DNA from: Mytilus trossulus
Taxonomy: Eukaryota
DNA: 64,000 bases
Reading direction: 5' to 3'
Assembly: GCF_036588685.1 (NCBI RefSeq)
Contig: NC_086382.1
Coordinates: 52,576,001-52,640,000, forward strand
In this document: one piece after another, positions 1 to 64,000 of the stretch
How the letters are laid out: each line of letters begins with the position of its first letter
How positions within the stretch are numbered: the first letter of the stretch is position 1
The notes under the pieces: model-generated
Told to the model about the DNA's origin: nothing
What the model saw: the letters and a program-made list of their open reading frames with translations, nothing else
Database searches by the model: none
Program-made: the position numbers and the translations under genes

Positions 1-1694
1 TATTATTGTGTATTTCTCTGTGTGCTGAGTGTTAAACTTTGTTTGAACTGTATTTCAGTCACGTAGTGTTGTATTTTTGTTGGTTTTTCTAACAGTGCCT
101 TCAAAGCGGGAGGTTTGACTATTCTTTAAACTAGGTTCAACCCACGATTTGTTTATAAAATGTCCAGTACAAAGTCAGAAGTATGGCAGTTGTTATGAAC
201 AATCCGTTTCTGTGTATGTTGGCGTTTGCTTCTGATGAAGTTCAGTGTTTCTGTTCTTTCGTTGTGAAAAAATGTTTACCTTTCCGTAGGACCTGATTTC
301 ACTCTCGGATTTGTTTCTTGCTATATCGAAATACGAATATTTAATTGGAAACGTGCGTCTGACGTACAAAAATTTAATATAGAATATATGATGAGTTTGA
401 TTACAACCACGTGATCAGTCTTATACCAAAGATTTATCTTGTAAAGATACACTGTTAATCTATAATGGTCATATTCGGATCATCCTTGTAAGTTCGTTGC
501 TATTTACCTATTGTTTTAGCTTTTGCGGCTAACCGATTTGAATAAAATATAAAGCAATTCTATGTTAATAGCAAAGTTATATATTGACTACGCAAAATTG
601 ACACTGAAATATATAGTGTAATATGTGAACGCAATTTTTTTTTCTCTCGAATGCTTCATTGGTTATTACATATGCTATTGAATTTATTTTGGATATACAT
701 GTAGTGTCACATATATATATTTGAAGGAAAACCTTGAGGTCACTATATTAAGCGTTAAGGTAATAGTTACTGAAACAGGTGGATATGTGTATAGCTTGCT
801 GTTCGGTGTGAGCCAATGCTCTGTGTTGAAGACGTACCTTGACATATAATGGTTTACTTTTATGAATTGTGACTTTGATGGAGAGTTCTCTGTCTCATTG
901 GCACTCATACCACAAATTTATATATCTATTAGTTCTATTTGGATCTCTATTACTACAATTCTACGAACTGTAAACTAAATCCACTGATAAAATTAGCAAA
1001 TTTATGACTAAAAAGTAGGGTTGAATGTTAACTAACGTATTTAACTTCACTACATTATAAAAAGTAAAATCCCAAAAATACCGAACTCCGAGGAACTTCA
1101 AACGAAAAGTCCATAATCATATTGCAAAATCAAAAACTGAAAAGAATAGACAACAACTATCATATTCATGACTTAGTACAATCAGTTTTGTATGTAGCAA
1201 ATGGTGAATTAAACCTATATGCGTTTCTTTGAAAGTAAAGAGCCAGTAAATCCGGGGTTGTCGATAGTTGCTGTGTCACATTTGCTGTATGCTTATAATT
1301 TTCACGTTTGAATTGTTCCATATTTGTTATATGTCATTTTATTTGTGATTATACAGCATATGTTCTACTTGTTGTCATTTGCTGACCGGCGAATTTGAAA
1401 TGCACCTTATAAACAGCTTACATCCATGCATGCAATTCGGACTCCAGTGGATGGTTGTCTCACTGGAAACTTAACACGAGTTCCTCACTCATATTTGACA
1501 ACTACTTATTTCATTTTACCAGTACTTTTATTTTATTACTATGCGAATAATTAAGAAAAATATTGATAGGACAGTAACTGTTGTTATAATATAAATTACT
1601 ATTTAAAACTTCGTTTCCTTGGAATGCTAAGCTGTGACTATGTTTTCTGGTGGAAGTTATAGCTAATTCAGTCTTAGAGTTGACCCTTATCTGA

Positions 1695-1975
1695 AACAAG
1701 TGATACCAGGTTTATAATGTGATACGCCAGACCCGCGGTTCGTCTAAAGTAGTTAGAAAACGTTTCGCCTTCAATAGTTAGAAAGCCAAACAAATACATA
1801 GTTAAGTGCATTAAACAACTAAAATCCAAAGAAATGACCCAAATACGGCTAAGGTAATCTATGCCTTGGATGAGAAAATCCTTTGTAATTCGAAAACTCA
1901 TACTTTTACAAACAGTAAATTTCTAAAAATAAATTGATCATATAATTGATATTCATGTCGACACTGAAGTGCTGT
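1695..1975 (-). mobile_element. Degenerate retrozyme copy
   Basis: Contains AAATACGGCTAAGGTAATCTATGCC and ATACGCCAGAC, the reverse complement of the unit; the hammerhead has decayed. Confidence 0.65.
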
Positions 1976-2639
1976 ACCAAGCCTGTCTCAAAAATATATA
2001 TTTGTAAGTGTTAATCAAACTCTCTGAATGTACTACAAAAAAAGTCAGAAGATACAAAATGATGAATGAAAAAGGGAAAAAACGAAGAAAACACATTAGA
2101 CACTCAACATAGAGCACTACACAAAAAGCTAAAAATCGAGAAAGAAACCATCAAAACCCAGAGGTAATATAAAGTGATATGTAATGGTTAGCATATCCTG
2201 CCTAAAATTTTGCAATGTTCGTGTTGATAATAGTAAGTATATAAGTTGCTATCGATGAAGTGAGGACGGACTGGAGAATGGCATCAACCATTGAAACAAA
2301 TATGTGTTTAGCTGTGACATCGATAATCCATCACGATATAACTAATGTTGGCGCCAATTAAACTTCGAACGGGTTGACTTCAACTTTACAATTTTAAAGT
2401 TAACACCAAAGTAGCAATTATTTATCAAGAAAAACATAATTTGAAACACATGATCTAAAATATTGTAGGAGATAAAAACTTTTTATGCAAGCGCTGCTGG
2501 TATGGGATGCTGTTACAAAAAAAAGTTTAAATTCTGAAATCATCTCTTTTGTAGTTAAAATCATTTTTTAGATGCTAGTCAAATTACTATTTAGAATAAC
2601 TGTATATGACATGTGATTCCTTTTATTTTATTCACAGCT

Positions 2640-2765
2640 TAGTACTCTATTTGGTTTTGGCTTTTTAAAATATTTTATTCGAGTGTCACTGATGAGTCTT
2701 TTTGTAGAAGAAACGTGTGTTTGACATAAAAACATTTAATTATGGTTTCTATTGTAAATTTATTT
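2640..2765 (+). mobile_element. Degenerate retrozyme 3' fragment with diverged hammerhead (2683-2727)
   Basis: GTGTCA-CTGATGA-GTCTTTTTGTAGAA-GAAAC-GTGT-GTT-TGACAT; stem I still pairs through compensatory changes, stem II is mismatched. Confidence 0.65.
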
Positions 2766-4815
2766 CCATGTGAAAGGAAGGTTTTGATAACAATAAAACC
2801 AGGTTCGACCCAACATTTTTTTCTTAAAATGTCCTGTACCAAATAAGAAATATGGCAGTTTTAATCAAATAGTCCGTTTCTTTGTATATAGGTCTTTTTT
2901 TCGGTGCAGTTTATTGTTTCTGTCGATCCTTTGTTTTTCTCTTATATGTTATGGGATTTCCACATTTTTTGTTTGTAACCCAACTTTGTTTTTTCTTTTT
3001 CTCCGGAACTTATTTTCTGATAGACTTATTTTGCATAATGGTCCTTAGGACTCAAGAAACACATTTTAATTTATTGTCTTTTATTTTTTCAAGTTTATGG
3101 TCGGCTGAAAACTAAATATTAGAACTACATAGATGCTTTCAATTGTCTCGTTTTGCATTTTTACATTTCTAAGTAGCAATATTTATAAAGGAACTAAATA
3201 TTGAATACGTACATTTTTGTACTTGTTCTTTAAAGTTGATACGGTATTCCGGGTGGGTGTTATCTGTTTAGATATTTTTTTCAAGTTGACGCTTTCCATT
3301 AAATTATGTTGATTGTTTTTTAATTGTAACCTTTTAAATGTTGTTTTAATTTTTTCTTTGTAATCTTTTAGCACACAAATACATCAAATGTACAGAAAAT
3401 ACATGATTGACAAATAGAACAAAGTTTTGGAGACGGCAAACTTATTTCTTTTTAAAGTCCTTTTACAAGAAACCAATTTGAAGTGGCTGATTTTGTTCGG
3501 CGCCTTCTTAAAAATAAGTGAAAAAAATGTGTTTCTTCAAATTTTTACATAATCAGATTCATTGTGTAAATCACAATGATGTTTAAAGAGGTTGTTAAAA
3601 TTTTTTACAAATATAATAAAAAAAACATTAACGCGCGTGATTGGTAAATGTACAATGTACATTAGTACTTGCCATCCAAATTTACAATGTAGTTTGTGAA
3701 AATCAATCGTTTCCATTGAGTATAGTGATAAACATTTTAATATTAATTTAAAAAAAAAAGTTTAAAATTGTTTTACAGAATAAGTTATACTACTTCATCG
3801 TTCTAGTTGTAAGGTATAATCCCTGACATTTTTTTAGTGATTATGCATAAATGCTGAAATATGTTAAGGATTGTATATAATTACTAAAGTTGTCAGTGAT
3901 AATACATAATTTCTTTAAATTTCAGGAAGTATTCATAATCACAAATTATACACATGTAACTTATGTATCCTTGGTTTTTCAATTTTTGGTTATGAGCGTT
4001 TCGGTAAAACAACAAATGTAAAGCACTTAGAACGCACGGAATTTATTTTAGTGTTATTTTCAATGCCTAGACACATTCAGAGAGAAAAAAATAGCGACTT
4101 GCATTACAATGGGCTTTTTATATAACGCAATAGATGTTCTTCCGAGTTTGACTTCACTGTGTATATCCGTTAAGCAATAGTGTTTCTAAACTAAAAGGAT
4201 GAGTAGGTACAAATAATGGAGTTATATTCGTCTTTGATACATTATGTAAACTTTTGAAATCTCATAAACATGTTTAACCCCGCCGCAATTTTGCGCCTGT
4301 CCCAAGTCAGGAGCCTCTGGCCTTTGTTAGTCTTGTATGATTTTTAATTTTAGTATCTTGTGTGTAATTCAGAGTTTAGTATGACGTCCATTATCACTGT
4401 ACTAGTATGCATATGCTTTAGGGGCCAGCTGAAGGACACCTACGGGTGCGGGAATTCTCGATATATTGAAGACCCATTGGTAGCCTTCGGCTGTTGTCTG
4501 CTCTATGGTCGGGTGGTTGTCGCTTTGACAAATTCACCATTTCCTTTCTCAATTTTATTTTGACAAGTTTTGTTAACGCTGTGAAAATAAAGAAATAATA
4601 TCATATCAAAGTTTCGAAATATCATTTTTCGACGAGTATAAGTATTTCTAAAAGATTGGGTACAAATAGTGTACAATTATAAAATATTTGCAGATTTAAC
4701 ATTGAACAGTTTTACTTCCTTTCTTATCATCAATTTGTATTTAAGTAACATCGAGTCAGTTACCAAAGAATTTAATTTAGTTCTGTAAAACGTTCGTGTT
4801 GTTTACCGTATAACG

Positions 4816-7800
4816 ATGATTTTGTGTTGGGTTCTCGTTTTTCTACAACAAATATGGATAACTACGGGATCAAAAGGAGAGTGAGTATTTTTATTTCTTT
4901 ACCAATCATCATCTCAAAATCTGGAATGAAGATTTTAATATTACTGAAACAACTTTAAAATTAAGAAATAATTCATGGGGGCTTGAATCTATCGTTATTT
5001 TACCACGGGTTGGCCCTTTATGACAAATATTTTACCCTGAGCGATAGCGAGGGGTAAGATATCGGCATAAAGGGACAACCCGTGGTAAAATCTAGATATA
5101 TTCAAGCCCCCATGAATTATTTCGATTCTAATAGGACAAATACGGCATTTTTGTAGATCGAAGCGCTCTAGGTGGAGGCCATTATTTGCCGTTCCCATAC
5201 ATTAACCCTCTTGCTGCCGACCGTTTTTCAAGGTTGCATTTCATATGCCGGAAAATACGACAGCTCAACGTCTGTGACGTAAAATGCCAAACAACGACGT
5301 CATTCGATATATGACGTCACGACATGATGACCACTACATTTGGGACCCATTGGAGAAAAACATAACCCTGTTTAATATTTGGTATTTTATTTGAAAGAGA
5401 TACAGCATTGATGAGAAGATTGCATAAATTTATCCATGGACATATGTGTCCCTCCGGCACTGCCGGTTTGGACATATGTGTCCCTCCGGCAGCAAGAGGG
5501 TTAACGCACTTTTAGATTGGCGTACTCAAAGCGTTTGTAACATTCTAACATGACGTCCTTCAAACGCTTTGAGTACACACCCGTGGTAAAATATGAATAT
5601 ATTGCATTGGCTGTTCCGATCGTACTCCCACGTCATATGTTTTTTTCATGAATGAAGTACACGACGTCATAGAATGATGACGTTATAATTTAAGCATTTT
5701 ACGGGAAAATACACGCTTTTGATACCGAATATCATCACAACAAGGAAACGTAAACAAACGATGCTAAAATGTGGTATAAGCCCATCTTTTATATACATAG
5801 AAGACATATAAGTAAGTTATCATTAAAATTCATCCAAATCTATCTAAATAAGTTTTGTGAATAGTTTGAGCATGTCACTTATTTTGTTTGCTCCGTTCTT
5901 TTACGCCAATTTAAAAGTGCGTTAATTTATGGGAACGGCAAATAATGGCCTCCACCTAGAGCGCTTCGATCTACAAAAAATGCCGTATTTGTCCTATTAG
6001 AATCGAAATAATTCATGGGGGCTTGAATATATCTAGATTTTACCACGGGTTGTCCCTTTATGCCGATATTTTACCCCTCGCTATCGCTCAGGGTAAAATA
6101 TTTGTCATAAAGGGCCAACCCGTGGTAAAATAACGATATATTCAAGCCCCCATGAATTATTTCTTAAATAATATGAAGTGAAGGAAATGTAAAATGCATG
6201 ACTTTGTAAAACCATTAATATGAATTAACTTTTTCTGTTTGATATACCATTACTTTTAAGTTATATTGTGATTTTAGGGTATTGCAAATGAATTTTCCAA
6301 GTATAACAGTAGCTGCACAAGAAAAGGGAAATTTAACAGCTGAGGTAAATACAATACTGCTAGCTTCAGGTAAAACAGTATATATAGTTAAACTTTATAT
6401 TGCTTCATAGATTCTTTCTGAATTTTTAGCCTGACGTCCTTCTTGTATTAGTTTCTAATAAAAAAATTATGCAGTAAGGTTTATTTATATTTAATTGTGT
6501 TTACGTATAAGTCTGTAAATAAAATCTTTGATTTTGTAATTTCAGTCCGGACTAAATGGAGATATCCACATCAATCCAGGAAATGGTACAGGGACTGTCT
6601 ATTTTGAAGGAATCGATTTATTAGAGATAGTGAAGGTATGTGCAGGGTCAAGTTGATGTGTTATCAGTTTTTTTTCTCTTTTTTATGTTTTTCTGTTGTT
6701 GTTTTTTTTTATATCTATATGAAAAACTTTATCACTCAAACATTGTTACAAAGTTTTCAAATAAAGCCTTAATTCTACATGATATCAAAAGTTTCATTCA
6801 GTTTGTGAGTAAATGTACTGTTTGTGCAGAACGTATCTAGTTCGAACTAAATATTTGTCAACGACTTCAAAATTTCTTCAACAATGAAATACCATTACTA
6901 TGAATTACTCATTCCCATTTACTATTTCAGATTGTGTACAGTCTACCGCCAATTTGGATAAACCATTCTCATGTAGGTTTTGTTGGAACGTATGAAGGCG
7001 GTAAAGAGGTCGATATACCGTTGAAAGTCAAGGTTGGCATTTTACTTCATGTTTTTGTTTCTAAAGTGAAAAGTAATGAAATAGCACAGTAAATAGAGTT
7101 ATGAATATTAAGTGTCATATATTTTTCTCCTCCCCCTACCCCGAAAAAAATTACCGCCATCTTCATATTCTTAGAATATATACTGTTTTAATACTAACTG
7201 TATTAAATTGCAATGATATCTTCTTTCAGGAACCATCAGGAGGAAAAATAAGATTTAGCCTTGTCGCTGGAGATTTCCCTCCCGGAATACATCTTGAATC
7301 AGATCGAAGTAGGATATATGGTATAGCACCAGACGTTGATGCTCAGTATAGCTTTACTATACGTGCTACTGGATCTCGGGGGATGTTTGAAGATGCAGTT
7401 TTTAAAATGGAAACTATCGGTGAGGACATGTTTTTTTTCCGGTTTGACAACCAAACATAAAGCATATCACAGCTAGATATTTTTAGTTTTACCATTATTA
7501 TTTTTTGTGGGAAATACATCACAACTTAATAGATTAAGGAAAAACATCATGATGCAGATTAAGCTTGTCGTCTACAAGGTTCCTGGCATAATTTTTTTTC
7601 GTTGTGACAATAAAAACATGAATAACTGGGCTAAATATTTTTAGCTTTTACTATTATCATTTTTCAAGGATTAAGGGAGATGTTGGATATACATCAAGAA
7701 GAAAGGAAACGAAAAACAAAAACAAAAACAAAAACACAGTGAAGATTGTTAGTAGTTGTGGTGGTCTTTTGAAATATATTTTTATTTATTTTCAATGTTT

Positions 7801-10274
7801 AAATTATTCTTTATATTTATTAGGAGAGGTTGAAATATTGTCTATGACAAAATACAAATGTCTCAACAATATTTCAAACTCTTCATATATAGCACGAGGT
7901 TGTGGTAGCTTTTGGATAAAATATTAATAATGTGTATGTTTGCATGCACCAGTTATCTTTATTTAATATATATATTGCTTTTTACAGAGTTGCAGCATTG
8001 TCAATATGAACCTTGTCATAATGGTGCTGTATGTAACGAGACAAATGTCGGTAAAGGATACGAATGCGTGTGTGCCGATTTCTACGGAGGGAAAGATTGC
8101 AGTACAGGTACACTGTACATCACATTCCGTTTACCTTCAATAATATAAAAGTTTTGACATATTTGTCTATCAAACAATGACAAAATCAACCCTCTTAATT
8201 TCATAAATACCCTGTACTCATAACTTGATACCTGTTGTAGCCTTAATATATCCTTATCTATAGAGGTTAGTAGATGTTAGAAGATTTGGTATTAGTGCCA
8301 ATGAGACAACTCTCCATCCAAGAACAATTTTTAAAAAGTAAACCATTGTAGGTCAAAGTACGGCCTTCAACACAGAGCCTTCAAACAAAGTTGTCTCATC
8401 CCGAACAGGAAGCTACAAAGGGTCCCAAAAATCTCTATGTATGTAGTAGAGAATATGATTTTTTTTCTACATCATACTTCTATAAACGTTTTCAAAAATA
8501 GACAAAAACTATCAATTCTACAAATTCAAATAAATTATAAAAGCATTAAGACAATCAAATTAACACATTTGTTCCTGTTGGGTTCATTTCAGATTGTAGA
8601 CAGAGTGAGGTAGGCGTTTCTCTTCCTTCAAAAATCCCAGATGCTCAACTGTCGGCATATCTTTCTCACGAAATGTCAAATGCTACTGAAGCTCGTCTTG
8701 ACAGTGAAGAAAAGGGTTGGTGTGGAGAAAATGCGAATTCCTGGCTTCAGGTCGATCTAGGTAAATATTTTGATCACTTTCATTATTTCAATTACTATTG
8801 TTCTTTTTCATTTTATGAAATATGTTTTGAAATCAATCTTAGAGCAAACAGCACACTTTTAGTTTTTACAAAAATGAAATATTTTGTTTTACTTTTTTCA
8901 GTTGTACATTTGTTTCTTTCATTGAACTTAATGACATTGTTAAGATTTCTTTTTCTGTAGTTTACGTTCAGGTTGCATTTCACCGAATAAAGAGAATACT
9001 ATTTAAATCATATTAACATGTGCAATAATATAAGTAAAGATAAGCATCAATTTAAAACGATGAAAATGATTCTGATTCTTGCATAAGAATTACAACTTAA
9101 TGAAAAATAGTGTCATATATGAAATAAAAAAAAAATATCCTCTTTTCAAAAGTTAAATTTAGAATATTATTACTATGTGAAAACATATATTTTATTTTCC
9201 AGGTAACCGTTCTAAGATAGCTGGTGTTACTATGTTCGGCTACAACACCCAGTATCTGACAGAATCCTTCCAATTATCGGTCAGCACGGACGGTCAACAT
9301 TTTCAATTTATTAAAAATGGGACCTCACCTATCGTAAGCATACATTTTCTTTCAGACTTATGATACTGGGGCTATTCTGTGTTGATTATAGGAATAAACG
9401 CCTTTTAAAAGGGATTTATTGGTGTATAAACTCGAACAATTCACTCACAAACAAATAAAAGTCTATGATGATATGTTAACGTTTACTTAATACACCAATA
9501 AATTCCTTTTAAAAGGCGTTTTATCCTTAGAATTCTAAGTTAGATATAGGGAGTATATTGTTCCACACTCATTACCTCTATCACACGTAAATTGAAGATT
9601 TATGTCATTGAATAGGCCTGGCGCATGACTATACTTGTTGGTTGACGCAAACATATGTACTCAATGAAATTTGCTCTCTGATAAAAAGTTAACTGCCAAA
9701 ACTCTTATTATAATAATTTACTTTCATCTAGAAAATATGTTTGTCAAATATTGTGGATTCTTAAATATTCGTGGTACTCCAATTTTCGTTCATTTTGTGT
9801 TTACCGGTGAACCACGAATTTAAATGTTCAATGAGGCACAAGTGTTCTATATGCTTGTTTGCAGAACTTAATAAAAACACAAAATCAGATATCTACGAAA
9901 ACACAAAGTTTCATCAATTAACGAAAATTGGTACACAGAAAAATAATAAATCCACTGAACTTCATGATAAGTCATGTGTACACATTTATGTTCAGACTGT
10001 TTAATTTGTACATAGTTTTACCATTAAGAGATTGGTAATATTCTTCTGAAAACATTTATATAATTAAGAGATTGGTAATATTCTTCTGAAAACATTTATA
10101 TAATTAAAAAGAACTTTTTTTCATTTTTTTCAGGTTTTCCCCGGTCGATCTGGAAGACTGTATTCTAGCTTACAGGATGTTACTACTGCCAGATTTATTA
10201 GATTTCACCCGTATTCATACAATGCTAAATATGTTCCATGTATGAAAGTTGAACTATACGGATGTGTTTTGTAA
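4816..10274 (+). CDS. Paralog 1: secreted protein, SP + cubilin-NTD-like beta-helix + He_PIG/cadherin-like Ig + EGF + F5/8 type C (357 aa, 9 exons)
   Basis: Manually spliced exons 4816-4880, 6278-6344, 6546-6635, 6931-7032, 7230-7419, 7988-8107, 8593-8760, 9203-9333, 10134-10274. All introns are GT-AG with compatible phases (2,0,0,0,1,1,1,0), giving a 1074-nt open frame. MILCWVLVFLQQIWITTG..; ..NGDIHINPGNGTGTVYF..; LPPIW..GDFPPGIHL..YSFTIRATG..; EGF CQYEPCHNGAVC..YECVC..GGKDC; F5/8C IPDAQLSA..ARLD..GWC..WLQVDLG..ARFIRFHP..CMKVELYGC. Exon sizes match the two paralogs. Confidence 0.9.
4961..6167. mobile_element. Foldback/MITE with ~265-bp terminal inverted repeats, flanked by TTAA, in intron 1 of paralog 1
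   Basis: 4961-5205 plus 5505-5524 is the near-perfect reverse complement of ~5903-6167. Each arm begins with its own ~160-bp imperfect palindrome (4965-5123; 6005-6163). Confidence 0.9.
5206..5500. mobile_element. piggyBac-type non-autonomous element nested in the foldback element
   Basis: TTAA|CCCTCTTGCTGCCG...CGGCAGCAAGAGGG|TTAA: 14-bp TIRs, CCC/GGG ends, TTAA duplication, and a duplicated subterminal GGACATATGTGTCCCTCCGGCA. Confidence 0.9.
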
Positions 10275-11520
10275 TTTTATCATTGCAATATAACTATATA
10301 AATCCACTGCGTATCATGTATTTACTTTTGTTTTATTTCAATTACTATAAACAAACTATTGACGGGATGTATAAGTACCCGGCAACGTCTAATTGTACTT
10401 TTGTCCATCTGATGAGTTAAGCCTATGACAACTGATTTTTATAGTGCATTCTTATGTTGTACTGTTATACCACTGTCCTATGTTAGGGGAGGGTTGGGAT
10501 CCCGCTAACATGTTTAACCCCGCCACATTATTTATGGATGTGCCTGTCAAAAGTCAGGAGCCTGTAATTCAGTGGTTGTCGTTTGTTTATGTGTGACATA
10601 TTTGTACTTCGTTCATTCTTTTATATGAATGGGACCGTTAGTTTTCTCGTTTGAATTGTTTTACATTGTCATATCAGGACCTTTTATAGCTGACTATGCG
10701 GTATGGGCTTTCCTCGTTGTTGAAGGCCGAGCGGTGGGTGAACTATAGTTGTCAATGTTTGTGTCATTTTGGTCTCCTGTGGTCAGTTGTCTCAATGGCA
10801 ATCATACCACATCTTCTTTTTTATATACCAAGAATACATCTAGAAAATACAATTCATTTTTTTGAAAATATCTCTGTAAAAGATTTCGATTGAGGCAAAT
10901 AAATATCTTATCGAATGTCTTAGAATCTCGCTACAATAGAAATATTTATTAATCTTCAACACCAAACGATAACGGATTACTTCAACCAATTTTGCAACAA
11001 CACCGACTTGCATGTGAAAAACAGAATTAATGAAATATCGAAAACAAAAACAGACCCTTTGGCATTAAAAACATGAGTGAAACGGGGTTTTTTTTGTAAA
11101 AGTTTGTGTCATTACTTACAAGTAAGCTGTGCGAGTTGTATAAATCCGGACGGATTCAAGACGTGAACAGTTTGTGTTATCTCTGAATGCATAGGTGACC
11201 TGGGTTGAGTTCAATATCGTATCAGCTACGTAGTGCTATGCATATTTTGACTATTGAGCGTGTAGCTATAGACTAGTTGTTACATATATATTGATAGCGA
11301 TATTGAACTCAACCCTGCTGGCGACACGTACGCACCTATCCCTACTTTTTTCTACTGGCAGTCAAATTTTCCCGAATCTATGCTGATTGACCAATAACAT
11401 GGCGAATTTGTAATTTGTTTTTGTCATGAATCTGCTTGAAAATTTGCAACAGGACGTTAAGCAAATCAGTAAATAACAAAACTACATAACCTACTGACAT
11501 GACTTTTTGTCTTCTTTGTT

Positions 11521-11770
11521 TTTGACAAAAGAGATTAGTTCAGCTTCCAAACTTTCCATTTCTATGTATCAAATATTCCAGCTACACTTGCATATGTAGT
11601 ACAAGTATATATCTCCCAATTAATACGATATGCCAGAGCGTAAATGTCCCATCAATACTATCTTGATGGAGGAGTGTTGCTTAGGGGTAAGCTTTCGACC
11701 AAAGAGTTCTAATATAAGTTGTGAAGCTGAAATTAACTGTTAAAATTTACGGAAGGCGTCACTAGTTACA
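11521..11770 (+). mobile_element. Penelope-like element RT C-terminal remnant
   Basis: Frameshifted translation FDKRD*FSF..NFPFLC..NIPATLAY..VYISQLIRYARA matches the remembered YDKRDDF..NFPFL.SNIP...AYGVYISQLIRYARAC motif. A similar, more decayed copy lies on the minus strand at ~2300-2570. Confidence 0.6.
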
Positions 11771-12725
11771 GATGACGACGGATATTTTGTAACTATCCCG
11801 TCCTGTTTTCATCAAATGTGACCTGCCAAATAAGATTTATTATCGTATTTTTTACTAGATAAGCAACATGACGAAGGTCAAATAAGAAGCAGAATATAAC
11901 TACTATTCCGAAGTACCTGCTAAAACCCCGGGTGTTTTTAGGGTTTGTGTTGTTCAGTCTTTGGTTTGCATTGTGTTTTTTGTGTACTCCCTGTTTTTGT
12001 CGATTTTCGTTGTTTACAATTTCTGAGTTTTAATGCCATTTTGGTTTGGAATTATCGCCTCTTTTTTAAAGACCTAAATATTAATGAGATATCTGCTACT
12101 CGATTTTGATCAAATAACACAATACTACATTGTATGCATTTTTGAAAAAAAAACAAGGAAAAAACTCTTTTAGAATCATCATGGTATAGATAAGCGTTTA
12201 CAATTAATGATGTTCCTACGGATATTTTTTATCCCTGTGTTCGTATGGAATGGTTTTTTTTACATATTTTATCTCACGATGAAGAAGAAACATTGTCATG
12301 TCACAAATTAAGAATGAATTTGGTGCAAATAGATAAAAGTACGACCTACAACACGGAGCCATGGCTCACAACAAACAGCAAGCTATAAAGGGCCCCAAAA
12401 TGACTAGTGTAAGACAATTCAAACAGAAAATCCAATGGTCGAATCTATATAAAAAAAAAGAAAAATGAAAAAGCCTTATGAATCACATCAACAAACAACC
12501 ACAGGTTTCTGACTCAGAACCGGTGTAAACAAAAACAGCTGATTTTAACATTTTCACAAACGCCAACATTCACTCTAGTGATTGTAGTGTAGCATTGCAA
12601 CATAAAAAAGACACACAAATTGTTTTCAGTTTTAAGATAAACACTGGTTTGAAAAATTAACAAAATCAAAGACATGATAACTAAATGTTAATGATTCATT
12701 TATTAAACAAATTCAACATAAACTG

Positions 12726-15700
12726 TTAATTGACAATTTCACATCCATACACTTCCACTCGCATTCCTGGTTTGGTTTGATATGTTCTTGGTATGAACCG
12801 GATATATCTGGCCGTAACCGGCTGAAGAAATGCATGTTTTATTACACTGTTCACACTGCTACTGCCAGTAAATTCCTGTAAAAAGGAAAATGCAAGTAAA
12901 TTGTCAAATAATACAAAACAATTATTTAACTGGTAGATTCTGTATTCTTGTATTATGAATATATTTATTTAAAAAAAATGGATAGTCTTGTATACAACTT
13001 TCAAAATTTACCCCGAAAACCATAGTCAGGTGGTGATTGAAGGGGTATTGTAAAATCCTGACTATTGAAAAACAAATAAAAGAAAAAAGAAAAAAAAAGT
13101 ATTTAACTGGTGTACGCTCGGATAGTCATTTAGAAAGAACCTATTATATTACGGAGTAGTATTAATAACAACAGTATTATATTTACAAATTGTTTATTAT
13201 GTATATAATTAGAATCAATCACTTAGGGAAAGAACGAACACCTTTAAAATTAAACAAAAACCTCAGCAAAAATACAACATGAAAGTGTATTGTAGTTAAC
13301 AATTATTTTTTTTCTTCAAATCGCTAAAACTATCAGGTCGACTTCACATGCATTAACATATAAAGAAATGTATGTGTGTTATGGGTAATAACAGAAGCAC
13401 TATGTTTACCATTGCAGATGTTCCATTGACAACATTGGTAAAGGTATTTCCATCAACACTGTACTGTACCCTGAAGGTCTTGATGTAGCTTGACGATGAC
13501 TGACCTTGGGTTGCTACTCCATAAACAGATGTAGGATGACCTATGTCAACCTGTAATTTTAAAGTTTTGTTTTATTGGCAAGTTTTATGTAGAAATAACT
13601 GAGCACTAAAATGAAATGAATATGAAGAAACTTTCATTTTCGAGAATCTGCTATTTTCTACATGTACGATCATTAAAATATTTGATGAATAAGTTATACT
13701 AGCCTGTAACCAAGAGCCTGTATTGGTACCAGACCAGCCACGTGGGTTGTTTAGTCTTCCATCAGAAGCAGGGTGATCTCCTGAAGCGTAATGGGAAGAC
13801 AGCTGAGCATCTGGTATGGTCTTAACGCCGTTATCTACACCGACAGCTTTACTTCTACAATCTGTACAAAAAATATTGATGTCAATTTTTTGGTTTTTGC
13901 TGGGAAATTTGATTAACAGATAATAACTTTTAAAGAAATTTAGTATAAACCCTATTTGTAAAAAGAAAAATCACAAAAATACTGAACTTGCAGGAAAATC
14001 AATTCGGAAAGTCCATAATAACATGGCAAAATCGAATAACAAAACACATAAAAAACGAATGGATAAGAACTGTCATATTCCTGACTTGGTACAGGCATTT
14101 TCAAATGTAGAAAATGGCGGGTTAAACCTGGTTTTATAGCGCTAACCATCTACTTTTAAGTTTTAATATAATTAGATGTGCGATTAATAAAACAAGGATC
14201 CTGATCATACACTTGGAAGTTTTCAAAGTTGATATCCTTATGACCACTAATATATATAAATATTAAAATAAAACGTACCAAACTGACATGATGATCCACC
14301 ATAAGGATTTGTACAGTTACACTTATAATCATCTATAGCATCTTCACATTTTCCATTGTACTGACAGGGATTACTATTGCACTGGTTCTTCTCTGAAAAT
14401 ATAACAAGATTCGGTATTCTTACTAGCATCATACAGAATTGAGTTTAACACTTGTAGAATCCCATTTAGCGCATATTATTTTATTTGCAATTCATGAGAC
14501 TCTAAATACGTTCATAAGAGTAGTTTCCTCTAACAGCCTTTTCATAACATCATCAAACAGTTGCCAGTCGTAAAAAAAATTACATATTAATCAGTATGCG
14601 TAATCAAGTAAACCAACAACAAGTGATACACTAAAAAGGGTCTTTAAACAACATGCTCTTTGTCAATTTTTTTTTATCAAAATATAGCGGAAACAAAAAT
14701 GACGAATTGCATAATATGAACTTAAAGAAATGTTATGTTTAAAATATTCTTCTAAAATCTTATCAGTAAACAGAACTATGACACCATTTTGCAAATTCTG
14801 TATGGAAAATCGAGTTAAAAAAGCCAAATACTATTATAACGTAGGACAATCAAAAATATTCTACACGGAAGGGACAAAATTTTACATGTTCCCGCGTATG
14901 ATCAAAACAGTATACCCCTTGTGTCGATTGAAAAGATCTGATCAGCATATTTGCCATGAGCGTCAGTAACACGAATGCCAAACTCGTACGTTGCATCTAC
15001 ATCCGGTGCATTTCCAGTTAATCGACCTGTAGTCTTGTCAAGGTGTACACCTGGAGGGAAAGCTCCAGATACTTTCTCAAATCTCATTTTGCCACCTTCG
15101 GGATCCTGTAAAGATATTGAATCGATAAACATAGTAATACGGCGACCAAATAATATATGATAACTTGAATTCGAACATTGAAATTAAAATATTTAAAATT
15201 TTGAGGTAATTAAAAAAATTCAGTACTACATTTTAAAATGTAAATAAAAATTGTGAATGGAAATGGGGAATGTGTCAAAGAGACAACAACAAAGACTGTT
15301 ACCCTGTTTATCAGTTCTTTTGATCCCTTCGTAAACGAATATATTTCCAATCTTTATTATGATATTTACGTTTCTGTTCAAGTTTTATAACTGAATACAA
15401 GTAATAATTAATAATAATATATAAAAAAAATCTTTATCCAGAATCCACTTTTATAAATGTTACAATTGTTCATTCGGAGAACTAAGTGCCCAATGCTTAC
15501 AATTGCTTCTAACAATAAGTTGACTGACTGTCCTCCGGCAAACACTCCAAGACTGCCATGTGCTGAGTTAACCTTCCATGTCGGTGGTAAACTGTTAACT
15601 ATCTACAAAGAATATATATAGTAAGTTTTTTAACTATTCTTATGAGAGCGTTGTAATATTTTTCAAAATGTGTATGTCATTGTTACAAATATCATTTTAA

Positions 15701-17515
15701 CATGACTAGAAATGACGTTGTTGTCCATTCGTTGGACCAAAATGTATGTTGTTAAATTCACAGAACACTCAAAATGAGGTCTACAATCAATGTGTTGTGG
15801 CCTTACCCTCATTTGACTTTAAAACGTTTAAATAACCCACGGCTAAGCTTTTGTCTAAGCTAGGTTCACATAATAAACGAAGCAATAAGACTTCTAGGCC
15901 AAAGGAACCATACTTCCCGTTTTTAACTTTCGTCGGAGTTCAGTATTTTCGTGAATTTACTTTTTGCACAAACATCTTTTTTTATAAAAGTGTAAATAAG
16001 TTATGATTCATGATTCGCCGACATGATATAATATATGGCTTGTTATAACAAATTGTTAGGTGTTGGTTTGATCAATTCGGTCCACTTTTCTGTAATAAAA
16101 ATTAAAATGTGCTTCTTTTTTGGAAGAATTGAAAAAGAAAAAAAGAACATGTATGAGGGTCCGACCAGATAATGTGCAGCATATGCTTTTCTGTTATAGT
16201 TTCTCAAATAACTATACCTCAAATAATTTAAGCATATCTGTATGTCCAATGTAAACAGTGCCATTTCCATTTGGCTTCATAAAGATGTTGCCTTGCTGAG
16301 GTCCTGCCTTCAAAATTAGAAAAGACTATAGTGCAAATGTACGTGAATGATATGTCATAACAATAGCATATTTGTAATCGCTCTTTGGTCATTACTCTAT
16401 GTCTTTTCCAAATGAAACATTAACAGAATAGCCTAGTCGGACAGTTCGTCGTCTTAATCTTATTACATTTTTTTTGGTATTAATGTATGCTAAAAATTCC
16501 CTTAGCCATCAATGATTTCCCTTTTAATATGACAATATGAAAAAAACTATCAAATTTTACTCAGACATGTTAGGCATCTTTTAGACAATAGTAGGTAAGC
16601 AGTTACTTAAATTGTATTGAATATGTTTAATACTTTGTAACGTTATTACCTGTATTGTAAGATTGCCTCCCTTTTCTGCTGTAATGTACACATTAGGATA
16701 TTGTATGTCAAAGAAACTGAAAATAAAAAGGATAAACAGAAAGTTATACTCAATTTTTGAAGATTAAACTAATGAAATGAACGTTATAACAAAAACAAAT
16801 AAACATATACAAAAAATGAAAATGTATAATACAGTGCAAGGTATGAATGAATAAACATTAAATAAAAAAAATTACGAAAAAAGAGACACAAAGGATACCA
16901 AATGGATATTCGACCTCATAATAGGAAAACAAAGGATATGGATTATTTATCCATGATATAAAATCAGTACATGCTCAACAAAAAAAACCACAAAAGTCGA
17001 AAAATAGAATTCCAACGCAATTGCAAAAAAACAAACAAAAGTAAAAAAAAAAAACACGCACAAACTAACAACAGTACATAGTACACGAAACACAACACAG
17101 CGAACCAAAAGAATGAGCAAGATGAACCCCAGTTAAAACGTGAGGCAATCTTAAATGTTCCAAAAGGGTAACCACTGTTGAGAGAGATTTGACAATAAAA
17201 AAGTCAAATAAAAAAAAAAACGTACACACTAATCCATTTTGTGCGCTCTACAAAACCGGTCTCTATAAATTGTTTTATTCACATTCACTAAAGACAAATA
17301 TGAGAAATCTATAATCAAATTAAAACAAATTATTTAATTCAGATTTTTTAAATTTAAAATTGTCGATTTACCATCAATGAATATATAAAAGCATCTGTAT
17401 GTTATGTATGCCTTGTTAATATTTTTATAAAATATTGTTATATTATAAAAAGTTCTTACCTCGCATAAATTGTCAAGAAGCATGAAGATAATATCAAAAC
17501 GCTGGTGGTAGCCAT
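12726..17515 (-). CDS. Paralog 2: same architecture (355 aa, 9 exons; intron 7 predicted GC-AG)
   Basis: Minus-strand exons 17515-17460, 16716-16650, 16307-16218, 15602-15501, 15105-14916, 14392-14279, 13861-13704, 13550-13410, 12875-12726; 1068-nt open frame. MATTSVLILSSCFLTIYA.., YPNVYITAEKGGNLTIQAGPQQGNIFMKPNGNGTVYIG, LPPTWKVNSAHGSLGVFAGGQSV..AIDPEG..SGAFPPGVHLDKTTGRLTG..YEFGIRVTDAHGKYADQIFSI, EGF CNSNPCQYNGKC, F5/8C WLQVDIG..GVATQG..ARYIRFIP..MRVEVYGC. AATAAA on the minus strand at 12704-12699. Confidence 0.9.
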
Positions 17516-17841
17516 TTTTTGTGATTTTGGCAATATATGTCTAACTAACGTTTAGATATCAGTAATTCATAAACTGTTGTTATCTAAGAAACCAAACTAT
17601 GGTATATTACGATAGTGCATCTGAGCTAAAAATAGGGACGACGTAGGAAAACGACCAGTAATAAATAACTTCGATAAGATTTGAAAAATAATGAAGCAGC
17701 AACCCAATAAGACTAATATAATGAGCACAAATAAAATATTAACCCAATAATAAAAGGCATCAAAATTACTTTATAAGAGTATGACAGGTCACCCAAATTT
17801 TATAGATTGATTTCTTGTTTGTTTAAAGTAATTTCTTTGTC

Positions 17842-20800
17842 AGCTTTATCGTGGTGGTCAGTTTTTTTAATTAATGGAGAAGCTTTATCTTGGTGGTCAG
17901 CTTTTTTTTATTAATGGAAAAGCTTTATCGTGTTAGGCAGGTTTTTTTTATTAATGGAGAAGCTTTATCGTGGTGGTCAGGTTTTTTTATTAATGGAGAA
18001 GCTTTATCGTGGTGGTCACTTTTTTTTTTTTATTATTAATGGAGAAGCTTTATCGTGGTGGTCAGTTTTTTTATTAATGGAGAAGCTTTATCGTGGTGGT
18101 CAGTTTTTTTTTTATTATTAATGGAGAAGCTTTATCGTGGTGGTCACTTTTTTTTTTATTATTAATGGAAAAGCTTTATTGTGATGGTCAGTTTTTTTTA
18201 TTAATTGAGAAGCTTTATCGTGGTGGTCACTTTTTTTTATTAATGGAGAAGCTTTATCGTGATGGTCAGTTTTTTTTTATTAATGGAGAAGCTTTATCGT
18301 GGTGGTCAGTTTTTTTATTAATGGAGAAGCTTAATCGTGGTGGTCAGTTTTTTTCTTAATGGAGAAGCTTTATCGTGGTGGTCAGGTTTTTTTTTGTCTT
18401 AATGGAGAAGCTTTATCGTGGTGGTCCGTTCTTTTTTTTTAATTGAGAAGCTTTATCGTGGTGGTAATTTTTTTTTATTAATGGAGAAGCTTTATCGTGG
18501 TGGTCAGTTTTTTTTTTTATTAATGGAGAAGCTTTATCTTGGTGGTCAGCCTTTTTTATAAATGGAGAAGCTTTATCGTGGTGGTCAGTTTTTTTATTAA
18601 TGGAGAAGCTTAATCGTGGTGGTCAGTTTTTTTTTTATTAATGGAGAAGCTTTATCGTGGTGGTCAGTTTTTTTTATTAATGGAGAAGCTTTATCGTGGT
18701 GGTCACTTTTTTTTATTATTATTAATGGAGAAGCTTTATCGTGGTGGTCAGGTTTTTTTTTTAATAATGGAGAAGCTTTATCGTGGTGGTCAGTTTTTTT
18801 ATTCATGGAGAAGCTTTATCGTGGTGGTAAGGTTTTTTATTAATGTAGAAGCTTTATCGTGGTGGTCAGTTTTTTTTATTAATGGAGAAGCTTTATCGTG
18901 GTGGTCAGTTTTTTTATTAATGGAGAAGCTTTATCGTGGTGGTCAGTTTTTTTTATTAATGGAGAAGCTTTATCGTGGTGGTCAGTTTTTTTATTAATGG
19001 AGAAGCTTTATCGTGGTGGTCAGTTTTTTTATTAATGGAGAAGCTTTATCGTGGTGGTCAGGTTTTTTATTAATTGAGAAGCTTTATCGTGGTGGTCATT
19101 TTTTTTATTAATGGAGAAGCTTTATCGTGGTGGTCATTTTTTTATTAATGGAGAAGCTTTATCGTGGTGGTCAGTTTTTTTTATTAATGGAGAAGTTTAT
19201 CGTGGTGGTCAGTTTTTTTTATTAATGAAGAAGCTTTATCGTGGTGGTCAGTTTTTTTATTAATTGAGAAGCTTTATCGTGGTGGTCAGTTTTTTTATTA
19301 ATGGAGAAGCTTTATCGTGGTGGTCAGGTTTTTTATTAATGGGGAAGCTTTATCGTGGTGGTCAGTTTTTTTATTAATGGAGAAGCTTTATCGGGGTGGT
19401 CAGGTTTTTTATTAATGGAGAAGCTTTATCGTGGTGGTCAGTTTTTTTTTATTAATGTAGAAGCTTTATCGTGGTGGTCAGTTTTTTGTTATTAATGGAG
19501 AAGCTTTATCGTGGTGGTCAGTTTTTTTATTAATGGAGAAGCTTTATCGTGGTGGTAAGGTTTTTTATTAATGTAGAAGCTTTATCGTGGTGGTCAGGTT
19601 TTTTTATTAATGGAGAAGCTTTATCGTGGTGGTCAGTTTTTTTATTAATGGAGAAGCTTTATCGTGGTGGTCAGGTTTTTTTTATTAATGGAGAAGCTTT
19701 ATCGTGGTGGTCAGTTTTTTTATTAATGGAGAAGCTTTATCGTGGTGGTAAGGTTTTTTATTAATGTAGAAGCTTTATCGTGGTGGTCAGTTTTTTTTTA
19801 TTAATGGAGAAGCTTTATCGTGGTGGTCAGTTTTTTTTTATTAATAGAGAAGCTTTATCGTGGTGGTCAGTTTTTTTATTAATGGAGAAGCTTTATCGTG
19901 GTGGTCAGGTTTTTTATTAATGGGGAAGCTTTATCGTGGTGGTCAGTTTTTTTATTAATGGAGAAGCTTTATCGTGGTAGTCAGTTTTTTTTCTTATTAA
20001 TGGAGAAGCTTTACCGTGGTGGTCAGTTTTTTTTTATTAACGGAGAAGCTTTATCGTGATGGTCAGGTTTTTTATTAATGGAGAAGCTTTATTGTGGTGG
20101 TCAGGTTTTTTATTAATGGAGAAGCTTTATCTTGGTGGTCAGTTTTTTTTATTAATGGAGAAGCTTTATCGTGGTGGTCAGTTTTTTTAGTAATGGAGAA
20201 GCTTTATCGTGGTGGTCACTTTTTTATTAATGGAGAAGCTTAATCGTGGTGGTCAGTTTTTTTAGTAATGGAGAAGCTTTATCGTGGTGGTCACTTTTTT
20301 ATTAATGGAGAAGCTTTATCGTGGTGGTCAGTTTTTTATTAATGGAGAAGCTTAATCGTGGTGGTAAGTTTTTTTATTAATGGAAAAGCTTTATCGTGGT
20401 GGTCAGTTTTTTTATTAATGGAGAAGCTTTATCGTGGTGGTCAGTTTTTTTATTAATGGAGAAGCTTTATCGTGGTGGTCAGTTTTTTTATTAATGGAGA
20501 AGCTTTATCGTGGTGGTCAGTTTTTTTTATTAATGAAGAAGCTTTATCGTGGTGGTCAGTTTTTTTTTTATTAATGGAGAAGCTTTATCGTGGTGATCAG
20601 TTTTTTATTAATGGAGAAGCTTTATCGGGGTGGTCAGGTTTTTTTATTAATGGAGAAGCTTTATCGTGATGGTCAGTTTTTTTTATTAATGGAGAAGCTT
20701 TATCGTGGTGGTCAGTTTTTTTATTAATGGAGAAGCTTTATCGTGGTGGTCAGTTTTTTTTATTAATGGAGAAGCTTAACGTGGTGGTCAGGTTTTTTTT

Positions 20801-21276
20801 ATTAATGGAGAAGCTTTATCGTGGTGGTCAGATTTTTATTAATGGAGAAGCTTTATCGTGGTGGTCAGTTTTTTTATTAATGGAGAAGCTTTATCGTGGT
20901 GGTCAGGTTTTTTTATTAATGGAGAAGCTTTATTGTGGTGGTTAGTTTTTTTTCTTATTAATGGAGAAGCTTTATCGTGGTGGTCAGTTTTTTTATTGAT
21001 GGAGAAGCTTTATCGTGGTGGTCAGGTTTTTTATTAATGGAGAAGCTTTATCGTGGTGGTCAGTTTCTTATTAATGGAGAAGCTTTATCGTGGTGGTCAG
21101 TTTTTTTTATTAATGAAGAAGCTTTATCGTGGTGGTCAGGTTTTTTTATTAATGGAGAAGCTTTATTGTGGTGGTCAGTTTTTTTATTAATGGAGAAGCT
21201 TTATCGTGGTGGTCAGTTTTTTTATTAATGGAGAAGCTTTATTGTGGTGGTCATTTGTTTTTATTAATGGAGAAGC
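17842..21276 (+). repeat. Tandem satellite, ~36-42 bp unit (AGCTTTATCGTGGTGGTCAG-Tn-ATTAATGGAGA), roughly 90 copies
   Basis: Directly visible. Unit length varies through the poly-T tract, and most monomers carry a HindIII site (AAGCTT). Copy number is estimated as length/38. Confidence 0.97.
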
Positions 21277-21414
21277 CAGAGAGAACAACCGACCCCAAAC
21301 TGGGAATCCTAACCCTGATGCAACTGCCACTTACTGAATTCGTCATAAACAGTGCAAACATCGAGCTGATCTCATTCCATAAAATGAAGTAATTAAGAAA
21401 CGTCGAGTGAACTT

Positions 21415-21841
21415 AAGGCCGTAGTTTTTTATTTTTAGTTTTACGAACCCTCCTACCCTAATTTTTTGCCAAATAGGAAAAAAAAAAAAAAAAAAATGTT
21501 GATTTTTATTTATTTTTTCTCCTCCGACCAAGTGTTTTTCATGCAAAAAAAAATAAATTTTAGTTCATAACTGCATGAAAGAATCTAAATTTATGCTCTT
21601 GGTGATTTAGTAAGTTGTTGCACATTGATTTTCAATTCAAACCTTGTCAAGAAAAAAAAAATAGTTGTTACACTAGTAGAAAATCTCCTGGTGAAATAAT
21701 TAAAAAAAAATTGATATTGACGGTTGGTATTAAAAAAAATCAGCAGCAGTAGCAGCAGTTTTTTTGTTTTTTTTTCGTCCTCCTACCCATTGGTTTTGTC
21801 AAAAAATTTCGTAAAACTAAAAATATAATAACTATGGCCTA
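21415..21841. mobile_element. MITE with ~30-bp imperfect TIRs
   Basis: AGGCCGTAGTTTTTTATTTTTAGTTTTACGA ... TCGTAAAACTAAAAATATAATAACTATGGCCT, with an internal direct repeat TCCTACCC near both ends. Confidence 0.7.
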
Positions 21842-22884
21842 ACAGTGATCGAAATGACAACAACACACAAACAAAACATAAGTACAAATGTATATGCCTC
21901 AAATCATGCTATTTAATGTTTGACTGAGTCACTAGTATTGTAAATATTCAAACCATTATTGCATTCATCATTCGCTTATGCAGAATCTTTGCAAATCGAC
22001 AGTCAACTTTTTTGTTGGCTTGTTTAAACATATATATATATATATATGTTTTGAAGACCGTCATACCATTATGTAAATCCGGTTAAAAGAGATGAGGGTT
22101 TCTCTCCAAACCACATATAGAGTTGGTTTATTTATAAATATATATTTATTATTTTTCTTGAGGGGGGGGGGTGGGTGGGGGGGGGGAATTTGATTGGCAA
22201 AGGTTTATAATGATATGCAACTGCATATTGCAAACATTGAAAATTCTTGACAAACACATGCAAATCCTTATCTGATCATTACTCTCTCACTCTATCTATC
22301 CAATTAGCAAACTGTTTAAAGACTCGCTACTTTTTATATGAAAGGGAAAATCAAAACTTCTACAAATAAGTCTTACAGAATAAGTTTTTAAATCTTTAAT
22401 TTCTTGTTTCTCAAAAAAAAATCTGTTAACCTGAAATTTTTTAAATCTTGACAACATAAAAATGATTTTGGTCATTGTACACAATGGCAAGGTATATTAG
22501 GAAAAACAGAGAAGAAAGCAAGGTCATTCAGATGTTTTTGCACCTTACAGAAATATACTGCTACTTCCTAGTTCATTAATCCAAAGTTCATATCCACCTA
22601 GAAACTAAGGTTTTTCAACTTGTTTATAACCTCAACTTCAAAGCAACTAAAACAAACACATGTGACATTTATCATCGTCAAAACTTAATAAATGGATTAA
22701 AATTCATATTATCTCAGAAACATAATTATGAATATATCTCTGTCTAAGTTTTAGGTCGTCAGTCCGTAACTGCGTACTTATGTTTTCTTAAACAAGGTAG
22801 AAAAGGCCGGCACCTAACATTAACAGACAGCTGAAGTTCCGCCTTCCAAAAATTACGCTCATCTAACGAAGAATTGATTCAAAG

Positions 22885-25800
22885 ATGGCTGCCAAGATGG
22901 CGCTTGTTGTTCTGTTTGGATTTTCTCTTGTTTCCATTATTTCATCACAAACTAATTTTGAGTAAGTAACTAATTATATTTAACGTTGAAGCCAGTCATC
23001 TGGATTGCATTGTTTGCCCCATTTAAAAATACGGCTCATTTTACAATCAATCTTCCGCAAAGTAAAAATACCCCCGTTCGTTGACAGATTGTGTTGCTCA
23101 GCCTTAAGTTTTATATGTTGTGTTTTGTATACTGGTCTGTAAATTAGTCAGAAAAAAATCATTTCGACTAACCGTCAAGTTAACTTTATTGTAATATTTT
23201 TTGTGAAATATTATATTCTAATTTCGTTCTCTATGGTATTGCAATAATCGAGTCCTCTATTTACGTCAATGGTATAACGATTTTTGCGCTTCAATGAACA
23301 TGTGTATTACATCCGAAAGTGTCTTTGTTTCTGTTTTATGAACAGGATATATATATATATATATATATAGAAATAATAAAAGATGTGGTATGATTGCCAA
23401 TAAGACTACTATCTACTCCCCACATGAGACCATAATGTCATAAAAAAATAACAACCAAAAGGGGACTTCAACAATGAGTAACATTCAAACCATATACTCT
23501 TCTTTAAAAGGAAAAATATAAGCACAAAGATGTATATTTTTCAATTCAAACGAGAAAACTATATATTTTTCTAGATGTATTAAGTGGCAATTGCCCTTTG
23601 CCTTTATATGCAATATACGGAACAATAATTTTATACTTTTCAGTCCAATGCTAGTGACTCCACCTCATGTTTTAGTCCATGCCGCTACTTCTGGTGATTT
23701 TACTATGAAGGTACATGTTTGTGTTATATTTCATTTGTACATGCAATGTATTCTATGTCTGAAAACTGGCGAAGTTGGACTTTTTGCTTATAACTTGATA
23801 ACTTGTAATAAGGCTATGAACGTTTAAATTTAATATCGATTTTGCCAAAGAGACAACACCATCGACGACACAAAATGTTCAAAAGACATGTACAGATAAA
23901 AAGAACGTCTAAATGGACCATTATGTAGACAATCACAATGTATGTGTTAAAGTTTATATGTAGTAAGATCTCTAGGCCCCTTTCCTCTTTTATATTGATT
24001 AGTGAAATAACAAAGCTTAAGGAAAAGTTGTACATAAACTTAGTACAAATAATGCACATACAATAACGGTATAATAATACATAAGTACAAACAAAACAAT
24101 AATGGTCATGTCTAGCATATATATTATATACACTACGTCTTGTTTGATGATACGGGAATGAGAAAAATACGTTCAAGATTACAGACTATTTACTTTAAAA
24201 CTGCATCTGTATATACTCATATAGCCATTAAGTTATTTTATTAATTGTAGAGTAATAATGGAGATATAAAGATTGGATACAATGAAACCGGCAAAGTCAT
24301 CTTTGATAATGAAGACTTAAATTATATAATACAGGTATATCATTAGATTGCCATATTTGTATCGTCAATGCAGTGCATTTTATTTTTTGTTTTGAGAAAT
24401 TAAAGAAATATACGAAAGCCTTTTAGAGCCATGTTAATTTACTTTTTGATATTATTAGCACAGTTTTGCTCTACGAGGGTATTACAACATTAAATGCAAT
24501 TGAACAATGTTATAACACATACAAAATTTGTCAATTTGGAACGAATGCGCTGCTGTGTTTTATGAGAAACAGGAAGAAAAAACAAATAAACAAATCTTGA
24601 AAAAATCGATTTTCATTTCATTTCATTTTAGCTGATTCTTAGTCAACCTCCCGTATGGGAAGAACATTCTCCGTTTGGATATATTGGAGAATTTCACGCA
24701 GGGGACAAAATAGATGTAAACGTCATAGCTAAGGTATACATTATGTGAATAGTATGTATAATAACTCTTATTTTCAATCATATATTATAGGATCACTGGA
24801 GGCTGCATGTTTGAAAGGCAAATACATTTTGGGTCATTATATGCAATCAAAATCATAACTTAAACAGAGTTTGAACGCATTCTAGGGAATATACTTGTAT
24901 GGAGGGTGCAATACAAATGTTTAGCAATTGACTCCGATTTGTTAAAATCAATTGCAGTGAGACGATTAACATCAATTGAAAAAAAAAATCTTTTCCTCTG
25001 AAAATACATGACAGAATCATTGTTTTTAAACTTAATGGCATTATTATCTGTTCGACTCAAAATTTATAAAATCGTACAGGCACATGAGTGGTTATCATGG
25101 TGTCTAGACAAAACTGCATTGAAAAAAAAAAGCAAATCTTAATTTAGCAATCGTAATTTCAGGATTGTATCATATAAATGTAATTATTTGAAATGACCGT
25201 TTGAACAATTTTAGATTTTTTCAAAATGTGCTTCGATCCAAGCTTTTACACTTCAATACACTTACATAAGGAACCATTAAATCTCAAGTACAAAACTATG
25301 CAACTAAGAAGCGAATTCAAATATATTAATTTGTCTTTGTAAATTCGATATATAGATGCTAGTCTAGTTAAAATTATGTCGTCACAGGACCCGGAAGGAC
25401 AACCAATAGTGTATGGTATTGTAGCCGGAATGTTGCCACCTGGAGTAAAACTAGAACCTGATTCCGGTCGAATACATGGACTAATTCCCGATTCTGATGC
25501 CACTTACACGATAACTATTAGAGCTACAGATATACATGGTCATTTTGCTGATAGTGTATTCAAAATTGTTACCCGTGGTAAGCATATTTCACTAATGGAA
25601 ATATAGAGGAATTATTAAATTTTTCTGTGCATTTTTGTTCTGAACTACTTAATTTTTTTCAAAGACATGCTTTTCAAAATATGCTTAATTATTAAAAACG
25701 GACTTATCGAACATTGATTCCAAATAAGTACATTAAATAACAAATCAAAATCAATCATGCCTTATCATCATTTATTCTTTCTTACTTAGGAATAATATAT

Positions 25801-28800
25801 TGCACAAAGAAACCTTGTGTTAATCAAGGCGTTTGTCTAGATGAAACTACAGGATACAAGTGTTACTGTCCAAATCCATATGGTGGTCTTAGATGTGAAA
25901 TTGGTACGTATCAAAATAACCTTAATAATAGGCCAAAAATCTCTCATTCTTTCAAATAAAAAAAAACACAATTAAATTTAATAAGAGACTCTCAACAAAC
26001 TGAATCGACAACCTGTTATTTACTATTGAAACAAAAGACACATTCATAAATTAGTGACAAATCATCATTAAAGGGCAATAGCTCCGTAATTATATCAAGT
26101 GGTGTCGGTCATATAGACAATTTTGAAGAGCTTCTATTGCTCCAACTTTTCATTTTACAGTTTCTATCTATAAAAGGGAGAAGGTTTGGTACCGTTTAAA
26201 CGTTTAATCCCGCTGCAAATGTTTGCACCTGTCATAAGTCAGGAATCTGATTTACAGTAGTTGTCGTTTGTTTATGTAATTTATACGTGTTTCTCGTTTT
26301 TTTATATAGATTAGACCGTTGGTTTTCCCGGTTGTTTTACACTAGTAATTTTGGGGCCTTTATAGCTTGTTGTTCGGTGTGAGCTAATGCTCCGTGCTGA
26401 AGGCCGTAAATTGACCTATAATGGTTTACTTTTTTAAATTGTTATTTGGATGGAGAGTTGTCTGATTGGCACTCACACCACATCTTTCAAAACAGTTTCC
26501 AAGATAATATTCCAAAGACATGAAAAATTTTCTATTCAAAACATGCCATTTATAGGCAATAACTCATATAAGGAGTGATCCGATCTAGGAAAGGAGGTAG
26601 GTCATGCATTCTGACCATTTTCGCCCTGTTATAATTTCTCCAAAAGGTTGGGTTTTTTTAATTAGACAATTTCAATTGATTTAGCCTTCTGGTTTATTTT
26701 AGTCATGGCACCCTTGTTTGTTTGATGGCAGGAACAAAAACTTATTTTAAATATCATAAAACTCATGCAGTTAAAATTAAGTTAAAATTGGCTAAGGTCA
26801 CGTTACAGTAAATAACTGTCACAGATTTTGATAAAGCTTTAGCTCGTGGAACTATAATTTAAAAACGAAAATAGAATACGTCTATCTCTTGTATTATCTT
26901 AAACATCAAAATAGCGTCATATCAACTGTAAAAAAGCACATAAAACCTACAAAACATGTTCCTAAATTTATGTAAAAATCATGAAATACATTACGATAGG
27001 ATCACCAATTTCGAGTTCGTGGTTACGCTATACATAATTAAAAGTGGTGTTCTGTGTGAAAAGTGTACCACAAAACATCGCAAAAAGTGTCACGCTACAT
27101 AAAAACGTCGTTGTGTGGTTTTTTTCACTACCAAATAGGTAACAGATTGGTTAAATGACCAAAAGGAAGTAGGAAATTATTATTCCTTGGCCTAAGTGGT
27201 TTCAGAAGAGATAAGTTTTTTTAAACGTTTACGACGACTACAGAGGACGGACGGACTTTAAGTAATTGCAATAGCTCAACAAGACCCAGATGAACTTTAA
27301 AGCAAACAATAGCTCGCAAAGAGCCATGAACTTAAAAACAAGGGAAAAAAAGCAAATCAGCAAATATAAGCTCTCAATTTTAAATAATAAATTTCAAATA
27401 TAGTCAATATAGCTTAATTAATATACAATTTATCATTTTAACAAATTGTCTCCATATAAGACTGTAGCAGTAACAATCTTATTGGACCATCAAATGCCAA
27501 AGCTATACCTGATGCCAGTTTAACAGGATATAATATGTACAGTTCAAATGTGGCGAAGGATGCAAGATGGAATGCAGGTGGATGGTACGGGGAGGATTCA
27601 ACATCTTATTTACAAGTAGATTTAGGTTGGTTAAATAAATATTAAGAAACAATTGCTATGCATTTTATGTTGGTACCACCACGAATCTAAAATTGACTCT
27701 TTATCATTTAAAGATACAATTTCTAGTCATTTATTGCGTATACTTTTTTCGCAAGGTACACTAGACAATTGTTCTATTGAGTAAAGCCATTTGACTTTTA
27801 GGCCATTTTGTGATCTATCATTACTTGCTATCTTTGTCATTTGAATGTGGTGGATCATTGCCAATGAGACAACTCTACTACCCAAGAGACCAAATGACAC
27901 AGAAATTAACAACTAAAGGTCAGAGTACAGATGACAACAACAGAACCACAGACTCCTGAATTGGGACATACGTTCGACTCTTGTGAAGAGTTGTCTCATT
28001 GGCAATACGCCACATCTTTGTTTTATACAAACATACATACACACATACAGAGTAGGCTGGGGTTATACATGTAAGTGGAATTCCAAACCACCTCTAACTT
28101 GGGACAGTAATAGCACTAGATAAGAACGACCTATAAAAATCAGGTGATGAAGGCTTAACTCATCAGATGAATACAAATAGAAAAAAAAAATCTTAAAAAA
28201 ACAGGGTTTACGCGGCCGGGTACTTGTACATCCCAACAACAGAAATAAATTAAGTACAGATCTGATGGTACTCACATTTACTGACAGAAGTTTCAAAACT
28301 AAACACAACTTATTTAAAAAGCATGTTTCTAAAATCTGAATCACAATATTGATAAAAGGTGCACTAGCTACGAGATATATAAATGATCTTTGAAATTCTA
28401 CTGTTAATGCCAAATTAGAGTTTTAATCCAATTTTCCACATGGCAAAAAAACTAAAGATCAGAGTACAGATGACAAGGACACATTCTTGTTTTTTTGTTC
28501 AATCATTAATGAAAGTGAAATAGCCAGTATGGTTTAATTTTGCCAAACTAAGCTAATAAATGTAGATGATGAATGATTCACTAGCACAATTATTATTTTT
28601 TCGCCTATATTGCATATGTTTGTTTTTGTGTGGAAATATACTGTTGATATAAGTATATATATATATTTAAATGAAGTTAGCGAAAATGTTTGTATTTCCT
28701 TATCTCACACCTTGTTCTGAAAACATCGACATTCATTTGATAAAAAAAAATAACTATACTTTAGTGCTGGGAGTACATACCAAAAAGAGTTCGGTGTTTT

Positions 28801-30658
28801 CCTGAATATCCCACTTTGTGAAATTACAGGTAAAAAATAATTTTGGGGGACAATTGGGAAGTTTGAATGTGGGACAATTGGAAAATGTAATGCCCCATTT
28901 ATGAGCATAATGTTTTCTGGTCTGTCCCGTCTAACGTTTGTTCGTCCGTCTGTCCCGTTTCAGGTTAAAGTTTTTGTTCGATGTAATTTTTGATGAAGTT
29001 GGAGTCCAATCAACTTGAAACTTGGTTCACATGTTCCCTATAATATGATCTTTCTAATTCTACTGCCAAATTTGAGATTTCCCCCCATTTTCACGATATA
29101 CTGAACATGAAAAAGGATAGTGCGGATGAGGCATCCGTGTACTGGGGACACAATCTTGTGTTGGTGGCGATTAATTTGTTTTATAGTGTGTTGTAGTTAT
29201 TTAAAGGTTACTAATCAATGTAACTTATCAAATATGGAGAAAAAAAACATGAACATATCTTATTTTGCACATAGTAGGTAAAACTGAAGTATCATCAAAC
29301 ATGGAAATTAATATGAAGTTATAACATTTTAGTCTTAGATAGATATTTGTTTTCATTTAGTTTTTATTGGCTTTGAACGAGCTGTTAGTAACTGCGGATA
29401 TACAGTAGACTATGACAACAAGTATATTTCAGAATTAATTTGTTTATGAGTTGCTACATTGTACATGTAAGAGGTCAAACACTTATGACCATGTGTACAT
29501 ATTTCAAATATAGATTTCAATTTGCTAATGCAATTCACCATAGGCAAAAATCAGAATACTCAGCTATCAACGGCTACTATTGTATCTTTATTTTAGAATA
29601 CAATAATTTTACTTTTAGGAAATGTATCTCATATAGACAATTTTCAAATCAAAGCTCGAAGTTCCAGCCCTTCAGCATATAATACTGGGAGTTTCTACAT
29701 ACAACATAGCATTGATGGAAACATATTCCATAATTACACATCAAGTTCCAACGGAAATGTATTTGTAAGTGATTAATTTAAGGTGTAAGGGTTTTTCATT
29801 CAGTAACACGAATACACGTTAAACGTATTCTTCCAGAGCACCTGATATCATCTCAAGTTTTTGGTGGGGTTCTCGATGCTCGGTCTATAGTTTTATATAT
29901 GTGTTTTGTATACTATTGTTTGTCTGGTTGTTTTGGTGTTTTTTAGAAATGGCGTTGTTATATTATTTTCGCCTTGTGAGTGTGAATGTCACTCTTGTAT
30001 CTTAAGCTTCTCTTCAAACTAAGAAGGCAGGCATCAGTCTCCCCTCGGCGTTATAAATGAGCAAAGGTCAAAACTACATGCATTTTCTTAGTAAGCTCAT
30101 AAAGTAGTGTAACAAATCCAGATTACTGGAAAAGAGAGTTTATATGATCGGCTGTTCTCATTAGGATCCTCATTTAGTCTATATCTGGATTTTATTTTTT
30201 GAGGCAAGAACGTTCTTATGAACGTCAATACGGAAAATCGTTTAACGAATTAACTTCAGAAACTGATATTTTCGTTTACATAGGTATCATGTTACGGATG
30301 TATTGTAATTAAACTGTGATTCGTAAATGATAAATATGCATAATGGTAATATAAATCTTGAATAGGAACAAAAGTAGATGTCAAAACTATAAAGCTTTAT
30401 GCAAATACTTTTTTATTGCATTTAGCTGATATGATCATAAAGTCATCCATACCATTCGTATTTTTTGTATAGAATTAGACAATTAATTCTGCATGTATTT
30501 TGCAGACTTTCTCTGGTACCACGTCTAGCAGTGCTCACAAAGTCAATCTACCCGAACCGTTAGATACCAGATTCATCAGATTCTTCACCCTGACGTGGCA
30601 TCACAGTTACAAACCGTACATGAATATGGAAATTCATGGCTGTCACAATAACTCATAA
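22885..30658 (+). CDS. Paralog 3: same architecture (365 aa, 9 exons)
   Basis: Exons 22885-22961, 23644-23710, 24251-24334, 24632-24733, 25388-25577, 25790-25903, 27461-27625, 29619-29764, 30506-30658; all GT-AG; 1098-nt open frame. MAAKMALVVLFGFSLVSIISS.., NNGDIKIGYNETGKVIFDNEDL, QPPVW..DPEGQPIVYGIVAGMLPPGVKL..TITIRATDIHG, EGF CTKKPCVNQGVC, F5/8C IPDASLTG..YLQVDLG..TRFIRF..MNMEIHGC. AATAAA at 30669-30674. Confidence 0.9.
28888..29160 (+). mobile_element. Probable Helentron-associated (DINE/HINE-like) non-autonomous element
   Basis: ATGCCCCATTTATG start, a GTCC/GTCT-type microsatellite near the 5' end, and a short hairpin followed by CACA.TCTTGT at the 3' end. The class assignment is by general structure only. 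Confidence 0.45.
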
Positions 30659-32038
30659 GAATATTTTTAATAAAATGCTACTGTCTGCTTTGTTAAGACT
30701 TCAAATACTTTTTAAACTACACAGTGTACTTACAAATAATAGCAATACCTTTCCAACTCTTTTTACATCTATTTTCGAATTGAACATTCTAGCGAAGAAA
30801 CACTATGGTTAAGGTTGGTCTCTTTTTTGTTATTTAAAAAGTGCATCCCAAATTGATAAAAATAGATATAGGTATACGGTAATGAATTGCAATAATTCAA
30901 ATCATCAATATATCCAACGACACAAATAACCAAAAGTTATCTAGAGATCAGCAAATATAACAAAAAAGATGTGGTATGATTGCCAATGAGACAACTGTCC
31001 ACAAGAGCAGTTCTTCAATAAAAGAAAAGTGTGTGTCTTTGACAAAAAAGGCAATGCACAGACAATTGAAAACATAACATTAATAAGATAGAAAACATAA
31101 TCCCATTTAAAAGCAAATACAAACATTGTTGAAATAGTGGATTTTGTTACTTGTACATATCATGTGAACATGTTTTATGAATAATTATAGGATACTGAGA
31201 GTTATCTTCATTCTAAAAAATCATCTACCTAAATTTGAAATTACTCAAACTGTTAGTACTTTCAGCACGTCAAATAGTAATGTTTAGGCTTGAAGATATC
31301 TACGAATAAAATATCATTTACATATAAATTTAAGTTTTTAGGTTGAAAATGCTGCAGTAGATATATTGACAAACCATTCACTCAAATCATTCTTGACAAG
31401 ATTTAACAACAATTAAAAATTATGAAAATCAAAATCCTGTCAGTATGATTATTCCTGTTATCTTAGTATGTGTCAAAAAAGTATTCTGCAAAATAGGGGT
31501 CTACTTTAAAAAAAACAACAACAAAAAAAACCCAAAAAAAACCAAACAAACAAACATGTAAGTCCTAAGAAAACAAAACATATACTGTATATGCAGACGA
31601 GCGGAATGACATAACTTAACAAAAAACATCTCATCTCCATCTTCTTGTCGCCCCTGCATACCTAGAACTGTCAGGTAAATCCCATGTTAATAGGCTGATG
31701 TATTTGATAGTCAAGAACTGAAATGAGGGAATTCTTTCAATGACGGATTGGTCGATGATAACACAGGTAATTTCTAAAGATCATGGGAATTTGATATATT
31801 TCAGAGGAAAACTGATAGGTTTCCTTATTTTCTGTCTACTCTTTTGGAATGTTTAATCTTATAAAAAGGTGTGGCCCCGTCCATTCACAGTTCTATTTCT
31901 CTACAATGAAAATGTGATACCAATCCATTTATTTGTTTAACACTGAAAATTAAAAAAAAACAGTAACTATTTTTTATTACACTTAACTCTATCTTCTTAT
32001 CAATTAGAGTTGTAGACCATGCAAGCACATCAGCAGTG

Positions 32039-32441
32039 TGGAGTACTATAAATTATAATCCTGGTACCTTTGATAACTATTTACAACACTGGGTCGATGC
32101 CACTGCTGGTGGAGGTGTCGTCCCCGAGGGTATCACCAGCCCAGTAGTCCACATTACGATGTTGACATAAATATCAATAATGTGGTAATTTTTATAAATT
32201 TCCTGTTTACAAAACATTGAGTTTTACGAAAAACTAAGGATTCTCTTATCCAGGGCATAGATTACCTTAGCCGTATTTGGCACAACTTTTTGGAATTTTG
32301 GATCCTCAATGCTCTTCAACTTTGTACTTATTTGGCTTTATAAATACTTTGGATATGAGCGTCACTAATGATTCTTATGTAGACGAAACGCGCGTCTGGC
32401 GTACTAAATTATAATCCTGGTACCTTTTATTACTATTTACA
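32039..32441 (+). mobile_element. Retrozyme monomer with ~40-bp terminal direct repeat; hammerhead core mutated
   Basis: Homologous to the 35655-36401 unit over its whole length. The hammerhead at 32359-32402 reads CTAATGA instead of CTGATGA and has a stem II G>T change. Confidence 0.85.
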
Positions 32442-33166
32442 AAGGCGACCACTTTTGTTTTTGTTTTTGTTTTGGTGGAGATGAGGGTATGAAGATTTAT
32501 AGTTATATTTGATTATTTTGCTTGATATTGTGAGGGGAATAAGAGGTGTAAATTAGTGATACAGCAACTTAAGAGCAAAATGAAATTAAAACGAAATCTT
32601 GGGCTTAGTACAAGATTTCCGAAGAGTCTTCTAAATTGACCCCAGTCTACAAAAGTTTGTACAAAATTTTTTTTAAATACAAAACTAGGTAATTAACACT
32701 AAACTTGTACAAATCTCGATTTATTTATAACGATATAAATAAAGAAAAAAGTAAAAACACAAAAATACCGAACTCCGAGGAAAATTCAAAAAGGAAAATC
32801 CAAAATCAAAAGTCCAAACATCAAACACATCAAACGAATGGATAACAACTGTCATATTCCTGACTTGGTACAGGCATTTTACAGAAAATACTGCAATCAT
32901 TATTAAGTTTACTTGGAAGTTACAGTGGTCTTCTTCTATACTGGATATACTTCAGATTGTCTATCAAAACCTTTTATTCCATATTCCGATATCTTATCAG
33001 AAAGTTGAATTAGTACTTATAGAACAGGTGAAAATTCATGAAGTAGTAAATAAACACAATATGGAGATAATAAGATTGAGATTGATAGAGATGGAAATAA
33101 TATAATTTGAAAATAAGAACGATAAATAATAAACGCATATACGAAGTGCACGCCATATTTACAGTA

Positions 33167-36100
33167 ATGGAAATAAGCATCAAGCTGGAACTTTTAGTAC
33201 TTATTGTTATGGATTGTATGTATCATTTGGCTTGCTTATCAGGGTGAGTACAAAAATTCACTCTTATTAAATTGAACTGCTTAGAACTGCTTTATTAACT
33301 TCTTAGTAAATATTATTGATATCCGCTGAAAGAGGGAAAATATATAAATGTATAAATGTATTTACTAAATGTCAAGTGGCAAATACATTTCAATTCCACG
33401 TTACATGCTTCTAGAAAAACTTATCTCCTTCGGATACAAAAGAGACCAAAAGCTAAAGATGCAAAACAACACATAAAACAACAAAAGGATGAAGGACCTA
33501 ACATGCCTAATGCCCTAACAGGCAAAATAGTTCTAGTAAAATTACATAAATTATCAACTGATGACGTATCAATTATATCATTACCGAAATAAAGAAGCTA
33601 TCAGTTGGATTGTATTCTAGGGGACGTACCGTTCACAATCAGTGGTATAGATTTAGTTATGAGGATATTAAACTCAACATTTGTATCATGTGGAACTGTG
33701 GGCTATGGCTCACTATTGTAACCCCCGCTTTGAAGTATTCGGTAGACATGACGTTGTAGAACAATGGCTGAGAAAACCCACCACAAGGTAAAGCATCCTC
33801 ATATAGATATTGAATATCATGGAAACATGTGATAGAAATATCTTGAAATGAACGAACATACAAATCGACAAGGGTAAAACAACATACCTCCTTTAAACGG
33901 TGCTGGGGTATATATACAAATTGGAGTAATTGGTTTGCGTTGCTGTGTTGCTTTGTAATGGAGAGCATGTATTTATTGTTTACATCCTAATCCTCTCCTT
34001 TGGTCTCTGATAGATAATTGTGTGATTTGCAGTCATGCCACATCTCCTTATTTTCCTACTTAGCCAGTTGTTCGATTCTATTAGTTGATTTATTGAAGTT
34101 TAAATACTTCACTTTTTCAGGCATGTTTGTACAAGAGAGCGAGCTGAGAATTATCTAACATCGTACAATCAGGCTTTCATATGCCAGGAGAGATATACAA
34201 CCAGCTGTGGGCATCTTGATTGGAGGAGGTGTACAAAATATCGGTATACATTATATCTTCAAATATGATTTTTAACCTCAGTTTTAGTCTATAACACGGA
34301 TTTGTTTTCTCTCATCCGATGTATGACTATCAAACAGTGTTATACTACTGTTTTTTTTATATTAAATGTAGATGCTTGTAAATTCACAAAAGGGTAGAAA
34401 AGTCAAGAAGAAAAAAACTATTCATTTGTTTTCTTAAAACAACAATTGTATTTTCCTAGATTATTTTTTATACAATGTCATTATGTGAACATTAAAAGTT
34501 CGCAAAACCAAACAAGACTCCCGTTTATAAGTGTTCGTTCGATCACACATAATAAATTATGCAGAGCTCCCGAAACTGTATTGGTGTATCAGGTTCATAC
34601 GTATGTGATATTGAAAAGCTATAAACAATTTTCCATTTCTTTTTATTATTGCGCTATTATATTAATATGCTAGAGGTACAAAAATTTAAACAGTGTACGA
34701 TACATGCTATTCGATAATTGGTACATATGATATACATGTAGGTTAAATGCAGTATCTTTATCGGGTATTACAGAAATGTTTCCAGAGCTACATATATAAT
34801 AGAAGAATACATTGCAAATGTTTTGGATAAACGTAAACATCAATTATTATATATAGAAATTTTAACCTTTCATTGCGACAATCTGTAAATGCTAGCACAA
34901 TAAATGAAAAATAATGTAAAATTTATAATTGACTTCAATGAATGTTAATGTGATTAGATCAAATGTACAGCATATGACAAGACTGGAAATAATGAAACTA
35001 ATAAAACCCTAAAAACTTTATTTTTCGTTACAGAATACAAACATGTTTCACTCCAAAACAAAAATACGCCATTCGTTATCATCAAATAGAAGCATGCTGT
35101 TCAGGGTGGAGGGAAGATGGGTCTGGAAAATGTACAGTACGTAAGTACAATGAAATGGGTGAACATTAGATATAAATATCTATGTAGATTTTAGTGACTT
35201 AAAATTGAATAACTAAGTTTCAGATTTTAGTCTAAAACTTGACGAATTAGAATAGGAATTTTAAGGAAGGGGTTCGTTCTAAATATTTGCTATGTCCAGA
35301 AGAAGCAAACTGACTAATAATATTTTTGAAACAACCAACAATTAATCATTATTTTTACAATGTTACTTAAAAAACAAATTTGAATTCATTAATTCATACG
35401 ATGTTTACTATGAAAAGTGTGTTTGGTGTTTAGTGTAAGTAAAATCCATCTATGATGTAAATGCACTATGCCTTGAACTGAACAAATGTTGTATGATTGC
35501 CGATGACATAACTCTACAAGAGACCAAATGACACAGATATAAATAACCATAGGTCACCATACTGTCTATAACGATGAGCAAAGCCCATGCCGCAAAGTCA
35601 TCTACAAATGGCTTCGAAATGGCAAATACGAAACATTTCAAACGAGAACAATTACGTATAAAATTATAATCCTGGTACTTTTGATAACTATTTACACCAC
35701 TGGGTCGATGCCACTGCTGGTGGACGTTTCGTCCCCGAGGGTTTCACCAGCCCAGTAGTCAGCATTTCGGTGTTGACATGAATATCAATTATATGGTTAT
35801 TTTTATAAATTTTCTGTTTACAAAACTTTGAATTTTTCGAAATACCAAGGATTTTCTTACCCCAGGAGTAGATTACCTTAGCCGTATTTGGCACAATTTT
35901 TTGTAATTTTGGATCCTCAATGCTCTTCAACTTTGTATTTATTTGGCTTTTAAACTATTTCGATCTGAGCGTCACTGATGAGTCTTATGTAGACGAAACG
36001 CGCGTCTGGCGTATAAAATTATAATCCTGGTACTTTTGATAACTATTTACACCACTGGGTCGATGCCACTGCTGGTGGACGTTTCGTCCCCGAGGGTATC

Positions 36101-38288
36101 ACCAGCCCAGTAGTCAGCATTTCGGTGTTGACATGAATATCAATTATATGGTTATTTTTATAAATTTTCTGTTTACAAAACTTTGAATTTTTCGAAATAC
36201 TAAGGATTTTCTTACCCCAGGAGTAGATTACCTTAGCCGTATTTGGCACAACTTTTTGGAATTTTGGATCCTCAATGCTCTTCAACTTTGTATTTATTTG
36301 GCTTTTAAACTATTTCGATCTGAGCGTCACTGATGAGTCTTATGTAGACGAAACGCGCGTCTGGCGTATAAAATTATAATCCTGGTACTTTTGATAACTA
36401 TATGGCTTAATTTATGTACAAATTAATGAAAGATAAACAACTAAATATCACAACAACAAACAAAGCTTCTGGCTTAGGACATGCGAATACAGAATGTGGA
36501 GGGGTTTAATATGTTGAAGTGTTTTTTCTATCGTCTCATGATTTACATTCTTTCTATTCCTTTTATTTAAGCTACTTGTTCACGAGAATGTCAGAATGGT
36601 GGATCATGTGTAGCTGTAGGTAACATGCCCGGATGTCTTTGTCAAGAAGGTTTTCATGGAGATACATGTCAGCATGGTACGTAGTAGTTTTTGCGCATCA
36701 CGATGCAAAGATATAGGTTTCATTATGTTTTCATGACAAATTTTGCTACTTAACAAAAGCTGTAATGATGGACGTCCTGATAATATGACTAAAATAACAG
36801 CTGGGCCTGTTGGATAGAATGACGAAAAAAATTGAATATTGGAAATAAGAATTTGAATGTATTAAAGCAACAGTAGATGCCGGGCATTCGAACCAACTAA
36901 GTGTTTACTTAAAAGTAATAAAACAGCTGAGCAGATAAAAGAAACATTATTTTATTGGAGTAATTATTAGCTGATATATCTTAACTTTTGTTTATCATTA
37001 TTGTCAATCTAGTTTGTCTAATTATTCTATACAAATCTAGCACAAAACGAATGGAAGTTGTGGCACACCGTGGCAGTATCGTCTGGGGCAGTGTTTCTCA
37101 TAATTGTTATTACCTTAGCTGTGGTTGTAACATACGGATGCAAGAGAACAGGGTGAGGGTTATTGATGAATATTTAAGGTCTAGTATTGTCAACCTGAGA
37201 AAAAAGAAATGATAGAAAATAATGTTTAAAAAAACCTGCGTTCTTAATTATCTTATTCGACACCAGCCTAAAAATCTGTCAAAATCACAGGTGCGACGTA
37301 TTTGCAACTTAAAATCAAAGTTGTTGTCATTGTTTAAAAAACTTCCTTAGTATAACCATTGAACAATTTGAAAATAAATTTGAAAGAATGGACTAAAACA
37401 CTTAAAACAGCATAATTGATAATTGTGATGGCGTTAACCTTATATATAAAGTTAAGACATTAAAACTGGGGGGCGTTATCGGGCAGTTCTATGAAAAGTC
37501 AAATGTATTAGTTATACATTTCCCGTATTCATAGGACATCTTGTTGAAACAAAATACACCCATGATAATAGTTAAAAAGCACATTATTTTTCTTTAATTT
37601 CGTATGAAGGTCCTAATTTGGGTACTTTGAGAAAATAATGTGTATCTATGTATAAAAAAAAAATCTAAATATCTACATTAAATAACTGATCTGCTGACAT
37701 ACCTTGGTGAGAGGTGAGGCAAAACAGTTCTATATTTACTTCCAAGTCTTATTTAGACCAAATAACATTTAATCACTTCACAATTAATAATTCAAAGCAT
37801 AAAAAGATACAAAGATGGATAAACTGCACAATGACTAAAGGAAATTAAATAATAACAGTTCGCGACATATGTTTCTACAGATAATTTTTTATTGCATAAC
37901 ACAAATCTCAAACCATGATGATGAACTTGATCATGTTCCCCGTAACGAAAAACAGCTCGTGTTTATGGTGATCATAATAAGCAGTTAAAAGATTATGATG
38001 GATAGTGTTATGCCATGAGCAATGAAAACATCTAAGACAAATGAAACATATGAAACAATATTGGAAGTTTTGTATAATTGACAATTGGTTCTTTTAATTT
38101 TCAGTGGATATCAAAGACTTCCTCAGAAGGAAATAATTTGTTTGAAAGCACCAAGTACAATAAGTACATACACTACGACTCAAACAAACACTGAGAACTA
38201 TGATCAACCCAATGACGACGTGTGTAATACCGTGTATCCTTCGGCGCCTCATATGACAAATGTACCAGATAGCATACAAAAATTATAA
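33167..38288 (+). CDS. Type I membrane protein: signal peptide + EMI domain + one EGF + TM + ~65 aa cytoplasmic tail (235 aa, 6 exons)
   Basis: Exons 33167-33243, 34121-34243, 35034-35140, 36572-36676, 37041-37152, 38105-38288; GT-AG, phases 2,2,1,1,2; 708-nt open frame. EMI pattern GHVC..Y..Y..YTTSC..WRRCTKYR..CCSGW..GKC; EGF CSRECQNGGSC..CLCQEGFHGDTC; TM VAVSSGAVFLIIVITLAVVVTYGC followed by KR. AATAAA at 38327-38332. Confidence 0.85.
35969..36012 (+). ncRNA. Minimal type I hammerhead ribozyme (intact)
   Basis: GCGUCA-CUGAUGA-GUCU(UAUGU)AGAC-GAAA-C(GCGC)G-UC^UGGCGU: full catalytic core, 6-bp stem I, 4-bp stem II, very short stem III with palindromic ACGCGCGU. Predicted cleavage after 36006. 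Confidence 0.9.
36324..36367 (+). ncRNA. Minimal type I hammerhead ribozyme (intact)
   Basis: Identical motif; predicted cleavage after 36361, 355 nt downstream of the first site. Confidence 0.9.
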
Positions 38289-40734
38289 ATTATTGAATTT
38301 GTGATCAAAGAGATTAATTATTGAACAATAAAAACTTTAATATTTCATATTACTGCACACGTGAAATAAAACACTTGTGATCAAAATGTTCATCAAATAG
38401 TTCATGATTATGAGGAATTTGAGGTGCAACGAAGCAGCAATGCAAAGACAAAAATAACCAAAATTAATCGAGAGATGAACAATGTGAATTTCGATAGTCA
38501 ATCTAATTATTTTTAAAATAAACGTCATGCTCATAGATTTCCCCTTTTTGAATTAGCTTTGTAGTTCAATATTGTTGATCTACTTTTATTTTGAAGTTCA
38601 GTTACACTTAGCCCATGAATGTAAAGTACAATACAAATGATAGGTTTTCCGAGTTATATCTACTATGATAAAGTTACATATTTACTGCAAATTGTTTGGT
38701 ATGAGGAATTTGGCGCCTTACAATAGGCCACCTACGGACCCCTCGCTGGTTCTTTAATTTGCAGAGAGTGTGATACACAGTATACCCTTAGCATCGGATA
38801 GAACAATTTTGATCTGACGTAATTGTTACACATTTTAATCACAGTATATCGATAGCTCAGTTTAATTATAACAGTTTTACTTCTGTATGAAAGACAATCA
38901 AGATTAACCATATATCTGTACCAAAAGAGTTATGCTTCTTTTGTTGAGTTGTCTGAATTCAATTACATGTATAAGATCTTATCTGATTTATGCGAGAGTT
39001 CTGATGGCATATTAGCATTTACAGTCCCAATGTTTCTGCACCTACTGCTCATTGTGGTAAAAAATGCCTCTTCAGTTATGCTCGAGACAAAAATATTTGA
39101 TAACCCAAAAATTAAAGACCTGGCGAAACCAAAAGGGTCAAAAGCATATAGCCAAAACCGGACATGATTAAAAAAATATATAAATAACGGTTATAAGGCA
39201 TTTTATCATTAGTAATGATTTGTGTATAGCCGTAGAACCAACATTTTGGATTACATGAAATATTAAGAGGGGGCACGTGTTCTATAACAAGAAAAACCTC
39301 ATATGAATAAATACATATATATGCATGAATGATAGCATACGGGAGGGTTCCTCGCAACTTTAGACATAGACAAGAAAAGATATTTGTAAAACTTTAATGT
39401 GTTCAAATGTCTGTGTGGCCAGATAAACTAAGTACAAACCATTTTAAAATTAACTGATACACGAATAAGAAGCTGAAAAGTATAAAAGCTATGAAATAAA
39501 ATTCAATTATTCGAATTGATGGTTTGACGCTGTTCCCTTTGCAAAAGAATCTTTGATCTAAGGTATAATTATGCTTAATTACGACAAATTTAATTTAATC
39601 GATATTCATGTAAAAAAAAGGACGAACATTTTACACTGTATGCACATAGACGATGAAAGCGAAACATTAAGATAAAACGTTGTGATAAAATTAATTAAAT
39701 ATAACTGACTGTTTTTAAGTTTAAATCGTAGAATTTGATAAATTTCAAAACTTTGCCTTTTTTAATAAATGATATGCAAGAAAAATTGAAAGAAAAAGTG
39801 TAACTTAATTCTTTAATGGAATACATTTCCGTTCAAATCCTTCCTTTAAACTATTGACAGTTCAAAGTAAATAGTAGATACTACATTAATAGATTGAATC
39901 AATAAGTGAAAATTATTTTACATGCATAACCCTGTTATTAAAATTAATGTTAGACTGCATAATAACAGGTCTCGTTTATGGTTGCATGTTATTAAATGCT
40001 TTTATAGAAAAGGTAATAATTAACCACAGTATGCTATCAAAATGTATAAAATTGAGACACCTTTCACGCAATTGTTTGACAAACTTTGCAAATATTCAAA
40101 AGTGAGTAAACGTAAATAAAAAACGGTCATTTGCTTTCTATTTCTATGAATCAAAACCAAAGGGTTGGATAAGGAAAAAAATATTGAACACCTGAAAGTG
40201 AAACACATTTGGAGGTATGCATCTACATTCTACAGGATGCATGAATACACAGCCACGTATGAGCGGCATGTGGATGTATAATTGTGGTTTTATTTAAGGA
40301 GAATGTTATGCTCTTTGGACTTGCAATGTCCCTTGTAGTTGTTGTTTGGGGAGTCGTATGAACAGTAAAATACCCTCTGTTCGAGTGAGTCCAAATAGCA
40401 TAGACATTCATAGATAACTATACTTTTTGAAGATTTAGTTTTATCTTTTGAAACCGGCGACAGTTCCATTCAAAAAAGTGCAACTCTTCTGAAACTTGTT
40501 GACAAATAAATTGATAAACATGGCATTGAATTCGTATTAAAATTGCAACTACGGAAAATATGATTGAACTCAATGCGAAACATACGATTTCAACTAAAAT
40601 ATTGAAATGCAATGTTTATTAAAAATACATGTAATTCTTTTGAGGTACCATTGACATAACTAGAATACAAACTATCGATGATGTAGGGAAGAACATATTT
40701 CATGATGGTGCTAACCAGATGTGTGGTTACAAAG

Positions 40735-41050
40735 AAAAAGTAAAAACACAAAAATACTGAACTCCGAGGAAATTTTAAAAAGGAAAGTCCAAAATCAAAA
40801 GGCAAAATCAAAAGTTTAAACACATCAACCGAATGGATAACAACTGTCATATTCCTAACTTGGTAGAGGCATTATCTAATGTATAAAATGGTGGATTGAA
40901 CCTGGGTTTATAGCTAGCTAAACCTCTCACTTGTATGACAGTCGCATCAATTTCCATTACATTGTCAACGATTCGTGAACAAAACAAACATACTCAAAGA
41001 GTAAAATGTCAAAAATAGGGGCACAGCAGTCAACATTGTGTTATCATCTT
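40735..41050 (+). repeat. Interspersed repeat family B (AAAAGTAAAA.CACAAAAATACTGAACTCCGAGGAAA...CTGTCATATTCCTGACTTGGTACAGGC)
   Basis: Other copies at ~1059-1220, 13959-14150, 32746-32880, 55448-55760, 42484-42572(-), 90-250(-) and 2790-2900(-). Confidence 0.85.
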
Positions 41051-41097
41051 AAAGCATACATCAAATTTAACATCCTCATTTTGCTTATCTTATAAGA

Positions 41098-41810
41098 TTT
41101 AGGTTCTTAAGGCTAGGTGTGCGATAGAAATAATCTTCTATCTTTGCTCTCAACAACTACTATCCAAAAAGCAACCCAACAACAAACACGACCTCAAACA
41201 TCTAGAATTCAAAAATAAAAAAGTAGGAGTTTCATGACCTTATACGATACAAGTGCTTACTGGAACAACATCAGTTAATACTAGGCATGATGTTAAGTGT
41301 ATATTTTTATAAACATCACTTAAACGGCAAAAAAAGGGTGTACGACCGAACCAGCGTAATCTTGAAATTTGTAAAAAAAAAAACAAGGCCGTTAGGGCGT
41401 TACTAAGATGCAGTTTCAACGCAATACTTTTGAAAGATTGGCATGGAATCCTATGCATATTCAGACCATAGATATTCTGTTCGATGGATTATCATAAACC
41501 AATAGCAGTGGGCATTTTTTTACTTGGTATGATTTGTATGTGACACTAATAGCTATATAGTTATTATAGAGTTCGATCTATTTTACTTGATTTTCTATAC
41601 TATGACTTTATCTTGATAAAGGTATATAACTAGTTTAATTTCGTCACTTGTTATTGTGCAAGTTCCAGGTCATGAAACTCCTACTTTTTTTATTTTTGAA
41701 TTCTAGATGTTTTAGGTTGTTTTTGTTGTTGGGTTGGTTTTTGAATAGTGGTTGTTGAGTGCAAAGATAGAAGTTAATTTCTATCGCACACCCAGCCTTA
41801 AGAACCTAAA
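41098..41810. mobile_element. MITE/foldback with ~143-bp TIRs
   Basis: 41098-41240 is the reverse complement of 41667-41810 with scattered mismatches. Confidence 0.85.
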
Positions 41811-42886
41811 ATACTAATATAGATTACTAAGCAGCACACACAATTACAACTACATTAATGAAAGTAGATTATTATACTTCTTAAATAAACAGGAAATTGA
41901 GGTATGATTGACAATAAGATCATTTTCGACCAGAGATCGAATGATACAGAAGTTAAAAACCATAGGTCACCAAAAACCTTCAACAATGATCAATCACATA
42001 GCAAGTTAAAACAGGGACTCGTCATAACAAAATGTGAAACAATTCAATGAGTTTTGAACATCGGTACACTATTGTTGCCTTTATCTATGGCCCTGTGCTG
42101 TCACTTTTCTGCTCTTCGGTCGAGTTGATGTTTTAACATAATATTTCCATTTGCCTTTATCAATTCTAATCATCAAAGTAAGCATGCAGGCTAATAAATT
42201 GGAACACCAGGTGCCCGCGTTGTCTTCATAAAAATTCATCAGATGCACTCGACTCCAAACAGGTAGAAAGCCATATCAAGTTAGAATTTGAACAACACAG
42301 AAAAACATGCAAATATTCCAATTGGTTGAACCAATTAGAATGCATATTAAATCCAACAAAGATTACATATGTCCATACTATATAAGATGTCCATACTATA
42401 TAAGATGTCCATACTATATTAGATTTTATATTCATGTAACTAGAAATACAAAACAAATCTTACCTAATAGCATGCTAACACAAGTCATTTGTATGCATTT
42501 AATCCATTCGTTTGATTCGTTTGAGCTTTTGATTTGCCATTTGATTATGGACTTTCCGTTTTGAATTTTCCTCTTTTACATTGTCTTATCGGGGCCTTTT
42601 ATAACTGACTATGCGGTATGGGCTTTGCTCATTGTTGAAGGCCATACGGTGACCTATAGTTGTTAATGTTTGTGTCATTTTGGTCTTTTGTGGATATTTG
42701 TCTCATTAACAATCTTACCACATCTTCTTTTTTAAATGTTCAAAGTGATAACAGTTTAGCACAAGTAATAAGTATGTATTAACAAAAGGAAAGGTTTTAT
42801 ACAAAGTGTCACGCTTTCTCGTTTTAAGAGATAATCTTATCTAACATTAGTATATGTAATCTTTAAATTATTGTTTAATATAAAAC

Positions 42887-43462
42887 AAAAAAGAAGATGT
42901 GGTATGATTGCCAATGAGACAACTATCCACAAAAGACCAAAATGACACAAACATTAACAACTATAGGTCACCGTACGGCCTTCAACAATGAACAAAGCCC
43001 ATACCGCATAGTCAGCTATAAAAGGCCCCGATAAGACAATGTAAAACAATTCAAACGAGAAAATTAACGGCCTTATTTATGTAAAAACAAATGAACGAAA
43101 AACAAATATGTAACACATAAATAAACGACAACCACTGAATTACAGGCTCCTGACTTGGGACAGGTACATACATACATAATGTGGCGGGGTTAAACATGTT
43201 ACCGGGATCCCAACCCATCCTCTAACCTGGGACAGTGGTATAACAGTACAACATAAGAACGAACTATAAAAATCAGTTGAAAAAGGCTTAACTCATCAGA
43301 TAGACAAAAAATACAAGTGGACGTGGCCGGGTATTTATACATCCCGACACAAAAAGACACAATGAACAGATCTGAGAGTATTCGCAGTATTCTGACAGCT
43401 AGTTCAAAGCCACTAACAACTAATAAAAAATCATGCCTCTAAGACTAAACACTCAATCCGTA
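42887..43462 (+). repeat. Abundant interspersed repeat family A (AAGAAGATGTGGTATGATTGCCAATGAGACAAC...), near full-length copy
   Basis: Homologous copies occur in the window at ~790-925(-), 8280-8440, 10361-10825(-), 12310-12620, 23375-23560, 26175-26490(-), 27850-28330, 35485-36520 (split) and 42575-42733(-). Confidence 0.85.
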
Positions 43463-44639
43463 TGACCTTGTGTTTATCCCATTATCCTTTTTCGATTGCA
43501 TGAACAATTCACCAAGTTTTGTTGAAATTGAATTCATGCAAATATTGGACTTATAAAACCATATCTGAAACATCGAAGTGTATTCATGTTTCCTTATGTT
43601 TTACAGTCTAAAGATAATTAAAGTACAATATTTTACATTTCTCAAAATAGTATATATTGTTTCATTCATAAACATGATTAGTATAAAGAATTTATTTGTA
43701 AGATGTCAAAATATTTATTTAAATTTTACAGGTAAGCAGACTACAGGTAAATTATACTTTGATTGGCCGCGTGGCACAGCTTGTGTCACACACGTTCCGA
43801 TGGGTTGCCGGTTAAATGTAATACATTTAAAATCATTAAATATCCTTTTTTGTATTTGAAATATTTAACACTTAAGAACTCTTGTTGTCTTATTTTAATA
43901 AATTGGTTATTTTTATATCCCTTTGTTGTATGTGCGGATTATAAATATAAAACAAATAAACAGATTCTTGTAATTTTATAAGTGTATTCCTGCAGACGAG
44001 AACAAATATTATGAATAAATACCTCAGAAAAAGGTGAGAGGTCAGTGATCATAAGTATTCATATTGAAATACAACTAGGTAGTTAACATTGAGGGTATTT
44101 ATCCATCTGGAAGACATGGGATAACTATATATTTCATCCAGACCTAGCTTGCAGCCGCAAGTACGTGTAAGTGTAGGTAAGTCTGGTCATTATTTAATTT
44201 TTCGTTTTTTAAATCCATCTTTTTATTCTTGTAATAATTAGATCACATAATATTTACAGTCAGGTCAGTATTATCAAATTTGCATAAAATGTGTTTCCTA
44301 CCAGAAAGTGTGTGGAGAGATGAAATAATATATAGGACAGAAGGTTTGGTTTCCAGGCCATAAATATTGAAAATCGATCCCATTTGTAGGACATTAAAAA
44401 GGTCTCTGAAAATGGATGAAAACTCCATGACAATAAGTTTGTAGGCAATTTTAAAATTCAATTTTACGTTCGATGATCCTAGCTTACTGCTCGACAGTAG
44501 ATGTGAAGAGGTATGTTTATGAAAACTAGTATGACTGCTATCATAAGACTAATTCTATCTGATCCTTACTGTATATTGTTATCACATAAACAAGTCCGTT
44601 TAAAATTGTGACTGACAGAATATTTTTTATCACATAAGA

Positions 44640-45890
44640 AAGTCTGTTTGCGTCATATGATGTGCCATACTTATATGAGAAGGTCTGTATCATATAGTAT
44701 GCAGTAAAACCAAGAAATAAAGTTTGTGGCATAGCGTACTCTTTCATCGTATAAGAAAGTATGTATGTATAAAACGGACTGACATCATATTAGAAAGATT
44801 TAGTATGCCATTCATTGTACTGTTAACGCATAATAAATTATGTCTGTATCATACAATGTTACAAAATGTGTTAAGCAACGTACTAATAGTCTATGCCATT
44901 CCGTATACTGTCATCTCATAAGAAAGACTATCTACGCAATACCGTATACTGTCATCACATAAGAAGCATATCTATGTCATTCCGTATACTGTCATCGCAT
45001 AAGTTAGACTATTTATGCCATACAGTATATTGTCATCGTATAAGATACACTATCTATGCCATACCGTATACTGTCATCGCATAAGATACAATATCTATGC
45101 CATACCGTATAGTGTCACCGCATAAGAAAGACTATCTATGTCATTCCGTATACTGTCATCGCATAAGTTAGACTATCTATGCCATACAGTTTACTGTCAT
45201 CGCATAAGATACACTATCTATGTCATACCGTATACTGGTATCGCACAAGAAAGACTGTCTATGCCATACCATATACTGCCATCGCATAAGAAAGACTATA
45301 TATGCCAAACCGTTTACAGTAATCGCATAATATAAGTTATATGGTTCGCTACTGACCCCTTACGGATCCATAGAGGGTTAGTAAAATCCATAGGGGGTGA
45401 GGCCGGAGGCCGAGTCCTCTATGAATTTTATTCACCCTCTATGGATCCGTAGGGGGTCAGTAGTTAACCGTATAACGAATTTATCGGACGCTGGACTTTT
45501 TCTGCGGCGTTTTGTTAAAAAATAAACATTGAAACACAACAACATCAAAAGATGACGTCGCCATTAACGCGTCATGAACCCCCTATGAAACCTACTAACC
45601 CCCTACGGTCTCATAGGGGGTCACCACGTGACGGCGTTTAACCAATCACAACGTGATAAGTCATCTGTGGTCCGATAAGAAGGAATATCTATGCCATACC
45701 GTATACTGTAAATTTAATCGCATAAGAAAGACTATATATGCCATATTGTATACTGTCGTCGCAAAAGAAAGACTATTTATGCCACACCGTATACTGTCAT
45801 CGCATAAGAAAAACTGTCTATGCCATACCGTAAACTCTCGTCGCATAAGAAAGACTATCGATGTCAATCCGTATACTGTCATCGCATAAG
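44640..45890 (+). repeat. 41-bp minisatellite (TATCTATGCCATACCGTATACTGTCATCGCATAAGAAAGAC), interrupted by an insertion
   Basis: Clear units at 44888-45330 and 45679-45890; degenerate units to the left. Confidence 0.9.
45331..45678. mobile_element. Non-autonomous element with a terminal ~140-bp palindrome, inserted in the 41-bp array
   Basis: The array unit is split at CGCATAA|GAA. Hairpin 45336-45476 (CTACTGACCCC..TACGGATCCATAGAGGG / CCCTCTATGGATCCGTAGGGGGTCAGTAG) plus the short inverted pair TTATCGGAC / GTCCGATAA. Confidence 0.75.
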
Positions 45891-46265
45891 GAAGTATATT
45901 TGCGTTAAACACTGAACTGACATTGAAGCATAATGTCTGTCTTTGCGCTGTAAGCACTGAAGGCAGTTAACCAAAAACCAAGGCCAATGTAATCATGAAA
46001 ACTGTGGCAATGTTGCTTCAACATTAATCATTCATTTATAATAAATTTATGGTAATCTAATGAGTTAATTATTAAGGCAAATAATTTGTATGTAATCAAG
46101 GTTTCAAAAGCAATGCATATATCAATGTATATTTTTATGGTGAGTCAGCAGTGATACAAGTTCGCAATGATTGCATTTGTTCTACTTGGTAGTTAACATT
46201 GGTTTTAGTTGACTGCTAGTAGTACAAGTTGAGGTCTGACTGACTGGCCCATATTAAATGTAAAT

Positions 46266-47125
46266 GATTTGCTATTTTGTCCCATACATGAATATATATA
46301 TATATGGTTTAGGGTTGGGGATCTCAACGGTTTTCAAGTTCTCAAACAGGAAAAAGGTAGGTTGACCCTAGGGACTTCCCCTTAATTTCATTTTATTTGT
46401 TATATTGTCCTATACATTAATGTATATGGTTTAGGGGTTGGGATATCATCGGTTTCCAAGTTCTCAAACAGGAGGGGGAAGTGTGACTCCAGGGACTCTC
46501 CCATTATTTCATTCAACTAACTATATTGGCCCGGACATTAATGTATATATTGTTTTACAGTTGGGATCTCAACTGTTTCCAAGTTTTCAAACAGGAGAGG
46601 TGGGGTCACCACAGGGACTTCCCCTATATTTCATTTGATTTGTTATATTGTCCCATTCTTGAGCATATATGGTTTAGGGGTGAGAATTCTTTATCATTTC
46701 CAAGTTCTCAATCAGGAGGGCGTACCGTGACCCCAGGGACTCCCCCTTTATTTCATCTGATTTGTTATATTGTCCCATACATGAAACTATAGGGTTTAGG
46801 GTTGGAGATCTAGGCCGTTTTTAAAACATGAGGGGCGGGGTGACCCCCAGCGGCTCTCCCTATATTTCATTTGATTTTGAATATTGTCTCAAACATGAAT
46901 ACATATGGTTAAGGGGTGGGGATCTCAACCGCTTCCAAGTTCTCAAACAGGAGGGGCTGGGTGACTCCAGGGACAACTCCTATATTTTATTTAATTTGTT
47001 ATATTGTCCTAAACTTGAATACCGAAATATGGTTTAGGGGTGGGGATCTCACCCGTTTCCAAGTCATCAAACAAGTGAGGGTAGAGTGGCCTTAAGGACG
47101 CCACTTATATATCATATGATTTGCT
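46266..47125 (+). repeat. ~121-bp tandem repeat, about 7 diverged units
   Basis: Recurring ATTTGTTATATTGTCC..ATGGTTTAGGGG..TTTCCAAGTTCTCAAACAGG..GTGACCCCAGGGACT at ~120-bp spacing. Confidence 0.85.
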
Positions 47126-49604
47126 TGCATTCAGGTATTATGTAATATAGTTGCATTATTTGTGAAAATAAAGTAAGAAACTTCCAGCTACATTAATTGA
47201 CCCTGAAAATTAAGAAAAAAATACCCCTTTAAAATTGCAGTAATTTGTTTCACATGCATTATCATCATTTATCACTGATAAAGAAAATTTATACTGTAGT
47301 GTGACCATGAACATATATATATTGTTAGATACACTGTTCCCAGCTGTCACATTGTATTGGATTTTGACATTAAAATTTGTCAAAAAGTATTAGTTTTGAG
47401 TGTCTGTATAAAATATTTTCTGCTGAACATTTCTTTCTTTAACATATATCTTTTGCTTTTCAATTCTAGTGTTTATTATCATTTACTATGCATAGATGTA
47501 TTTTGTCACCTGTCTGGATTTTTTTAGTAGTTATCCGCCAAACCCGGAATTACCCTTATCCGCTTCCGGAATCGGTTCCGATATTGTAAAATGTTGTCAT
47601 CACGGCAGCCATTTTATTGTGTTTACAATGTCGTTTTTGTCAATCAGATACGAATTTAGTCGAATTTAAACACTATTTGTCGGCGATTTTCTGTATAAAG
47701 CTAGCGGTTGAACAAAATAAACATCGCTGTCATGAATTATAATGCTGACAATAAGCTTTTAGATCGTTTATTTGGAGACTGTTGTGAAAAGGTTTGCAAA
47801 GTTATTTCGTGTTTTCTTTTAGTGGACGGTGACTCCGTCGGGCGAACATACACATGCAGCTAGAAACCAAGTCGAATTTCCGCGTGCAAAAGTGGAAGGT
47901 CGCGGACCTCGGACCACCGCTTATTTGAACCCTTGCCTAGATATTGAAAAGATATAAAAATTTCGTCTTCTAATTTGAAATTGCCGCCAACAGCATGAAC
48001 AGTTGAACTTATCATATAATAGACTACTGACGTTGTACTACGTATTGATGACAAACAATATTCCTACGACTTTTGCAATTTGGGAAATTTTAACTACTTG
48101 TCTTTAGAGATTTTCGGCGATTAAATATTTCATACATTTGTTCTTTGCCATCTTAGCCAAAAGCTCAGGGGATAATAAACTACACAAGGATTCCTAATGT
48201 ACTCTACTTCCTATGTGCAACTTCAAAACTTTGACGATCATATAAGGTTTTTCTGGTCATATTTTTTTTTAATCCAGAATGTAAAGTATGAAAAAACAGT
48301 CTAATAATAATAAATAATAGTAACCAGCTAGATGATAACAATGGCACGTATTTCAGCATTTATTGGGTAGGACACAAATCCAGGGTGCTCGCATAAGGCA
48401 GCTTAACTGCCTAAAAACAGTCAGTCCATGTCCTACAACATAGTGTCATCCTATAACATGTTACAGTCCATTCCATATAATATAATGCTATCGCAGAAGA
48501 AAGTATGTTCATGTATGTGCCATATAGTAGTCTCAGCGTTATACAGCACACTGACATTGCATAATGGATGCCTGTGTCCTCCAGTATACTGTTAGTGTAG
48601 AAGAAACATTTCATTTAATTTTAAGTTTATAGAAGTTTTTAAACAGATATTTATAATTTTAAGTGTCGAATGTTTTAAATTTCCGCGCACTTGAACAAAT
48701 TTTAAACGATTGTTTTCTAAAAACAATATTACGCTTTATTAGCGAATAACCCTTTTATCAAATTTCAACAAAATGATGAAAAAAATGGGTTATCGTATGG
48801 TACATTTACATATTTTTGATTTCTAAACACTAAAATTGTTGACTGAGTACAGAAAAAATTGACAAAGCGTTGTATTTTTTCTTCATGCAGATGTCAGTCA
48901 CAATAAATGCGTGGTGCATCAAATTACCATGATGCAACGGTTTAAAATTGACGATCTTTCAATGCAGAATTTAATAATTCATTTTGCAATATCTTTTTTC
49001 AATTCTTCAAATTCAATTTGATAATTTTATGTAACCAAATTAGATTTTTATTCAATACATTATTGGATTTAAATTTTGTACCTGAACTTATGAATGTAAT
49101 CAAAATTGAATTATTTCACATTCTTTATCAATATTCAATTCACGTTTATAATAATCATTAAGTATATTATGCATAAGAAAATGTTATTGCTTATGATTTT
49201 AAAATAATAATGCCAAATTCTTTCAACAAATCAAATAATGTTATTTCAATGATCAGGTGTGCAGATTCAAAACGCCATTAAAATCCAAAATTACTTGATA
49301 ATAAGCCAACAACCAAAGGCTAAATTTTCATAACGTTTCAAAATGCATTTAAAACATAATAAAACTAAAATTGTATGACAAATGTATTTGTATTTGGTAA
49401 TAGTTTGTTTTCCGTTTAAACGTTTTTTAGGTGCACGGTGCACTATAATAAGACTTGAATAGTGCGGTTTTTATCTTACTTTTTTACTATTTTTTTTTTA
49501 TAAACTTTGTCCTTTTGAAGTTACAGATATTAACGCCTGGTAAATAGGAATCTTTCGAAATTACAATATCTACTAAAAACTGGAGACACCTGAGGTAACT
49601 AAAT

Positions 49605-49692
49605 TCGAGCGTCACTAATGAGTCTTTTGTAGACGAAACGCGCGTCTGGCGTATATATAAAATTTAGTCCTGGAATTTATGATGAGTTTATT
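49605..49692 (+). mobile_element. Retrozyme fragment (second subfamily), hammerhead core mutated (CTAATGA)
   Basis: GAGCGTCACTAATGAGTCTTTTGTAGACGAAACGCGCGTCTGGCGTA followed by the variant tail TTTAGTCCTGG..ATGATGAGTTTATT. Confidence 0.8.
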
Positions 49693-50637
49693 AACTGACA
49701 CAGTTCATGATTAAATTTGCACAAAGCAGTCGCAGACTCAGACTAAGTAAAGCTTACATATTTAACAACCGCAGTCTTTTTCAAATTGTATCTTACAAAC
49801 CATTTTGGTCAGTAAACAGTTGATTTTAAGATATAGACTTTAGATACGTATATAATATAGATAGATAGATACATGAATAGTTGTTAATTTCTGTCATTTT
49901 GGTCTCTTTTGGAGAGTTGCCTCATTGGCAGTCATACCAAATCTTATTTTTTTATTAATCCTGGGGGCTTTGCTCTTTGGTTATGTTGTGTCTCTCAAGC
50001 ACATTGCCCATTTCCATTCTCAATTTCATTTTGATCAAAATCGGTATAAACATGTTTCTGTGTTTTAAACTGTCTATTCTTTCAGTCTCCCGTCACCTCT
50101 TCTCTCTTCAGCATATTTTTATTTGGGGAATTTCATGTCAGAGGCACACTCTAAAACTAGTCACTGCAGATTTAACCAAGTGAAATAGTGGGTATTTGAT
50201 AATCAAATCGTGTAGGACATATATTATTTAACAGGTTTTAAAATCAAAGATATTGACATTTTTTTCATTGCATGATTTTATATTTGCTAAAAAACCACAA
50301 CATCAATTTAGTTTGTTACCGATTTTAGTTCATTTGGCTTAAACTGGATGCAAAACTCTTGTTACATTCTAAAACAATTCTAGTAATACATGCACCATTA
50401 AGTTAATTATGCGCACTTAAGTTAAAAGAAAAACCGCGAAGCGAAATCAGACATTTACAAGTCGATGTGGTGTTTTTTTTATGTGAAAGTTGGAAACTGA
50501 AAACTTTATAGTTACCGTAGATAGTTTTCATAAACAAACTGTTCATATTGTAAATTTTGTTCTGTTGTATATATAGAACTATTATATATCATATTGTTTT
50601 TAATTATATTGAGTGAGACAAAGTGACGGGTAAAACA

Positions 50638-52890
50638 TACTTGCTTACTTAATCCTCTTCGTGCTTCGATGCCGACACTAGATCCCTCCATAACACTCTG
50701 ACATGTGCTTTCTTTTCTACTTCTCGCCATGAAATTCCAACCTCTTTCATCTCGCTTTCCACTGTTCTTCTCCATATTTCTTTAGGTCTTCTCCTTTTCC
50801 TGTTGCCATTTGAAGTCCACCTTAGTGACACTTTAGCGATGTTTACTGGTTCCTTCCTTAAGACATCGCCTATCTATTTCCATCTTCTTGTTTTTATTTC
50901 ATCTCTTATGTCTCTTTGTGCTGTCAGTTTGAATAGTTACTGATTGGTTATTTATTTTGTTTGGCCAAAAGATTTTACATATTCTTTTCAAGCAGGTATT
51001 GTGGAATGGAGCCAGTTTGTTGAAGTCAGTTTGTACAATTCTCCAACATTCTGAGCCATAAAGCAGTACAGATTTGACATTGCTGTTGTAGATTTTAAGC
51101 TTTGTGATTCTGTCAAGGGATGATGATTTCCAGATTAGTCTGAGTTGACAGAAGGATGGTCTAGCTTTACTCAGTCTTGATTTGATGTCTTTGGTGGTCT
51201 CGTTATCACTGCTTATTACACCGTCTAGGTATATAAAGTCTTCTAGTTGTTCTATTTCCTCAATGTTTATGGATCCAATCTTTATTGGAATTTTATTGGA
51301 TTGGTCGTTGATTGACATGACTTTCGTTTTCTCGATGTTTATTTTGAGCCCAAGTTTCTTTGACATATCCTTCAGTCTTGAAGTTTTCTTGTGTACATAT
51401 TATCCCAGTGTTTCAATTTCCTAAGGTTGATCTCATATACCAGTCAACAACTATTATTAAAATTCCTTTGTCCCTATCAGCTGGTATTTCTCCATCTATC
51501 CATATGGTAAATAGATAATGTAGTATCTCGCTTGTTGACTGTATGTCTGACTCTAGTAATTCTGCACTGATGTTATCTATGCCTGGTGCTTTACCATTTT
51601 TTAGTTGTTTTATTGCCTTTTGGATTTCATCTTTGCATACAGCTTCTGTGCCTATTTCCAGTGGTGCATCTCCAAACGGTTGAATGTCGGATATATATCA
51701 TCGTTTGCATCAGCCCTATTAAGGATACTTTTGAAGTGTTCTGCCCAACGATCTAACTTTTCCTTGTTTGTAGTAAGAAGCTTCCCCTCTTTGAATAGTA
51801 CTGGTGCGTCATTATTCCCGGACTTTCCACAGAGCTGCCTAGTGATTTTGTATACTGCACTGAACTCTCCACGCTTTGACGCTTCTTCCGCTTCATTTGC
51901 AAGTTCTTCAACAAAGTTTCTCCTATGATTCTTTGCATCTTTTTTTACTTCTTTGTCTTTATCTCTATAGTATGATTGCAATTTGGTTTTCAATCTGTTA
52001 GATTTAGCTGCATTTGTTTTTATTTCTATGGCTGTCCTTTCTTTGATGTTTTCCAAGGTCTTTTCTGACGACCACTGTTTTCTTTTTCTGTTCTTTAAAC
52101 CCAATACTTTCTCAGCTGTTTTAGTATAAACGTCTTTGATGTTATCCCAAACTTCAGTTATGTTTTCACCCATGTTTTCATTGTTGTCATCAATTTCACG
52201 GAGTGCTTGGTATCTGTTTTTTTTTATTTCAGTAGTACATTTTTGTCTTATTTTGTTTTCCTTCAGTCTGCAGATCAAATGTTTTCCTGCTCTGCTCGTT
52301 CATCTTCGGAGCTTCAATTTTATTTTGCCAATAATCAGGTAGTGGTCACTTCCACAGTCTGTCCCTCTTTTTACAGATACATCGTTGAGTGAATGCCGCC
52401 ATCTGCCTTTTATCATTAGATGGTCAATTTAATTTTTGTCTCTCCTGTTTGGCAATGTCCAAGTAAGATTATGTATATCTTTGTGCTGGAACATTGTACC
52501 ACCAATTACCAGACCATTTAGTCCACAAAATTCAATCAGTAGGTTTTCATTTTCATTACAAGTTCCACATCCGTTGTTACCAATTATTATCTCCACTCCG
52601 TTGTTACCCATTATTATCTCCACTCCATTGTTGTCACTACCTACTTATGCATTCAAGTTTCCATTAACCAGTAAAACGTCATGGGCATGCACTCCTTCCA
52701 TTACACTTCTTAGCTTTTCATAGAAGTCGGTTTTAGTTTCAATGTCTGCTTCGTTAGTTGGTGCATAGCTTTGAATCAAAGTAAGTTTAACAGATTTTGA
52801 ATGGAATCTTGCTGTTATTATTCTCTCATCTGTAGGTTTCCATTCTCTTAGAGCTTTACTTGCTTGCTTATTCATTATGATGTAAAACAT
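50638..52890 (-). mobile_element. Decayed RTE-clade LINE (APE endonuclease + internally deleted RT), 5' truncated
   Basis: Fragmented ORFs carry LTLIQSYAPT, GNLNA, HKDIHNLTW (APE), RW.EHF..ILN, GLKINIEKTKVM, F.YL.G.I, SVLLYGSECW and WTSNGNRKRRRPK..W. The 3' end is a TAAGTAAGCAAG tandem tail typical of RTE. Stops and frameshifts are present. Confidence 0.9.
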
Positions 52891-55800
52891 ACATGTCATT
52901 AAAATCTGTTACGCAGTTGATTGATTGATTGTTGATTGCTTAACGTCCAGTGGCAAATATTCGTGAATGTTCAGGACAAGAGTGTCGCAATTATTGGCAA
53001 CAGGAACATATTGAATCAATAGAACATTACAATCCATAAAAGAAAGTTTATCCATGTTATCAATACTAAGGAAATGGAAATTGTGGTTTATCATGAATTT
53101 TGGTACAAGGATTGCAATTAGTTTAGTCCCTATATTTACGACAACTTGATTATCCTACATGTACATATTTTATAGAATCCTTGATATTGATTGGCTGACA
53201 ACAATCGCAAGGCAATCCAATATCATATTCAATTTCCGTATAATTACATTACATGTTAGCTTCATAAAAACCCGTTATTTTTATTGGCTCACTTATTTTG
53301 TGTTGATATTATTGTAAACGTTTTACGCCGACAGTTGACAATTCCTATTGCATGAATGAACAAAATCTTTTTATTTTAAGAATGGAATTCTCCTTTTTAC
53401 AATTGTCATGGTTTATAATTGCATTACATGCGTGTTTCATTAGAATTCGTCATTTTAAGGCATTTGAAAATTTAACAGCAAGCTTGATATACATGATTAT
53501 AAATACAAGTATGTACAGTGTCGAATTTGCATAATTTATGTGTACGAGTTTGGAAAAATGATGAAAAGCGAGGCTCGAGGCTCATCACAAGAGATGCAAT
53601 CCTAAATCTAATTTATAATTTGGATATTAATTAAGCCTCTTTGATACAGGAAAGCTATATTATATCAATGTCAAAAAAAATATTTTGGATTCAAACAATC
53701 AGTTGGTATATTCCTACAAAAGCTTAATTGATACTATTATCTTCGTATATGTAACTTCTGTAAGCTGTATTACTTTTGACTAAAATTTTATTATCCTGCA
53801 GATTCTAGGCGAAAAACGTTTAAAAAATATTGTCTACTCAAAATTAGTTTAACAATGTGACGACGTAACTTCCATTACACCTGTACAAGGGCTACTATAG
53901 ATACTTTTCTTTATTTACTTAGCAAACATTTGTATGATACTATTTAAATAAAGCCGATAAAGATCTCGTTTTAATAGTTTCTCCTCCTTCTTTTGTAAAT
54001 CGGCAAATTAAAGCGTGATGCACATGGTCATATGTACACTCTATTTACCAGACCGTCGTATGCCATCTGCATATAGTCGCATCGTCACTTATTCTTTCAA
54101 GTGCGAAATTCGGCAGGTGTTCGGTTAAACTACAAGGGGTCCCCTTGGGGGAAAAGACATTTTCACATTAGCATTTTGTATGAAACAATCCGAAATAAAT
54201 CTCCGGAATAAAATCAATCTGATTATTTTATAAATTATCATAATAACGATATTTAGTTATTAAAAAGACAAATGGTAGAAATATTTTAGAAAAGAACTAA
54301 CTTATTTCAATTGAGATTCGAAACCATTATTAAATATAACGGTACATCTGCCTTTTCCGATTACAATTGTTTTCCATTCCTTTGATGTTACCGCTTAAAA
54401 TCAAAGAGGACATATTGGAAACTGGACATCTGCGTCCCAAAGCCAGAACATTAAGCTTGAAATTTGCCCGTATTCAATAATAATAATGTCAACAACAGCA
54501 AAAAAGATTTACAAAATATTGGCCACAAATTTTGAAAATTAGGTTAACGTTTAATGTACTCCGTTGGCACCAATTGCATAAATTCTTATTCAAACAGCAT
54601 TACAAACGATATTAACGTTTAATTAATATCTTTCCAGATAATGTCCGTCTTCTACCGAATAAGGTGTGGGTAGCAAATTCGCATGTATAAACTTTGCAAT
54701 ATTACTGCCTTTGGGAAATCATCGACTTTTCCTTGGTTACACAAATGTTATAAGACCTCAAAATTCAGCCACACCTCAAAATATTTTTACTTGTAAACTA
54801 CAAGATCTCGGACTTTTTTTTATACTAACTATGCACGTGTTAAAACATTTGCTTATTATAGAGCAATTCCTCTTTTTCAATGGGAAATGACAGCGAATCA
54901 TGTTTTTCATATTTTGCTTACACATCATACACTGTGAATTTATTTATATATTTGAAAATGTTTTTGCTATGATATCAATAAAAAATCCCCTCATATAATA
55001 AAATGTCACTCAGGCATATTTTTTTTATCAGAAATGTTGTTGCAAATAAAGTTTTTATCAATATATATTATAAAGATATCAAAATTAGGCACTTCTGGAT
55101 TTTACGGATACGTTAGGGTCTGAGAGTTCCTGATGACAGTTAATCTAGAAAATCAATTCGGACTCACAAAATTTATGTAAAGTCGTGTTTCCATTTTGTA
55201 TGTTTATTTTTTTAGCTAGTTGTGATGTTCGTACATGTAAAGACACTGGCATGAATTATATTACAACATTATACTGTCTTAAATTCTCCGATGATATAGA
55301 TTTTATACAAGGTATTTAGAAAGTATACGTTTTCATTCCCCTTGGTAAAGTTTGGGTATCGGTACCTTTGATCAATAGCTGCTCAGAAAATATACATTTG
55401 ACCATTCTGAAATTTCTGAGTTAGAACGCATGCGATAGTGATGATACAAAAAGTAAAATCACAAAAATACTGAACTCAGAGGAAAATCAATTTGGAAAGT
55501 CCATAATCACATGGCAAAATCAAAAAACAAAACGCATCAAAAACGAATGGACAAGAACTGTCATATTCCTGACTTGGTACAGGCATTTTCAAATGTAGAA
55601 AATGGTGGATTAAACCTGGTTCTATAGCGCTAACCCTCTCACTTTAATAACAGTCTCATCAAATTCCGCTACATTTACATGATGCGTTAAATAAACAGTC
55701 ACAATTATTAAAATAGTCAAAATATGGGTACATCAGTCATCATCGTATAACAATTTAAACCATTCGGCTATCCTAGGTATAATCCGCTACTCTTTTTCTA

Positions 55801-58691
55801 TCTAGATGAGGGTACGGAATCGGTCGAGTTGAGACGTATGAATACAAAACATTGCTTCCGACACACCACACTCGTACGATGTCATTTTCCTTTTATAGAT
55901 TTGTAAACGTACGTTTTTTTGAATGTGAGAAACTTGAAAATCTAATTCCCAATTATTGACAAAATATTTCAAATTTGAAACCGGCTTGTGGTGTGTAAAC
56001 TTTTACTTGTGTTTTGTTTTCGGTTTTTGAAAAGAATTCTTATCAAAACTATTGCACCTTATAACTAGTGATAAATGTCAGAATAATGGTGATTCCTTTT
56101 AAATTTTTGTTTTTTAGATAAATATAAGAAGACGTGATACGAGTGTCAATAAGATAACTTGCTATCCAAGTCAATAAACATGTACAAGCTTTCCCACATG
56201 CAAACAACCCATAATTGAATAAATATGAGCACGCGTTGAAAGTTTGGCTTGCTTACTTCAAGGTAGACGTAAAGCAGATTGTTAAAATGAAAAAAAAAAG
56301 TTTTTTGTATATTTTTCATGCTTTGATTTCAGTGATAGGATGTACTATTATCTTCAAGGCGTATAATCATTGCACTAACGACAATTGAAGAAAGTTCTCT
56401 AATGTTCTCTTTTAAATTGTCCAAGGACTACATAAAAATCATATCAACCTCTTTTTTCAAATAAAAAAGTCTTACTTTAACATTTATATATATACAAAAT
56501 GAATAAACACTCAATAGAACCGCTACTATGCGGTGAATAAATCAATTACTAGTATATTACAGGCACAAATGGCCATTGCATCTTAAATACTCTTTGAATA
56601 TTCGTCTGAAAGAAAGTTTTGCCTTGAAGTGCTTGTCAGTGATGTATATATATATTGTATTTTATCATGCGCTTTTTTTCTTTTTTTTTTTTATAGATTC
56701 AATACTTTTATATAAAACCTGAGATTTGATAATTATCTCAAAAGTAGACGTCGTTTTGCCAATAAAATCTAATGCAATATTATTTTTAATTGGATTTCTC
56801 ATAAACCTGTGATTAGTGTTGCATATTAAACATCAGATATCTTTTTTATAATTCAAAAATAAAATATTGATAGCTTCAGTCTCCCGCTTTAATTTGTATT
56901 GATTAGCATTAAAGAAATGTATTGAAAGCAGGTGTGTGTGCGTCGGTCGTGCGTCTTTTAATAGATCACACGCGACAGAACAACCTTCCGATTGGTTAAT
57001 AATGCCAGTGGCGGAATGTAGTTTTGAAACGACTAGAAAACAACAGTTTTAAATTTTGTAACCACGAGAAACTTAATTTAGAGTACTAACCTGGATTAAT
57101 ATAAAGTCATGTATTAACAGTTTCAGGTAAGAATTTAAGTACCAAAAATAACGTTATAACGTTCTAAAGTTAAACGGTTTCTTTCAGAATAATTCCAATA
57201 TAAACACCAAACAATTTAATTATTTATGCAGGCAGATATGATATGTTGTCTGATGTTGATTTATGAACATTGCATAAATCTTGACTACGATAAAATATGT
57301 TGTCTTTAATATCAAGCTTGCTAGTTAGTAATACTACCTTTAAACAATTCCATTCAAATATAACTTTTATAATTTATCTTAAAACTATTAACCAATTTCA
57401 TGTTTTATCCTTGGGTTATTTTTTCTTTCTTTCGTTTACCTTTAAAGGAATATATGACGGAAATAAAGTTGCTGGTATGGCAAGCATGATTATTCTTAAA
57501 TATGATTCGTAAATTTATATTTATACAGATAAAAAATATTAAATTGTAGAAAAAAATACGGATAAAAAATAAAATTCAAAAGTGTCCTATCAGTTCCCTC
57601 ACTGCGATTATAGTATTTTGACGCTACGACATAAGGTCACCAAACGACAGCTGTCGCGTGCCCTAGTGAATCCTGACAACTGCTTACCTGGATTAATCTG
57701 TGGTTTTTATCACAACCCGCGGGGCGTATTACGTGTGTTCTTTGTTCCGACGCGTGTACGTCACACTTTAATGGCTTGTTAAATTCCTCAAGTGAAAGTA
57801 AATAATGTTAGTTATTAATTTTTACATGCAAAACAGTTTAAAACTTACATATTTACAATGCATGCAGGTAACAGTTTGGACTTAAAAAAAAAATTAAGGA
57901 AAACAGCGCATTAATCTTAGAAAATGGGATTAATTTCCTCCTAACGTGGATTTTCACATATGAAATCTGATGGTGGACACTACCTCATATAATATGCAAT
58001 ATTTACTTCAGCATGAATATAAAAGAATATAAAAAAAAATAACGACAATCGTGGTTTTGGTAAAACATGTAATTATGATGATTTGCTGCTTCTTTTTATA
58101 ATTCTGTTGGGTTGTAACAGGGCTGATCGTGCGCACGTTTTTAATATTAAGCACTTCATAGATCTTCATACAAAATGTGTTTCGATCAACGTTTGTATAC
58201 ATTCCCCCAAAAAAGTATGAAAATTAGCATTTAATTCATCTAGAATGCCTGATTTCAAGTTAATTTTTATAGCGATTTGAAATGTCAATCAAGTTGGATT
58301 TTTTTCGTTTGCAGATTTAAGAAAGCGTCGAAATTTTCGTTCAACAACTCAGGCTTATTACGAAATGAAATATTGGTTCCCTAAGGAAAATAAGGTTACC
58401 TTAACATTCTCTGTTCGAGAGCTAAGCTATGCGTTAGACTGTACAAACTGTATAGATGTCAAGTCTGGTTAGAATGGATTGACCAAATGATTGCTTTTGT
58501 TGGTTTTACGTCCAGTGGTAACTATTACATGCATGCTAAATTAACAATTAAAATAATAGGCAGGTTCTGCAGAACAGGGGGGTCGGGATGAAGGATGTAC
58601 AATTTGGACTGTCACTGGAGACGTATTAATACATTACACTCAGCGATACGGTGTCCATTTCTCTCAGTAAATGTTTTGATTTTCTTGAGAA

Positions 58692-59405
58692 CGGCGCGGG
58701 ACGTTTGCGATTTTTATAAAGGACATTTGCGCTTCTTATAAGGGACATTTGCGCTTCAATTCATAGGACATTTGAGCTTCAATTCAGAGGACATTTGCGC
58801 TTCAATCCATAGGACATTTGCGCTTCAATTTATAGGACATTTGCGCTATTTAGGTATGGACATTTGCACTTTTCGTATAGGACATTTGCGCTTTTGCAAT
58901 ATTTCTTTATGGTTAAAAGTTTGTTTAAATATATTTATTTATAGTGGATTGGGAAACAAGTTATTGCAACTTATGTCAACCCCTTCCCACTTTGCAGGTG
59001 CGAGTACTGTCTTGAAGCGGCATTAGCCTGCTCTTTTTTCTTTTTTATAGGTAATTTCATAGCACATTCATATAGTTAAGTTAAAGATACCTAGAAGTAA
59101 ACATTATGAAAACATCAAAGAGACGCGTAGTTACCAATGGTTTTCGCTTGATATTTTCAACCCAAGAAATGAACAAATTCGCTCTTGTTATTTGTCCTGA
59201 TTGGTATTTCGCTCTCATTTAAAAATTTCAATCCTTGACTGAGATGCCTGTTCATCAATATAACGAATTAGTTAATGTAATTAACCGAATGTTTATCCAT
59301 CGTATAACATGTACTACAGGTTTATCAAAATTTAAAGCGCAAATGTCTTTACATATTTGAAGCGCATGTGTGTCTTATCGTTATAAGCGCAAACGTTATG
59401 TGCCC
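58692..59405. mobile_element. Degenerate DNA-transposon-like element with subterminal GGACATTTGCGCTT repeats
   Basis: About 8 direct copies at 58721-58892 and about 3 inverted copies (AAGCGCAAATGTC) at 59335-59395. Confidence 0.6.
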
Positions 59406-59482
59406 CTTTGGTGTCTCTGTCAAATCTGGCAAACGTATGCATGGTGTCTCCGTCATATCTAACGTGCACGCATGTTCTATGA

Positions 59483-59526
59483 GCGTCACTGATGAGTCTT
59501 ATGTAGACGAAACGCGCGTCTGGCGT
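59483..59526 (+). ncRNA. Solo intact hammerhead ribozyme of the same retrozyme family (insert ~59479-59561)
   Basis: Same core and stems, followed by the family's AAATTATAATCCTGGTACCTTTGATAACTAT end. Confidence 0.85.
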
Positions 59527-59819
59527 ACTAAATTATAATCCTGGTACCTTTGATAACTATTCTAACGTATCACGACGAAATTAAAAGGAGCAACCGACGA
59601 TGGCAACACATCAAAGGAATACAAACCCGGAGTAACATATACATTTCGGCTATATTTTTTTCCGTTGAATACTACTATAGATAGTAGATGATATGATATA
59701 AATATTTTGTCGTCAAAATTGCTATTACATCTGTTTGGAAATTAAACTATATTCGCTATAAGATTTTACAACTCATGTCTTCAGCATAGTACTATGAATC
59801 TGTTCTTTTCCATTTGTAG

Positions 59820-61630
59820 ATGCAGGACTACACTGACTTCTGTCAACCGCTACATGTAGAGGTCGCCACTGAAATAAATTCATACTCTGGACAGAATGGA
59901 GGTAAGCATAAATTATTTTTAATTTTGATTGAATATTACATGTCTTGGACCACTTCTATAAACAACTGCATGGACTCGTTGGTATCCAGCACGTTTTTTA
60001 CACTATACATAAATAATACTTGCCAAAGGTTCTTCTATTGCCAGCTGCCCATTGTTGAGTCGGTGTAATATACATATTCACTGTACACAAATAATCATGC
60101 GGTTGAAAAGATTTTTTGTTTAAAAACTATCGCACCCTTAAATTGGAATTCAGAACTTCAATGATCCATAAAATAATCCGCTCCGGAACCGTGCGAGAGT
60201 CAAAGATATTCATGAATATGTATCAGTGCGATCAGTATTAAATCTGAAATAGTTAATTTATAAGCATATCATAGAATTCCGCATACCAATATCGAGCATA
60301 GCTTAACAATTGTAAATAAATCGAATTAGAATGATTGTCATAATAAAATTTTTCAATTTCAAAATTGGTCAAGTTACCAGGTTAGAAAACTTACATGACC
60401 GATGGTAAACGAATGTAGTGATGTCTTATGCTTAGATTAGAGTCGATTTTCAATCTGCTTTTATACGTGGAACTTTTAGTTCTAGATAACTTATCAGCGT
60501 ATTTTATACAAGTAACACTACGGGTGACACATGTAAAGCAAGATCAAGCTACTTACCCTTCCAGGCCACCTAAGATCACACCCGATTTTTGGTGGGGTTT
60601 GTGTTGCAGTGCTGTGTTTTTTATGGTGCGAGTCTTATACAGTTGTTTGCCTATTGATCCTTTTCCCTGGGCATAGTCAGATTGTTTTCGACTCATGACT
60701 TAAAGGGTTGCCAAATTTATACCTAACGAAATTAATTTTAGTTTTTACCCTCTCATGAATATGCGTTACATAGGTTGTAATATAACTTCGCTGCTGAACG
60801 ATTAAAAGTTTATTCTTTTTTTTTAATGATTTTTTGTTTTAAAATGTATATTGCTATATATGGCGAGGTGTATAAGATTTCGTAGAAACGTCACAAGGAA
60901 GGGTGCTATTATTTATGTTTTTGAATAAAAATGCAAACAGTTGATATCAAAATAATATAAGAACATGAAAACGATGCGAATTTTTAAAGATTTCCGAGCA
61001 GATTTTCTTTCAGGTCTTCGCTTAAACATATAAATGAATGGCTTACTAAACACCAATGAGATACAATCTAGATGCTATTCATACACTTCAAAATATCAAG
61101 TGCTTGAAAAATTTGTCAGTCTTTTGTTGTCGTATTTAGCTATGTTCTTGGGATAGTTATTATTTCATTTATAATATTCAGATGTAACTGTCAGATATAT
61201 GACTGGGGTTGAAAAGACCCTTTCTATTCTACTGCATCAATAAAAACATGGTTCACTACTCACTCTTGACCTATAGACGGTCAAATGGTTTTCTTGTAAG
61301 ACTTCTTTACTTGGACTATAAAAACGTTTTGTCATCTCATCTGGTGCACCATTAATTGTGGACAATGACCCTTTTTCGAACGTGAATTTTGAAATGATAT
61401 CGGATTAAAATTTTATGTATTTAACCCTGCAACCCTAACCCCTTAGGTCAATGGTCATCATTATACTATGAATTGATGCAATGGTAGTATAATAAATATC
61501 ATCGAAAGATGTGGGAATAAAAGATGTCTCATTTTTCAGACTCTCGTAACTCCGAGGATATGGAGACAAGTGGTGTGGGAAACTATGAAATTTGTTACTC
61601 CTCAACGTTCTCGGGGTTTTTGTGTTCTTA
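59820..61630 (+). other. Possible exons of an unidentified gene (59820-59901; 61540-...), with candidate upstream exons ending at 57126 and starting at 58315
   Basis: Good acceptor (TTTTCCATTTGTAG) and donor (G|GTAAGC) bracket MQDYTDFCQPLHVEVATEINSYSGQNG; it joins in phase to DSRNSEDMETS.. at 61540. A CpG-rich stretch with reverse CCAAT lies at 56930-57030, with CAG|GTAAG at 57126. No recognisable domain. Confidence 0.3.
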
Positions 61631-63242
61631 ATTATTATGCTTGAATGAAGTAATAAGCCGGATTTCCATTCAACGTGTCAAAAAATATTTGTTAAAATAT
61701 GTAAATGTAAAATTACAGATCATAGAAACTAGGGTCTCAAATACTAGTTTAGACATTTAGCTACACTCATACACTGTTCATGTTTATGGCAAATCTATAC
61801 TATAAAGTTTAGTATATCTAAATTTTGTATAGTTTGCTGACCTTTTGCTGTACAATTATTGTGTTTCACATTGATACATGCTATTTTTTCTGTTGGAAAA
61901 ACGAATAAGAACATTCTATAAATTACCTGCCTTAATATTAAATGTTATTCTTAGAATTTATAGTAATTGTTGGCTAGTGAACAGCATGCTTCGAATATAC
62001 TCCTTTGGGATCTAATGAACAGGAGCAATCAGCACTTTAATGTCGACAGCTCATGGCAGTATACCAAAATATGCCTTTATTACAATATATAAAAAAACAT
62101 ACCCTCCCTCTCATATAAAGTCCTAATTCAGACCGTACTTGGCTGCGTAGTTTTGCATCGCAAAAACTGCACCGGGATTCCCCACAAAGTCCAAGAGATG
62201 GTCATATTTCAATACTGGAGTTACCCGTATTTTTTATGAGGAACATTGCAGGAAGGCAACATTTGAAGTGGTATAAATGTTGTTATAGCCATTGTATTTT
62301 CAAAATACAAATACATTATGGAATTTATATTAAAAAAAGAAGTGAAAATCTCAATGCATTTGAGAATTTATTTTCAAACTTTTAATTTAAAAAAATGAAG
62401 TTTAGATTTCGAGCGAGTCGTTGAAATTTAAAACGAATTTCCCATCAGCGTCAGGTGTAGTATTCATCAATATAAAATTCTTAAATTTTGATTTGAAACC
62501 AGCAGACTATATACAATTATTAAATCTTTAAATCGTAAAATATACATTTAATTTGATAAAACTATTTAACAATCGAAGCCGCTCAAGTATAAATACCGGT
62601 TAAAGTCGATGACTTTTTTACTCCTTTATCAACTTTAACAATATTCAAGGAAAAGAATAGATTATTACAAAGGTGTGTAATCTTGTCACTGTGTACACAG
62701 AATAGGTGTCATTTTATGTAAACCCATTACAGATTTGTATAAACTTCAGGCTCATCTGTGGGGATATTTGTTAAAGTTCAGGCTTCTGTAGGGATATTTG
62801 CATCGTCTTCATCCAGCGTTGTTTAGATGTGTTTCACCTGGGACTTTAATAGTTTTTCTATTTGTGAATTGCTCGTTAATAAAAGCTAAAGTTGAAGTAG
62901 ACAATCAACTAACTTAATACCCACTTAAGATACACATGTAGCACCTGTCCTAGGATTATTAGTCTATAACGGTACACCATTGTTCCATTGGACAGCACAT
63001 GGCCTTTAGACGACTTTCATCTTAAATATTCAATACTAGCGGCTGCGAACATCTATACAATGTAACAGCTAGCTACCACAAATCAGATGACTTCTTCGTG
63101 AGAAGAATTATCTGCACATTGGCTGTTTATTTTATAGGCTTCGAAATTATATTTTATATAAATGCTGTATACCGATTAATCAAATATTTGATTTTTGCAT
63201 CAAATCTAGTATTTTCTGATTTATATCAACTTTTTCATATAA

Positions 63243-63505
63243 AATAAACTCATCATAGATACTAGGACTAAATTTAGTATATACGCCAGACGCGCGTTTC
63301 GTCTACAAAAGACTCATCACTCGAATCCAAAAAAAGTTAAAAAGGCCAAATAAAGTTCGAAGTTGAAGAGCATTGAGGACCAAAATTCCTAAAAGTTTTG
63401 CCAAATACAGCTAAGGTAATCTATGCCTGAGGTAGAAAAGCCTAAGTTTTTAAAAAAAATCTAAAATTTGTAAACAGTCAATTTATATATGTAACCATAT
63501 CAATC
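63243..63505 (-). mobile_element. Retrozyme fragment (second subfamily), hammerhead broken by a 6-bp deletion
   Basis: Reverse complement matches the unit (..GATTACCTTAGCTGTATTTGGC..CTCAATGCTCTTCAAC..GAG[del CGTCAC]TGATGAGTCTTTTGTAGACGAAACGCGCGTCTGGCG). Confidence 0.8.
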
Positions 63506-64000
63506 AATGAGAACGTCAAGTTATTTCGTGGCATAAGATTAGTGTTCTTTTTTTTAAAATATGATATTAAGGAAGCTCGCTACTCTTTTCCATAATAGCA
63601 AGCTCTTTAAAAGACTATTATAAATCGATAGCATATAAATAAATGAACTATGAAAGCAAACAGAATGTATGGTCCGTACCCTAGTCATTGAAAATTTGGC
63701 GGGAAATAATTATCTCTCAATTTTTCTTATATTCAACATTGACATTTACTTCTTTCAAATACTATGAATTTCATAATGTTTTCAAAATATGGCCTTTTGA
63801 TAATAAAAGTATGATGACAAGAAAAGATATAAGTAGGCGAAATGTTTACTATTACTACATGGATAAAACAATCGGATTCCGAATATCTTTACTTACAGGA
63901 GTTTTAAAAACAAAACAAGACCAGCGAACACCCTTTACATGTATATATCAGTTCTTTTTTTTGTGTGTGTGGTTTTTTTTTTAATACATTTGTGGGGGAA

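What the first reader, a model, noticed from the sequence alone, without database searches (positions are those of the whole stretch)
4816..30658. Three-gene cluster encoding an unusual secreted mosaic protein: beta-helix + prokaryote/phage-type Ig + EGF + discoidin
Seen: three intact 9-exon paralogs with shared exon sizes (67, 84-90, 102, 190, 114-120 nt) but strong divergence (31/63 identities between paralogs 1 and 2 in the best-conserved exon), so this is an old, maintained family. Known: EGF+F5/8C is a standard animal module (lactadherin/EDIL3-like) that binds lipid, glycan or collagen. I do not know of a described animal family in which it is preceded by a cubilin-NTD-like segment and a He_PIG domain. 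Inference: a trimeric, tail-fibre-like soluble lectin or adhesin presenting three discoidin heads, perhaps for immune recognition, mucus/particle capture or shell/byssus matrix. The ORF track hides this because every exon is short.
Basis: partly seen in the sequence, partly recalled or inferred. Interest (0 to 1): 0.9.

Follow-up and report, generated by a model that had tools for sequence, protein, structure and literature searches.

The report
Secreted discoidin-headed protein gene cluster
An invertebrate (probably bivalve) genome carries a tandem cluster of five old, intact nine-exon genes, three of them in this window, for small secreted proteins with a short, probably trimer-forming N-terminal strand module, a bacterial-style Ig domain, one EGF and one discoidin domain; this looks like a new variant of multivalent binding protein, but neither expression nor function has been shown.

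Summary
Hand-built models give three intact nine-exon genes: g1 4816-10274 (+), g2 17515-12726 (-) and g3 22885-30658 (+). The shared exon sizes are 67, 84-90, 102, 190 and 114-120 nt.

- **Cluster size:** there are five genes, not three. Two more intact paralogs lie just left of the window. These five are the only copies of the He_PIG exon and of the two N-terminal exons found in the 1.3-Gb genome.
- **Gene structure:** 39 of 40 introns are GT-AG. One intron in g2 has a GC donor.
- **Domains:** Pfam supports He_PIG, EGF and F5/8C exon by exon. All five genes have a signal-peptide exon and no membrane anchor.
- **N-terminal module:** the 52 residues match no Pfam, PHROG or PDB sequence. Three copies of the 30-residue exon B were predicted to assemble (score 0.61, best control 0.01). 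This supports trimerisation but does not show it. The cubilin likeness remains a lead from memory.
- **Not available:** no RNA run was listed, so splicing and expression are unverified. The joined protein could not be searched, so how widespread the architecture is remains open.

Verdict: real genes and a new variant of secreted discoidin protein, of moderate interest. The scan's other notes on these features lie on this same window, not on other DNA.

The parts
4816..4880 (+). g1 exon 1: ATG and signal peptide, ends in phase 2
   Evidence: Best ATG/hydrophobic/GT candidate, donor GTGAGT; frame check
6278..6344 (+). g1 exon 2 (A, 67 nt): first part of N-terminal strand module
6546..6635 (+). 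g1 exon 3 (B, 90 nt): second part of N-terminal strand module
6931..7032 (+). g1 exon 4 (C, 102 nt): presumed first strands of the Ig-like domain
   Evidence: no Pfam hit alone
7230..7419 (+). g1 exon 5 (D, 190 nt): He_PIG Ig-like domain core
   Evidence: Pfam He_PIG 21.7 bits
7988..8107 (+). g1 exon 6 (E, 120 nt): EGF, six Cys
   Evidence: Pfam EGF 18.4 bits; Cys count
8593..8760 (+). g1 exon 7 (F, 168 nt): discoidin part 1
   Evidence: Pfam F5_F8_type_C positions 9-43; cross-assembly pieces
9203..9333 (+). g1 exon 8 (G, 131 nt): discoidin part 2
   Evidence: Pfam F5_F8_type_C positions 43-82
10134..10274 (+). g1 exon 9 (I): discoidin end and stop codon
17460..17515 (-). g2 exon 1: ATG and signal peptide
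   Evidence: similar to exon 1 of paralog 0a
16650..16716 (-). g2 exon 2 (A, 67 nt)
16218..16307 (-). g2 exon 3 (B, 90 nt): the piece folded as three copies
   Evidence: conserved in other assemblies
15501..15602 (-). g2 exon 4 (C, 102 nt)
14916..15105 (-). g2 exon 5 (D, 190 nt): He_PIG core
   Evidence: Pfam He_PIG 37.3 bits; model pLDDT 88.7
14279..14392 (-). g2 exon 6 (E, 114 nt): EGF
   Evidence: Pfam EGF 29.4 bits
13704..13861 (-). g2 exon 7 (F, 158 nt): discoidin part 1; its donor is GC
   Evidence: same intron position with a GT donor in paralog 0a
13410..13550 (-). g2 exon 8 (G, 141 nt): discoidin part 2
   Evidence: Pfam F5_F8_type_C 39.0 bits
12726..12875 (-). g2 exon 9 (I): discoidin end and stop; AATAAA 22 nt after the stop
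   Evidence: Pfam 22.3 bits
22885..22961 (+). g3 exon 1: ATG and signal peptide
   Evidence: donor GTAAGT
23644..23710 (+). g3 exon 2 (A, 67 nt)
24251..24334 (+). g3 exon 3 (B, 84 nt)
24632..24733 (+). g3 exon 4 (C, 102 nt)
25388..25577 (+). g3 exon 5 (D, 190 nt): He_PIG core
   Evidence: Pfam He_PIG 27.0 bits
25790..25903 (+). g3 exon 6 (E, 114 nt): EGF
   Evidence: Pfam EGF 26.7 bits
27461..27625 (+). g3 exon 7 (F, 165 nt): discoidin part 1
29619..29764 (+). g3 exon 8 (G, 146 nt): discoidin part 2
   Evidence: Pfam 14.9 bits
30506..30658 (+). g3 exon 9 (I): discoidin end and stop; AATAAA 11 nt after the stop
   Evidence: Pfam 19.8 bits

Best explanation
This is a tandem cluster of five old paralogous genes. 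Three lie in the window. Two more lie at C10:52563137-52569523 (-) and C10:52569896-52575238 (+).

Each gene encodes a secreted protein of about 350-365 aa. After the signal peptide the mature chain has:
- a 52-residue module of four short strands separated by Gly/Asn turns (exons A and B);
- an Ig/cadherin-like domain of the He_PIG type (exons C and D);
- one EGF domain;
- one C-terminal discoidin (F5/8C) domain closed by its usual Cys pair.

[quoted passage not shown] The Ig and EGF domains act as a stalk. Three discoidin heads then bind a glycan, lipid or matrix ligand with avidity, as collectins, ficolins and C1q-domain proteins do with other heads. The paralogs differ most in exon length in the three discoidin exons, where the ligand loops lie. 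This suggests diversified specificities.

My confidence by step: real coding genes about 0.9; secreted and unanchored about 0.8; homo-oligomer through the N-terminus about 0.5; lectin-like or adhesive recognition role about 0.4.
For: **Gene models**
- Conserved nine-exon structure and phases in five paralogs; 39/40 introns GT-AG; no internal stops.
- Coding-type substitution pattern, and similarity between loci limited to exons.
- Exon borders are marked by cross-assembly conservation.

**Domains**
- He_PIG reaches up to 46.2 bits, EGF up to 40.8 bits, and F5_F8_type_C pieces together cover profile positions 9-127.
- Each gene has six EGF cysteines and the terminal discoidin Cys pair.
- The exon D model has pLDDT 88.7 and its nearest solved folds are Ig/cadherin-like.

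**Secretion**
- Every gene has a signal-peptide exon.
- The stop codon follows the discoidin domain directly, and a poly(A) signal follows soon after in g2 and g3.

**Oligomer**
- Three copies of g2 exon B gave score 0.61, against 0.01 for the best of 3 controls.
- The mark was reached by 21 of 30 proteins solved as pairs of one chain and by 0 of 23 solved as single chains.
- The runs agree in at least 88% of contacts, and partner pLDDT is at least 78.
- On eukaryotes the mark was reached by 17 of 29 (animals 7 of 16), but by only 1 of the 7 with no older solved relative.
- The job used three copies, unlike the calibration, which used two.
- The confident contacts join strand 1 of one chain to strand 2 of the next, in a cyclic pattern.

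**Family restricted to this cluster:**
Against: - No RNA run was listed, so no splice junction, expression level or tissue is known.
- g2 needs a GC donor, or else an alternative junction that removes a conserved discoidin strand.
- The trimer test used a 30-residue fragment without its neighbouring exon. A pass of this kind may come from the model's memory of a solved look-alike, and it says nothing of affinity.
- The N-terminal module matches nothing by sequence.
- Exon C could not be tied to He_PIG by profile comparison.
- No ligand can be read from the discoidin sequence.
Confidence: 0.55

Rival explanations
1. These are monomeric matrix or bridging proteins of the lactadherin/EDIL3 kind. 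The EGF and discoidin domains do the work, and the N-terminal 52 residues are only a beta-rich linker or cap with no role in assembly.
For: EGF followed by discoidin is the core of MFGE8/EDIL3 (established knowledge). The N-terminal module has no sequence match to any oligomerisation domain.
Against: Exons A and B are conserved in size and motif in all five paralogs and in other assemblies. The exon B fragment was predicted to self-assemble well above controls. There is only one EGF and one discoidin domain, and no RGD was seen in the EGF exons.
Confidence: 0.22
2. These are 'mini-cubilins'. The trimeric N-terminal beta-structure has an open end that docks on the beta-helix of amnionless or a similar membrane protein. 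The proteins would then be tethered cell-surface receptors, not free lectins.
For: In cubam, three cubilin N-termini form an intertwined beta-helix that docks end-to-end on amnionless, and uncapped beta-helix ends tend to need a partner (PMC6283879). The genome has an amnionless gene on C3 and a cubilin-like gene on C2. From memory, the strand and turn spacing of exons A-B resembles cubilin residues 42-82; this is a lead only.
Against: No cubilin chain was found in the PDB with exon profiles or single exons. There is no coiled coil after the strands. Amnionless is unlinked to the cluster. The N-terminal exons of this genome's own cubilin-like gene were not found for comparison.
Confidence: 0.1
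3. The models are not functional genes. They would be unexpressed relics, or exons that belong to other transcripts.
For: There is no RNA evidence. g2 has one non-GT donor.
Against: Five copies at 36-52% identity all keep open frames, phases, cysteines and signal peptides. They show a coding substitution pattern. Orthologous exon pieces are conserved at 75-98% in other assemblies.
Confidence: 0.05
4. A side hypothesis that does not exclude the others: the He_PIG domain entered this lineage by transfer from a bacterium or phage and was later split by an intron.
For: - The best-scoring relatives of exon D are giant repeat proteins; the named ones are archaeal and bacterial, at 35-40% identity per repeat.
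- The language-model look-alikes are phage and bacterial He_PIG clusters.
- The Pfam model finds no He_PIG exon elsewhere in this 1.3-Gb genome.
Against: - Ranking by summed score favours many-repeat proteins, so single-domain animal relatives could not appear in the list.
- Solved cadherin and dystroglycan-complex folds match about as well as bacterial ones.
- The genome search works exon by exon and gives lower bounds.
- No tree was built.
Confidence: 0.15

Closest known systems
Lactadherin (MFGE8) and EDIL3/Del-1
   Same: Secreted animal proteins in which EGF is followed directly by a discoidin (F5/8C) domain at the C-terminus.
   Different: Those have two or three EGFs (one with RGD) and two tandem discoidin domains, and no N-terminal strand module or He_PIG domain. 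Here there is one EGF and one discoidin domain, and no RGD was seen.
Cubilin N-terminal region (cubam, PMC6283879)
   Same: The strand module sits at the very N-terminus of the mature chain, upstream of EGF. It has short strands with Gly/Asn turns at a spacing of 10-11 residues. It is predicted to self-assemble in three copies.
   Different: There is no coiled coil and no CUB domain. No detectable sequence match was found with exon-level searches. Homology is unproven.
Collectins, ficolins and bivalve C1q-domain proteins
   Same: They share the proposed logic: an N-terminal oligomerising part, a stalk, and C-terminal recognition heads. Like bivalve C1qDC genes (PMC6835236), these genes occur as tandem duplicates.
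   Different: The domains are unrelated: no collagen stalk, and no C-type lectin, fibrinogen or C1q head.
Prokaryotic and phage He_PIG / Big_9 Ig repeats; Rib and SraP cadherin-like modules
   Same: Exon D matches Pfam He_PIG at up to 46 bits and is 35-40% identical to repeats of archaeal and bacterial giants. The nearest solved folds include Rib and SraP.
   Different: Here it is a single copy, split by a phase-0 intron, inside an animal-type secreted protein. It is not a long repeat array on a cell surface.
Retinoschisin and Dictyostelium discoidins
   Same: Small secreted proteins that present discoidin domains as oligomers.
   Different: They oligomerise by different means (the disulfide-linked Rs1 domain; an H-type lectin domain trimer). 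They have no EGF or Ig domain.

Membership tests
Pfam He_PIG (PF05345) | Profile match above the gathering score (24 bits) | tested here: met
   On exon D alone: paralog 0a 46.2, g2 37.3 and g3 27.0 bits. 0b (23.5) and g1 (21.7) fall just under, on a partial domain.
Pfam He_PIG (PF05345) | Complete Ig-like domain of about 96 positions | tested here: inconclusive
   Exon D starts at profile position about 30. Exon C should supply positions 1-29, but it gives no Pfam hit and no profile match to a He_PIG repeat protein. The exon D model has five strands.
Pfam EGF (PF00008) | Six cysteines and a profile match above 21.5 bits | tested here: met
   Six Cys in every paralog. Scores are 18.4 (g1), 29.4 (g2), 26.7 (g3), 28.8 (0a) and 40.8 (0b) bits.
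Pfam F5_F8_type_C (PF00754), discoidin | Profile match over the whole domain, and the N- and C-terminal Cys pair | tested here: met
   The three exons cover profile positions 9-127. Single exons exceed the 28.2-bit cut-off in g2 (39.0) and 0a (35.1, 32.4). All five have a Cys at the start of exon F and at the end of exon I. The joined domain was not scored.
Lactadherin / EDIL3 family | Two tandem discoidin domains after two or three EGF repeats | tested here: not met
   One EGF exon and one discoidin domain per gene. The stop codon follows the discoidin domain.
Cubilin | N-terminal intertwined beta-helix homologous to cubilin residues 36-80 | tested here: inconclusive
   No PDB cubilin chain at E <= 10 with exon A or B profiles or single exons. 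The three-copy prediction passes. The resemblance is recalled from memory only.
Cubilin | Coiled coil, eight EGF and 27 CUB domains | tested here: not met
   Exon B is followed directly by the Ig-like exons. There is one EGF and no CUB exon in the genes.
Phage tail-fibre repeats | Profile or sequence match of exons A/B to a phage fibre family | tested here: not met
   No PHROG family at E <= 0.1. No viral locus was confirmed. Only weak look-alikes at 0.84-0.85, below the level of a lead worth trusting.
Animal lectin (functional class) | Shown carbohydrate binding | not testable with these tools
   Needs protein and glycan arrays.

The most novel reading that the evidence does not exclude
The 52-residue N-terminal module is a portable, cubilin-type intertwined beta-helix that trimerises a protein other than cubilin. 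Here it is fused to a He_PIG Ig domain of prokaryotic or phage ancestry and to an EGF-discoidin head. The result would be a new class of trimeric discoidin receptors that are either free or docked on amnionless.
Probability: 0.25. Interest if true: 0.7.

Novelty: new variant of a known kind. Interest (0 to 1): 0.45.

Why it matters
If the N-terminal module really trimerises, it would be a second use of the unusual intertwined beta-helix so far described only for cubilin. It would also give bivalves a further, structurally distinct family of multivalent recognition proteins beside the C1q-domain, FREP and C-type lectin families. The single He_PIG domain, confined to this cluster in a 1.3-Gb genome, is also a clean case for testing whether an Ig domain typical of bacteria and phages was taken up and split by introns in an animal. 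If none of this holds, the cluster is still a well-defined, previously hidden set of five secreted genes that standard ORF tracks miss.

Tried and rejected
- **RNA evidence:** The look-up of sequencing runs on 6250-16249 listed no run.
- **Full-length relatives:**
  - The search of protein representatives with exon D was swamped by giant many-repeat He_PIG proteins, so no single-domain relative could be seen.
  - The search for homologous proteins with exons F, B and D returned only unspliced genomic ORF pieces from other assemblies. One 151-aa hit carrying both He_PIG and EGF reads through a short intron and is not a transcript.
- **Joined protein:** Inside one script the exons were joined in memory only to count length, frame and stops, and the result was neither printed nor saved.
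- **Cubilin likeness:**
  - PDB searches with exon A and B profiles and with single exons found nothing.
  - A weak extra genomic hit on C8 also matched nothing.
  - I located this genome's cubilin-like gene but could not find its N-terminal exons within 21 kb upstream. One candidate proved to be a dispersed repeat.
- **Phage-fibre likeness:** no PHROG hit and no viral locus.
- **Exon C against a He_PIG repeat protein:** not significant.
- **PDB by sequence with the exon D profile:** nothing at E <= 0.01.
- **Literature** for He_PIG, discoidin/EGF in mussels, and FA58C lectins: no described family of this architecture.
Full report
**Setting**

The window is G000:C10:52576001-52640000 of a 1.3-Gb, 32% GC genome in 541 contigs. 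The gene structure and repeat content are those of an invertebrate, probably a bivalve.

**Checking the observation**

I translated all stop-to-stop pieces and compared them with each other. This gave three collinear series of similar pieces: one on + at 6.2-10.3 kb, one on - at 16.8-12.7 kb, and one on + at 23.6-30.7 kb. Reading the DNA at each piece gave AG acceptors and GT donors that keep one frame. A search for ATG, a hydrophobic stretch and a phase-2 GT donor upstream gave one clear signal-peptide exon per gene.

The resulting models are:

| Gene | Span | Strand |
|---|---|---|
| g1 | 4816-10274 | + |
| g2 | 17515-12726 | - |
| g3 | 22885-30658 | + |

Each has nine exons. A frame check gave CDS lengths of 1074, 1068 and 1098 nt, with an ATG start, a terminal stop and no internal stop. 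For that check the exons were joined only in memory inside the script; nothing joined was printed, saved or searched.

So are its start (4816), its end (30658) and its figure of 31/63 identities between g1 and g2 in the 190-nt exon.

**The cluster is larger than reported**

A six-frame search of the whole genome with the He_PIG exon found five copies, all within 36 kb on C10. I fetched the 20 kb left of the window. It holds two further complete nine-exon paralogs:
- 0a on -, at C10:52563137-52569523;
- 0b on +, at C10:52569896-52575238.

Both have the same exon sizes and phases and their own signal-peptide exons. 0a and 0b are divergent, with start codons about 370 bp apart. g1 and g2 are convergent.

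Profiles of exons A and B find only these five genes in the genome, plus one weak hit that led nowhere. The Pfam He_PIG model also finds only this cluster.

**Are they real coding genes?**

- All five keep open frames, six EGF cysteines and the discoidin Cys pair, at 36-52% mature identity.
- In the three length-invariant exons, paralogs differ at 0.43, 0.33 and 0.63 of codon positions 1, 2 and 3.
- DNA similarity between paralog loci is limited to exons.
- ORF pieces from other public assemblies match exon F (98% and 60-66%), exon B and exon D (75-88%). In the exon D alignment, similarity begins and ends exactly at the predicted splice sites.
- 39 of 40 introns are GT-AG. The exception is g2 intron 7, whose donor is GCTAGT. 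Its closest paralog 0a has an ordinary GT donor at the same position.
- An alternative phase-1 junction exists in g2, but it would delete the conserved discoidin strand that the next exon encodes in frame. I therefore favour the GC donor.
- In g1, g3 and 0b the same intron lies 10 nt further on, in phase 1.
- No RNA run was listed, so no junction is confirmed by transcripts.

**Domains**

Pfam was run on single exons, by reference.

| Domain | Exon(s) | Scores in bits (g1 / g2 / g3 / 0a / 0b) |
|---|---|---|
| He_PIG | D | 21.7 / 37.3 / 27.0 / 46.2 / 23.5 |
| EGF | E | 18.4 / 29.4 / 26.7 / 28.8 / 40.8 |
| F5_F8_type_C | F, G, I | pieces cover profile positions 9-127; up to 39 bits on one exon |

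- Exon D starts at He_PIG position about 30. Exon C (34 aa) should therefore supply the first strands, but this could not be shown by Pfam or by profile comparison.
- An AlphaFold2 model of exon D (10-row alignment) has pLDDT 88.7 with five strands.
- Its nearest solved folds are bacterial Rib and SraP modules, animal cadherins and a chain of the dystrophin-glycoprotein complex. All have E >= 3e-3 and TM-scores about 0.7. The fold is Ig/cadherin-like, but its origin cannot be read from structure.
- By summed score, the best relatives of exon D are giant repeat proteins. Those with names are archaeal or bacterial. The language-model look-alikes are phage and bacterial He_PIG clusters.
- That ranking favours many-repeat proteins, so it cannot exclude animal relatives.

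**The N-terminal 52 residues**

Exons A and B follow the signal peptide directly. They read as four short hydrophobic strands separated by Gly/Asn-rich turns at a spacing of 10-11 residues, ending in a short D-L-x-x-I stretch.

They match nothing by sequence:
- not in Pfam;
- not in PHROGs;
- not in viral contigs;
- not in the PDB, whether as profiles or single exons.

The Atlas look-alikes of exon B score only 0.84-0.85 with few shared features. They include clusters carrying bactofilin and T4 tail-fibre domains, which is a lead only.

[quoted passage not shown] From memory, human cubilin residues 42-82 have the same strand and turn spacing and several of the same residues. My recalled numbering agrees with the paper's Met44, Pro103 and Asn105. 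This is still a lead, not a test. Our proteins also lack the coiled coil.

- The score was 0.61, and the best of 3 controls scored 0.01.
- The mark was reached by 21 of 30 proteins solved as pairs of one chain and by 0 of 23 solved as single chains.
- The runs agree in at least 88% of contacts, and partner pLDDT is at least 78.
- On eukaryotes the mark was reached by 17 of 29 (animals 7 of 16), but by only 1 of the 7 with no older solved relative.
- The job held three copies, unlike the calibration, and the alignment was not used.
- The confident contacts pair residues 7-11 of one chain with residues 16-21 of the next, around a ring. That is the pattern expected of an intertwined three-chain beta-structure.

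The model supports self-assembly but does not show it. A pass may reflect likeness to a solved complex.

**Most likely function**

The proteins are secreted. They have no anchor, the stop codon follows the discoidin domain, and a poly(A) signal lies 11-22 nt later in g2 and g3. The discoidin domain is C-terminal. The exons whose lengths vary among paralogs are those that encode it (158-168, 131-147 and 135-153 nt), while exons A, C and D never vary in length.

I therefore favour a multivalent, probably trimeric binding protein with diversified discoidin heads. This would be analogous in logic to collectins or to the tandemly duplicated bivalve C1q-domain proteins (PMC6835236, seen).

The rivals are:
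- a monomeric lactadherin-like bridge;
- a cubilin-like receptor docked on amnionless (the genome has amnionless on C3 and a cubilin-like gene on C2);
- non-functional models.

**Novelty**

No paper found describes this architecture. However, the joined protein could not be searched, so automatic annotations or relatives in other animals may exist. I class it as a new variant of a known kind, of moderate interest. The most novel reading that remains open is a portable cubilin-type trimerisation module on a non-cubilin protein.

**Limits**

- No reads were laid.
- All searches were made exon by exon, by reference.

Noticed in passing
window 17842-21276: A 38-bp satellite of about 88 copies (90% matches) with strong GC skew. 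It fills most of the space between the divergent starts of g2 and g3.
   Followed up: partly
window 4961-5212 and 5915-6167: A foldback element inside g1 intron 1. Its inverted arms of about 250 nt are 95-99% complementary and about 700 nt apart. It accounts for the unusual length of that intron (1397 nt).
   Followed up: partly
L006+L007 (C10:52563137-52575238), left of the window: Two further intact nine-exon paralogs (0a on -, 0b on +). They are transcribed divergently from start codons about 370 bp apart, probably from a shared bidirectional promoter.
   Followed up: yes
window 13704/13550 (g2), 8760/9203 (g1), 27625/29619 (g3): The intron inside the discoidin domain sits in phase 0 in g2 and 0a, and 10 nt further on in phase 1 in g1, g3 and 0b. 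This is an apparent intron slide between subfamilies. In g2 the donor is GC.
   Followed up: partly
G000:C3:14715664-14719617 and G000:C2:51331626-51427584: The genome has an amnionless gene and a cubilin-like gene (EGF exons followed by an array of at least 30 CUB exon hits). The N-terminal exons of the latter were not found within 21 kb upstream.
   Followed up: partly
window 10429-10890 vs 42565-43438; 13927-14149 vs 55425-55644 and 32739-32951: Copies of dispersed repeats, 75-90% alike at the translated level, lie downstream of g1 and in a g2 intron. Further copies occur in the right half of the window.
   Followed up: no
window 44800-47100: A region of short tandem, protein-like repeats visible in several frames on both strands. 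It lies outside the finding.
   Followed up: no

What the first reader, a model, noticed from the sequence alone, without database searches (positions are those of the whole stretch)
14916..15602. Ig-like domain reads like a marine phage/bacterial He_PIG repeat: candidate horizontally acquired, intronised domain
Seen (paralog 2, exons 4-5): PPTWKVNSAHGSLGVFAGGQSVNLLLEAIDPEGGKMRFEKVSGAFPPGVHLDKTTGRLTGNAPDVDATYEFGIRVTDAHGKYADQIFSI. Known from memory: the pattern P.W....GSLG.....V.....A.DPEG....(F/Y)...SG.LP.G..L...TG.I.G..P.....T..F.IR.TD..G..AD..FSI is characteristic of putative Ig (He_PIG) repeats in bacterial surface proteins and marine tailed-phage virion proteins, more than of animal cadherin or dystroglycan CADG domains. 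A phase-0 intron splits the domain at the same site in all three paralogs, so it is not contamination. Inference: ancient transfer from a phage or bacterium, then exon shuffling onto EGF-F5/8C through the phase-1 intron.
Basis: partly seen in the sequence, partly recalled or inferred. Interest (0 to 1): 0.8.

Follow-up and report, generated by a model that had tools for sequence, protein, structure and literature searches.

The report
Phage-like Ig domain in mollusc gene
A mollusc gene family for a secreted adhesion-type protein carries one Ig-like domain whose nearest detectable relatives are in marine phages and bacteria rather than in animal cadherins, which makes it a plausible but unproven case of an anciently captured microbial domain.

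Summary
On the minus strand, exon 4 (15501-15602) and exon 5 (14916-15105) encode one Ig-like domain. Exon 5 alone passes Pfam He_PIG (35.9 bits, cut-off 24). RNA-derived contigs from 4 of 4 runs laid show the intron 15106-15500 spliced out, so this is an expressed host gene and not contamination. The gene has 9 exons and about 355 codons: signal-like start, short N-terminal part, He_PIG, EGF, one F5/8C domain. The genome holds 5 paralogs, not 3, all in one 36-kb cluster. No other He_PIG match was found in the 1.3-Gb genome.

Outside its own family, the nearest relatives I could reach are marine tailed-phage structural proteins and bacterial or unassigned He_PIG repeat proteins (36-48% identity). 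Solved animal cadherin, dystroglycan and sarcoglycan domains share only the fold (12-24%). The one named relative is from the bivalve Mya arenaria, and the one Atlas cluster with this architecture holds 58 members, all Mollusca.

Horizontal origin is not shown:
- The tree leaves the sister group unresolved.
- Several phage-directed searches were blank.
- No eukaryote-wide search was possible.
- Phage and bacterial donors cannot be told apart.

The parts
17460..17515 (-). Inferred exon 1 of paralog 2: ATG at 17515, an 18-residue hydrophobic signal-like peptide, GT donor at 17459-17458 (phase 2).
   Evidence: Read from the sequence. It lies outside the stretch on which reads were laid, so there is no RNA evidence.
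16650..16716 (-). Exon 2, first part of the N-terminal segment of unknown family (YPNVYITAEKGGNLTIQ).
   Evidence: The 3' border comes from the RNA joint 16306/7 -> 16649/50 in 4 of 4 runs. The 5' border is read from a TTTTCAG acceptor. The segment is conserved in paralog A. It has no Pfam family.
16218..16307 (-). Exon 3, second part of the N-terminal segment (90 nt, phase 0 to 0).
   Evidence: RNA joints 15602 -> 16218 and 16306/7 -> 16649/50 in 4 of 4 runs. No Pfam family.
15501..15602 (-). Exon 4: N-terminal third of the He_PIG domain (LPPTW...GSLG...LLLEAI), 102 nt, phase 0 to 0.
   Evidence: Translation and RNA joints on both sides in 4 of 4 runs. The homologous part of the Mya arenaria model aligns with the phage 'P.W.T..G.LG' strand. 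Alone it has no Pfam, PHROGs or phage-record match.
15106..15500 (-). Phase-0 intron (395 nt, GT..AG) that splits the He_PIG domain near profile position 34/35.
   Evidence: Skipped in contigs of 4 of 4 runs. It holds a repeat at about 15166-15302 with very high depth.
14916..15105 (-). Exon 5: C-terminal two thirds of the He_PIG domain (DPEGG...FSIDTR plus 1 nt), 190 nt, phase 0 to 1.
   Evidence: Translation. Pfam PF05345 35.9 bits against cut-off 24, profile positions 35-94 of 96. RNA joints on both sides. tblastn to Pelagibacter phage HTVC200P gives 43.5% over 60 aa, E 5e-7.
14279..14392 (-). Exon 6: EGF domain, 114 nt, symmetric phase 1 to 1.
   Evidence: Pfam EGF PF00008 29.4 bits against 21.5; RNA joints.
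13703..13861 (-). Exon 7: first part of the F5/8C (discoidin) domain.
   Evidence: RNA joints and homology to the other paralogs. This exon alone has no Pfam hit.
13410..13549 (-). Exon 8: middle of the F5/8C domain.
   Evidence: Pfam F5_F8_type_C 39.0 bits against 28.2, profile positions 36-82 of 127; RNA joints.
12726..12875 (-). Exon 9: end of the F5/8C domain and the stop codon.
   Evidence: Pfam F5_F8_type_C 22.3 bits, below the cut-off for this exon alone, profile positions 84-127. RNA joint 12874/5 -> 13409/10.
6931..7032 (+). Paralog 1, He_PIG exon 4 (102 nt, AG/GT borders).
   Evidence: tblastn 42% to exon 4 of paralog 2; border scan. Not checked with RNA.
7230..7419 (+). Paralog 1, He_PIG exon 5.
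   Evidence: 50% identical to exon 5 of paralog 2. Pfam He_PIG 22.6 bits, just below the cut-off. AG acceptor and GT donor.
24632..24733 (+). Paralog 3, He_PIG exon 4 (102 nt, AG/GT borders).
   Evidence: Border scan. tblastn with exon 4 of paralog 2 did not find it.
25388..25577 (+). Paralog 3, He_PIG exon 5.
   Evidence: 51% identical to exon 5 of paralog 2. Pfam He_PIG 27.0 bits against 24. AG acceptor and GT donor.

Best explanation
This is a real, expressed, two-exon He_PIG domain with a cadherin-like Ig beta-sandwich fold. It sits inside a small secreted mosaic protein of about 355 residues: signal-like peptide, a 52-residue N-terminal segment, He_PIG, EGF and one F5/8C discoidin domain. 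The protein belongs to a five-gene tandem cluster that holds the only He_PIG matches found in this genome.

Most likely origin (inferred): a prokaryote- or phage-type He_PIG domain entered an early bivalve or mollusc genome once. It gained a phase-0 intron and was joined at a phase-1 boundary to a standard animal EGF-discoidin cassette. The gene then duplicated. The donor, bacterium or tailed phage, is not resolved.

Most likely function (inferred from the domains only): an extracellular lectin-like adhesion or recognition protein. The discoidin domain would bind glycans or lipids. The He_PIG module would act as a rigid spacer or a weak surface-binding module, as it is thought to do on phage fibres and bacterial adhesins.

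The confidence given is for the horizontal origin. That the domain is a genuine, spliced He_PIG domain of a host gene I hold at about 0.97.
For: Shown:
- Exon structure and splicing in 4 of 4 runs laid.
- He_PIG above Pfam's cut-off.
- EGF and F5/8C downstream.
- Five copies, all in C10:52.565-52.601 Mb. Neither the Pfam model (3 matches from 6 candidates) nor the family's own profile (5 matches from 9 candidates, E up to 1) rings anywhere else in 1.3 Gb.
- Same exon sizes and borders in 5 of 5 paralogs, and the same intron site in exon-ORFs of other species.

One origin:
- 34 of 34 mollusc-type rows form one split with support 100/94.
- There is a score gap: complete own-family copies of exon 5 score 85 bits or more against the family profile, and the best outsider scores 57.

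Nearest outsiders:
- Pelagibacter phage HTVC200P gp039, 43.5% over 60 aa, E 5e-7.
- 239-264-aa marine metagenome proteins of the same build as gp039, 46-48% identity.
- Atlas: the nearest clusters by features and by structure are all Uroviricota or Bacteria, except one 'lactadherin-like' cluster (F5/8C 100%, He_PIG 88%, EGF 76%) whose 58 members are all Mollusca.
- BFVD top hits are phage fibre-like proteins, E 1e-9, 27-35% identity. PDB cadherin, dystroglycan and sarcoglycan hits reach E 5e-6 at best, with 12-24% identity.

Age and precedent:
- A spliced homologue exists in Mya arenaria (WAR27244.1), so the family predates the split between that bivalve and the window's species.
- Precedent for phage-to-bivalve transfer: PMC5303276 (search listing and start of abstract only).
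Against: - The sister group of the mollusc clade is unresolved on 65 columns, and the root is unknown.
- 36-48% identity is ordinary between unrelated He_PIG repeats, so the closeness is at family level and points to no donor.
- The Mya homologue has no phage-record hit at E 1e-3 or better; its best is E 0.5.
- Exon 4 alone has no phage-record hit.
- PHROGs gave nothing for the exons and only E 0.0012 for the Mya protein.
- The pattern scans of IMG/VR and of GTDB genomes confirmed no relative.
- The library-wide search showed only its 150 top rows, all multi-repeat giants ranked by summed score. The two word searches were length-limited to 51-163 aa and 83-264 aa. Non-mollusc animal relatives could therefore have been missed.
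- He_PIG is annotated in some other eukaryotes: a ciliate, where the authors claim HGT (PMC4614350), and apicomplexan CRMPs (PMC9815656); passages seen.
- The fold is shared with animal cadherin-like domains, so a very old vertical origin is not excluded.
- The function is inferred from domain names only.
Confidence: 0.5

Rival explanations
1. Vertical descent. He_PIG/CADG-type cadherin-like Ig domains are ancient in eukaryotes. This mollusc family kept a conservative copy that still looks like the prokaryotic consensus, while other animals lost it or let it diverge beyond recognition.
For: - The predicted fold matches animal cadherin EC domains, the dystroglycan juxtamembrane domain (8uf4_A) and a chain of the dystrophin-glycoprotein complex (8yt8_O) at probability 1.00.
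- He_PIG is annotated in other eukaryotes.
- The tree does not nest the mollusc clade inside any prokaryotic or phage clade.
- The searches could not see most eukaryotic proteins.
Against: - There is no significant sequence match to any solved animal domain, and no Pfam Cadherin hit.
- Identity to animal domains is 12-24%, against 36-48% to phage-like and bacterial ones.
- The domain occurs only in this one gene cluster of the genome.
- The only eukaryotic cluster near it in the Atlas is mollusc-only.
Confidence: 0.33
2. Specifically a tailed-phage donor: the domain comes from a virion fibre protein of a marine podophage-like virus, not from a bacterium. This is a sub-case of the best explanation.
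For: - The best named hit is Pelagibacter phage HTVC200P gp039.
- The best outsiders against the family profile are phage-like He_PIG plus glycine-rich proteins (P0265 57.0 bits, P0264 55.3).
- In the Atlas, 8 of the 10 rows shown by structure and the 3 best rows by features are Uroviricota.
- BFVD gives better E-values than the PDB search.
Against: - Unnamed giant He_PIG repeat proteins score the same against the family profile (P0041 52.9, P0121 52.8, P0023 52.6 bits, against gp039 50.3).
- The length window favours short phage proteins over long bacterial adhesins.
- PHROGs, exon 4 alone, the Mya homologue against phage records, and the IMG/VR scan were all blank or weak.
- Only the He_PIG part matches. 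Neither the TIG nor the glycine-rich part of gp039, nor the F5/8C part of the Melnitz phage protein, matches the window.
Confidence: 0.2
3. Contamination, assembly artefact, or chance resemblance of an unrelated Ig-like domain.
For: None found. The only hint is that the nearest outsiders are microbial.
Against: - The domain is split by a spliceosomal GT..AG intron that is removed in RNA contigs of 4 of 4 runs.
- It lies on a 78-Mb contig between animal-type EGF and discoidin exons.
- Five diverged paralogs, and exon-ORFs from other species, share the intron site.
- Pfam E 1e-8 on exon 5 alone.
Confidence: 0.01

Closest known systems
He_PIG domains of marine tailed-phage structural or fibre-like proteins (Pelagibacter phage HTVC200P gp039, AXH71607.1; 239-264-aa metagenomic relatives such as P0310 and P0330)
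   Same: They belong to the same Pfam family, and the whole domain aligns colinearly, from the 'P.W.T..G.LG' strand to 'TY.FTIRATD..G..AD..FSI'. Identity is 43.5-48% over exon 5 and 36% over the full domain of the Mya homologue. They are the best structural neighbours in BFVD and, after the protein's own mollusc cluster, in the Atlas.
   Different: In the phage proteins the domain sits between a TIG-like part and a glycine-rich part, and neither part matches the window. The mollusc loop before 'TY' is 2-3 residues shorter. The mollusc copy is split by an intron and is followed by EGF and discoidin.
Giant multi-repeat He_PIG proteins of uncertain, probably bacterial origin (for example P0017 with LamG domains, P0121 with a subtilase domain)
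   Same: Same Pfam family. Their best single repeats score 50-53 bits against the mollusc profile, the same as the phage domain. The family has 15,215 representative proteins at E 0.001 or better, and the Pfam model rings in 5 of 14 control bacterial and archaeal genomes.
   Different: They carry 9-48 tandem repeats per protein. The mollusc protein has one copy. They have no EGF or discoidin domain. Their organisms are not named by the sources.
Vertebrate lactadherin (MFGE8) and EDIL3, from which the automatic name 'lactadherin-like' comes
   Same: All are secreted EGF plus F5/8C discoidin proteins.
   Different: From recall, not tested here: vertebrate lactadherin has two tandem F5/8C domains and no He_PIG. 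This protein has one F5/8C domain spread over three exons, with a He_PIG domain in front.
Animal cadherin EC repeats and the dystroglycan/sarcoglycan cadherin-like (CADG) domains
   Same: They share the cadherin-like Ig fold. Foldseek probability is 1.00, with TM-score by query 0.43-0.48, for BT-R1 EC12, protocadherin-15, E- and P-cadherin, 8uf4_A and 8yt8_O.
   Different: Identity is only 12-24%. There is no significant sequence match in the PDB and no Pfam Cadherin hit. SMART's CADG model could not be run.
Phage lysozyme genes co-opted by bivalve genomes (PMC5303276)
   Same: It is a published claim of phage-to-bivalve gene transfer followed by domestication. I saw the listing and the start of the abstract only.
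   Different: That case concerns a whole enzyme gene. Here it would be a single non-catalytic domain built into a mosaic protein, and the transfer itself is not demonstrated.

Membership tests
Pfam He_PIG (PF05345, putative Ig domain) | Score at or above the curated gathering threshold of 24 bits | tested here: met
   Exon 5 of paralog 2 scores 35.9 bits and of paralog 3 27.0. Paralog 1 scores 22.6, which is below the threshold. The spliced Mya arenaria homologue scores 39.4. The six-frame search of the genome gave 46.5, 36.4 and 26.9 bits.
Pfam He_PIG (PF05345, putative Ig domain) | Ig-like beta-sandwich of about 90-96 residues | tested here: met
   The AlphaFold2 model of the Mya homologue has mean pLDDT above 90 in the 10-residue blocks from about residue 31 to 100, and nine strands. 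It was modelled on the homologue, not on the window's own joined exons.
Pfam He_PIG (PF05345, putative Ig domain) | Usual context: tandem repeats in prokaryotic or viral surface proteins (typical of the family, not required for membership) | tested here: not met
   There is a single copy per protein, in an animal mosaic with EGF and F5/8C.
Cadherin repeat (Pfam PF00028) | Match to the Cadherin profile | tested here: not met
   No Cadherin hit for exon 5 at E up to 10, or for the Mya homologue at E up to 0.1. The PDB profile search gave cadherins only at E 0.03-0.6, which is not significant.
Cadherin repeat (Pfam PF00028) | Cadherin-like fold | tested here: met
   Foldseek against the PDB: cadherin and protocadherin EC domains at E 5e-6 to 1e-4, TM-score by query 0.43-0.48, 12-24% identity.
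Cadherin repeat (Pfam PF00028) | Inter-repeat calcium-binding motifs (recalled from the literature) | not tested
   The motifs are recalled, not drawn from any call. With a single domain there is no inter-repeat linker.
Dystroglycan-type cadherin-like domain (SMART CADG) | Match to the SMART CADG model | not testable with these tools
   None of the four profile libraries on hand holds SMART models.
Dystroglycan-type cadherin-like domain (SMART CADG) | Detectable similarity to solved dystroglycan or sarcoglycan domains | tested here: inconclusive
   By sequence there is none at E up to 10. By fold, 8uf4_A gives E 3.3e-5 at 16% identity and 8yt8_O gives E 6.7e-5 at 15% identity.
Lactadherin / EDIL3 type (EGF plus discoidin secreted proteins) | EGF domain followed by F5/8C | tested here: met
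   EGF 29.4 bits. F5/8C 39.0 and 22.3 bits on two exons that cover profile positions 36-127. The order is confirmed by the RNA joints.
Lactadherin / EDIL3 type (EGF plus discoidin secreted proteins) | Two tandem F5/8C domains (recalled for the vertebrate proteins) | tested here: not met
   The F5/8C exons 7-9 add up to one domain, and the gene ends at the stop codon at 12726-12728.
Horizontally acquired gene or domain in an animal | Integrated in host DNA: spliceosomal introns, host flanks, expression | tested here: met
Horizontally acquired gene or domain in an animal | Nested with support inside a donor clade | tested here: inconclusive
   The mollusc clade is one split (100/94), but its neighbours are unresolved. 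The tree has 65 columns and 118 rows and is unrooted.
Horizontally acquired gene or domain in an animal | Absent from other animals and outgroups | not testable with these tools
   Only indirect evidence exists: the Atlas cluster is mollusc-only, and no non-mollusc animal hit appeared in the length-limited searches.

The most novel reading that the evidence does not exclude
A virion adhesion module (He_PIG Ig-like domain) of a marine tailed phage was captured by an early bivalve or mollusc genome. It was intronised and welded by exon shuffling onto an animal EGF-discoidin cassette, then expanded into a gene cluster. The host would now use a phage-derived surface-binding domain in a secreted protein that recognises microbes or mucus glycans. 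This would be domain-level phage-to-animal transfer with domestication.
Probability: 0.2. Interest if true: 0.75.

Novelty: new member of a known kind. Interest (0 to 1): 0.5.

Why it matters
Well-supported transfers of single, non-enzymatic protein domains from phages or bacteria into animal mosaic proteins are rare. A confirmed case would show that exon shuffling can draw on microbial domain pools. It would also add to the one published claim of phage-to-bivalve transfer that I found (lysozyme, PMC5303276; abstract start only).

In practice the finding names a compact, testable gene family: five genes, about 355 residues each, expressed. It is a candidate for mollusc surface or mucosal recognition.

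If a eukaryote-wide search shows the domain in many animal phyla, the finding reduces to an ordinary lineage-specific domain combination that databases already label 'lactadherin-like'.

Tried and rejected
- Library-wide profile search (A1). It found 15,215 representatives at E 0.001 or better, but the 150 rows shown are ranked by summed score and are all 877-7,396-aa repeat proteins with 8-54 matched stretches. Their best single repeats score 24-32 bits against exon 5. This was useless for finding the nearest kin, and the family's own cluster was not among the rows shown.
- IMG/VR and GTDB pattern scans with A2. The patterns were built from the mollusc-specific 'PDVDATY' stretch. 24 and 12 stretches matched a pattern, and none was confirmed by tblastn.
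- PDB sequence searches with exon 5 and with A2: nothing significant.
- PHROGs and NCBIfam: nothing for the exons.
- Exon 4 alone against phage records: no match. P0253 against phage records: none at E 1e-3 or better, best E 0.5.
- Co-transfer of He_PIG with F5/8C from a phage such as Melnitz, whose protein has both domains. I rejected this because only the He_PIG part of that protein matches the window.
- The listing of cluster members gave no organism names for the exon-ORFs. The one 572-aa 'member' of P0257's cluster (P0370) is an unrelated AraC-type regulator, so I ignored it.
- Naming the window's species. Run and organism names were coded, so I say only 'a mollusc'. The basis is that small shares of the stretch are held by runs labelled mollusc and gill metagenome, and that the named relative is a bivalve.
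- Literature: 'He_PIG' (27 papers), 'PF05345' (10), 'dystroglycan-type cadherin-like' with 'horizontal gene transfer' (2), 'lactadherin-like' with 'bivalve' (1), and a four-term search on bivalve HGT (71). By title and abstract start, none of the listed papers describes this domain in molluscs. Supplementary files were not opened and could hold domain tables that mention it.
- I did not test the N-terminal exons 2-3 against phage fibres. That is another finding's subject.


Full report
1. What is there.

The feature lies on the minus strand. Window 15501-15602 translates to IVNSLPPTWKVNSAHGSLGVFAGGQSVNLLLEAI. Window 14917-15105 translates to DPEGGKMRFEKVSGAFPPGVHLDKTTGRLTGNAPDVDATYEFGIRVTDAHGKYADQIFSIDTR. 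A GTAAGC donor and a TTTACAG acceptor flank the 395-nt stretch between them. Wherever a whole domain was needed I used a database protein (P0253, see section 4). The joined step for the window's own protein was left out.

Exon 5 alone matches Pfam He_PIG (PF05345) at 35.9 bits, E 1e-8, against a cut-off of 24, over profile positions 35-94 of 96. The only other listing is Big_9 at E 0.06. Exon 4 alone (34 aa) matches nothing.

2. It is an expressed, spliced host gene.

I laid Logan contigs of four runs from four studies on window 12700-16800. Two runs are recorded as RNA, one is guessed to be RNA and one is of unknown kind. In 4 of 4 runs the contigs cover the exons and skip the introns, with minus-strand GT..AG ends.

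| Joint | Bases skipped |
|---|---|
| 12874/5 -> 13409/10 | 534 |
| 13549 -> 13703 | 153 |
| 13861 -> 14279 | 417 |
| 14392 -> 14916 | 523 |
| 15104/5 -> 15500/1 | 395 |
| 15602 -> 16218 | 615 |
| 16306/7 -> 16649/50 | 342 |

Some contigs from related organisms place two of these joints one or two bases away (13862 -> 14281 and 14394 -> 14918), which I read as alignment ambiguity. Intron bins have zero depth except over three repeats. All four runs are contigs, so they show presence and splicing, not expression level.

The resulting exon model is:

| Exon | Coordinates | Length (nt) | Phase | Content |
|---|---|---|---|---|
| 2 | 16650-16716 | 67 | 2 to 0 | N-terminal segment |
| 3 | 16218-16307 | 90 | 0 to 0 | N-terminal segment |
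| 4 | 15501-15602 | 102 | 0 to 0 | He_PIG, first third |
| 5 | 14916-15105 | 190 | 0 to 1 | He_PIG, last two thirds |
| 6 | 14279-14392 | 114 | 1 to 1 | EGF |
| 7 | 13703-13861 | 159 | 1 to 1 | F5/8C |
| 8 | 13410-13549 | 140 | 1 to 0 | F5/8C |
| 9 | 12729-12875, then stop | 147 | 0 to end | F5/8C |

An upstream ATG at 17515 opens an 18-residue hydrophobic peptide followed by a GT donor. This is exon 1 (17460-17515), inferred from the sequence only. The exons sum to 1,065 nt, or 355 codons.

Pfam finds EGF in exon 6 (29.4 bits). It finds F5/8C in exons 8 and 9 (39.0 and 22.3 bits, profile positions 36-127). Exons 2 and 3 have no family.

The EGF exon is a classic symmetric 1-1 module. The pair of He_PIG exons is 0-1, which is not symmetric. 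That fits a fusion of an N-terminal block to an EGF-discoidin cassette better than an insertion of the domain into an existing intron. This last point is inference.

3. Copies.

tblastn in the window finds exon 5 three times. The whole genome (1.30 Gb, 541 contigs) holds five copies, all at C10:52,565,768-52,601,576. They are 38-63% identical to paralog 2. The two extra genes lie just upstream of the window, and each has the same exon series.

All 5 of 5 paralogs allow a 102-nt exon 4 and a 190-nt exon 5 with AG/GT borders at the same codons. Only paralog 2 was checked with RNA.

Searching the genome with Pfam's He_PIG model rings only in this cluster: 3 matches from 6 candidates. The family's own profile finds only the five copies, even at E up to 1: 5 matches from 9 candidates. 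The tool scores exon by exon and only the best candidates, so this is a lower bound. Still, no second He_PIG gene was seen.

4. Relatives inside animals.

Word-based searches with exon 5 and with alignments A2 and A3 gave 10, 64 and 488 hits. The 10 hits, and the top-scoring rows, are short exon-ORFs from Logan, ENA and JGI assemblies. They score 81-149 bits when the exon-5 stretch is essentially complete. They are 32-100% identical to paralog 2. Most of those that span the exon's ends keep the same borders, '..Q|DPE' at the start and 'R|G' at the end. Three of them read through a short open intron at the same site (P0224, P0251, P0367).

One hit is named: WAR27244.1, 'hypothetical protein MAR_012948, partial [Mya arenaria]' (P0253, 158 aa). 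It is a spliced model with the whole He_PIG domain followed directly by F5/8C. It is 52% identical to exon 5 of paralog 2 and scores 39.4 bits on He_PIG.

The Atlas holds P0253. Its nearest cluster by structure is 'lactadherin-like', 351 aa, with F5/8C in 100%, He_PIG in 88% and EGF in 76% of members. It has 58 members, and the phylum is known and is Mollusca for all 58.

So the architecture is already recorded and auto-named in public databases, and as far as I could see it is confined to molluscs. The word searches were limited to 51-163 aa and 83-264 aa. No non-mollusc animal protein appeared in them, but longer ones could not have.

5. Relatives outside animals.

- tblastn of exon 5 against 50,697 phage records hit 28 records, all below 60% identity. 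The best is Pelagibacter phage HTVC200P gp039 ('hypothetical protein'): 43.5% over 60 aa, E 5e-7. Next come other pelagiphages and uncultured Mediterranean phages, some annotated as tail fibre. Four Methylophilales phage Melnitz records also hit, in a protein annotated 'F5/8 type C domain protein' (37%, E 0.1).
- Only the He_PIG part of gp039 and of the Melnitz protein matches the window, so nothing supports co-transfer of neighbouring domains.
- In one search the best non-mollusc rows are 239-264-aa metagenomic proteins built like the N-terminal half of gp039. They are 46-48% identical over 83-89% of exon 5 and score 53-63 bits.
- Against a local profile of the family, complete own-family copies of exon 5 score 85-128 bits. 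The best outsiders score 57.0 (P0265) and 55.3 (P0264), both phage-like. The giant repeat proteins P0041, P0121 and P0023 score 52.9, 52.8 and 52.6, and gp039 scores 50.3. Phage-like and other domains are therefore equally near.
- The library-wide search gave 15,215 representatives at E 0.001 or better, but showed only repeat giants.
- Full-domain identity of P0253 to gp039 and to P0310 is 36%.

Results against a close phage link are listed in section 8.

6. Tree.

I cut exon-5-equivalent stretches from stored proteins. After dropping rows more than 88% alike, 230 remained. I used 118 of them: all 34 mollusc-type rows, the 55 best outsiders and every fifth of the rest. The method was IQ-TREE LG+C20, with 65 columns kept.

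The 34 mollusc-type rows form one split (100/94), found in 100% of 200 bootstrap trees. The split is real. The label, however, was set by score against a profile built from those same sequences.

The position of the split among outsiders is unresolved, and the root is unknown. The tree therefore supports one origin of the family and says nothing about a donor.

7. Structure.

AlphaFold2 on P0253 with alignment A4 (27 rows) gave mean pLDDT 74. The He_PIG part is above 90 (residues about 30-100) and has nine strands.

| Library | Best hits | E-value | TM-score by query | Identity |
|---|---|---|---|---|
| PDB (Foldseek) | BT-R1 EC12; protocadherin-15; Rib Long; dystroglycan juxtamembrane domain 8uf4_A; SraP modules; E- and P-cadherin; 8yt8_O | 5e-6 to 1e-4 | 0.38-0.51 | 12-24% |
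| BFVD (viral models) | Phage proteins, including a 'Tail fiber protein' of an uncultured Mediterranean phage and Pelagibacter phage proteins | 1e-9 to 1e-7 | 0.52-0.55 | 26-35% |

The fold is the cadherin-like Ig fold shared by all these groups. In both sequence and model, the mollusc domain sits nearer the phage-type He_PIG than any solved animal domain.

8. Reading.

Shown:
- a genuine He_PIG domain in an expressed, intron-bearing mollusc gene;
- a five-gene cluster that is the only home of the domain in this genome;
- a single clade of mollusc sequences that includes Mya arenaria;
- nearest detectable outsiders that are microbial or viral.

Inferred:
- a single ancient horizontal acquisition (my estimate about 0.5), followed by intron gain, fusion to EGF-discoidin at a phase-1 boundary, and duplication;
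- the donor, which may be a bacterium or a phage.

The main rival (about 0.33) is vertical descent of an ancient cadherin-like domain that was lost or diverged elsewhere. Contamination is excluded.

Results against a close phage link:
- exon 4 alone has no phage hit;
- P0253 has none at E 1e-3 or better, and its best is E 0.5;
- PHROGs gave nothing for either exon, and E 0.0012 for P0253; NCBIfam gave nothing;
- the pattern scans of IMG/VR and GTDB confirmed none.

9. How it probably works (inference from the domains).

The product is probably a secreted protein. Its discoidin domain would bind carbohydrate or lipid ligands. The EGF and He_PIG modules would form a stalk, and He_PIG may add weak binding to glycan-rich surfaces. 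That role is recalled from the phage-mucus literature and was not checked here.

10. Known or new.

The protein cluster and its Pfam content are in public databases under an automatic name. In the paper library I found no description of He_PIG in molluscs or of this origin (listings only). He_PIG in a ciliate was called HGT by its authors (PMC4614350, passage seen). It is drawn in apicomplexan CRMPs (PMC9815656, figure legend seen). Phage lysozyme co-option in bivalves is a precedent (PMC5303276; listing and abstract start). The CADG literature is recalled, not seen. Supplementary files were not opened and may hold domain tables that bear on this.

I class the finding as a new member of a known kind. 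Interest is moderate (0.5), because the exciting part, the transfer, is plausible but not demonstrated.

Noticed in passing
window 17842-21276: A 38-bp minisatellite with 88 copies and 90% matches (consensus AGCTTTATCGTGGTGGTCAGTTTTTTTATTAATGGAGA). It lies between paralogs 2 and 3 and causes a strong GC skew (0.52) and many spurious repetitive ORFs.
   Followed up: partly
window 13933-14206, 15166-15302 and 15851-15987 (introns of paralog 2): These short stretches have summed contig depth in the hundreds to thousands in all four runs, with many loose ends. They look like fragments of abundant, transcribed interspersed repeats.
   Followed up: no
L002:1927-3960 (Methylophilales phage Melnitz-2, QZI94702.1): A phage protein annotated 'F5/8 type C domain protein' also carries a He_PIG domain. 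It therefore combines the same two domain families as the mollusc protein, but only its He_PIG part matches the window.
   Followed up: partly
window 16218-16307 and 16650-16716 (also L006:7254-7358 and L007:1089-1160): The N-terminal exons 2-3 are conserved between paralogs (47-63% identity) but have no Pfam family. I did not test that.
   Followed up: no
proteins P0015, P0017, P0023, P0087: These are four 2,600-3,500-aa He_PIG and LamG repeat proteins with similar N-termini. Their repeat near residue 890-960 is among the outsiders most like the mollusc domain. The source could be a giant virus, a jumbo phage or a small-genome bacterium.
   Followed up: partly
protein P0370: This 572-aa protein is listed as a member of the 90% cluster of a 56-aa mollusc-type exon ORF, but it is an unrelated AraC-type regulator (Pfam HTH_18). 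It is probably a clustering artefact of the collection.
   Followed up: yes

Follow-up and report, generated by a model that had tools for sequence, protein, structure and literature searches.

A conserved N-terminal module of mollusc "lactadherin-like" proteins, with a motif-level likeness to phage tail-fibre units and a weak one to cubilin

A group of secreted mollusc proteins, catalogued in NCBI and UniRef as lactadherin-like, MFGE8, EDIL3-like, or "uncharacterized," carries directly behind the signal peptide a conserved, transcribed, and spliced family-specific module that is absent from Pfam. The firm gain is therefore an unannotated conserved domain and a corrected content of the "lactadherin-like" proteins. 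As to what the module does, our preferred although tentative reading is that it may serve in oligomerisation, most likely trimerisation.

Gene structure, transcription, and paralogues

The window, i.e., the whole stretch of 64,000 nucleotides of Mytilus trossulus DNA that was analysed, is AT-rich and eukaryotic, with a GC content of ca. 0.32, and belongs to contig C10. On its minus strand, positions 16218-16716 span two exons (A and B) of a spliced, transcribed gene, P2, whose complete coding structure is given in Table 1 together with those of P1 and P3. Splicing was followed in contigs from four public runs, of which one is recorded as polyA RNA and the others are guessed to be RNA, over window positions 12700-17400. 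These contigs skipped the predicted introns of P2 exactly, with joints at 16649/16306, 16218/15602, 15500/15104, 14918/14394, 14279/13861, 13703/13549, and 13409/12874. The 16306/16649 joint was present in all four runs, and the six dominant joints had CT..AC ends, which correspond to GT..AG on the minus strand. Since exon B is joined directly to the first Ig exon, there is no coiled-coil exon between them. At the other end, a loose end of the RNA contig past 16718 is compatible with exon 1, which has a hydrophobic signal peptide and whose terminal two bases are part of a split codon. The joined reading of P2 is identical to the database proteins P0168 and P0175, and the agreement of P0175 with exon 1 (18 of 18 residues) and with exon C (Table 1) identifies P2 as the gene of this protein, named "lactadherin-like [Mytilus trossulus]" in NCBI.

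The genes P1 and P3 are paralogues of P2 with identical intron positions. In all three, exon A is 67 bases long, with 22 codons preceded by a single split-codon base. Exon B, in phase 0 at both ends, has 90 bases in P1 and P2 and 84 in P3. Both exons have AG/GT borders, and the A/B junction is in phase 0. The three peptides that an earlier note had read from this DNA are all present in the window exactly as written, each divided over two exons. Altogether, this exon pattern recurs in at least five tandem paralogues, three of them in the window and two located 4 to 9 kb upstream of its start. When the 1.3-Gb assembly of the species was searched, a three-row exon-B profile matched the five clustered paralogues and nothing beyond them at E ≤10, while a single exon-B sequence retrieved only itself. 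The same head-to-head neighbours were also seen on a metagenome contig from another species.

Table 1. Exons of P2 and of its paralogues P1 and P3, in window coordinates
Feature	Position	Strand	Remarks
P2 exon 1, coding part	17460..17515	-	ATG at 17515; signal peptide; donor gt after 17460
P2 exon A	16650..16716	-	One leading base plus the first 22 residues of the N-terminal segment; conserved G-N-x-T/S turn
P2 exon B	16218..16307	-	30 residues; phase 0 at both ends; phage-unit-like part plus short amphipathic end
P2 exon C	15500..15602	-	He_PIG Ig-like, first half; 34/34 residues identical to P0175
P2 exon D	14917..15104	-	He_PIG Ig-like, second half; Pfam PF05345, E 3.8e-9
P2 EGF exon	14279..14393	-	Pfam PF00008, E 9.5e-7
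P2 discoidin (F5/8 type C), three exons	13703-13861, 13409-13549, 12726-12874	-	Pfam PF00754; stop codon in the last exon
P1 exon A	6278..6344	+	AG/GT borders
P1 exon B	6546..6635	+	AG/GT borders; phage-unit profile 27.9 bits
P1 other exons (Ig, EGF, discoidin)	6922..10271	+	Limits are those of tblastn matches
P3 exon A	23644..23710	+	AG/GT borders
P3 exon B	24251..24334	+	28 residues; phage-unit profile 26.6 bits
P3 other exons (Ig, EGF, discoidin)	24626..30646	+	Limits are those of tblastn matches

Domain organization and conservation of the family

Natural spliced members were collected with a nine-row exon-B profile run against 1.84 billion representatives and by a word search with region 20-78 of the protein P0024, the latter giving 7 named P2-type members. 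A word search with the He_PIG ORF gave exon-sized ORF fragments only. The matches found came from molluscs only: species of Mytilus, Mactra, Mya, Mizuhopecten, Solemya, and the chiton Liolophura. The order of domains in the family is a signal peptide, an N-terminal segment of ca. 55 amino acids, a He_PIG Ig-like domain, one EGF domain, and one discoidin domain. Pfam recognized the discoidin and EGF domains in all five full-length members and He_PIG in four; the exception, P0078, was matched by the family Ig profile, as were the other four. The N-terminal segment (first ca. 75 residues) had no Pfam family at E ≤1 in any of the five, and that of the partial protein P0172 had none at E ≤10. The same picture emerged from Pfam searches with single exons, in which A and B were without a match and the downstream exons matched He_PIG, EGF, and F5/8 type C. 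A PHROGs scan of P0024 gave no match, and residues 20-78 of this protein reached scores of at most 0.81 in the ESM Atlas, to be taken as leads only. In a narrow literature search on lactadherin-like proteins of Mytilus and on mollusc proteins combining discoidin and He_PIG domains, we found no description of the module.

The segment begins one residue past the predicted signal peptide in P2, in L010, and in 11 database members (cleavage site placed by eye). It consists of four short stretches of alternating hydrophobic residues, ca. 10 to 11 residues apart, with Gly/Asn/Asp turns between them, and ends with ca. 12 amphipathic residues that connect directly to the Ig domain. "Four strands then a helix" is a reading of this residue pattern, and the strands are putative. 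The first turn, G-N-x-T/S, which is also an N-x-T/S sequon, was kept in 12 of 12 aligned members. Taking P0168 as the reference and comparing it with five P2-type orthologues from other bivalve genera, identity was 66 to 71% in the N-terminal segment, 62 to 69% in the Ig domain, 39 to 50% in the EGF domain, and 46 to 52% in the discoidin domain. Judged from these identities, the segment is under a constraint at least equal to that of the best-kept domain (Ig) among the P2-type orthologues.

Resemblance to phage tail-fibre units

The likeness of the segment to a phage tail-fibre unit appears to hold at the motif level, and to be stronger than its likeness to cubilin. Among the 1.84 billion representatives, the exon-B profile had 145 hits at E ≤0.001, of which 23 were members of the family or fragments of them, one was another secreted protein (P0131, in which two similar units are followed by a heptad-like helix), and 121 were repeat proteins with 2 to 19 matched stretches each and periods mostly of 37 or 59 residues. 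We scanned the 86 shortest of the latter; 37 matched phrog_677 (baseplate wedge tail fiber connector), 35 phrog_31104, and 24 phrog_15769, and several also matched tail-fiber PHROGs. Two of the 86 contained the Peptidase_S74 chaperone domain, typical for trimeric fibres, and the unit itself had no Pfam family in these scanned proteins. The phage repeat motif that the earlier note had named is thus real, given the 121 tail-fibre-like repeat proteins and the phage structural PHROGs common among the 86 scanned. The likeness lies in two consecutive rungs, G-x-I/L-T-I ... N-G-D/N-I-x-L-x-P-N-G-x-G-x-V-x-I, of which the phage proteins have tandem arrays of 3 to 19 units whereas the full-length mollusc members have a single copy (one match each).

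The weight of this likeness is limited, in that no single unit was significant library-wide. The low E values of the repeat proteins arise because near-identical repeats are summed, and the best single phage unit scored 23.5 bits against the exon-B profile, equivalent to an E of ca. 2 library-wide (scaled from 35.0 bits = E 8.3e-4). When, in reverse, the 2,160 window ORFs were searched with a phage-unit profile (121 units, one per protein), the three highest scores fell on exon B of P1, P2, and P3 (Table 1; 26.8 bits and E 3.5e-7 for P2), the next ORF reaching 5.6 bits. The E values of these three exons, about 1e-7 in the window, become ca. 0.3 to 0.8 when scaled to the whole library, and the reverse test is not an independent one, since the phage unit family had been picked by its likeness to exon B. 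With a profile made from the database family proteins, 65 of 122 repeat proteins were matched as far as the exon-A part, and in an offset scan upstream of the phage units the in-register exon-A score was the best of the non-self offsets, with a negative mean (-3.5).

Against the PDB, three repeats gave the phage profile a match (E 0.0017) to a designed beta-trefoil, and the best rows for exon B were designed beta-trefoils and beta-propellers, so the Gly/Asn hairpin motif is not fold-specific. Compared by sequence with solved structures, the phage unit had no related structure, and it had no match in the mussel cubilin region.

Oligomerisation module or monomeric extension

If the module does oligomerise, the putative strands of several chains would be stacked on one another, as in phage fibre units or the cubilin N-terminus, and the product would be a multivalent discoidin (sugar- or lipid-binding) protein that gains avidity by trimerising, as other secreted recognition proteins do. 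The resemblance to cubilin and to the tail-fibre units of phages may stem from a shared architecture, and need not imply common descent with either. We counted against oligomerisation that the putative helix after the strands is only ca. 12 residues long and is not followed by a coiled coil, that no single phage unit is significant library-wide, and that the Gly/Asn motif is not specific to one fold. Were trimerisation to be confirmed, the "lactadherin-like" family of molluscs would consist of discoidin recognition proteins made trivalent by a fibre-type beta module, and the module would provide a compact natural trimerisation tag of ca. 55 residues.

A lesser but substantial possibility is that the segment remains monomeric as a glycosylated meander of beta-hairpins, capping the Ig-like domain or prolonging it, and that it came to resemble phage units and cubilin by convergence on a common pattern of strands and Gly-Asn turns. 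The short distance to the Ig domain without a coiled coil, the sequon in the first turn of all 12 members, the matches of this type of motif to beta-trefoil and beta-propeller designs, and the fact that no link to trimeric proteins is significant by itself are all consistent with such an extension. However, among orthologues the Ig domain is no better conserved than the segment, and the gap between 27 and 5.6 bits with the phage-unit profile is more than a loose pattern usually gives. Besides, the 86 non-family hits that were scanned are all of the repeat class, in which the common PHROGs are those of phage structural proteins.

Resemblance to the cubilin N-terminus

The likeness to cubilin appears to be real as a pattern but weak. 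The structure of human cubilin residues 36-135 with amnionless is PDB 6GJE, and PMC6283879 describes a beta-helix followed by a trimeric coiled coil of ca. 45 residues, to about residue 131, an interface with amnionless at residues 42-49, and core residues conserved from insects to man. The discussion of that paper likens the cubilin-amnionless assembly to phage tailspikes and to the type VI secretion spike, so the idea of a phage-spike comparison is not new. The stretch of human cubilin given in the earlier note matches the sequence of 6gje_B, including the ten residues aligned there to P3.

We located the mussel cubilin gene on C2 by a run of >30 CUB exon matches. Within the 40 kb upstream of this run, the ORF L014 matched 6gje_B "Cubilin" at E 7.7e-4, which both confirms it as a cubilin exon and shows that the chain is present in the PDB copy searched. 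Coiled-coil-like and EGF exons come after this N-terminal exon, and the genome has one amnionless locus (C3:14715664-14719617).

The N-terminus of cubilin and the segment have in common that they open the mature part of a secreted protein with an EGF domain further on, and that they show four short putative strands with alternating hydrophobics and Gly/Asn turns ca. 10 residues apart, the same rung spacing in alignments, and an acidic D-L motif at the start of the helix. Their exons are alike in starting with one split-codon base after the signal-peptide exon. In contrast to cubilin, the family has neither the long coiled coil nor CUB domains (absent in 5/5 full-length members, with one EGF each), and the Ig-like domain follows directly; its first strand is three residues longer, and an extra intron divides the segment.

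There is, in our judgement, a small chance that the segment and the N-terminal domain of cubilin are truly homologous, in which case three chains would intertwine into a beta-helix, dock on that of amnionless or of a like partner, and tether a trimeric discoidin protein to the membrane. Such homology would agree with the shared position at the mature N-terminus, the split-codon base, the equal rung spacing, the presence of an amnionless gene, and the conservation of the cubilin core from insects to man reported in PMC6283879. It is also favoured by the segment profile (11 database members), for which the mussel cubilin exon ranked first among the 1,302 six-frame ORFs of the cubilin 40 kb, but at an E of 0.11 (8.3 bits) even in so small a search. 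Scored alone against this profile, the cubilin exon reached 10.0 bits and the mytilid fragment P0169 11.3 bits, with analytic per-sequence E values of 2.5e-5 and 1e-5, respectively, and these scores were reached by 37 and 14 of 50,000 composition-kept shuffles (p 3-7e-4). In hhalign, the cubilin pair picked the same 40 columns of the segment from the full-length family alignment, but with a P of 0.0052 and a probability of 6.9%. Because cubilin had been singled out beforehand from among possible look-alikes, p values of ca. 1e-3 to 1e-5 in a directed test are insufficient for homology.

Several searches spoke against homology. In five of the PDB, queried with exon B alone, with three exon-wise profiles, and with the partial P0172, cubilin chains were absent at E ≤10 even though the copy searched contained 6gje_B, and cubilin was also absent among the 145 library hits. 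In the reverse test, a cubilin profile did not pick the family exons from the window, where exon B of P3 ranked 5th (E 4.5), P1 ranked 11th, and P2 was unlisted, or from the species' own genome, where it matched cubilin alone; this profile consisted of two near-identical mytilid sequences (a word search added only the fragment P0169), which makes the test underpowered in both directions. The missing coiled coil of ca. 45 residues, the missing CUB domains, and the longer first strand also weigh against common descent. From the cubilin likeness proposed in the earlier note we retain the rung spacing, the position at the mature N-terminus, and the first rank of 1,302, while the E of 0.11, the hhalign probability, the PDB searches, and the reverse test went against it. 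If the link were real after all, a second and far smaller protein would be available for studying docking of the cubam-type beta-helix.

Possible links between phage fibres, cubilin, and the mollusc module

The same note had suggested that the segment links the domain of cubilin to phage fibres. The phage side of this proposal held at the motif level, but the cubilin side is weak, and as the phage unit had no match to the cubilin exon, the family bridges the two through one weak leg only. Accepting the segment as a single-copy relative of both, forming an intertwined three-chain beta-helix that docks end-to-end on amnionless or another beta-helix partner, would give a second animal use of the cubam-type assembly and a sequence-level bridge from an animal receptor domain to phage fibres, yet we regard it as unlikely.

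Also unlikely, by our estimate, is that the segment descends from one phage tail-fibre unit acquired by an ancestral mollusc, possibly together with the adjoining prokaryote-type He_PIG; the ca. 27 bits of the phage-unit profile on all of P1 to P3, the restriction of the matches found to molluscs, and the fact that He_PIG is common in bacteria and phages would fit such an origin, but no single unit scores significantly against the library, the introns of the gene are ordinary, its composition is host-like, and a Gly/Asn-rich motif of 30 residues can arise convergently. A He_PIG-like domain does occur in a repeat protein, P0064, but in this 1 of the 121 only and ca. 170 residues from the nearest unit, which lends little support to a joint uptake of unit and Ig domain. 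As phage descent concerns origin, it is compatible with the preferred reading of the segment as an oligomerisation module.

Comparison with lactadherin, MFGE8, and EDIL3

Lactadherin, MFGE8, and EDIL3 are defined by an EGF domain with RGD and two C-terminal discoidin domains. The lactadherin of mammals carries two discoidin domains; EDIL3 combines three EGF domains with two discoidin domains. The mollusc family is like them in being secreted and in placing a C-terminal discoidin domain after an EGF domain. However, by Pfam there is one EGF and one discoidin domain in the five full-length members, and RGD was absent in 12 of 12 members (0/12), which places the family outside that definition. 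What it has in addition to the domains of these proteins is the He_PIG Ig-like domain and the N-terminal module.

Genomic context of the family genes

The tandem cluster of this secreted, discoidin-bearing family comprises at least five genes, counting the two paralogues that lie before the start of the window (loci L008 and L009 in the table). The same neighbors, again head to head, were found on L012, a metagenome contig from another species. Between the paralogues P2 and P3 runs a long tandem repeat whose GC skew is very strong, reaching 0.52 and 0.32 in 2-kb bins, and open frames recur in it on both strands.

The introns of P2 hold short repeat fragments, with similar ORFs near window positions 1068-1229 and 32739-32903. 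When contigs of four public runs were aligned to the P2 region, three of the runs gave a summed contig depth of thousands over these fragments, with numerous loose ends. The fragments are a piece of a mobile element, dispersed and widely transcribed, that does not belong to the gene.

Locations of features in the mussel genome and in the window
Feature	Location	Strand or orientation	Position
Two further family paralogues (L008 and L009)	G000:C10:52565757-52573494	opposite orientations	just upstream of window start
Long tandem repeat	window about 17800-21000		between P2 and P3
Short repeat fragment	window 13956-14269		inside P2 intron
Short repeat fragment	window 15212-15368		inside P2 intron
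Cubilin gene	G000:C2:51307798-51427584	+	
Amnionless (single locus)	G000:C3:14715664-14719617	-	

The N-terminal module and proteins compared with it

In other Mytilus gene models, exon B, the second of the two small exons encoding the N-terminal module (90 bases, phase 0-0), is treated differently: in P0171 of M. coruscus exon A is joined directly to the Ig exon and the in-frame exon B is missing, and in P0176 of M. edulis the start methionine falls within exon B. These models may be annotation errors, or they may reflect exon skipping with loss of half the module.

In mussel cubilin, the N-terminal exon (positions 7797-7924 of the 40-kb 5' region, L014) is followed by two coiled-coil-like exons and by EGF exons, after which come CUB exon matches, more than 30 in number. 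The metagenome protein P0131/P0170, secreted and 188 amino acids long, carries two units resembling the mollusc segment; these precede a heptad-like helix and a C-terminal part rich in Cys. A Pfam search gave no family above threshold. The family member P0113 of Solemya velum (477 amino acids) has a shortened discoidin match, ending at profile position 82 of 127, followed by an acidic and repetitive C-terminal extension of about 170 residues.

Follow-up and report, generated by a model that had tools for sequence, protein, structure and literature searches.

The closest described relative of the element analyzed here is the non-LTR retrozyme of Mytilus galloprovincialis (Cervera and de la Pena 2020, PMC7229834), which is reported to comprise 350–390-bp tandem units with a GC content under 45% and no ORF, to carry a type I hammerhead with a 2-bp helix III and a tetraloop, and to occur in thousands of copies. 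The family is described as combining slow self-cleavage with abundant circles; in the accessible text of that report, Penelope-like elements (PLEs) are named only as candidate helpers, and long target duplications are mentioned 'when present'. Vertebrate retrozymes of the same class, for which PLE dependence has also been proposed and many intronic copies are known (10.64898/2026.07.22.740005), are linked to them through the hammerhead-bearing pLTRs of Neptune/Poseidon, and the available part of that report proposes neither a Naiad helper nor a start signal. Among the PLEs, the Naiads (Craig et al. 2021, PMC8557442) exhibit 5' truncation, partial tandems, a 30–40-bp tail and no clear target duplication. 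For Poseidon_Ac, an autonomous lizard element, an internal start to reverse transcription, within a stem-loop downstream of the hammerhead, which sets the genomic 3' end, has been shown in vitro (Frangieh et al. 2024, PMC11167929). Finally, the CPEB3 ribozyme (PMC10919898) is a single-copy, conserved self-cleaving RNA motif that lies in sense orientation within an intron, with a half-life matched to the 9.9-kb run to the next exon.

The window, i.e. the whole 64,000-nt stretch of Mytilus trossulus DNA that was analyzed, contains an intronic tandem element that belongs to the known, very abundant non-LTR retrozyme family of mussels, as an ordinary copy. Its 355-nt unit is homologous along its length to the printed 375-nt M. 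galloprovincialis sequence (42 of 44 ribozyme letters alike, compared by eye with the text of Additional file 11 of PMC4918200) and represents a sister subfamily of it, in agreement with the initial annotation, which regarded the class as already known in mussels. The unit is non-coding (the longest stop-free stretches on the circle are 50 aa in sense and 88 aa in antisense), has no LTR, lies below the 45–50% GC limit and within the 150–450-bp tandem range used for metazoan non-LTR retrozymes, carries one type I hammerhead, and recurs across the genome in copies that range from dimers up to long multimers. We think it probable that the insertion is a young, 5'-truncated, two-unit retrozyme, likely copied from circular RNA by a Naiad reverse transcriptase and likely near-harmless to its host. 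The features are as follows:

35655..36401 (+): whole retrozyme insertion, 747 bp, 2.1 tandem units of 355 nt, 98% matches
35655..36006 (+): unit 1, 5'-truncated, beginning at +4 past the cut site, with 4 private differences
36007..36361 (+): unit 2, the cut-to-cut 355-nt monomer, 38% GC, without long ORF
36362..36401 (+): 40-nt 3' tail to the family's fixed end (+39 to +45), the putative start of reverse transcription
35969..36012 (+): type I hammerhead 1, core at 35975, cut after 36006
36324..36367 (+): type I hammerhead 2, core at 36330, cut after 36361
35998..36005 (+): helix III palindrome 1, predicted partner of palindrome 2
36353..36360 (+): helix III palindrome 2
36054..36111 (+): bulged hairpin (+48 to +105), common to the 5' start of Naiad elements
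35699..35756 (+): second copy of the bulged hairpin, in unit 1
35486..35654 (no strand assigned): older dispersed repeat, left half, split by the retrozyme
36402..36515 (no strand assigned): older dispersed repeat, right half
33167..38288 (+): host gene, 235 aa, six exons (open frame, GT..AG introns, joints in RNA contigs)
33167..33243, 34121..34243, 35034..35140, 36572..36676, 37041..37152, 38105..38288 (+): host exons
35141..36571 (+): host intron 3, containing the retrozyme

Comparison of the two units over 352 positions gives 4 differences, which bears out the tandem dimer of about 99% identity described initially, and the coordinates of unit 2 are those that double cleavage would release, as expected for the 355-nt excisable RNA proposed at 36007–36361. 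The insertion is flanked by host intron and by the older repeat, of which an unsplit copy lies at about 42897–43200 and which showed no consistent link to the ends of Naiad ORFs. A tblastn search of the window for an adjacent RT/GIY-YIG ORF returned no Naiad-like match, and an interpretation of the insertion as the pLTR of a coding autonomous PLE was rejected for want of such a neighbour. A check of the insertion with three simple patterns revealed neither cryptic poly(A) nor cryptic splice motifs.

The site is empty in run X2, where a 493-nt contig (depth 5.86) aligns to 35499–35648 and 36402–36739 with 5 letters between and exhibits no target-site duplication; it is probably empty also in runs X3 and X4. 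Since another mussel thus lacks it, the insertion is young, as had been claimed, and the conservation at the orthologous site that marks a domesticated ribozyme of the CPEB3 kind is absent, the X2 site being empty. A contig of run X1, which may be the assembled sample, enters the insertion at the left junction by 27 nt, below the 31 needed, and was not counted.

The host is an intact EMI/EGF membrane-protein gene: all five introns are GT..AG, and the 235-aa frame is open, with a signal peptide, an EMI-like Cys pattern (recognized by eye), an EGF domain (PF00008, E 8.5e-8), a transmembrane stretch and a tail. Contigs of RNA run X23 join exon-3 letters directly to 36572 and contain the GT..AG joint between 36676 and 37041; such contigs, labelled as other organisms or metagenomes, inform on splice joints and not on circles, strand or level. 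Because these joints lie on the + strand, the ribozymes are on the transcribed strand, and the placement in sense within intron 3 of the EMI-EGF gene stands.

Both hammerheads exhibit the complete core (CTGATGA at 35975 and 36330, a 4-bp stem II, GAAA and a 6-bp stem I), so the perfect cores noted at the outset were confirmed; they were located by pattern and fold, below the Rfam gathering thresholds, at which a scan of the window reported nothing. The helix III palindrome ACGCGCGT is present at 35998–36005 and again at 36353–36360. For the two motifs in isolation, the double hammerhead is the best predicted fold (–31.5 versus 2 × –10 kcal/mol), which supports the proposed pairing of the motifs; the local pre-mRNA minimum, in contrast, corresponds to neither active fold, both lying 5.6–9.1 kcal/mol above it. 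The predicted pairing probability of the two palindromes is 0.89 in an 850-nt window and 0.23 in the whole-intron fold, where the stem I probabilities fall below 0.01. The further suggestion that such hammerheads work as dimers may be overstated: dimer dependence is reported for amphibian motifs, of which the obligate dimeric newt/axolotl type is nearly inactive as a monomer and efficient as a dimer, whereas a single mussel genomic repeat self-cleaved at about 0.1/min during T7 transcription (PMC7229834). Folding here nevertheless favours the dimer, which may cleave faster than the published single repeat. Of the 9 Xenopus dimers predicted, 8 are reported to lack cleavage in vitro (10.64898/2026.07.22.740005).

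The exact 37-nt ribozyme motif occurs in 10,441 copies genome-wide (control pattern: 0), and the best 250 genome matches include copies of up to 100% identity, many of them in tandem arrays. Non-integer multimers sharing one 3' end are the rule in the family. Among 35 copies of at least 93% identity, selected independently of their 3' end, 33 terminate at +39 to +45 past the cut site, and in all 4 runs examined 79–161 contigs per place break at +42/+43, directly before a conserved hairpin. This fixed 3' end, combined with partial tandems and 5' truncation of varying extent, is the pattern of a non-autonomous PLE and is shared with the Naiads; the fixed end and the start hairpin, which the initial annotation lacks, are additions to the description in the accessible text of PMC7229834. 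Target-site duplications, mentioned there, were not found among 77 copies (5 nt shared in 2 of 77 flank pairs and none longer, as in shuffled pairs).

The 5' ends bear on the template. Seventy of 82 copies extend over 10 nt beyond one cut site and 31 extend past two, while copies starting exactly at +1 number 7 raw (about 15 corrected) among about 4,255 junctions, a figure obtained with a degenerate pattern that catches nearly all junctions and used as denominator only. Reverse transcription thus nearly always crosses the cut site, and the template must be a circle or an uncut multimer. The 5' ends were also considered as a mark of the self-cleaved RNA end, and this was rejected, as the raw count of 7 at +1 compares with 3 at a control position (P 0.28). 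A modest pile-up was seen within the helix III palindrome, at –9 to –1 (13 of 77 versus 2.3 expected, scan P 2e-4); ten of the 13 are stubs of 42–50 nt, and later passes contribute 3 versus 1.2 (P 0.12). Genome-wide, 18 ends fall at –3 and only 3 at –13 (P 0.015, or 0.03 without the 2 already sampled).

A candidate helper was suggested by the hairpin. The genome's Naiads possess intact 1056-aa frames with an N-terminal GIY-YIG, CxC and DKA, in 4,277-bp tandems; of 90 matches to their 3' region, 69 stop no more than 6 nt from a single point, and this fixed end sits 6 nt before a hairpin that is common to the retrozyme and two Naiad subfamilies, at equal distance from the fixed end in each. The hairpin scores 41 against Naiad (shuffle maxima 22–25.5), while the ribozyme and body segments score at chance level; it is the only feature in common. 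Naiads encode EN-RT and, according to the available text of PMC8557442, lack hammerheads. In an alignment of 7 related sequences, built with the structure of one of them, 95% of cells are paired and 4 of 12 pairs are changed on both sides, three of these, in the outer helix, each amounting to one Naiad-versus-retrozyme event; the covariation score was reached by none of 500 shuffles. The comparison covered two Naiad subfamilies and one canonical Penelope-type element, the latter at chance score, and other Penelope-like families may bear the hairpin as well. The canonical Penelope-type ORF adjoining a long retrozyme array (C1) has no segment in common with the unit. The retrozyme tail also matches one Naiad subfamily over 29 nt (304 exact copies), in the manner of a SINE/LINE-type shared end. 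This reading was rejected in favour of a passenger stub, since the match falls within the Naiad 3' UTR and is absent from the neighbouring UTR repeats.

The retrozyme thus shares a cis signal with an intact autonomous partner, and the following scheme can be proposed. Naiad protein would bind the hairpin in retrozyme RNA and nick AT-rich DNA; cDNA would start 5–6 nt upstream of the hairpin, at +41/+42, and at the present locus the reverse transcriptase would have crossed the sealed cut site, circled twice and halted at +4. Such internal initiation, at a stem-loop that lies downstream of the hammerhead, resembles that of Poseidon_Ac, which was tested in vitro, whereas the start site here is deduced from genomic ends. 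Host transcription would yield both ribozymes in sense; since these are presumably slow, intron 3 would mostly be defined and spliced before cutting, and cleavage would mostly follow in the intron or lariat, where it could release the 355-nt monomer for closure by a host ligase. For the family as a whole, the balance tips slightly towards a scheme in which mussel retrozyme circles parasitise ribozyme-free Naiads via a copied start hairpin, the reverse transcriptase starting 41–42 nt past the sealed cut, rolling round and tending to stall in the helix III palindrome, while spliced-out sense intronic dimers feed the circles at low host cost. If true, the helper enzyme and start signal of an animal retrozyme would be named, and as intact Naiads carry the hairpin at the same distance from their fixed end, the question is open to a test that requires a single protein and a single RNA circle. 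This result, which bears on the enzyme and template that spread animal retrozymes, outweighs the locus itself, a minor one among many similar young insertions.

Alternatively, though we find this rather unlikely, the template could be uncut linear read-through of a genomic array, with the ribozyme of minor importance for mobility and the element a plain non-autonomous Penelope-like tandem. Arrays of up to about 110 units do exist, PAc transposition in vitro is reported to be independent of ribozyme cleavage, and the main template of Poseidon_Ac is uncut (PMC11167929), so that the read-through is equally compatible with a linear uncut multimer and with a circle. The 4 differences between the units, all of them in unit 1, speak in the same direction, since a single circle would yield none at insertion; however, the variants occur in 0, 0, 1 and 4 of 231 other units, as later mutation predicts. 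In each of the 38 loci compared, units resemble one another more than they resemble those of other loci (0.9% versus 2.4%), which argues against the linear template and also fits local amplification or homogenisation. Further against it, circles are reported to dominate mussel retrozyme RNA (PMC7229834), and the unit body diverges about four times as much as the ribozyme (2.1% versus 0.55%). Copying from a circle is preferred.

It is improbable that the insertion is, as suggested in the initial annotation, a regulatory allele whose sense dimer, acting as a double hammerhead, cleaves the pre-mRNA rapidly enough to reduce expression of the host gene. The sense orientation, the intact cores, the palindrome pairing predicted in the 850-nt window and the empty allele are in favour of such an effect, as is the CPEB3 ribozyme (half-life 2–3 min), which is reported to modulate its own mRNA (PMC10919898); Xenopus retrozymes are, moreover, under-represented per base in introns, although 42–44% of them are intronic (10.64898/2026.07.22.740005). 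Unlike CPEB3, however, the mussel copy is mobile and polymorphic, with no more than 565 and 210 nt between its cuts and the 3' splice site instead of 9.9 kb, and the double form is impossible before 36367 is transcribed; the whole-intron fold, given above, likewise speaks against it. At the published 0.1/min, the computed share of transcripts that would be cleaved ahead of synthesis of the 3' splice site is 0.5–5.5% (4–36% at 0.8/min; 39% within 5 min at 0.1/min with slow splicing). Because published cleavage is slow relative to synthesis of the 3' splice site, a small effect is expected, and these kinetics argue against a large one, the insertion being likely nearly harmless to the gene; slow intronic ribozymes are reported to have no effect on splicing (Fong 2009, cited in PMC10919898). 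The natural allele pair, with and without the intronic dimer, offers a probe of the cost of slow hammerheads.

An origin of the dimer by local duplication of the satellite type, or by mis-assembly of a monomer, is very improbable, for although tandem repeats are prone to mis-assembly and no contig spans the whole insertion, the units differ at 4 sites, the ends fit the family's retrotransposition pattern, and non-integer multimers with a common 3' end are usual in the family.

A further copy, on contig C14, matches unit 2 with 100% identity, and the letters of the junction between 36361 and 36007 recur in thousands of genomic tandems, so that this junction is not assignable to the present locus. 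The window contains six further fragments of the family, one of them with an identical core, at 59489; the following two copies illustrate its range:

32050..32441 (+): older copy of the family (91%), consisting of a monomer with its tail and located upstream of the host's start codon
59480..59561 (+): 5'-truncated copy of the family that retains an intact hammerhead and a 41-nt tail

The tandem retrozyme at 35655–36401 comprises 2.1 head-to-tail units of 355 nt (mismatches between unit 1 and unit 2 at 4 of 352 positions), and each unit has at its end an entire type I hammerhead made up of stem I (6 bp), CUGAUGA, stem II (4 bp) and GAAA, in which helix III is 2 bp long and its strand, ACGCGCGU, is self-complementary. 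The host gene is encoded on the + strand with six exons, five GT..AG introns and a 235-aa open frame, and RNA contigs of run X23 join exon 3 to 36572, and 36676 to 37041. The protein has a signal peptide, a cysteine pattern like that of EMI domains (seen by eye, the split exons giving no Pfam match), an EGF domain (PF00008, E 8.5e-8), and a transmembrane stretch plus tail. The initial annotation had described the tandem, its hammerheads, the host gene and the sense position in intron 3 correctly. The relevant features are:

After 36006 and after 36361, + strand: GUC cut sites, placed by hammerhead anatomy
35486–35654 and 36402–36515; 42581–43200; 10507–10812; 27848–27922: very abundant older dispersed repeat

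Exact copies of the 37-nt ribozyme number 10,441 in the 1.30-Gb genome (control pattern: 0), and the window holds six further fragments of the retrozyme family. Two cut sites are crossed by 31 of 82 sampled insertions of the subfamily, and at 738 genomic places the subfamily tail gives way at +42 to a base foreign to the unit (counted from the cut site; a few are internal variants); therefore, insertions with multiple ribozymes likely number in the hundreds. For Mytilus galloprovincialis, PMC7229834 reports ~5,000 ribozymes within 350–390-bp repeats, self-cleavage of a genomic repeat at ~0.1/min, abundant circular retrozyme RNAs, and ligation of ~30% with RtcB vs ~1% alone. The unit shows homology over its length to the 375-nt Mytilus sequence printed in Additional file 11 of PMC4918200 (comparison by eye on figure-extracted text), and 42 of the 44 ribozyme letters agree. 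The insertion is a real, young member of a known retrozyme family; its class was, as the first reading had stated, not new, and matches the published Mytilus non-LTR retrozymes.

The retrozyme splits the older dispersed repeat, whose unbroken form lies at ~42897–43200. Among the contigs of sequencing run X2, letters 344–493 of a 493-nt record (depth 5.86) match 35499–35648, and letters 1–338 of a 493-nt record of depth 5.86 match 36402–36739, through exon 4; the two placements were taken as one record because of their equal length, equal depth and complementary coordinates. This contig is an empty site, with 5 letters vs 6 in the window and without duplication, and bears out the young age proposed earlier. 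Contigs of runs X3 and X4 start at 36401–36404 and cover the start of exon 4 with loose letters ahead, which suggests that the site is empty there too. Since X2–X4 bear an organism label other than that of run X1 and their flanks differ by 2–5%, the insertion is either a polymorphism or confined to a lineage.

What is of value here is the trace that copying has left in the family: the start is fixed, the cut site is read through, and the start hairpin is common to intact Naiads, i.e. ribozyme-free Penelope-like elements (PLEs) coding for their own reverse transcriptase (RT). Among 35 copies at least 93% identical, picked via a whole-unit or core match, 33 have 3' ends at +39 to +45 and the remaining two at +47 and +50; contigs break off at +42/+43 in 4 of 4 runs. 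The 5' ends were sampled from 90 of the first 100 among the matches listed, out of 738 tail matches, on contigs C1 and C2 of the searched genome; five were left out because the anchor exceeded the pattern searched for by one base, and three as internal variants or rearranged matches, and five copies extended beyond the fetched stretch, giving 82 copies with 77 ends. These ends are scattered around the unit; among the 82 copies no 5' piece was flagged as inverted, and target duplications in the sampled copies were not above chance. The first cut site is passed by >10 nt in 70 of 82 copies, and only 7 raw (~15 corrected) of ~4,255 junctions genome-wide begin exactly at +1, which is not commoner than the control position; therefore, the copied RNA was intact across the cut, and a linear monomer is rejected as template. 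Judged from these ends, the template is either an RNA circle closed by ligation or a multimer left uncut. In 38 of 38 loci, the units of one locus resemble each other more than they resemble those of other loci, as expected of one template read repeatedly; local homogenisation would give the same.

A modest surplus of 5' ends falls at -9 to -1, inside the helix III palindrome (13 of 77 vs 2.3; scan-corrected P 2e-4). Short stubs make up 10 of these 13, while later passes yield 3 vs 1.2, without significance; genome-wide, 18 ends lie at -3 vs 3 at -13 (P 0.015). We infer that the paired GC-rich helix stalls the enzyme at the palindrome. The insertion itself has its 5' end at +4.

PLEs are named as candidate helpers of Mytilus retrozymes in PMC7229834, and a 2026 preprint (10.64898/2026.07.22.740005) makes the case that the retrozymes of animals derive from PLEs and are non-autonomous. 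Searching with an RT fragment from a flank revealed numerous intact frames of 1056 aa, arranged in 4,277-bp tandems, with an N-terminal GIY-YIG (E 5.7e-7), CxC and DKA, a combination given as diagnostic of Naiads in PMC8557442. In the sampled loci, the Naiad 3' region has 90 distinct matches, of which 69 end within 6 bases of one point. A hairpin with homology to retrozyme positions +48 to +105 starts six bases past it, within the following tandem unit, and the fixed end of the retrozyme lies 5–6 nt ahead of the same hairpin. Its folding z is ~ -2.4 to -2.6; in a small, related set of 7 sequences 95% of cells pair (slid controls: 24–49%), with both sides changed in 4 of 12 pairs. The hairpin segment scores 41 against Naiad (maxima 22 and 25.5 in 60 shuffles each); the ribozyme and body segments gave no match to Naiad above shuffles, and a canonical Penelope-type element matched no unit segment in the same comparison. 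Over 66 loci, ribozyme, tail and hairpin are about four times less variable than the rest of the unit, the figure for the tail being biased by how many of these loci were chosen. According to Frangieh et al. (PMC11167929), a lizard PLE initiates internally at a stem-loop, and ribozyme cleavage is dispensable in vitro. The portions seen of the literature naming both Naiad and retrozyme contain no description of the hairpin link.

The initial annotation had also proposed that the two motifs would pair as a double hammerhead and that the insertion could act as a regulatory allele of the host gene. Folded on their own, the two motifs do form a double hammerhead together (-31.5 kcal/mol; active fold of the isolated monomer: probability 2e-4). 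In context, pairing of the palindromes is predicted with probability 0.89 for an 850-nt stretch and 0.23 for the whole intron, but the minimum lies 5.6–9.1 kcal/mol below the complete active folds, whether double or single; these predictions take no account of proteins, tertiary contacts or the order in which the RNA is made. The two cuts precede the 3' splice site by 565 and 210 nt. With cleavage at 0.1/min and transcription at 1–4 kb/min (upper value from PMC10919898, lower assumed), a computed 0.5–5.5% of transcripts would be cut before this site is made, and at 0.8/min 4–36%; 5 min at 0.1/min would give 39%, if splicing is slow. Slow intronic ribozymes left splicing unaffected (Fong et al. 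2009, as summarised in PMC10919898). Of the retrozymes of Xenopus, 42–44% fall wholly or partly in introns, and no cleavage was seen for 8 of 9 dimers assayed (10.64898/2026.07.22.740005). A large effect of the dimer on the host gene is unlikely and a small one may exist; the regulatory allele is unsupported and seems quite improbable.

Several further observations concern Naiads and other repeats. One Naiad subfamily carries within its 3' UTR a 27–29-nt stub of the retrozyme tail (fetched stretches L191–L194, L201), which stops exactly at the retrozyme fixed end and has spread as a passenger (304 exact places in the searched genome, G000). The same hairpin with different upstream sequence occurs in other repeat families (L047:5976-6408, L170:1400-1480, L116:2024-2108), and a young retrozyme array lies inside a Naiad-like ORF in opposite orientation (L044:3360-4033). 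Window fragments at 32760–32880 and 40740–41000 (- strand) resemble Naiad 3' ends (by eye vs L186). An array of ~110 units lies near the start of C1 (G000:C1:269,000-308,500; L061–L064); two Penelope-type RT/GIY-YIG frames of 578 and 471 aa, inverted relative to each other, sit ~1 kb outside its 5' end. They have no sequence in common with the retrozyme unit and could drive transcription of the array. At G000:C1:161,000-164,000 (L081, L082) older retrozyme copies are found in alternation with degenerate, telomere-like TTAGGG repeats, at ~1,054-bp spacing. The older dispersed repeat has one fixed end, most matches beginning within 14 nt of one point, and forms an inverted pair at 42581–43200. 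The window also contains a tandem array in which a 38-nt unit recurs 88 times, with a pronounced strand skew (17842–21276; GC skew ~0.5), exons of an upstream gene with a putative discoidin (F5/8 type C) domain, assigned by eye (~27470–30660, + strand), and frames of 166 and 215 aa that putatively belong to a LINE-type reverse transcriptase element (50902–52299, - strand).
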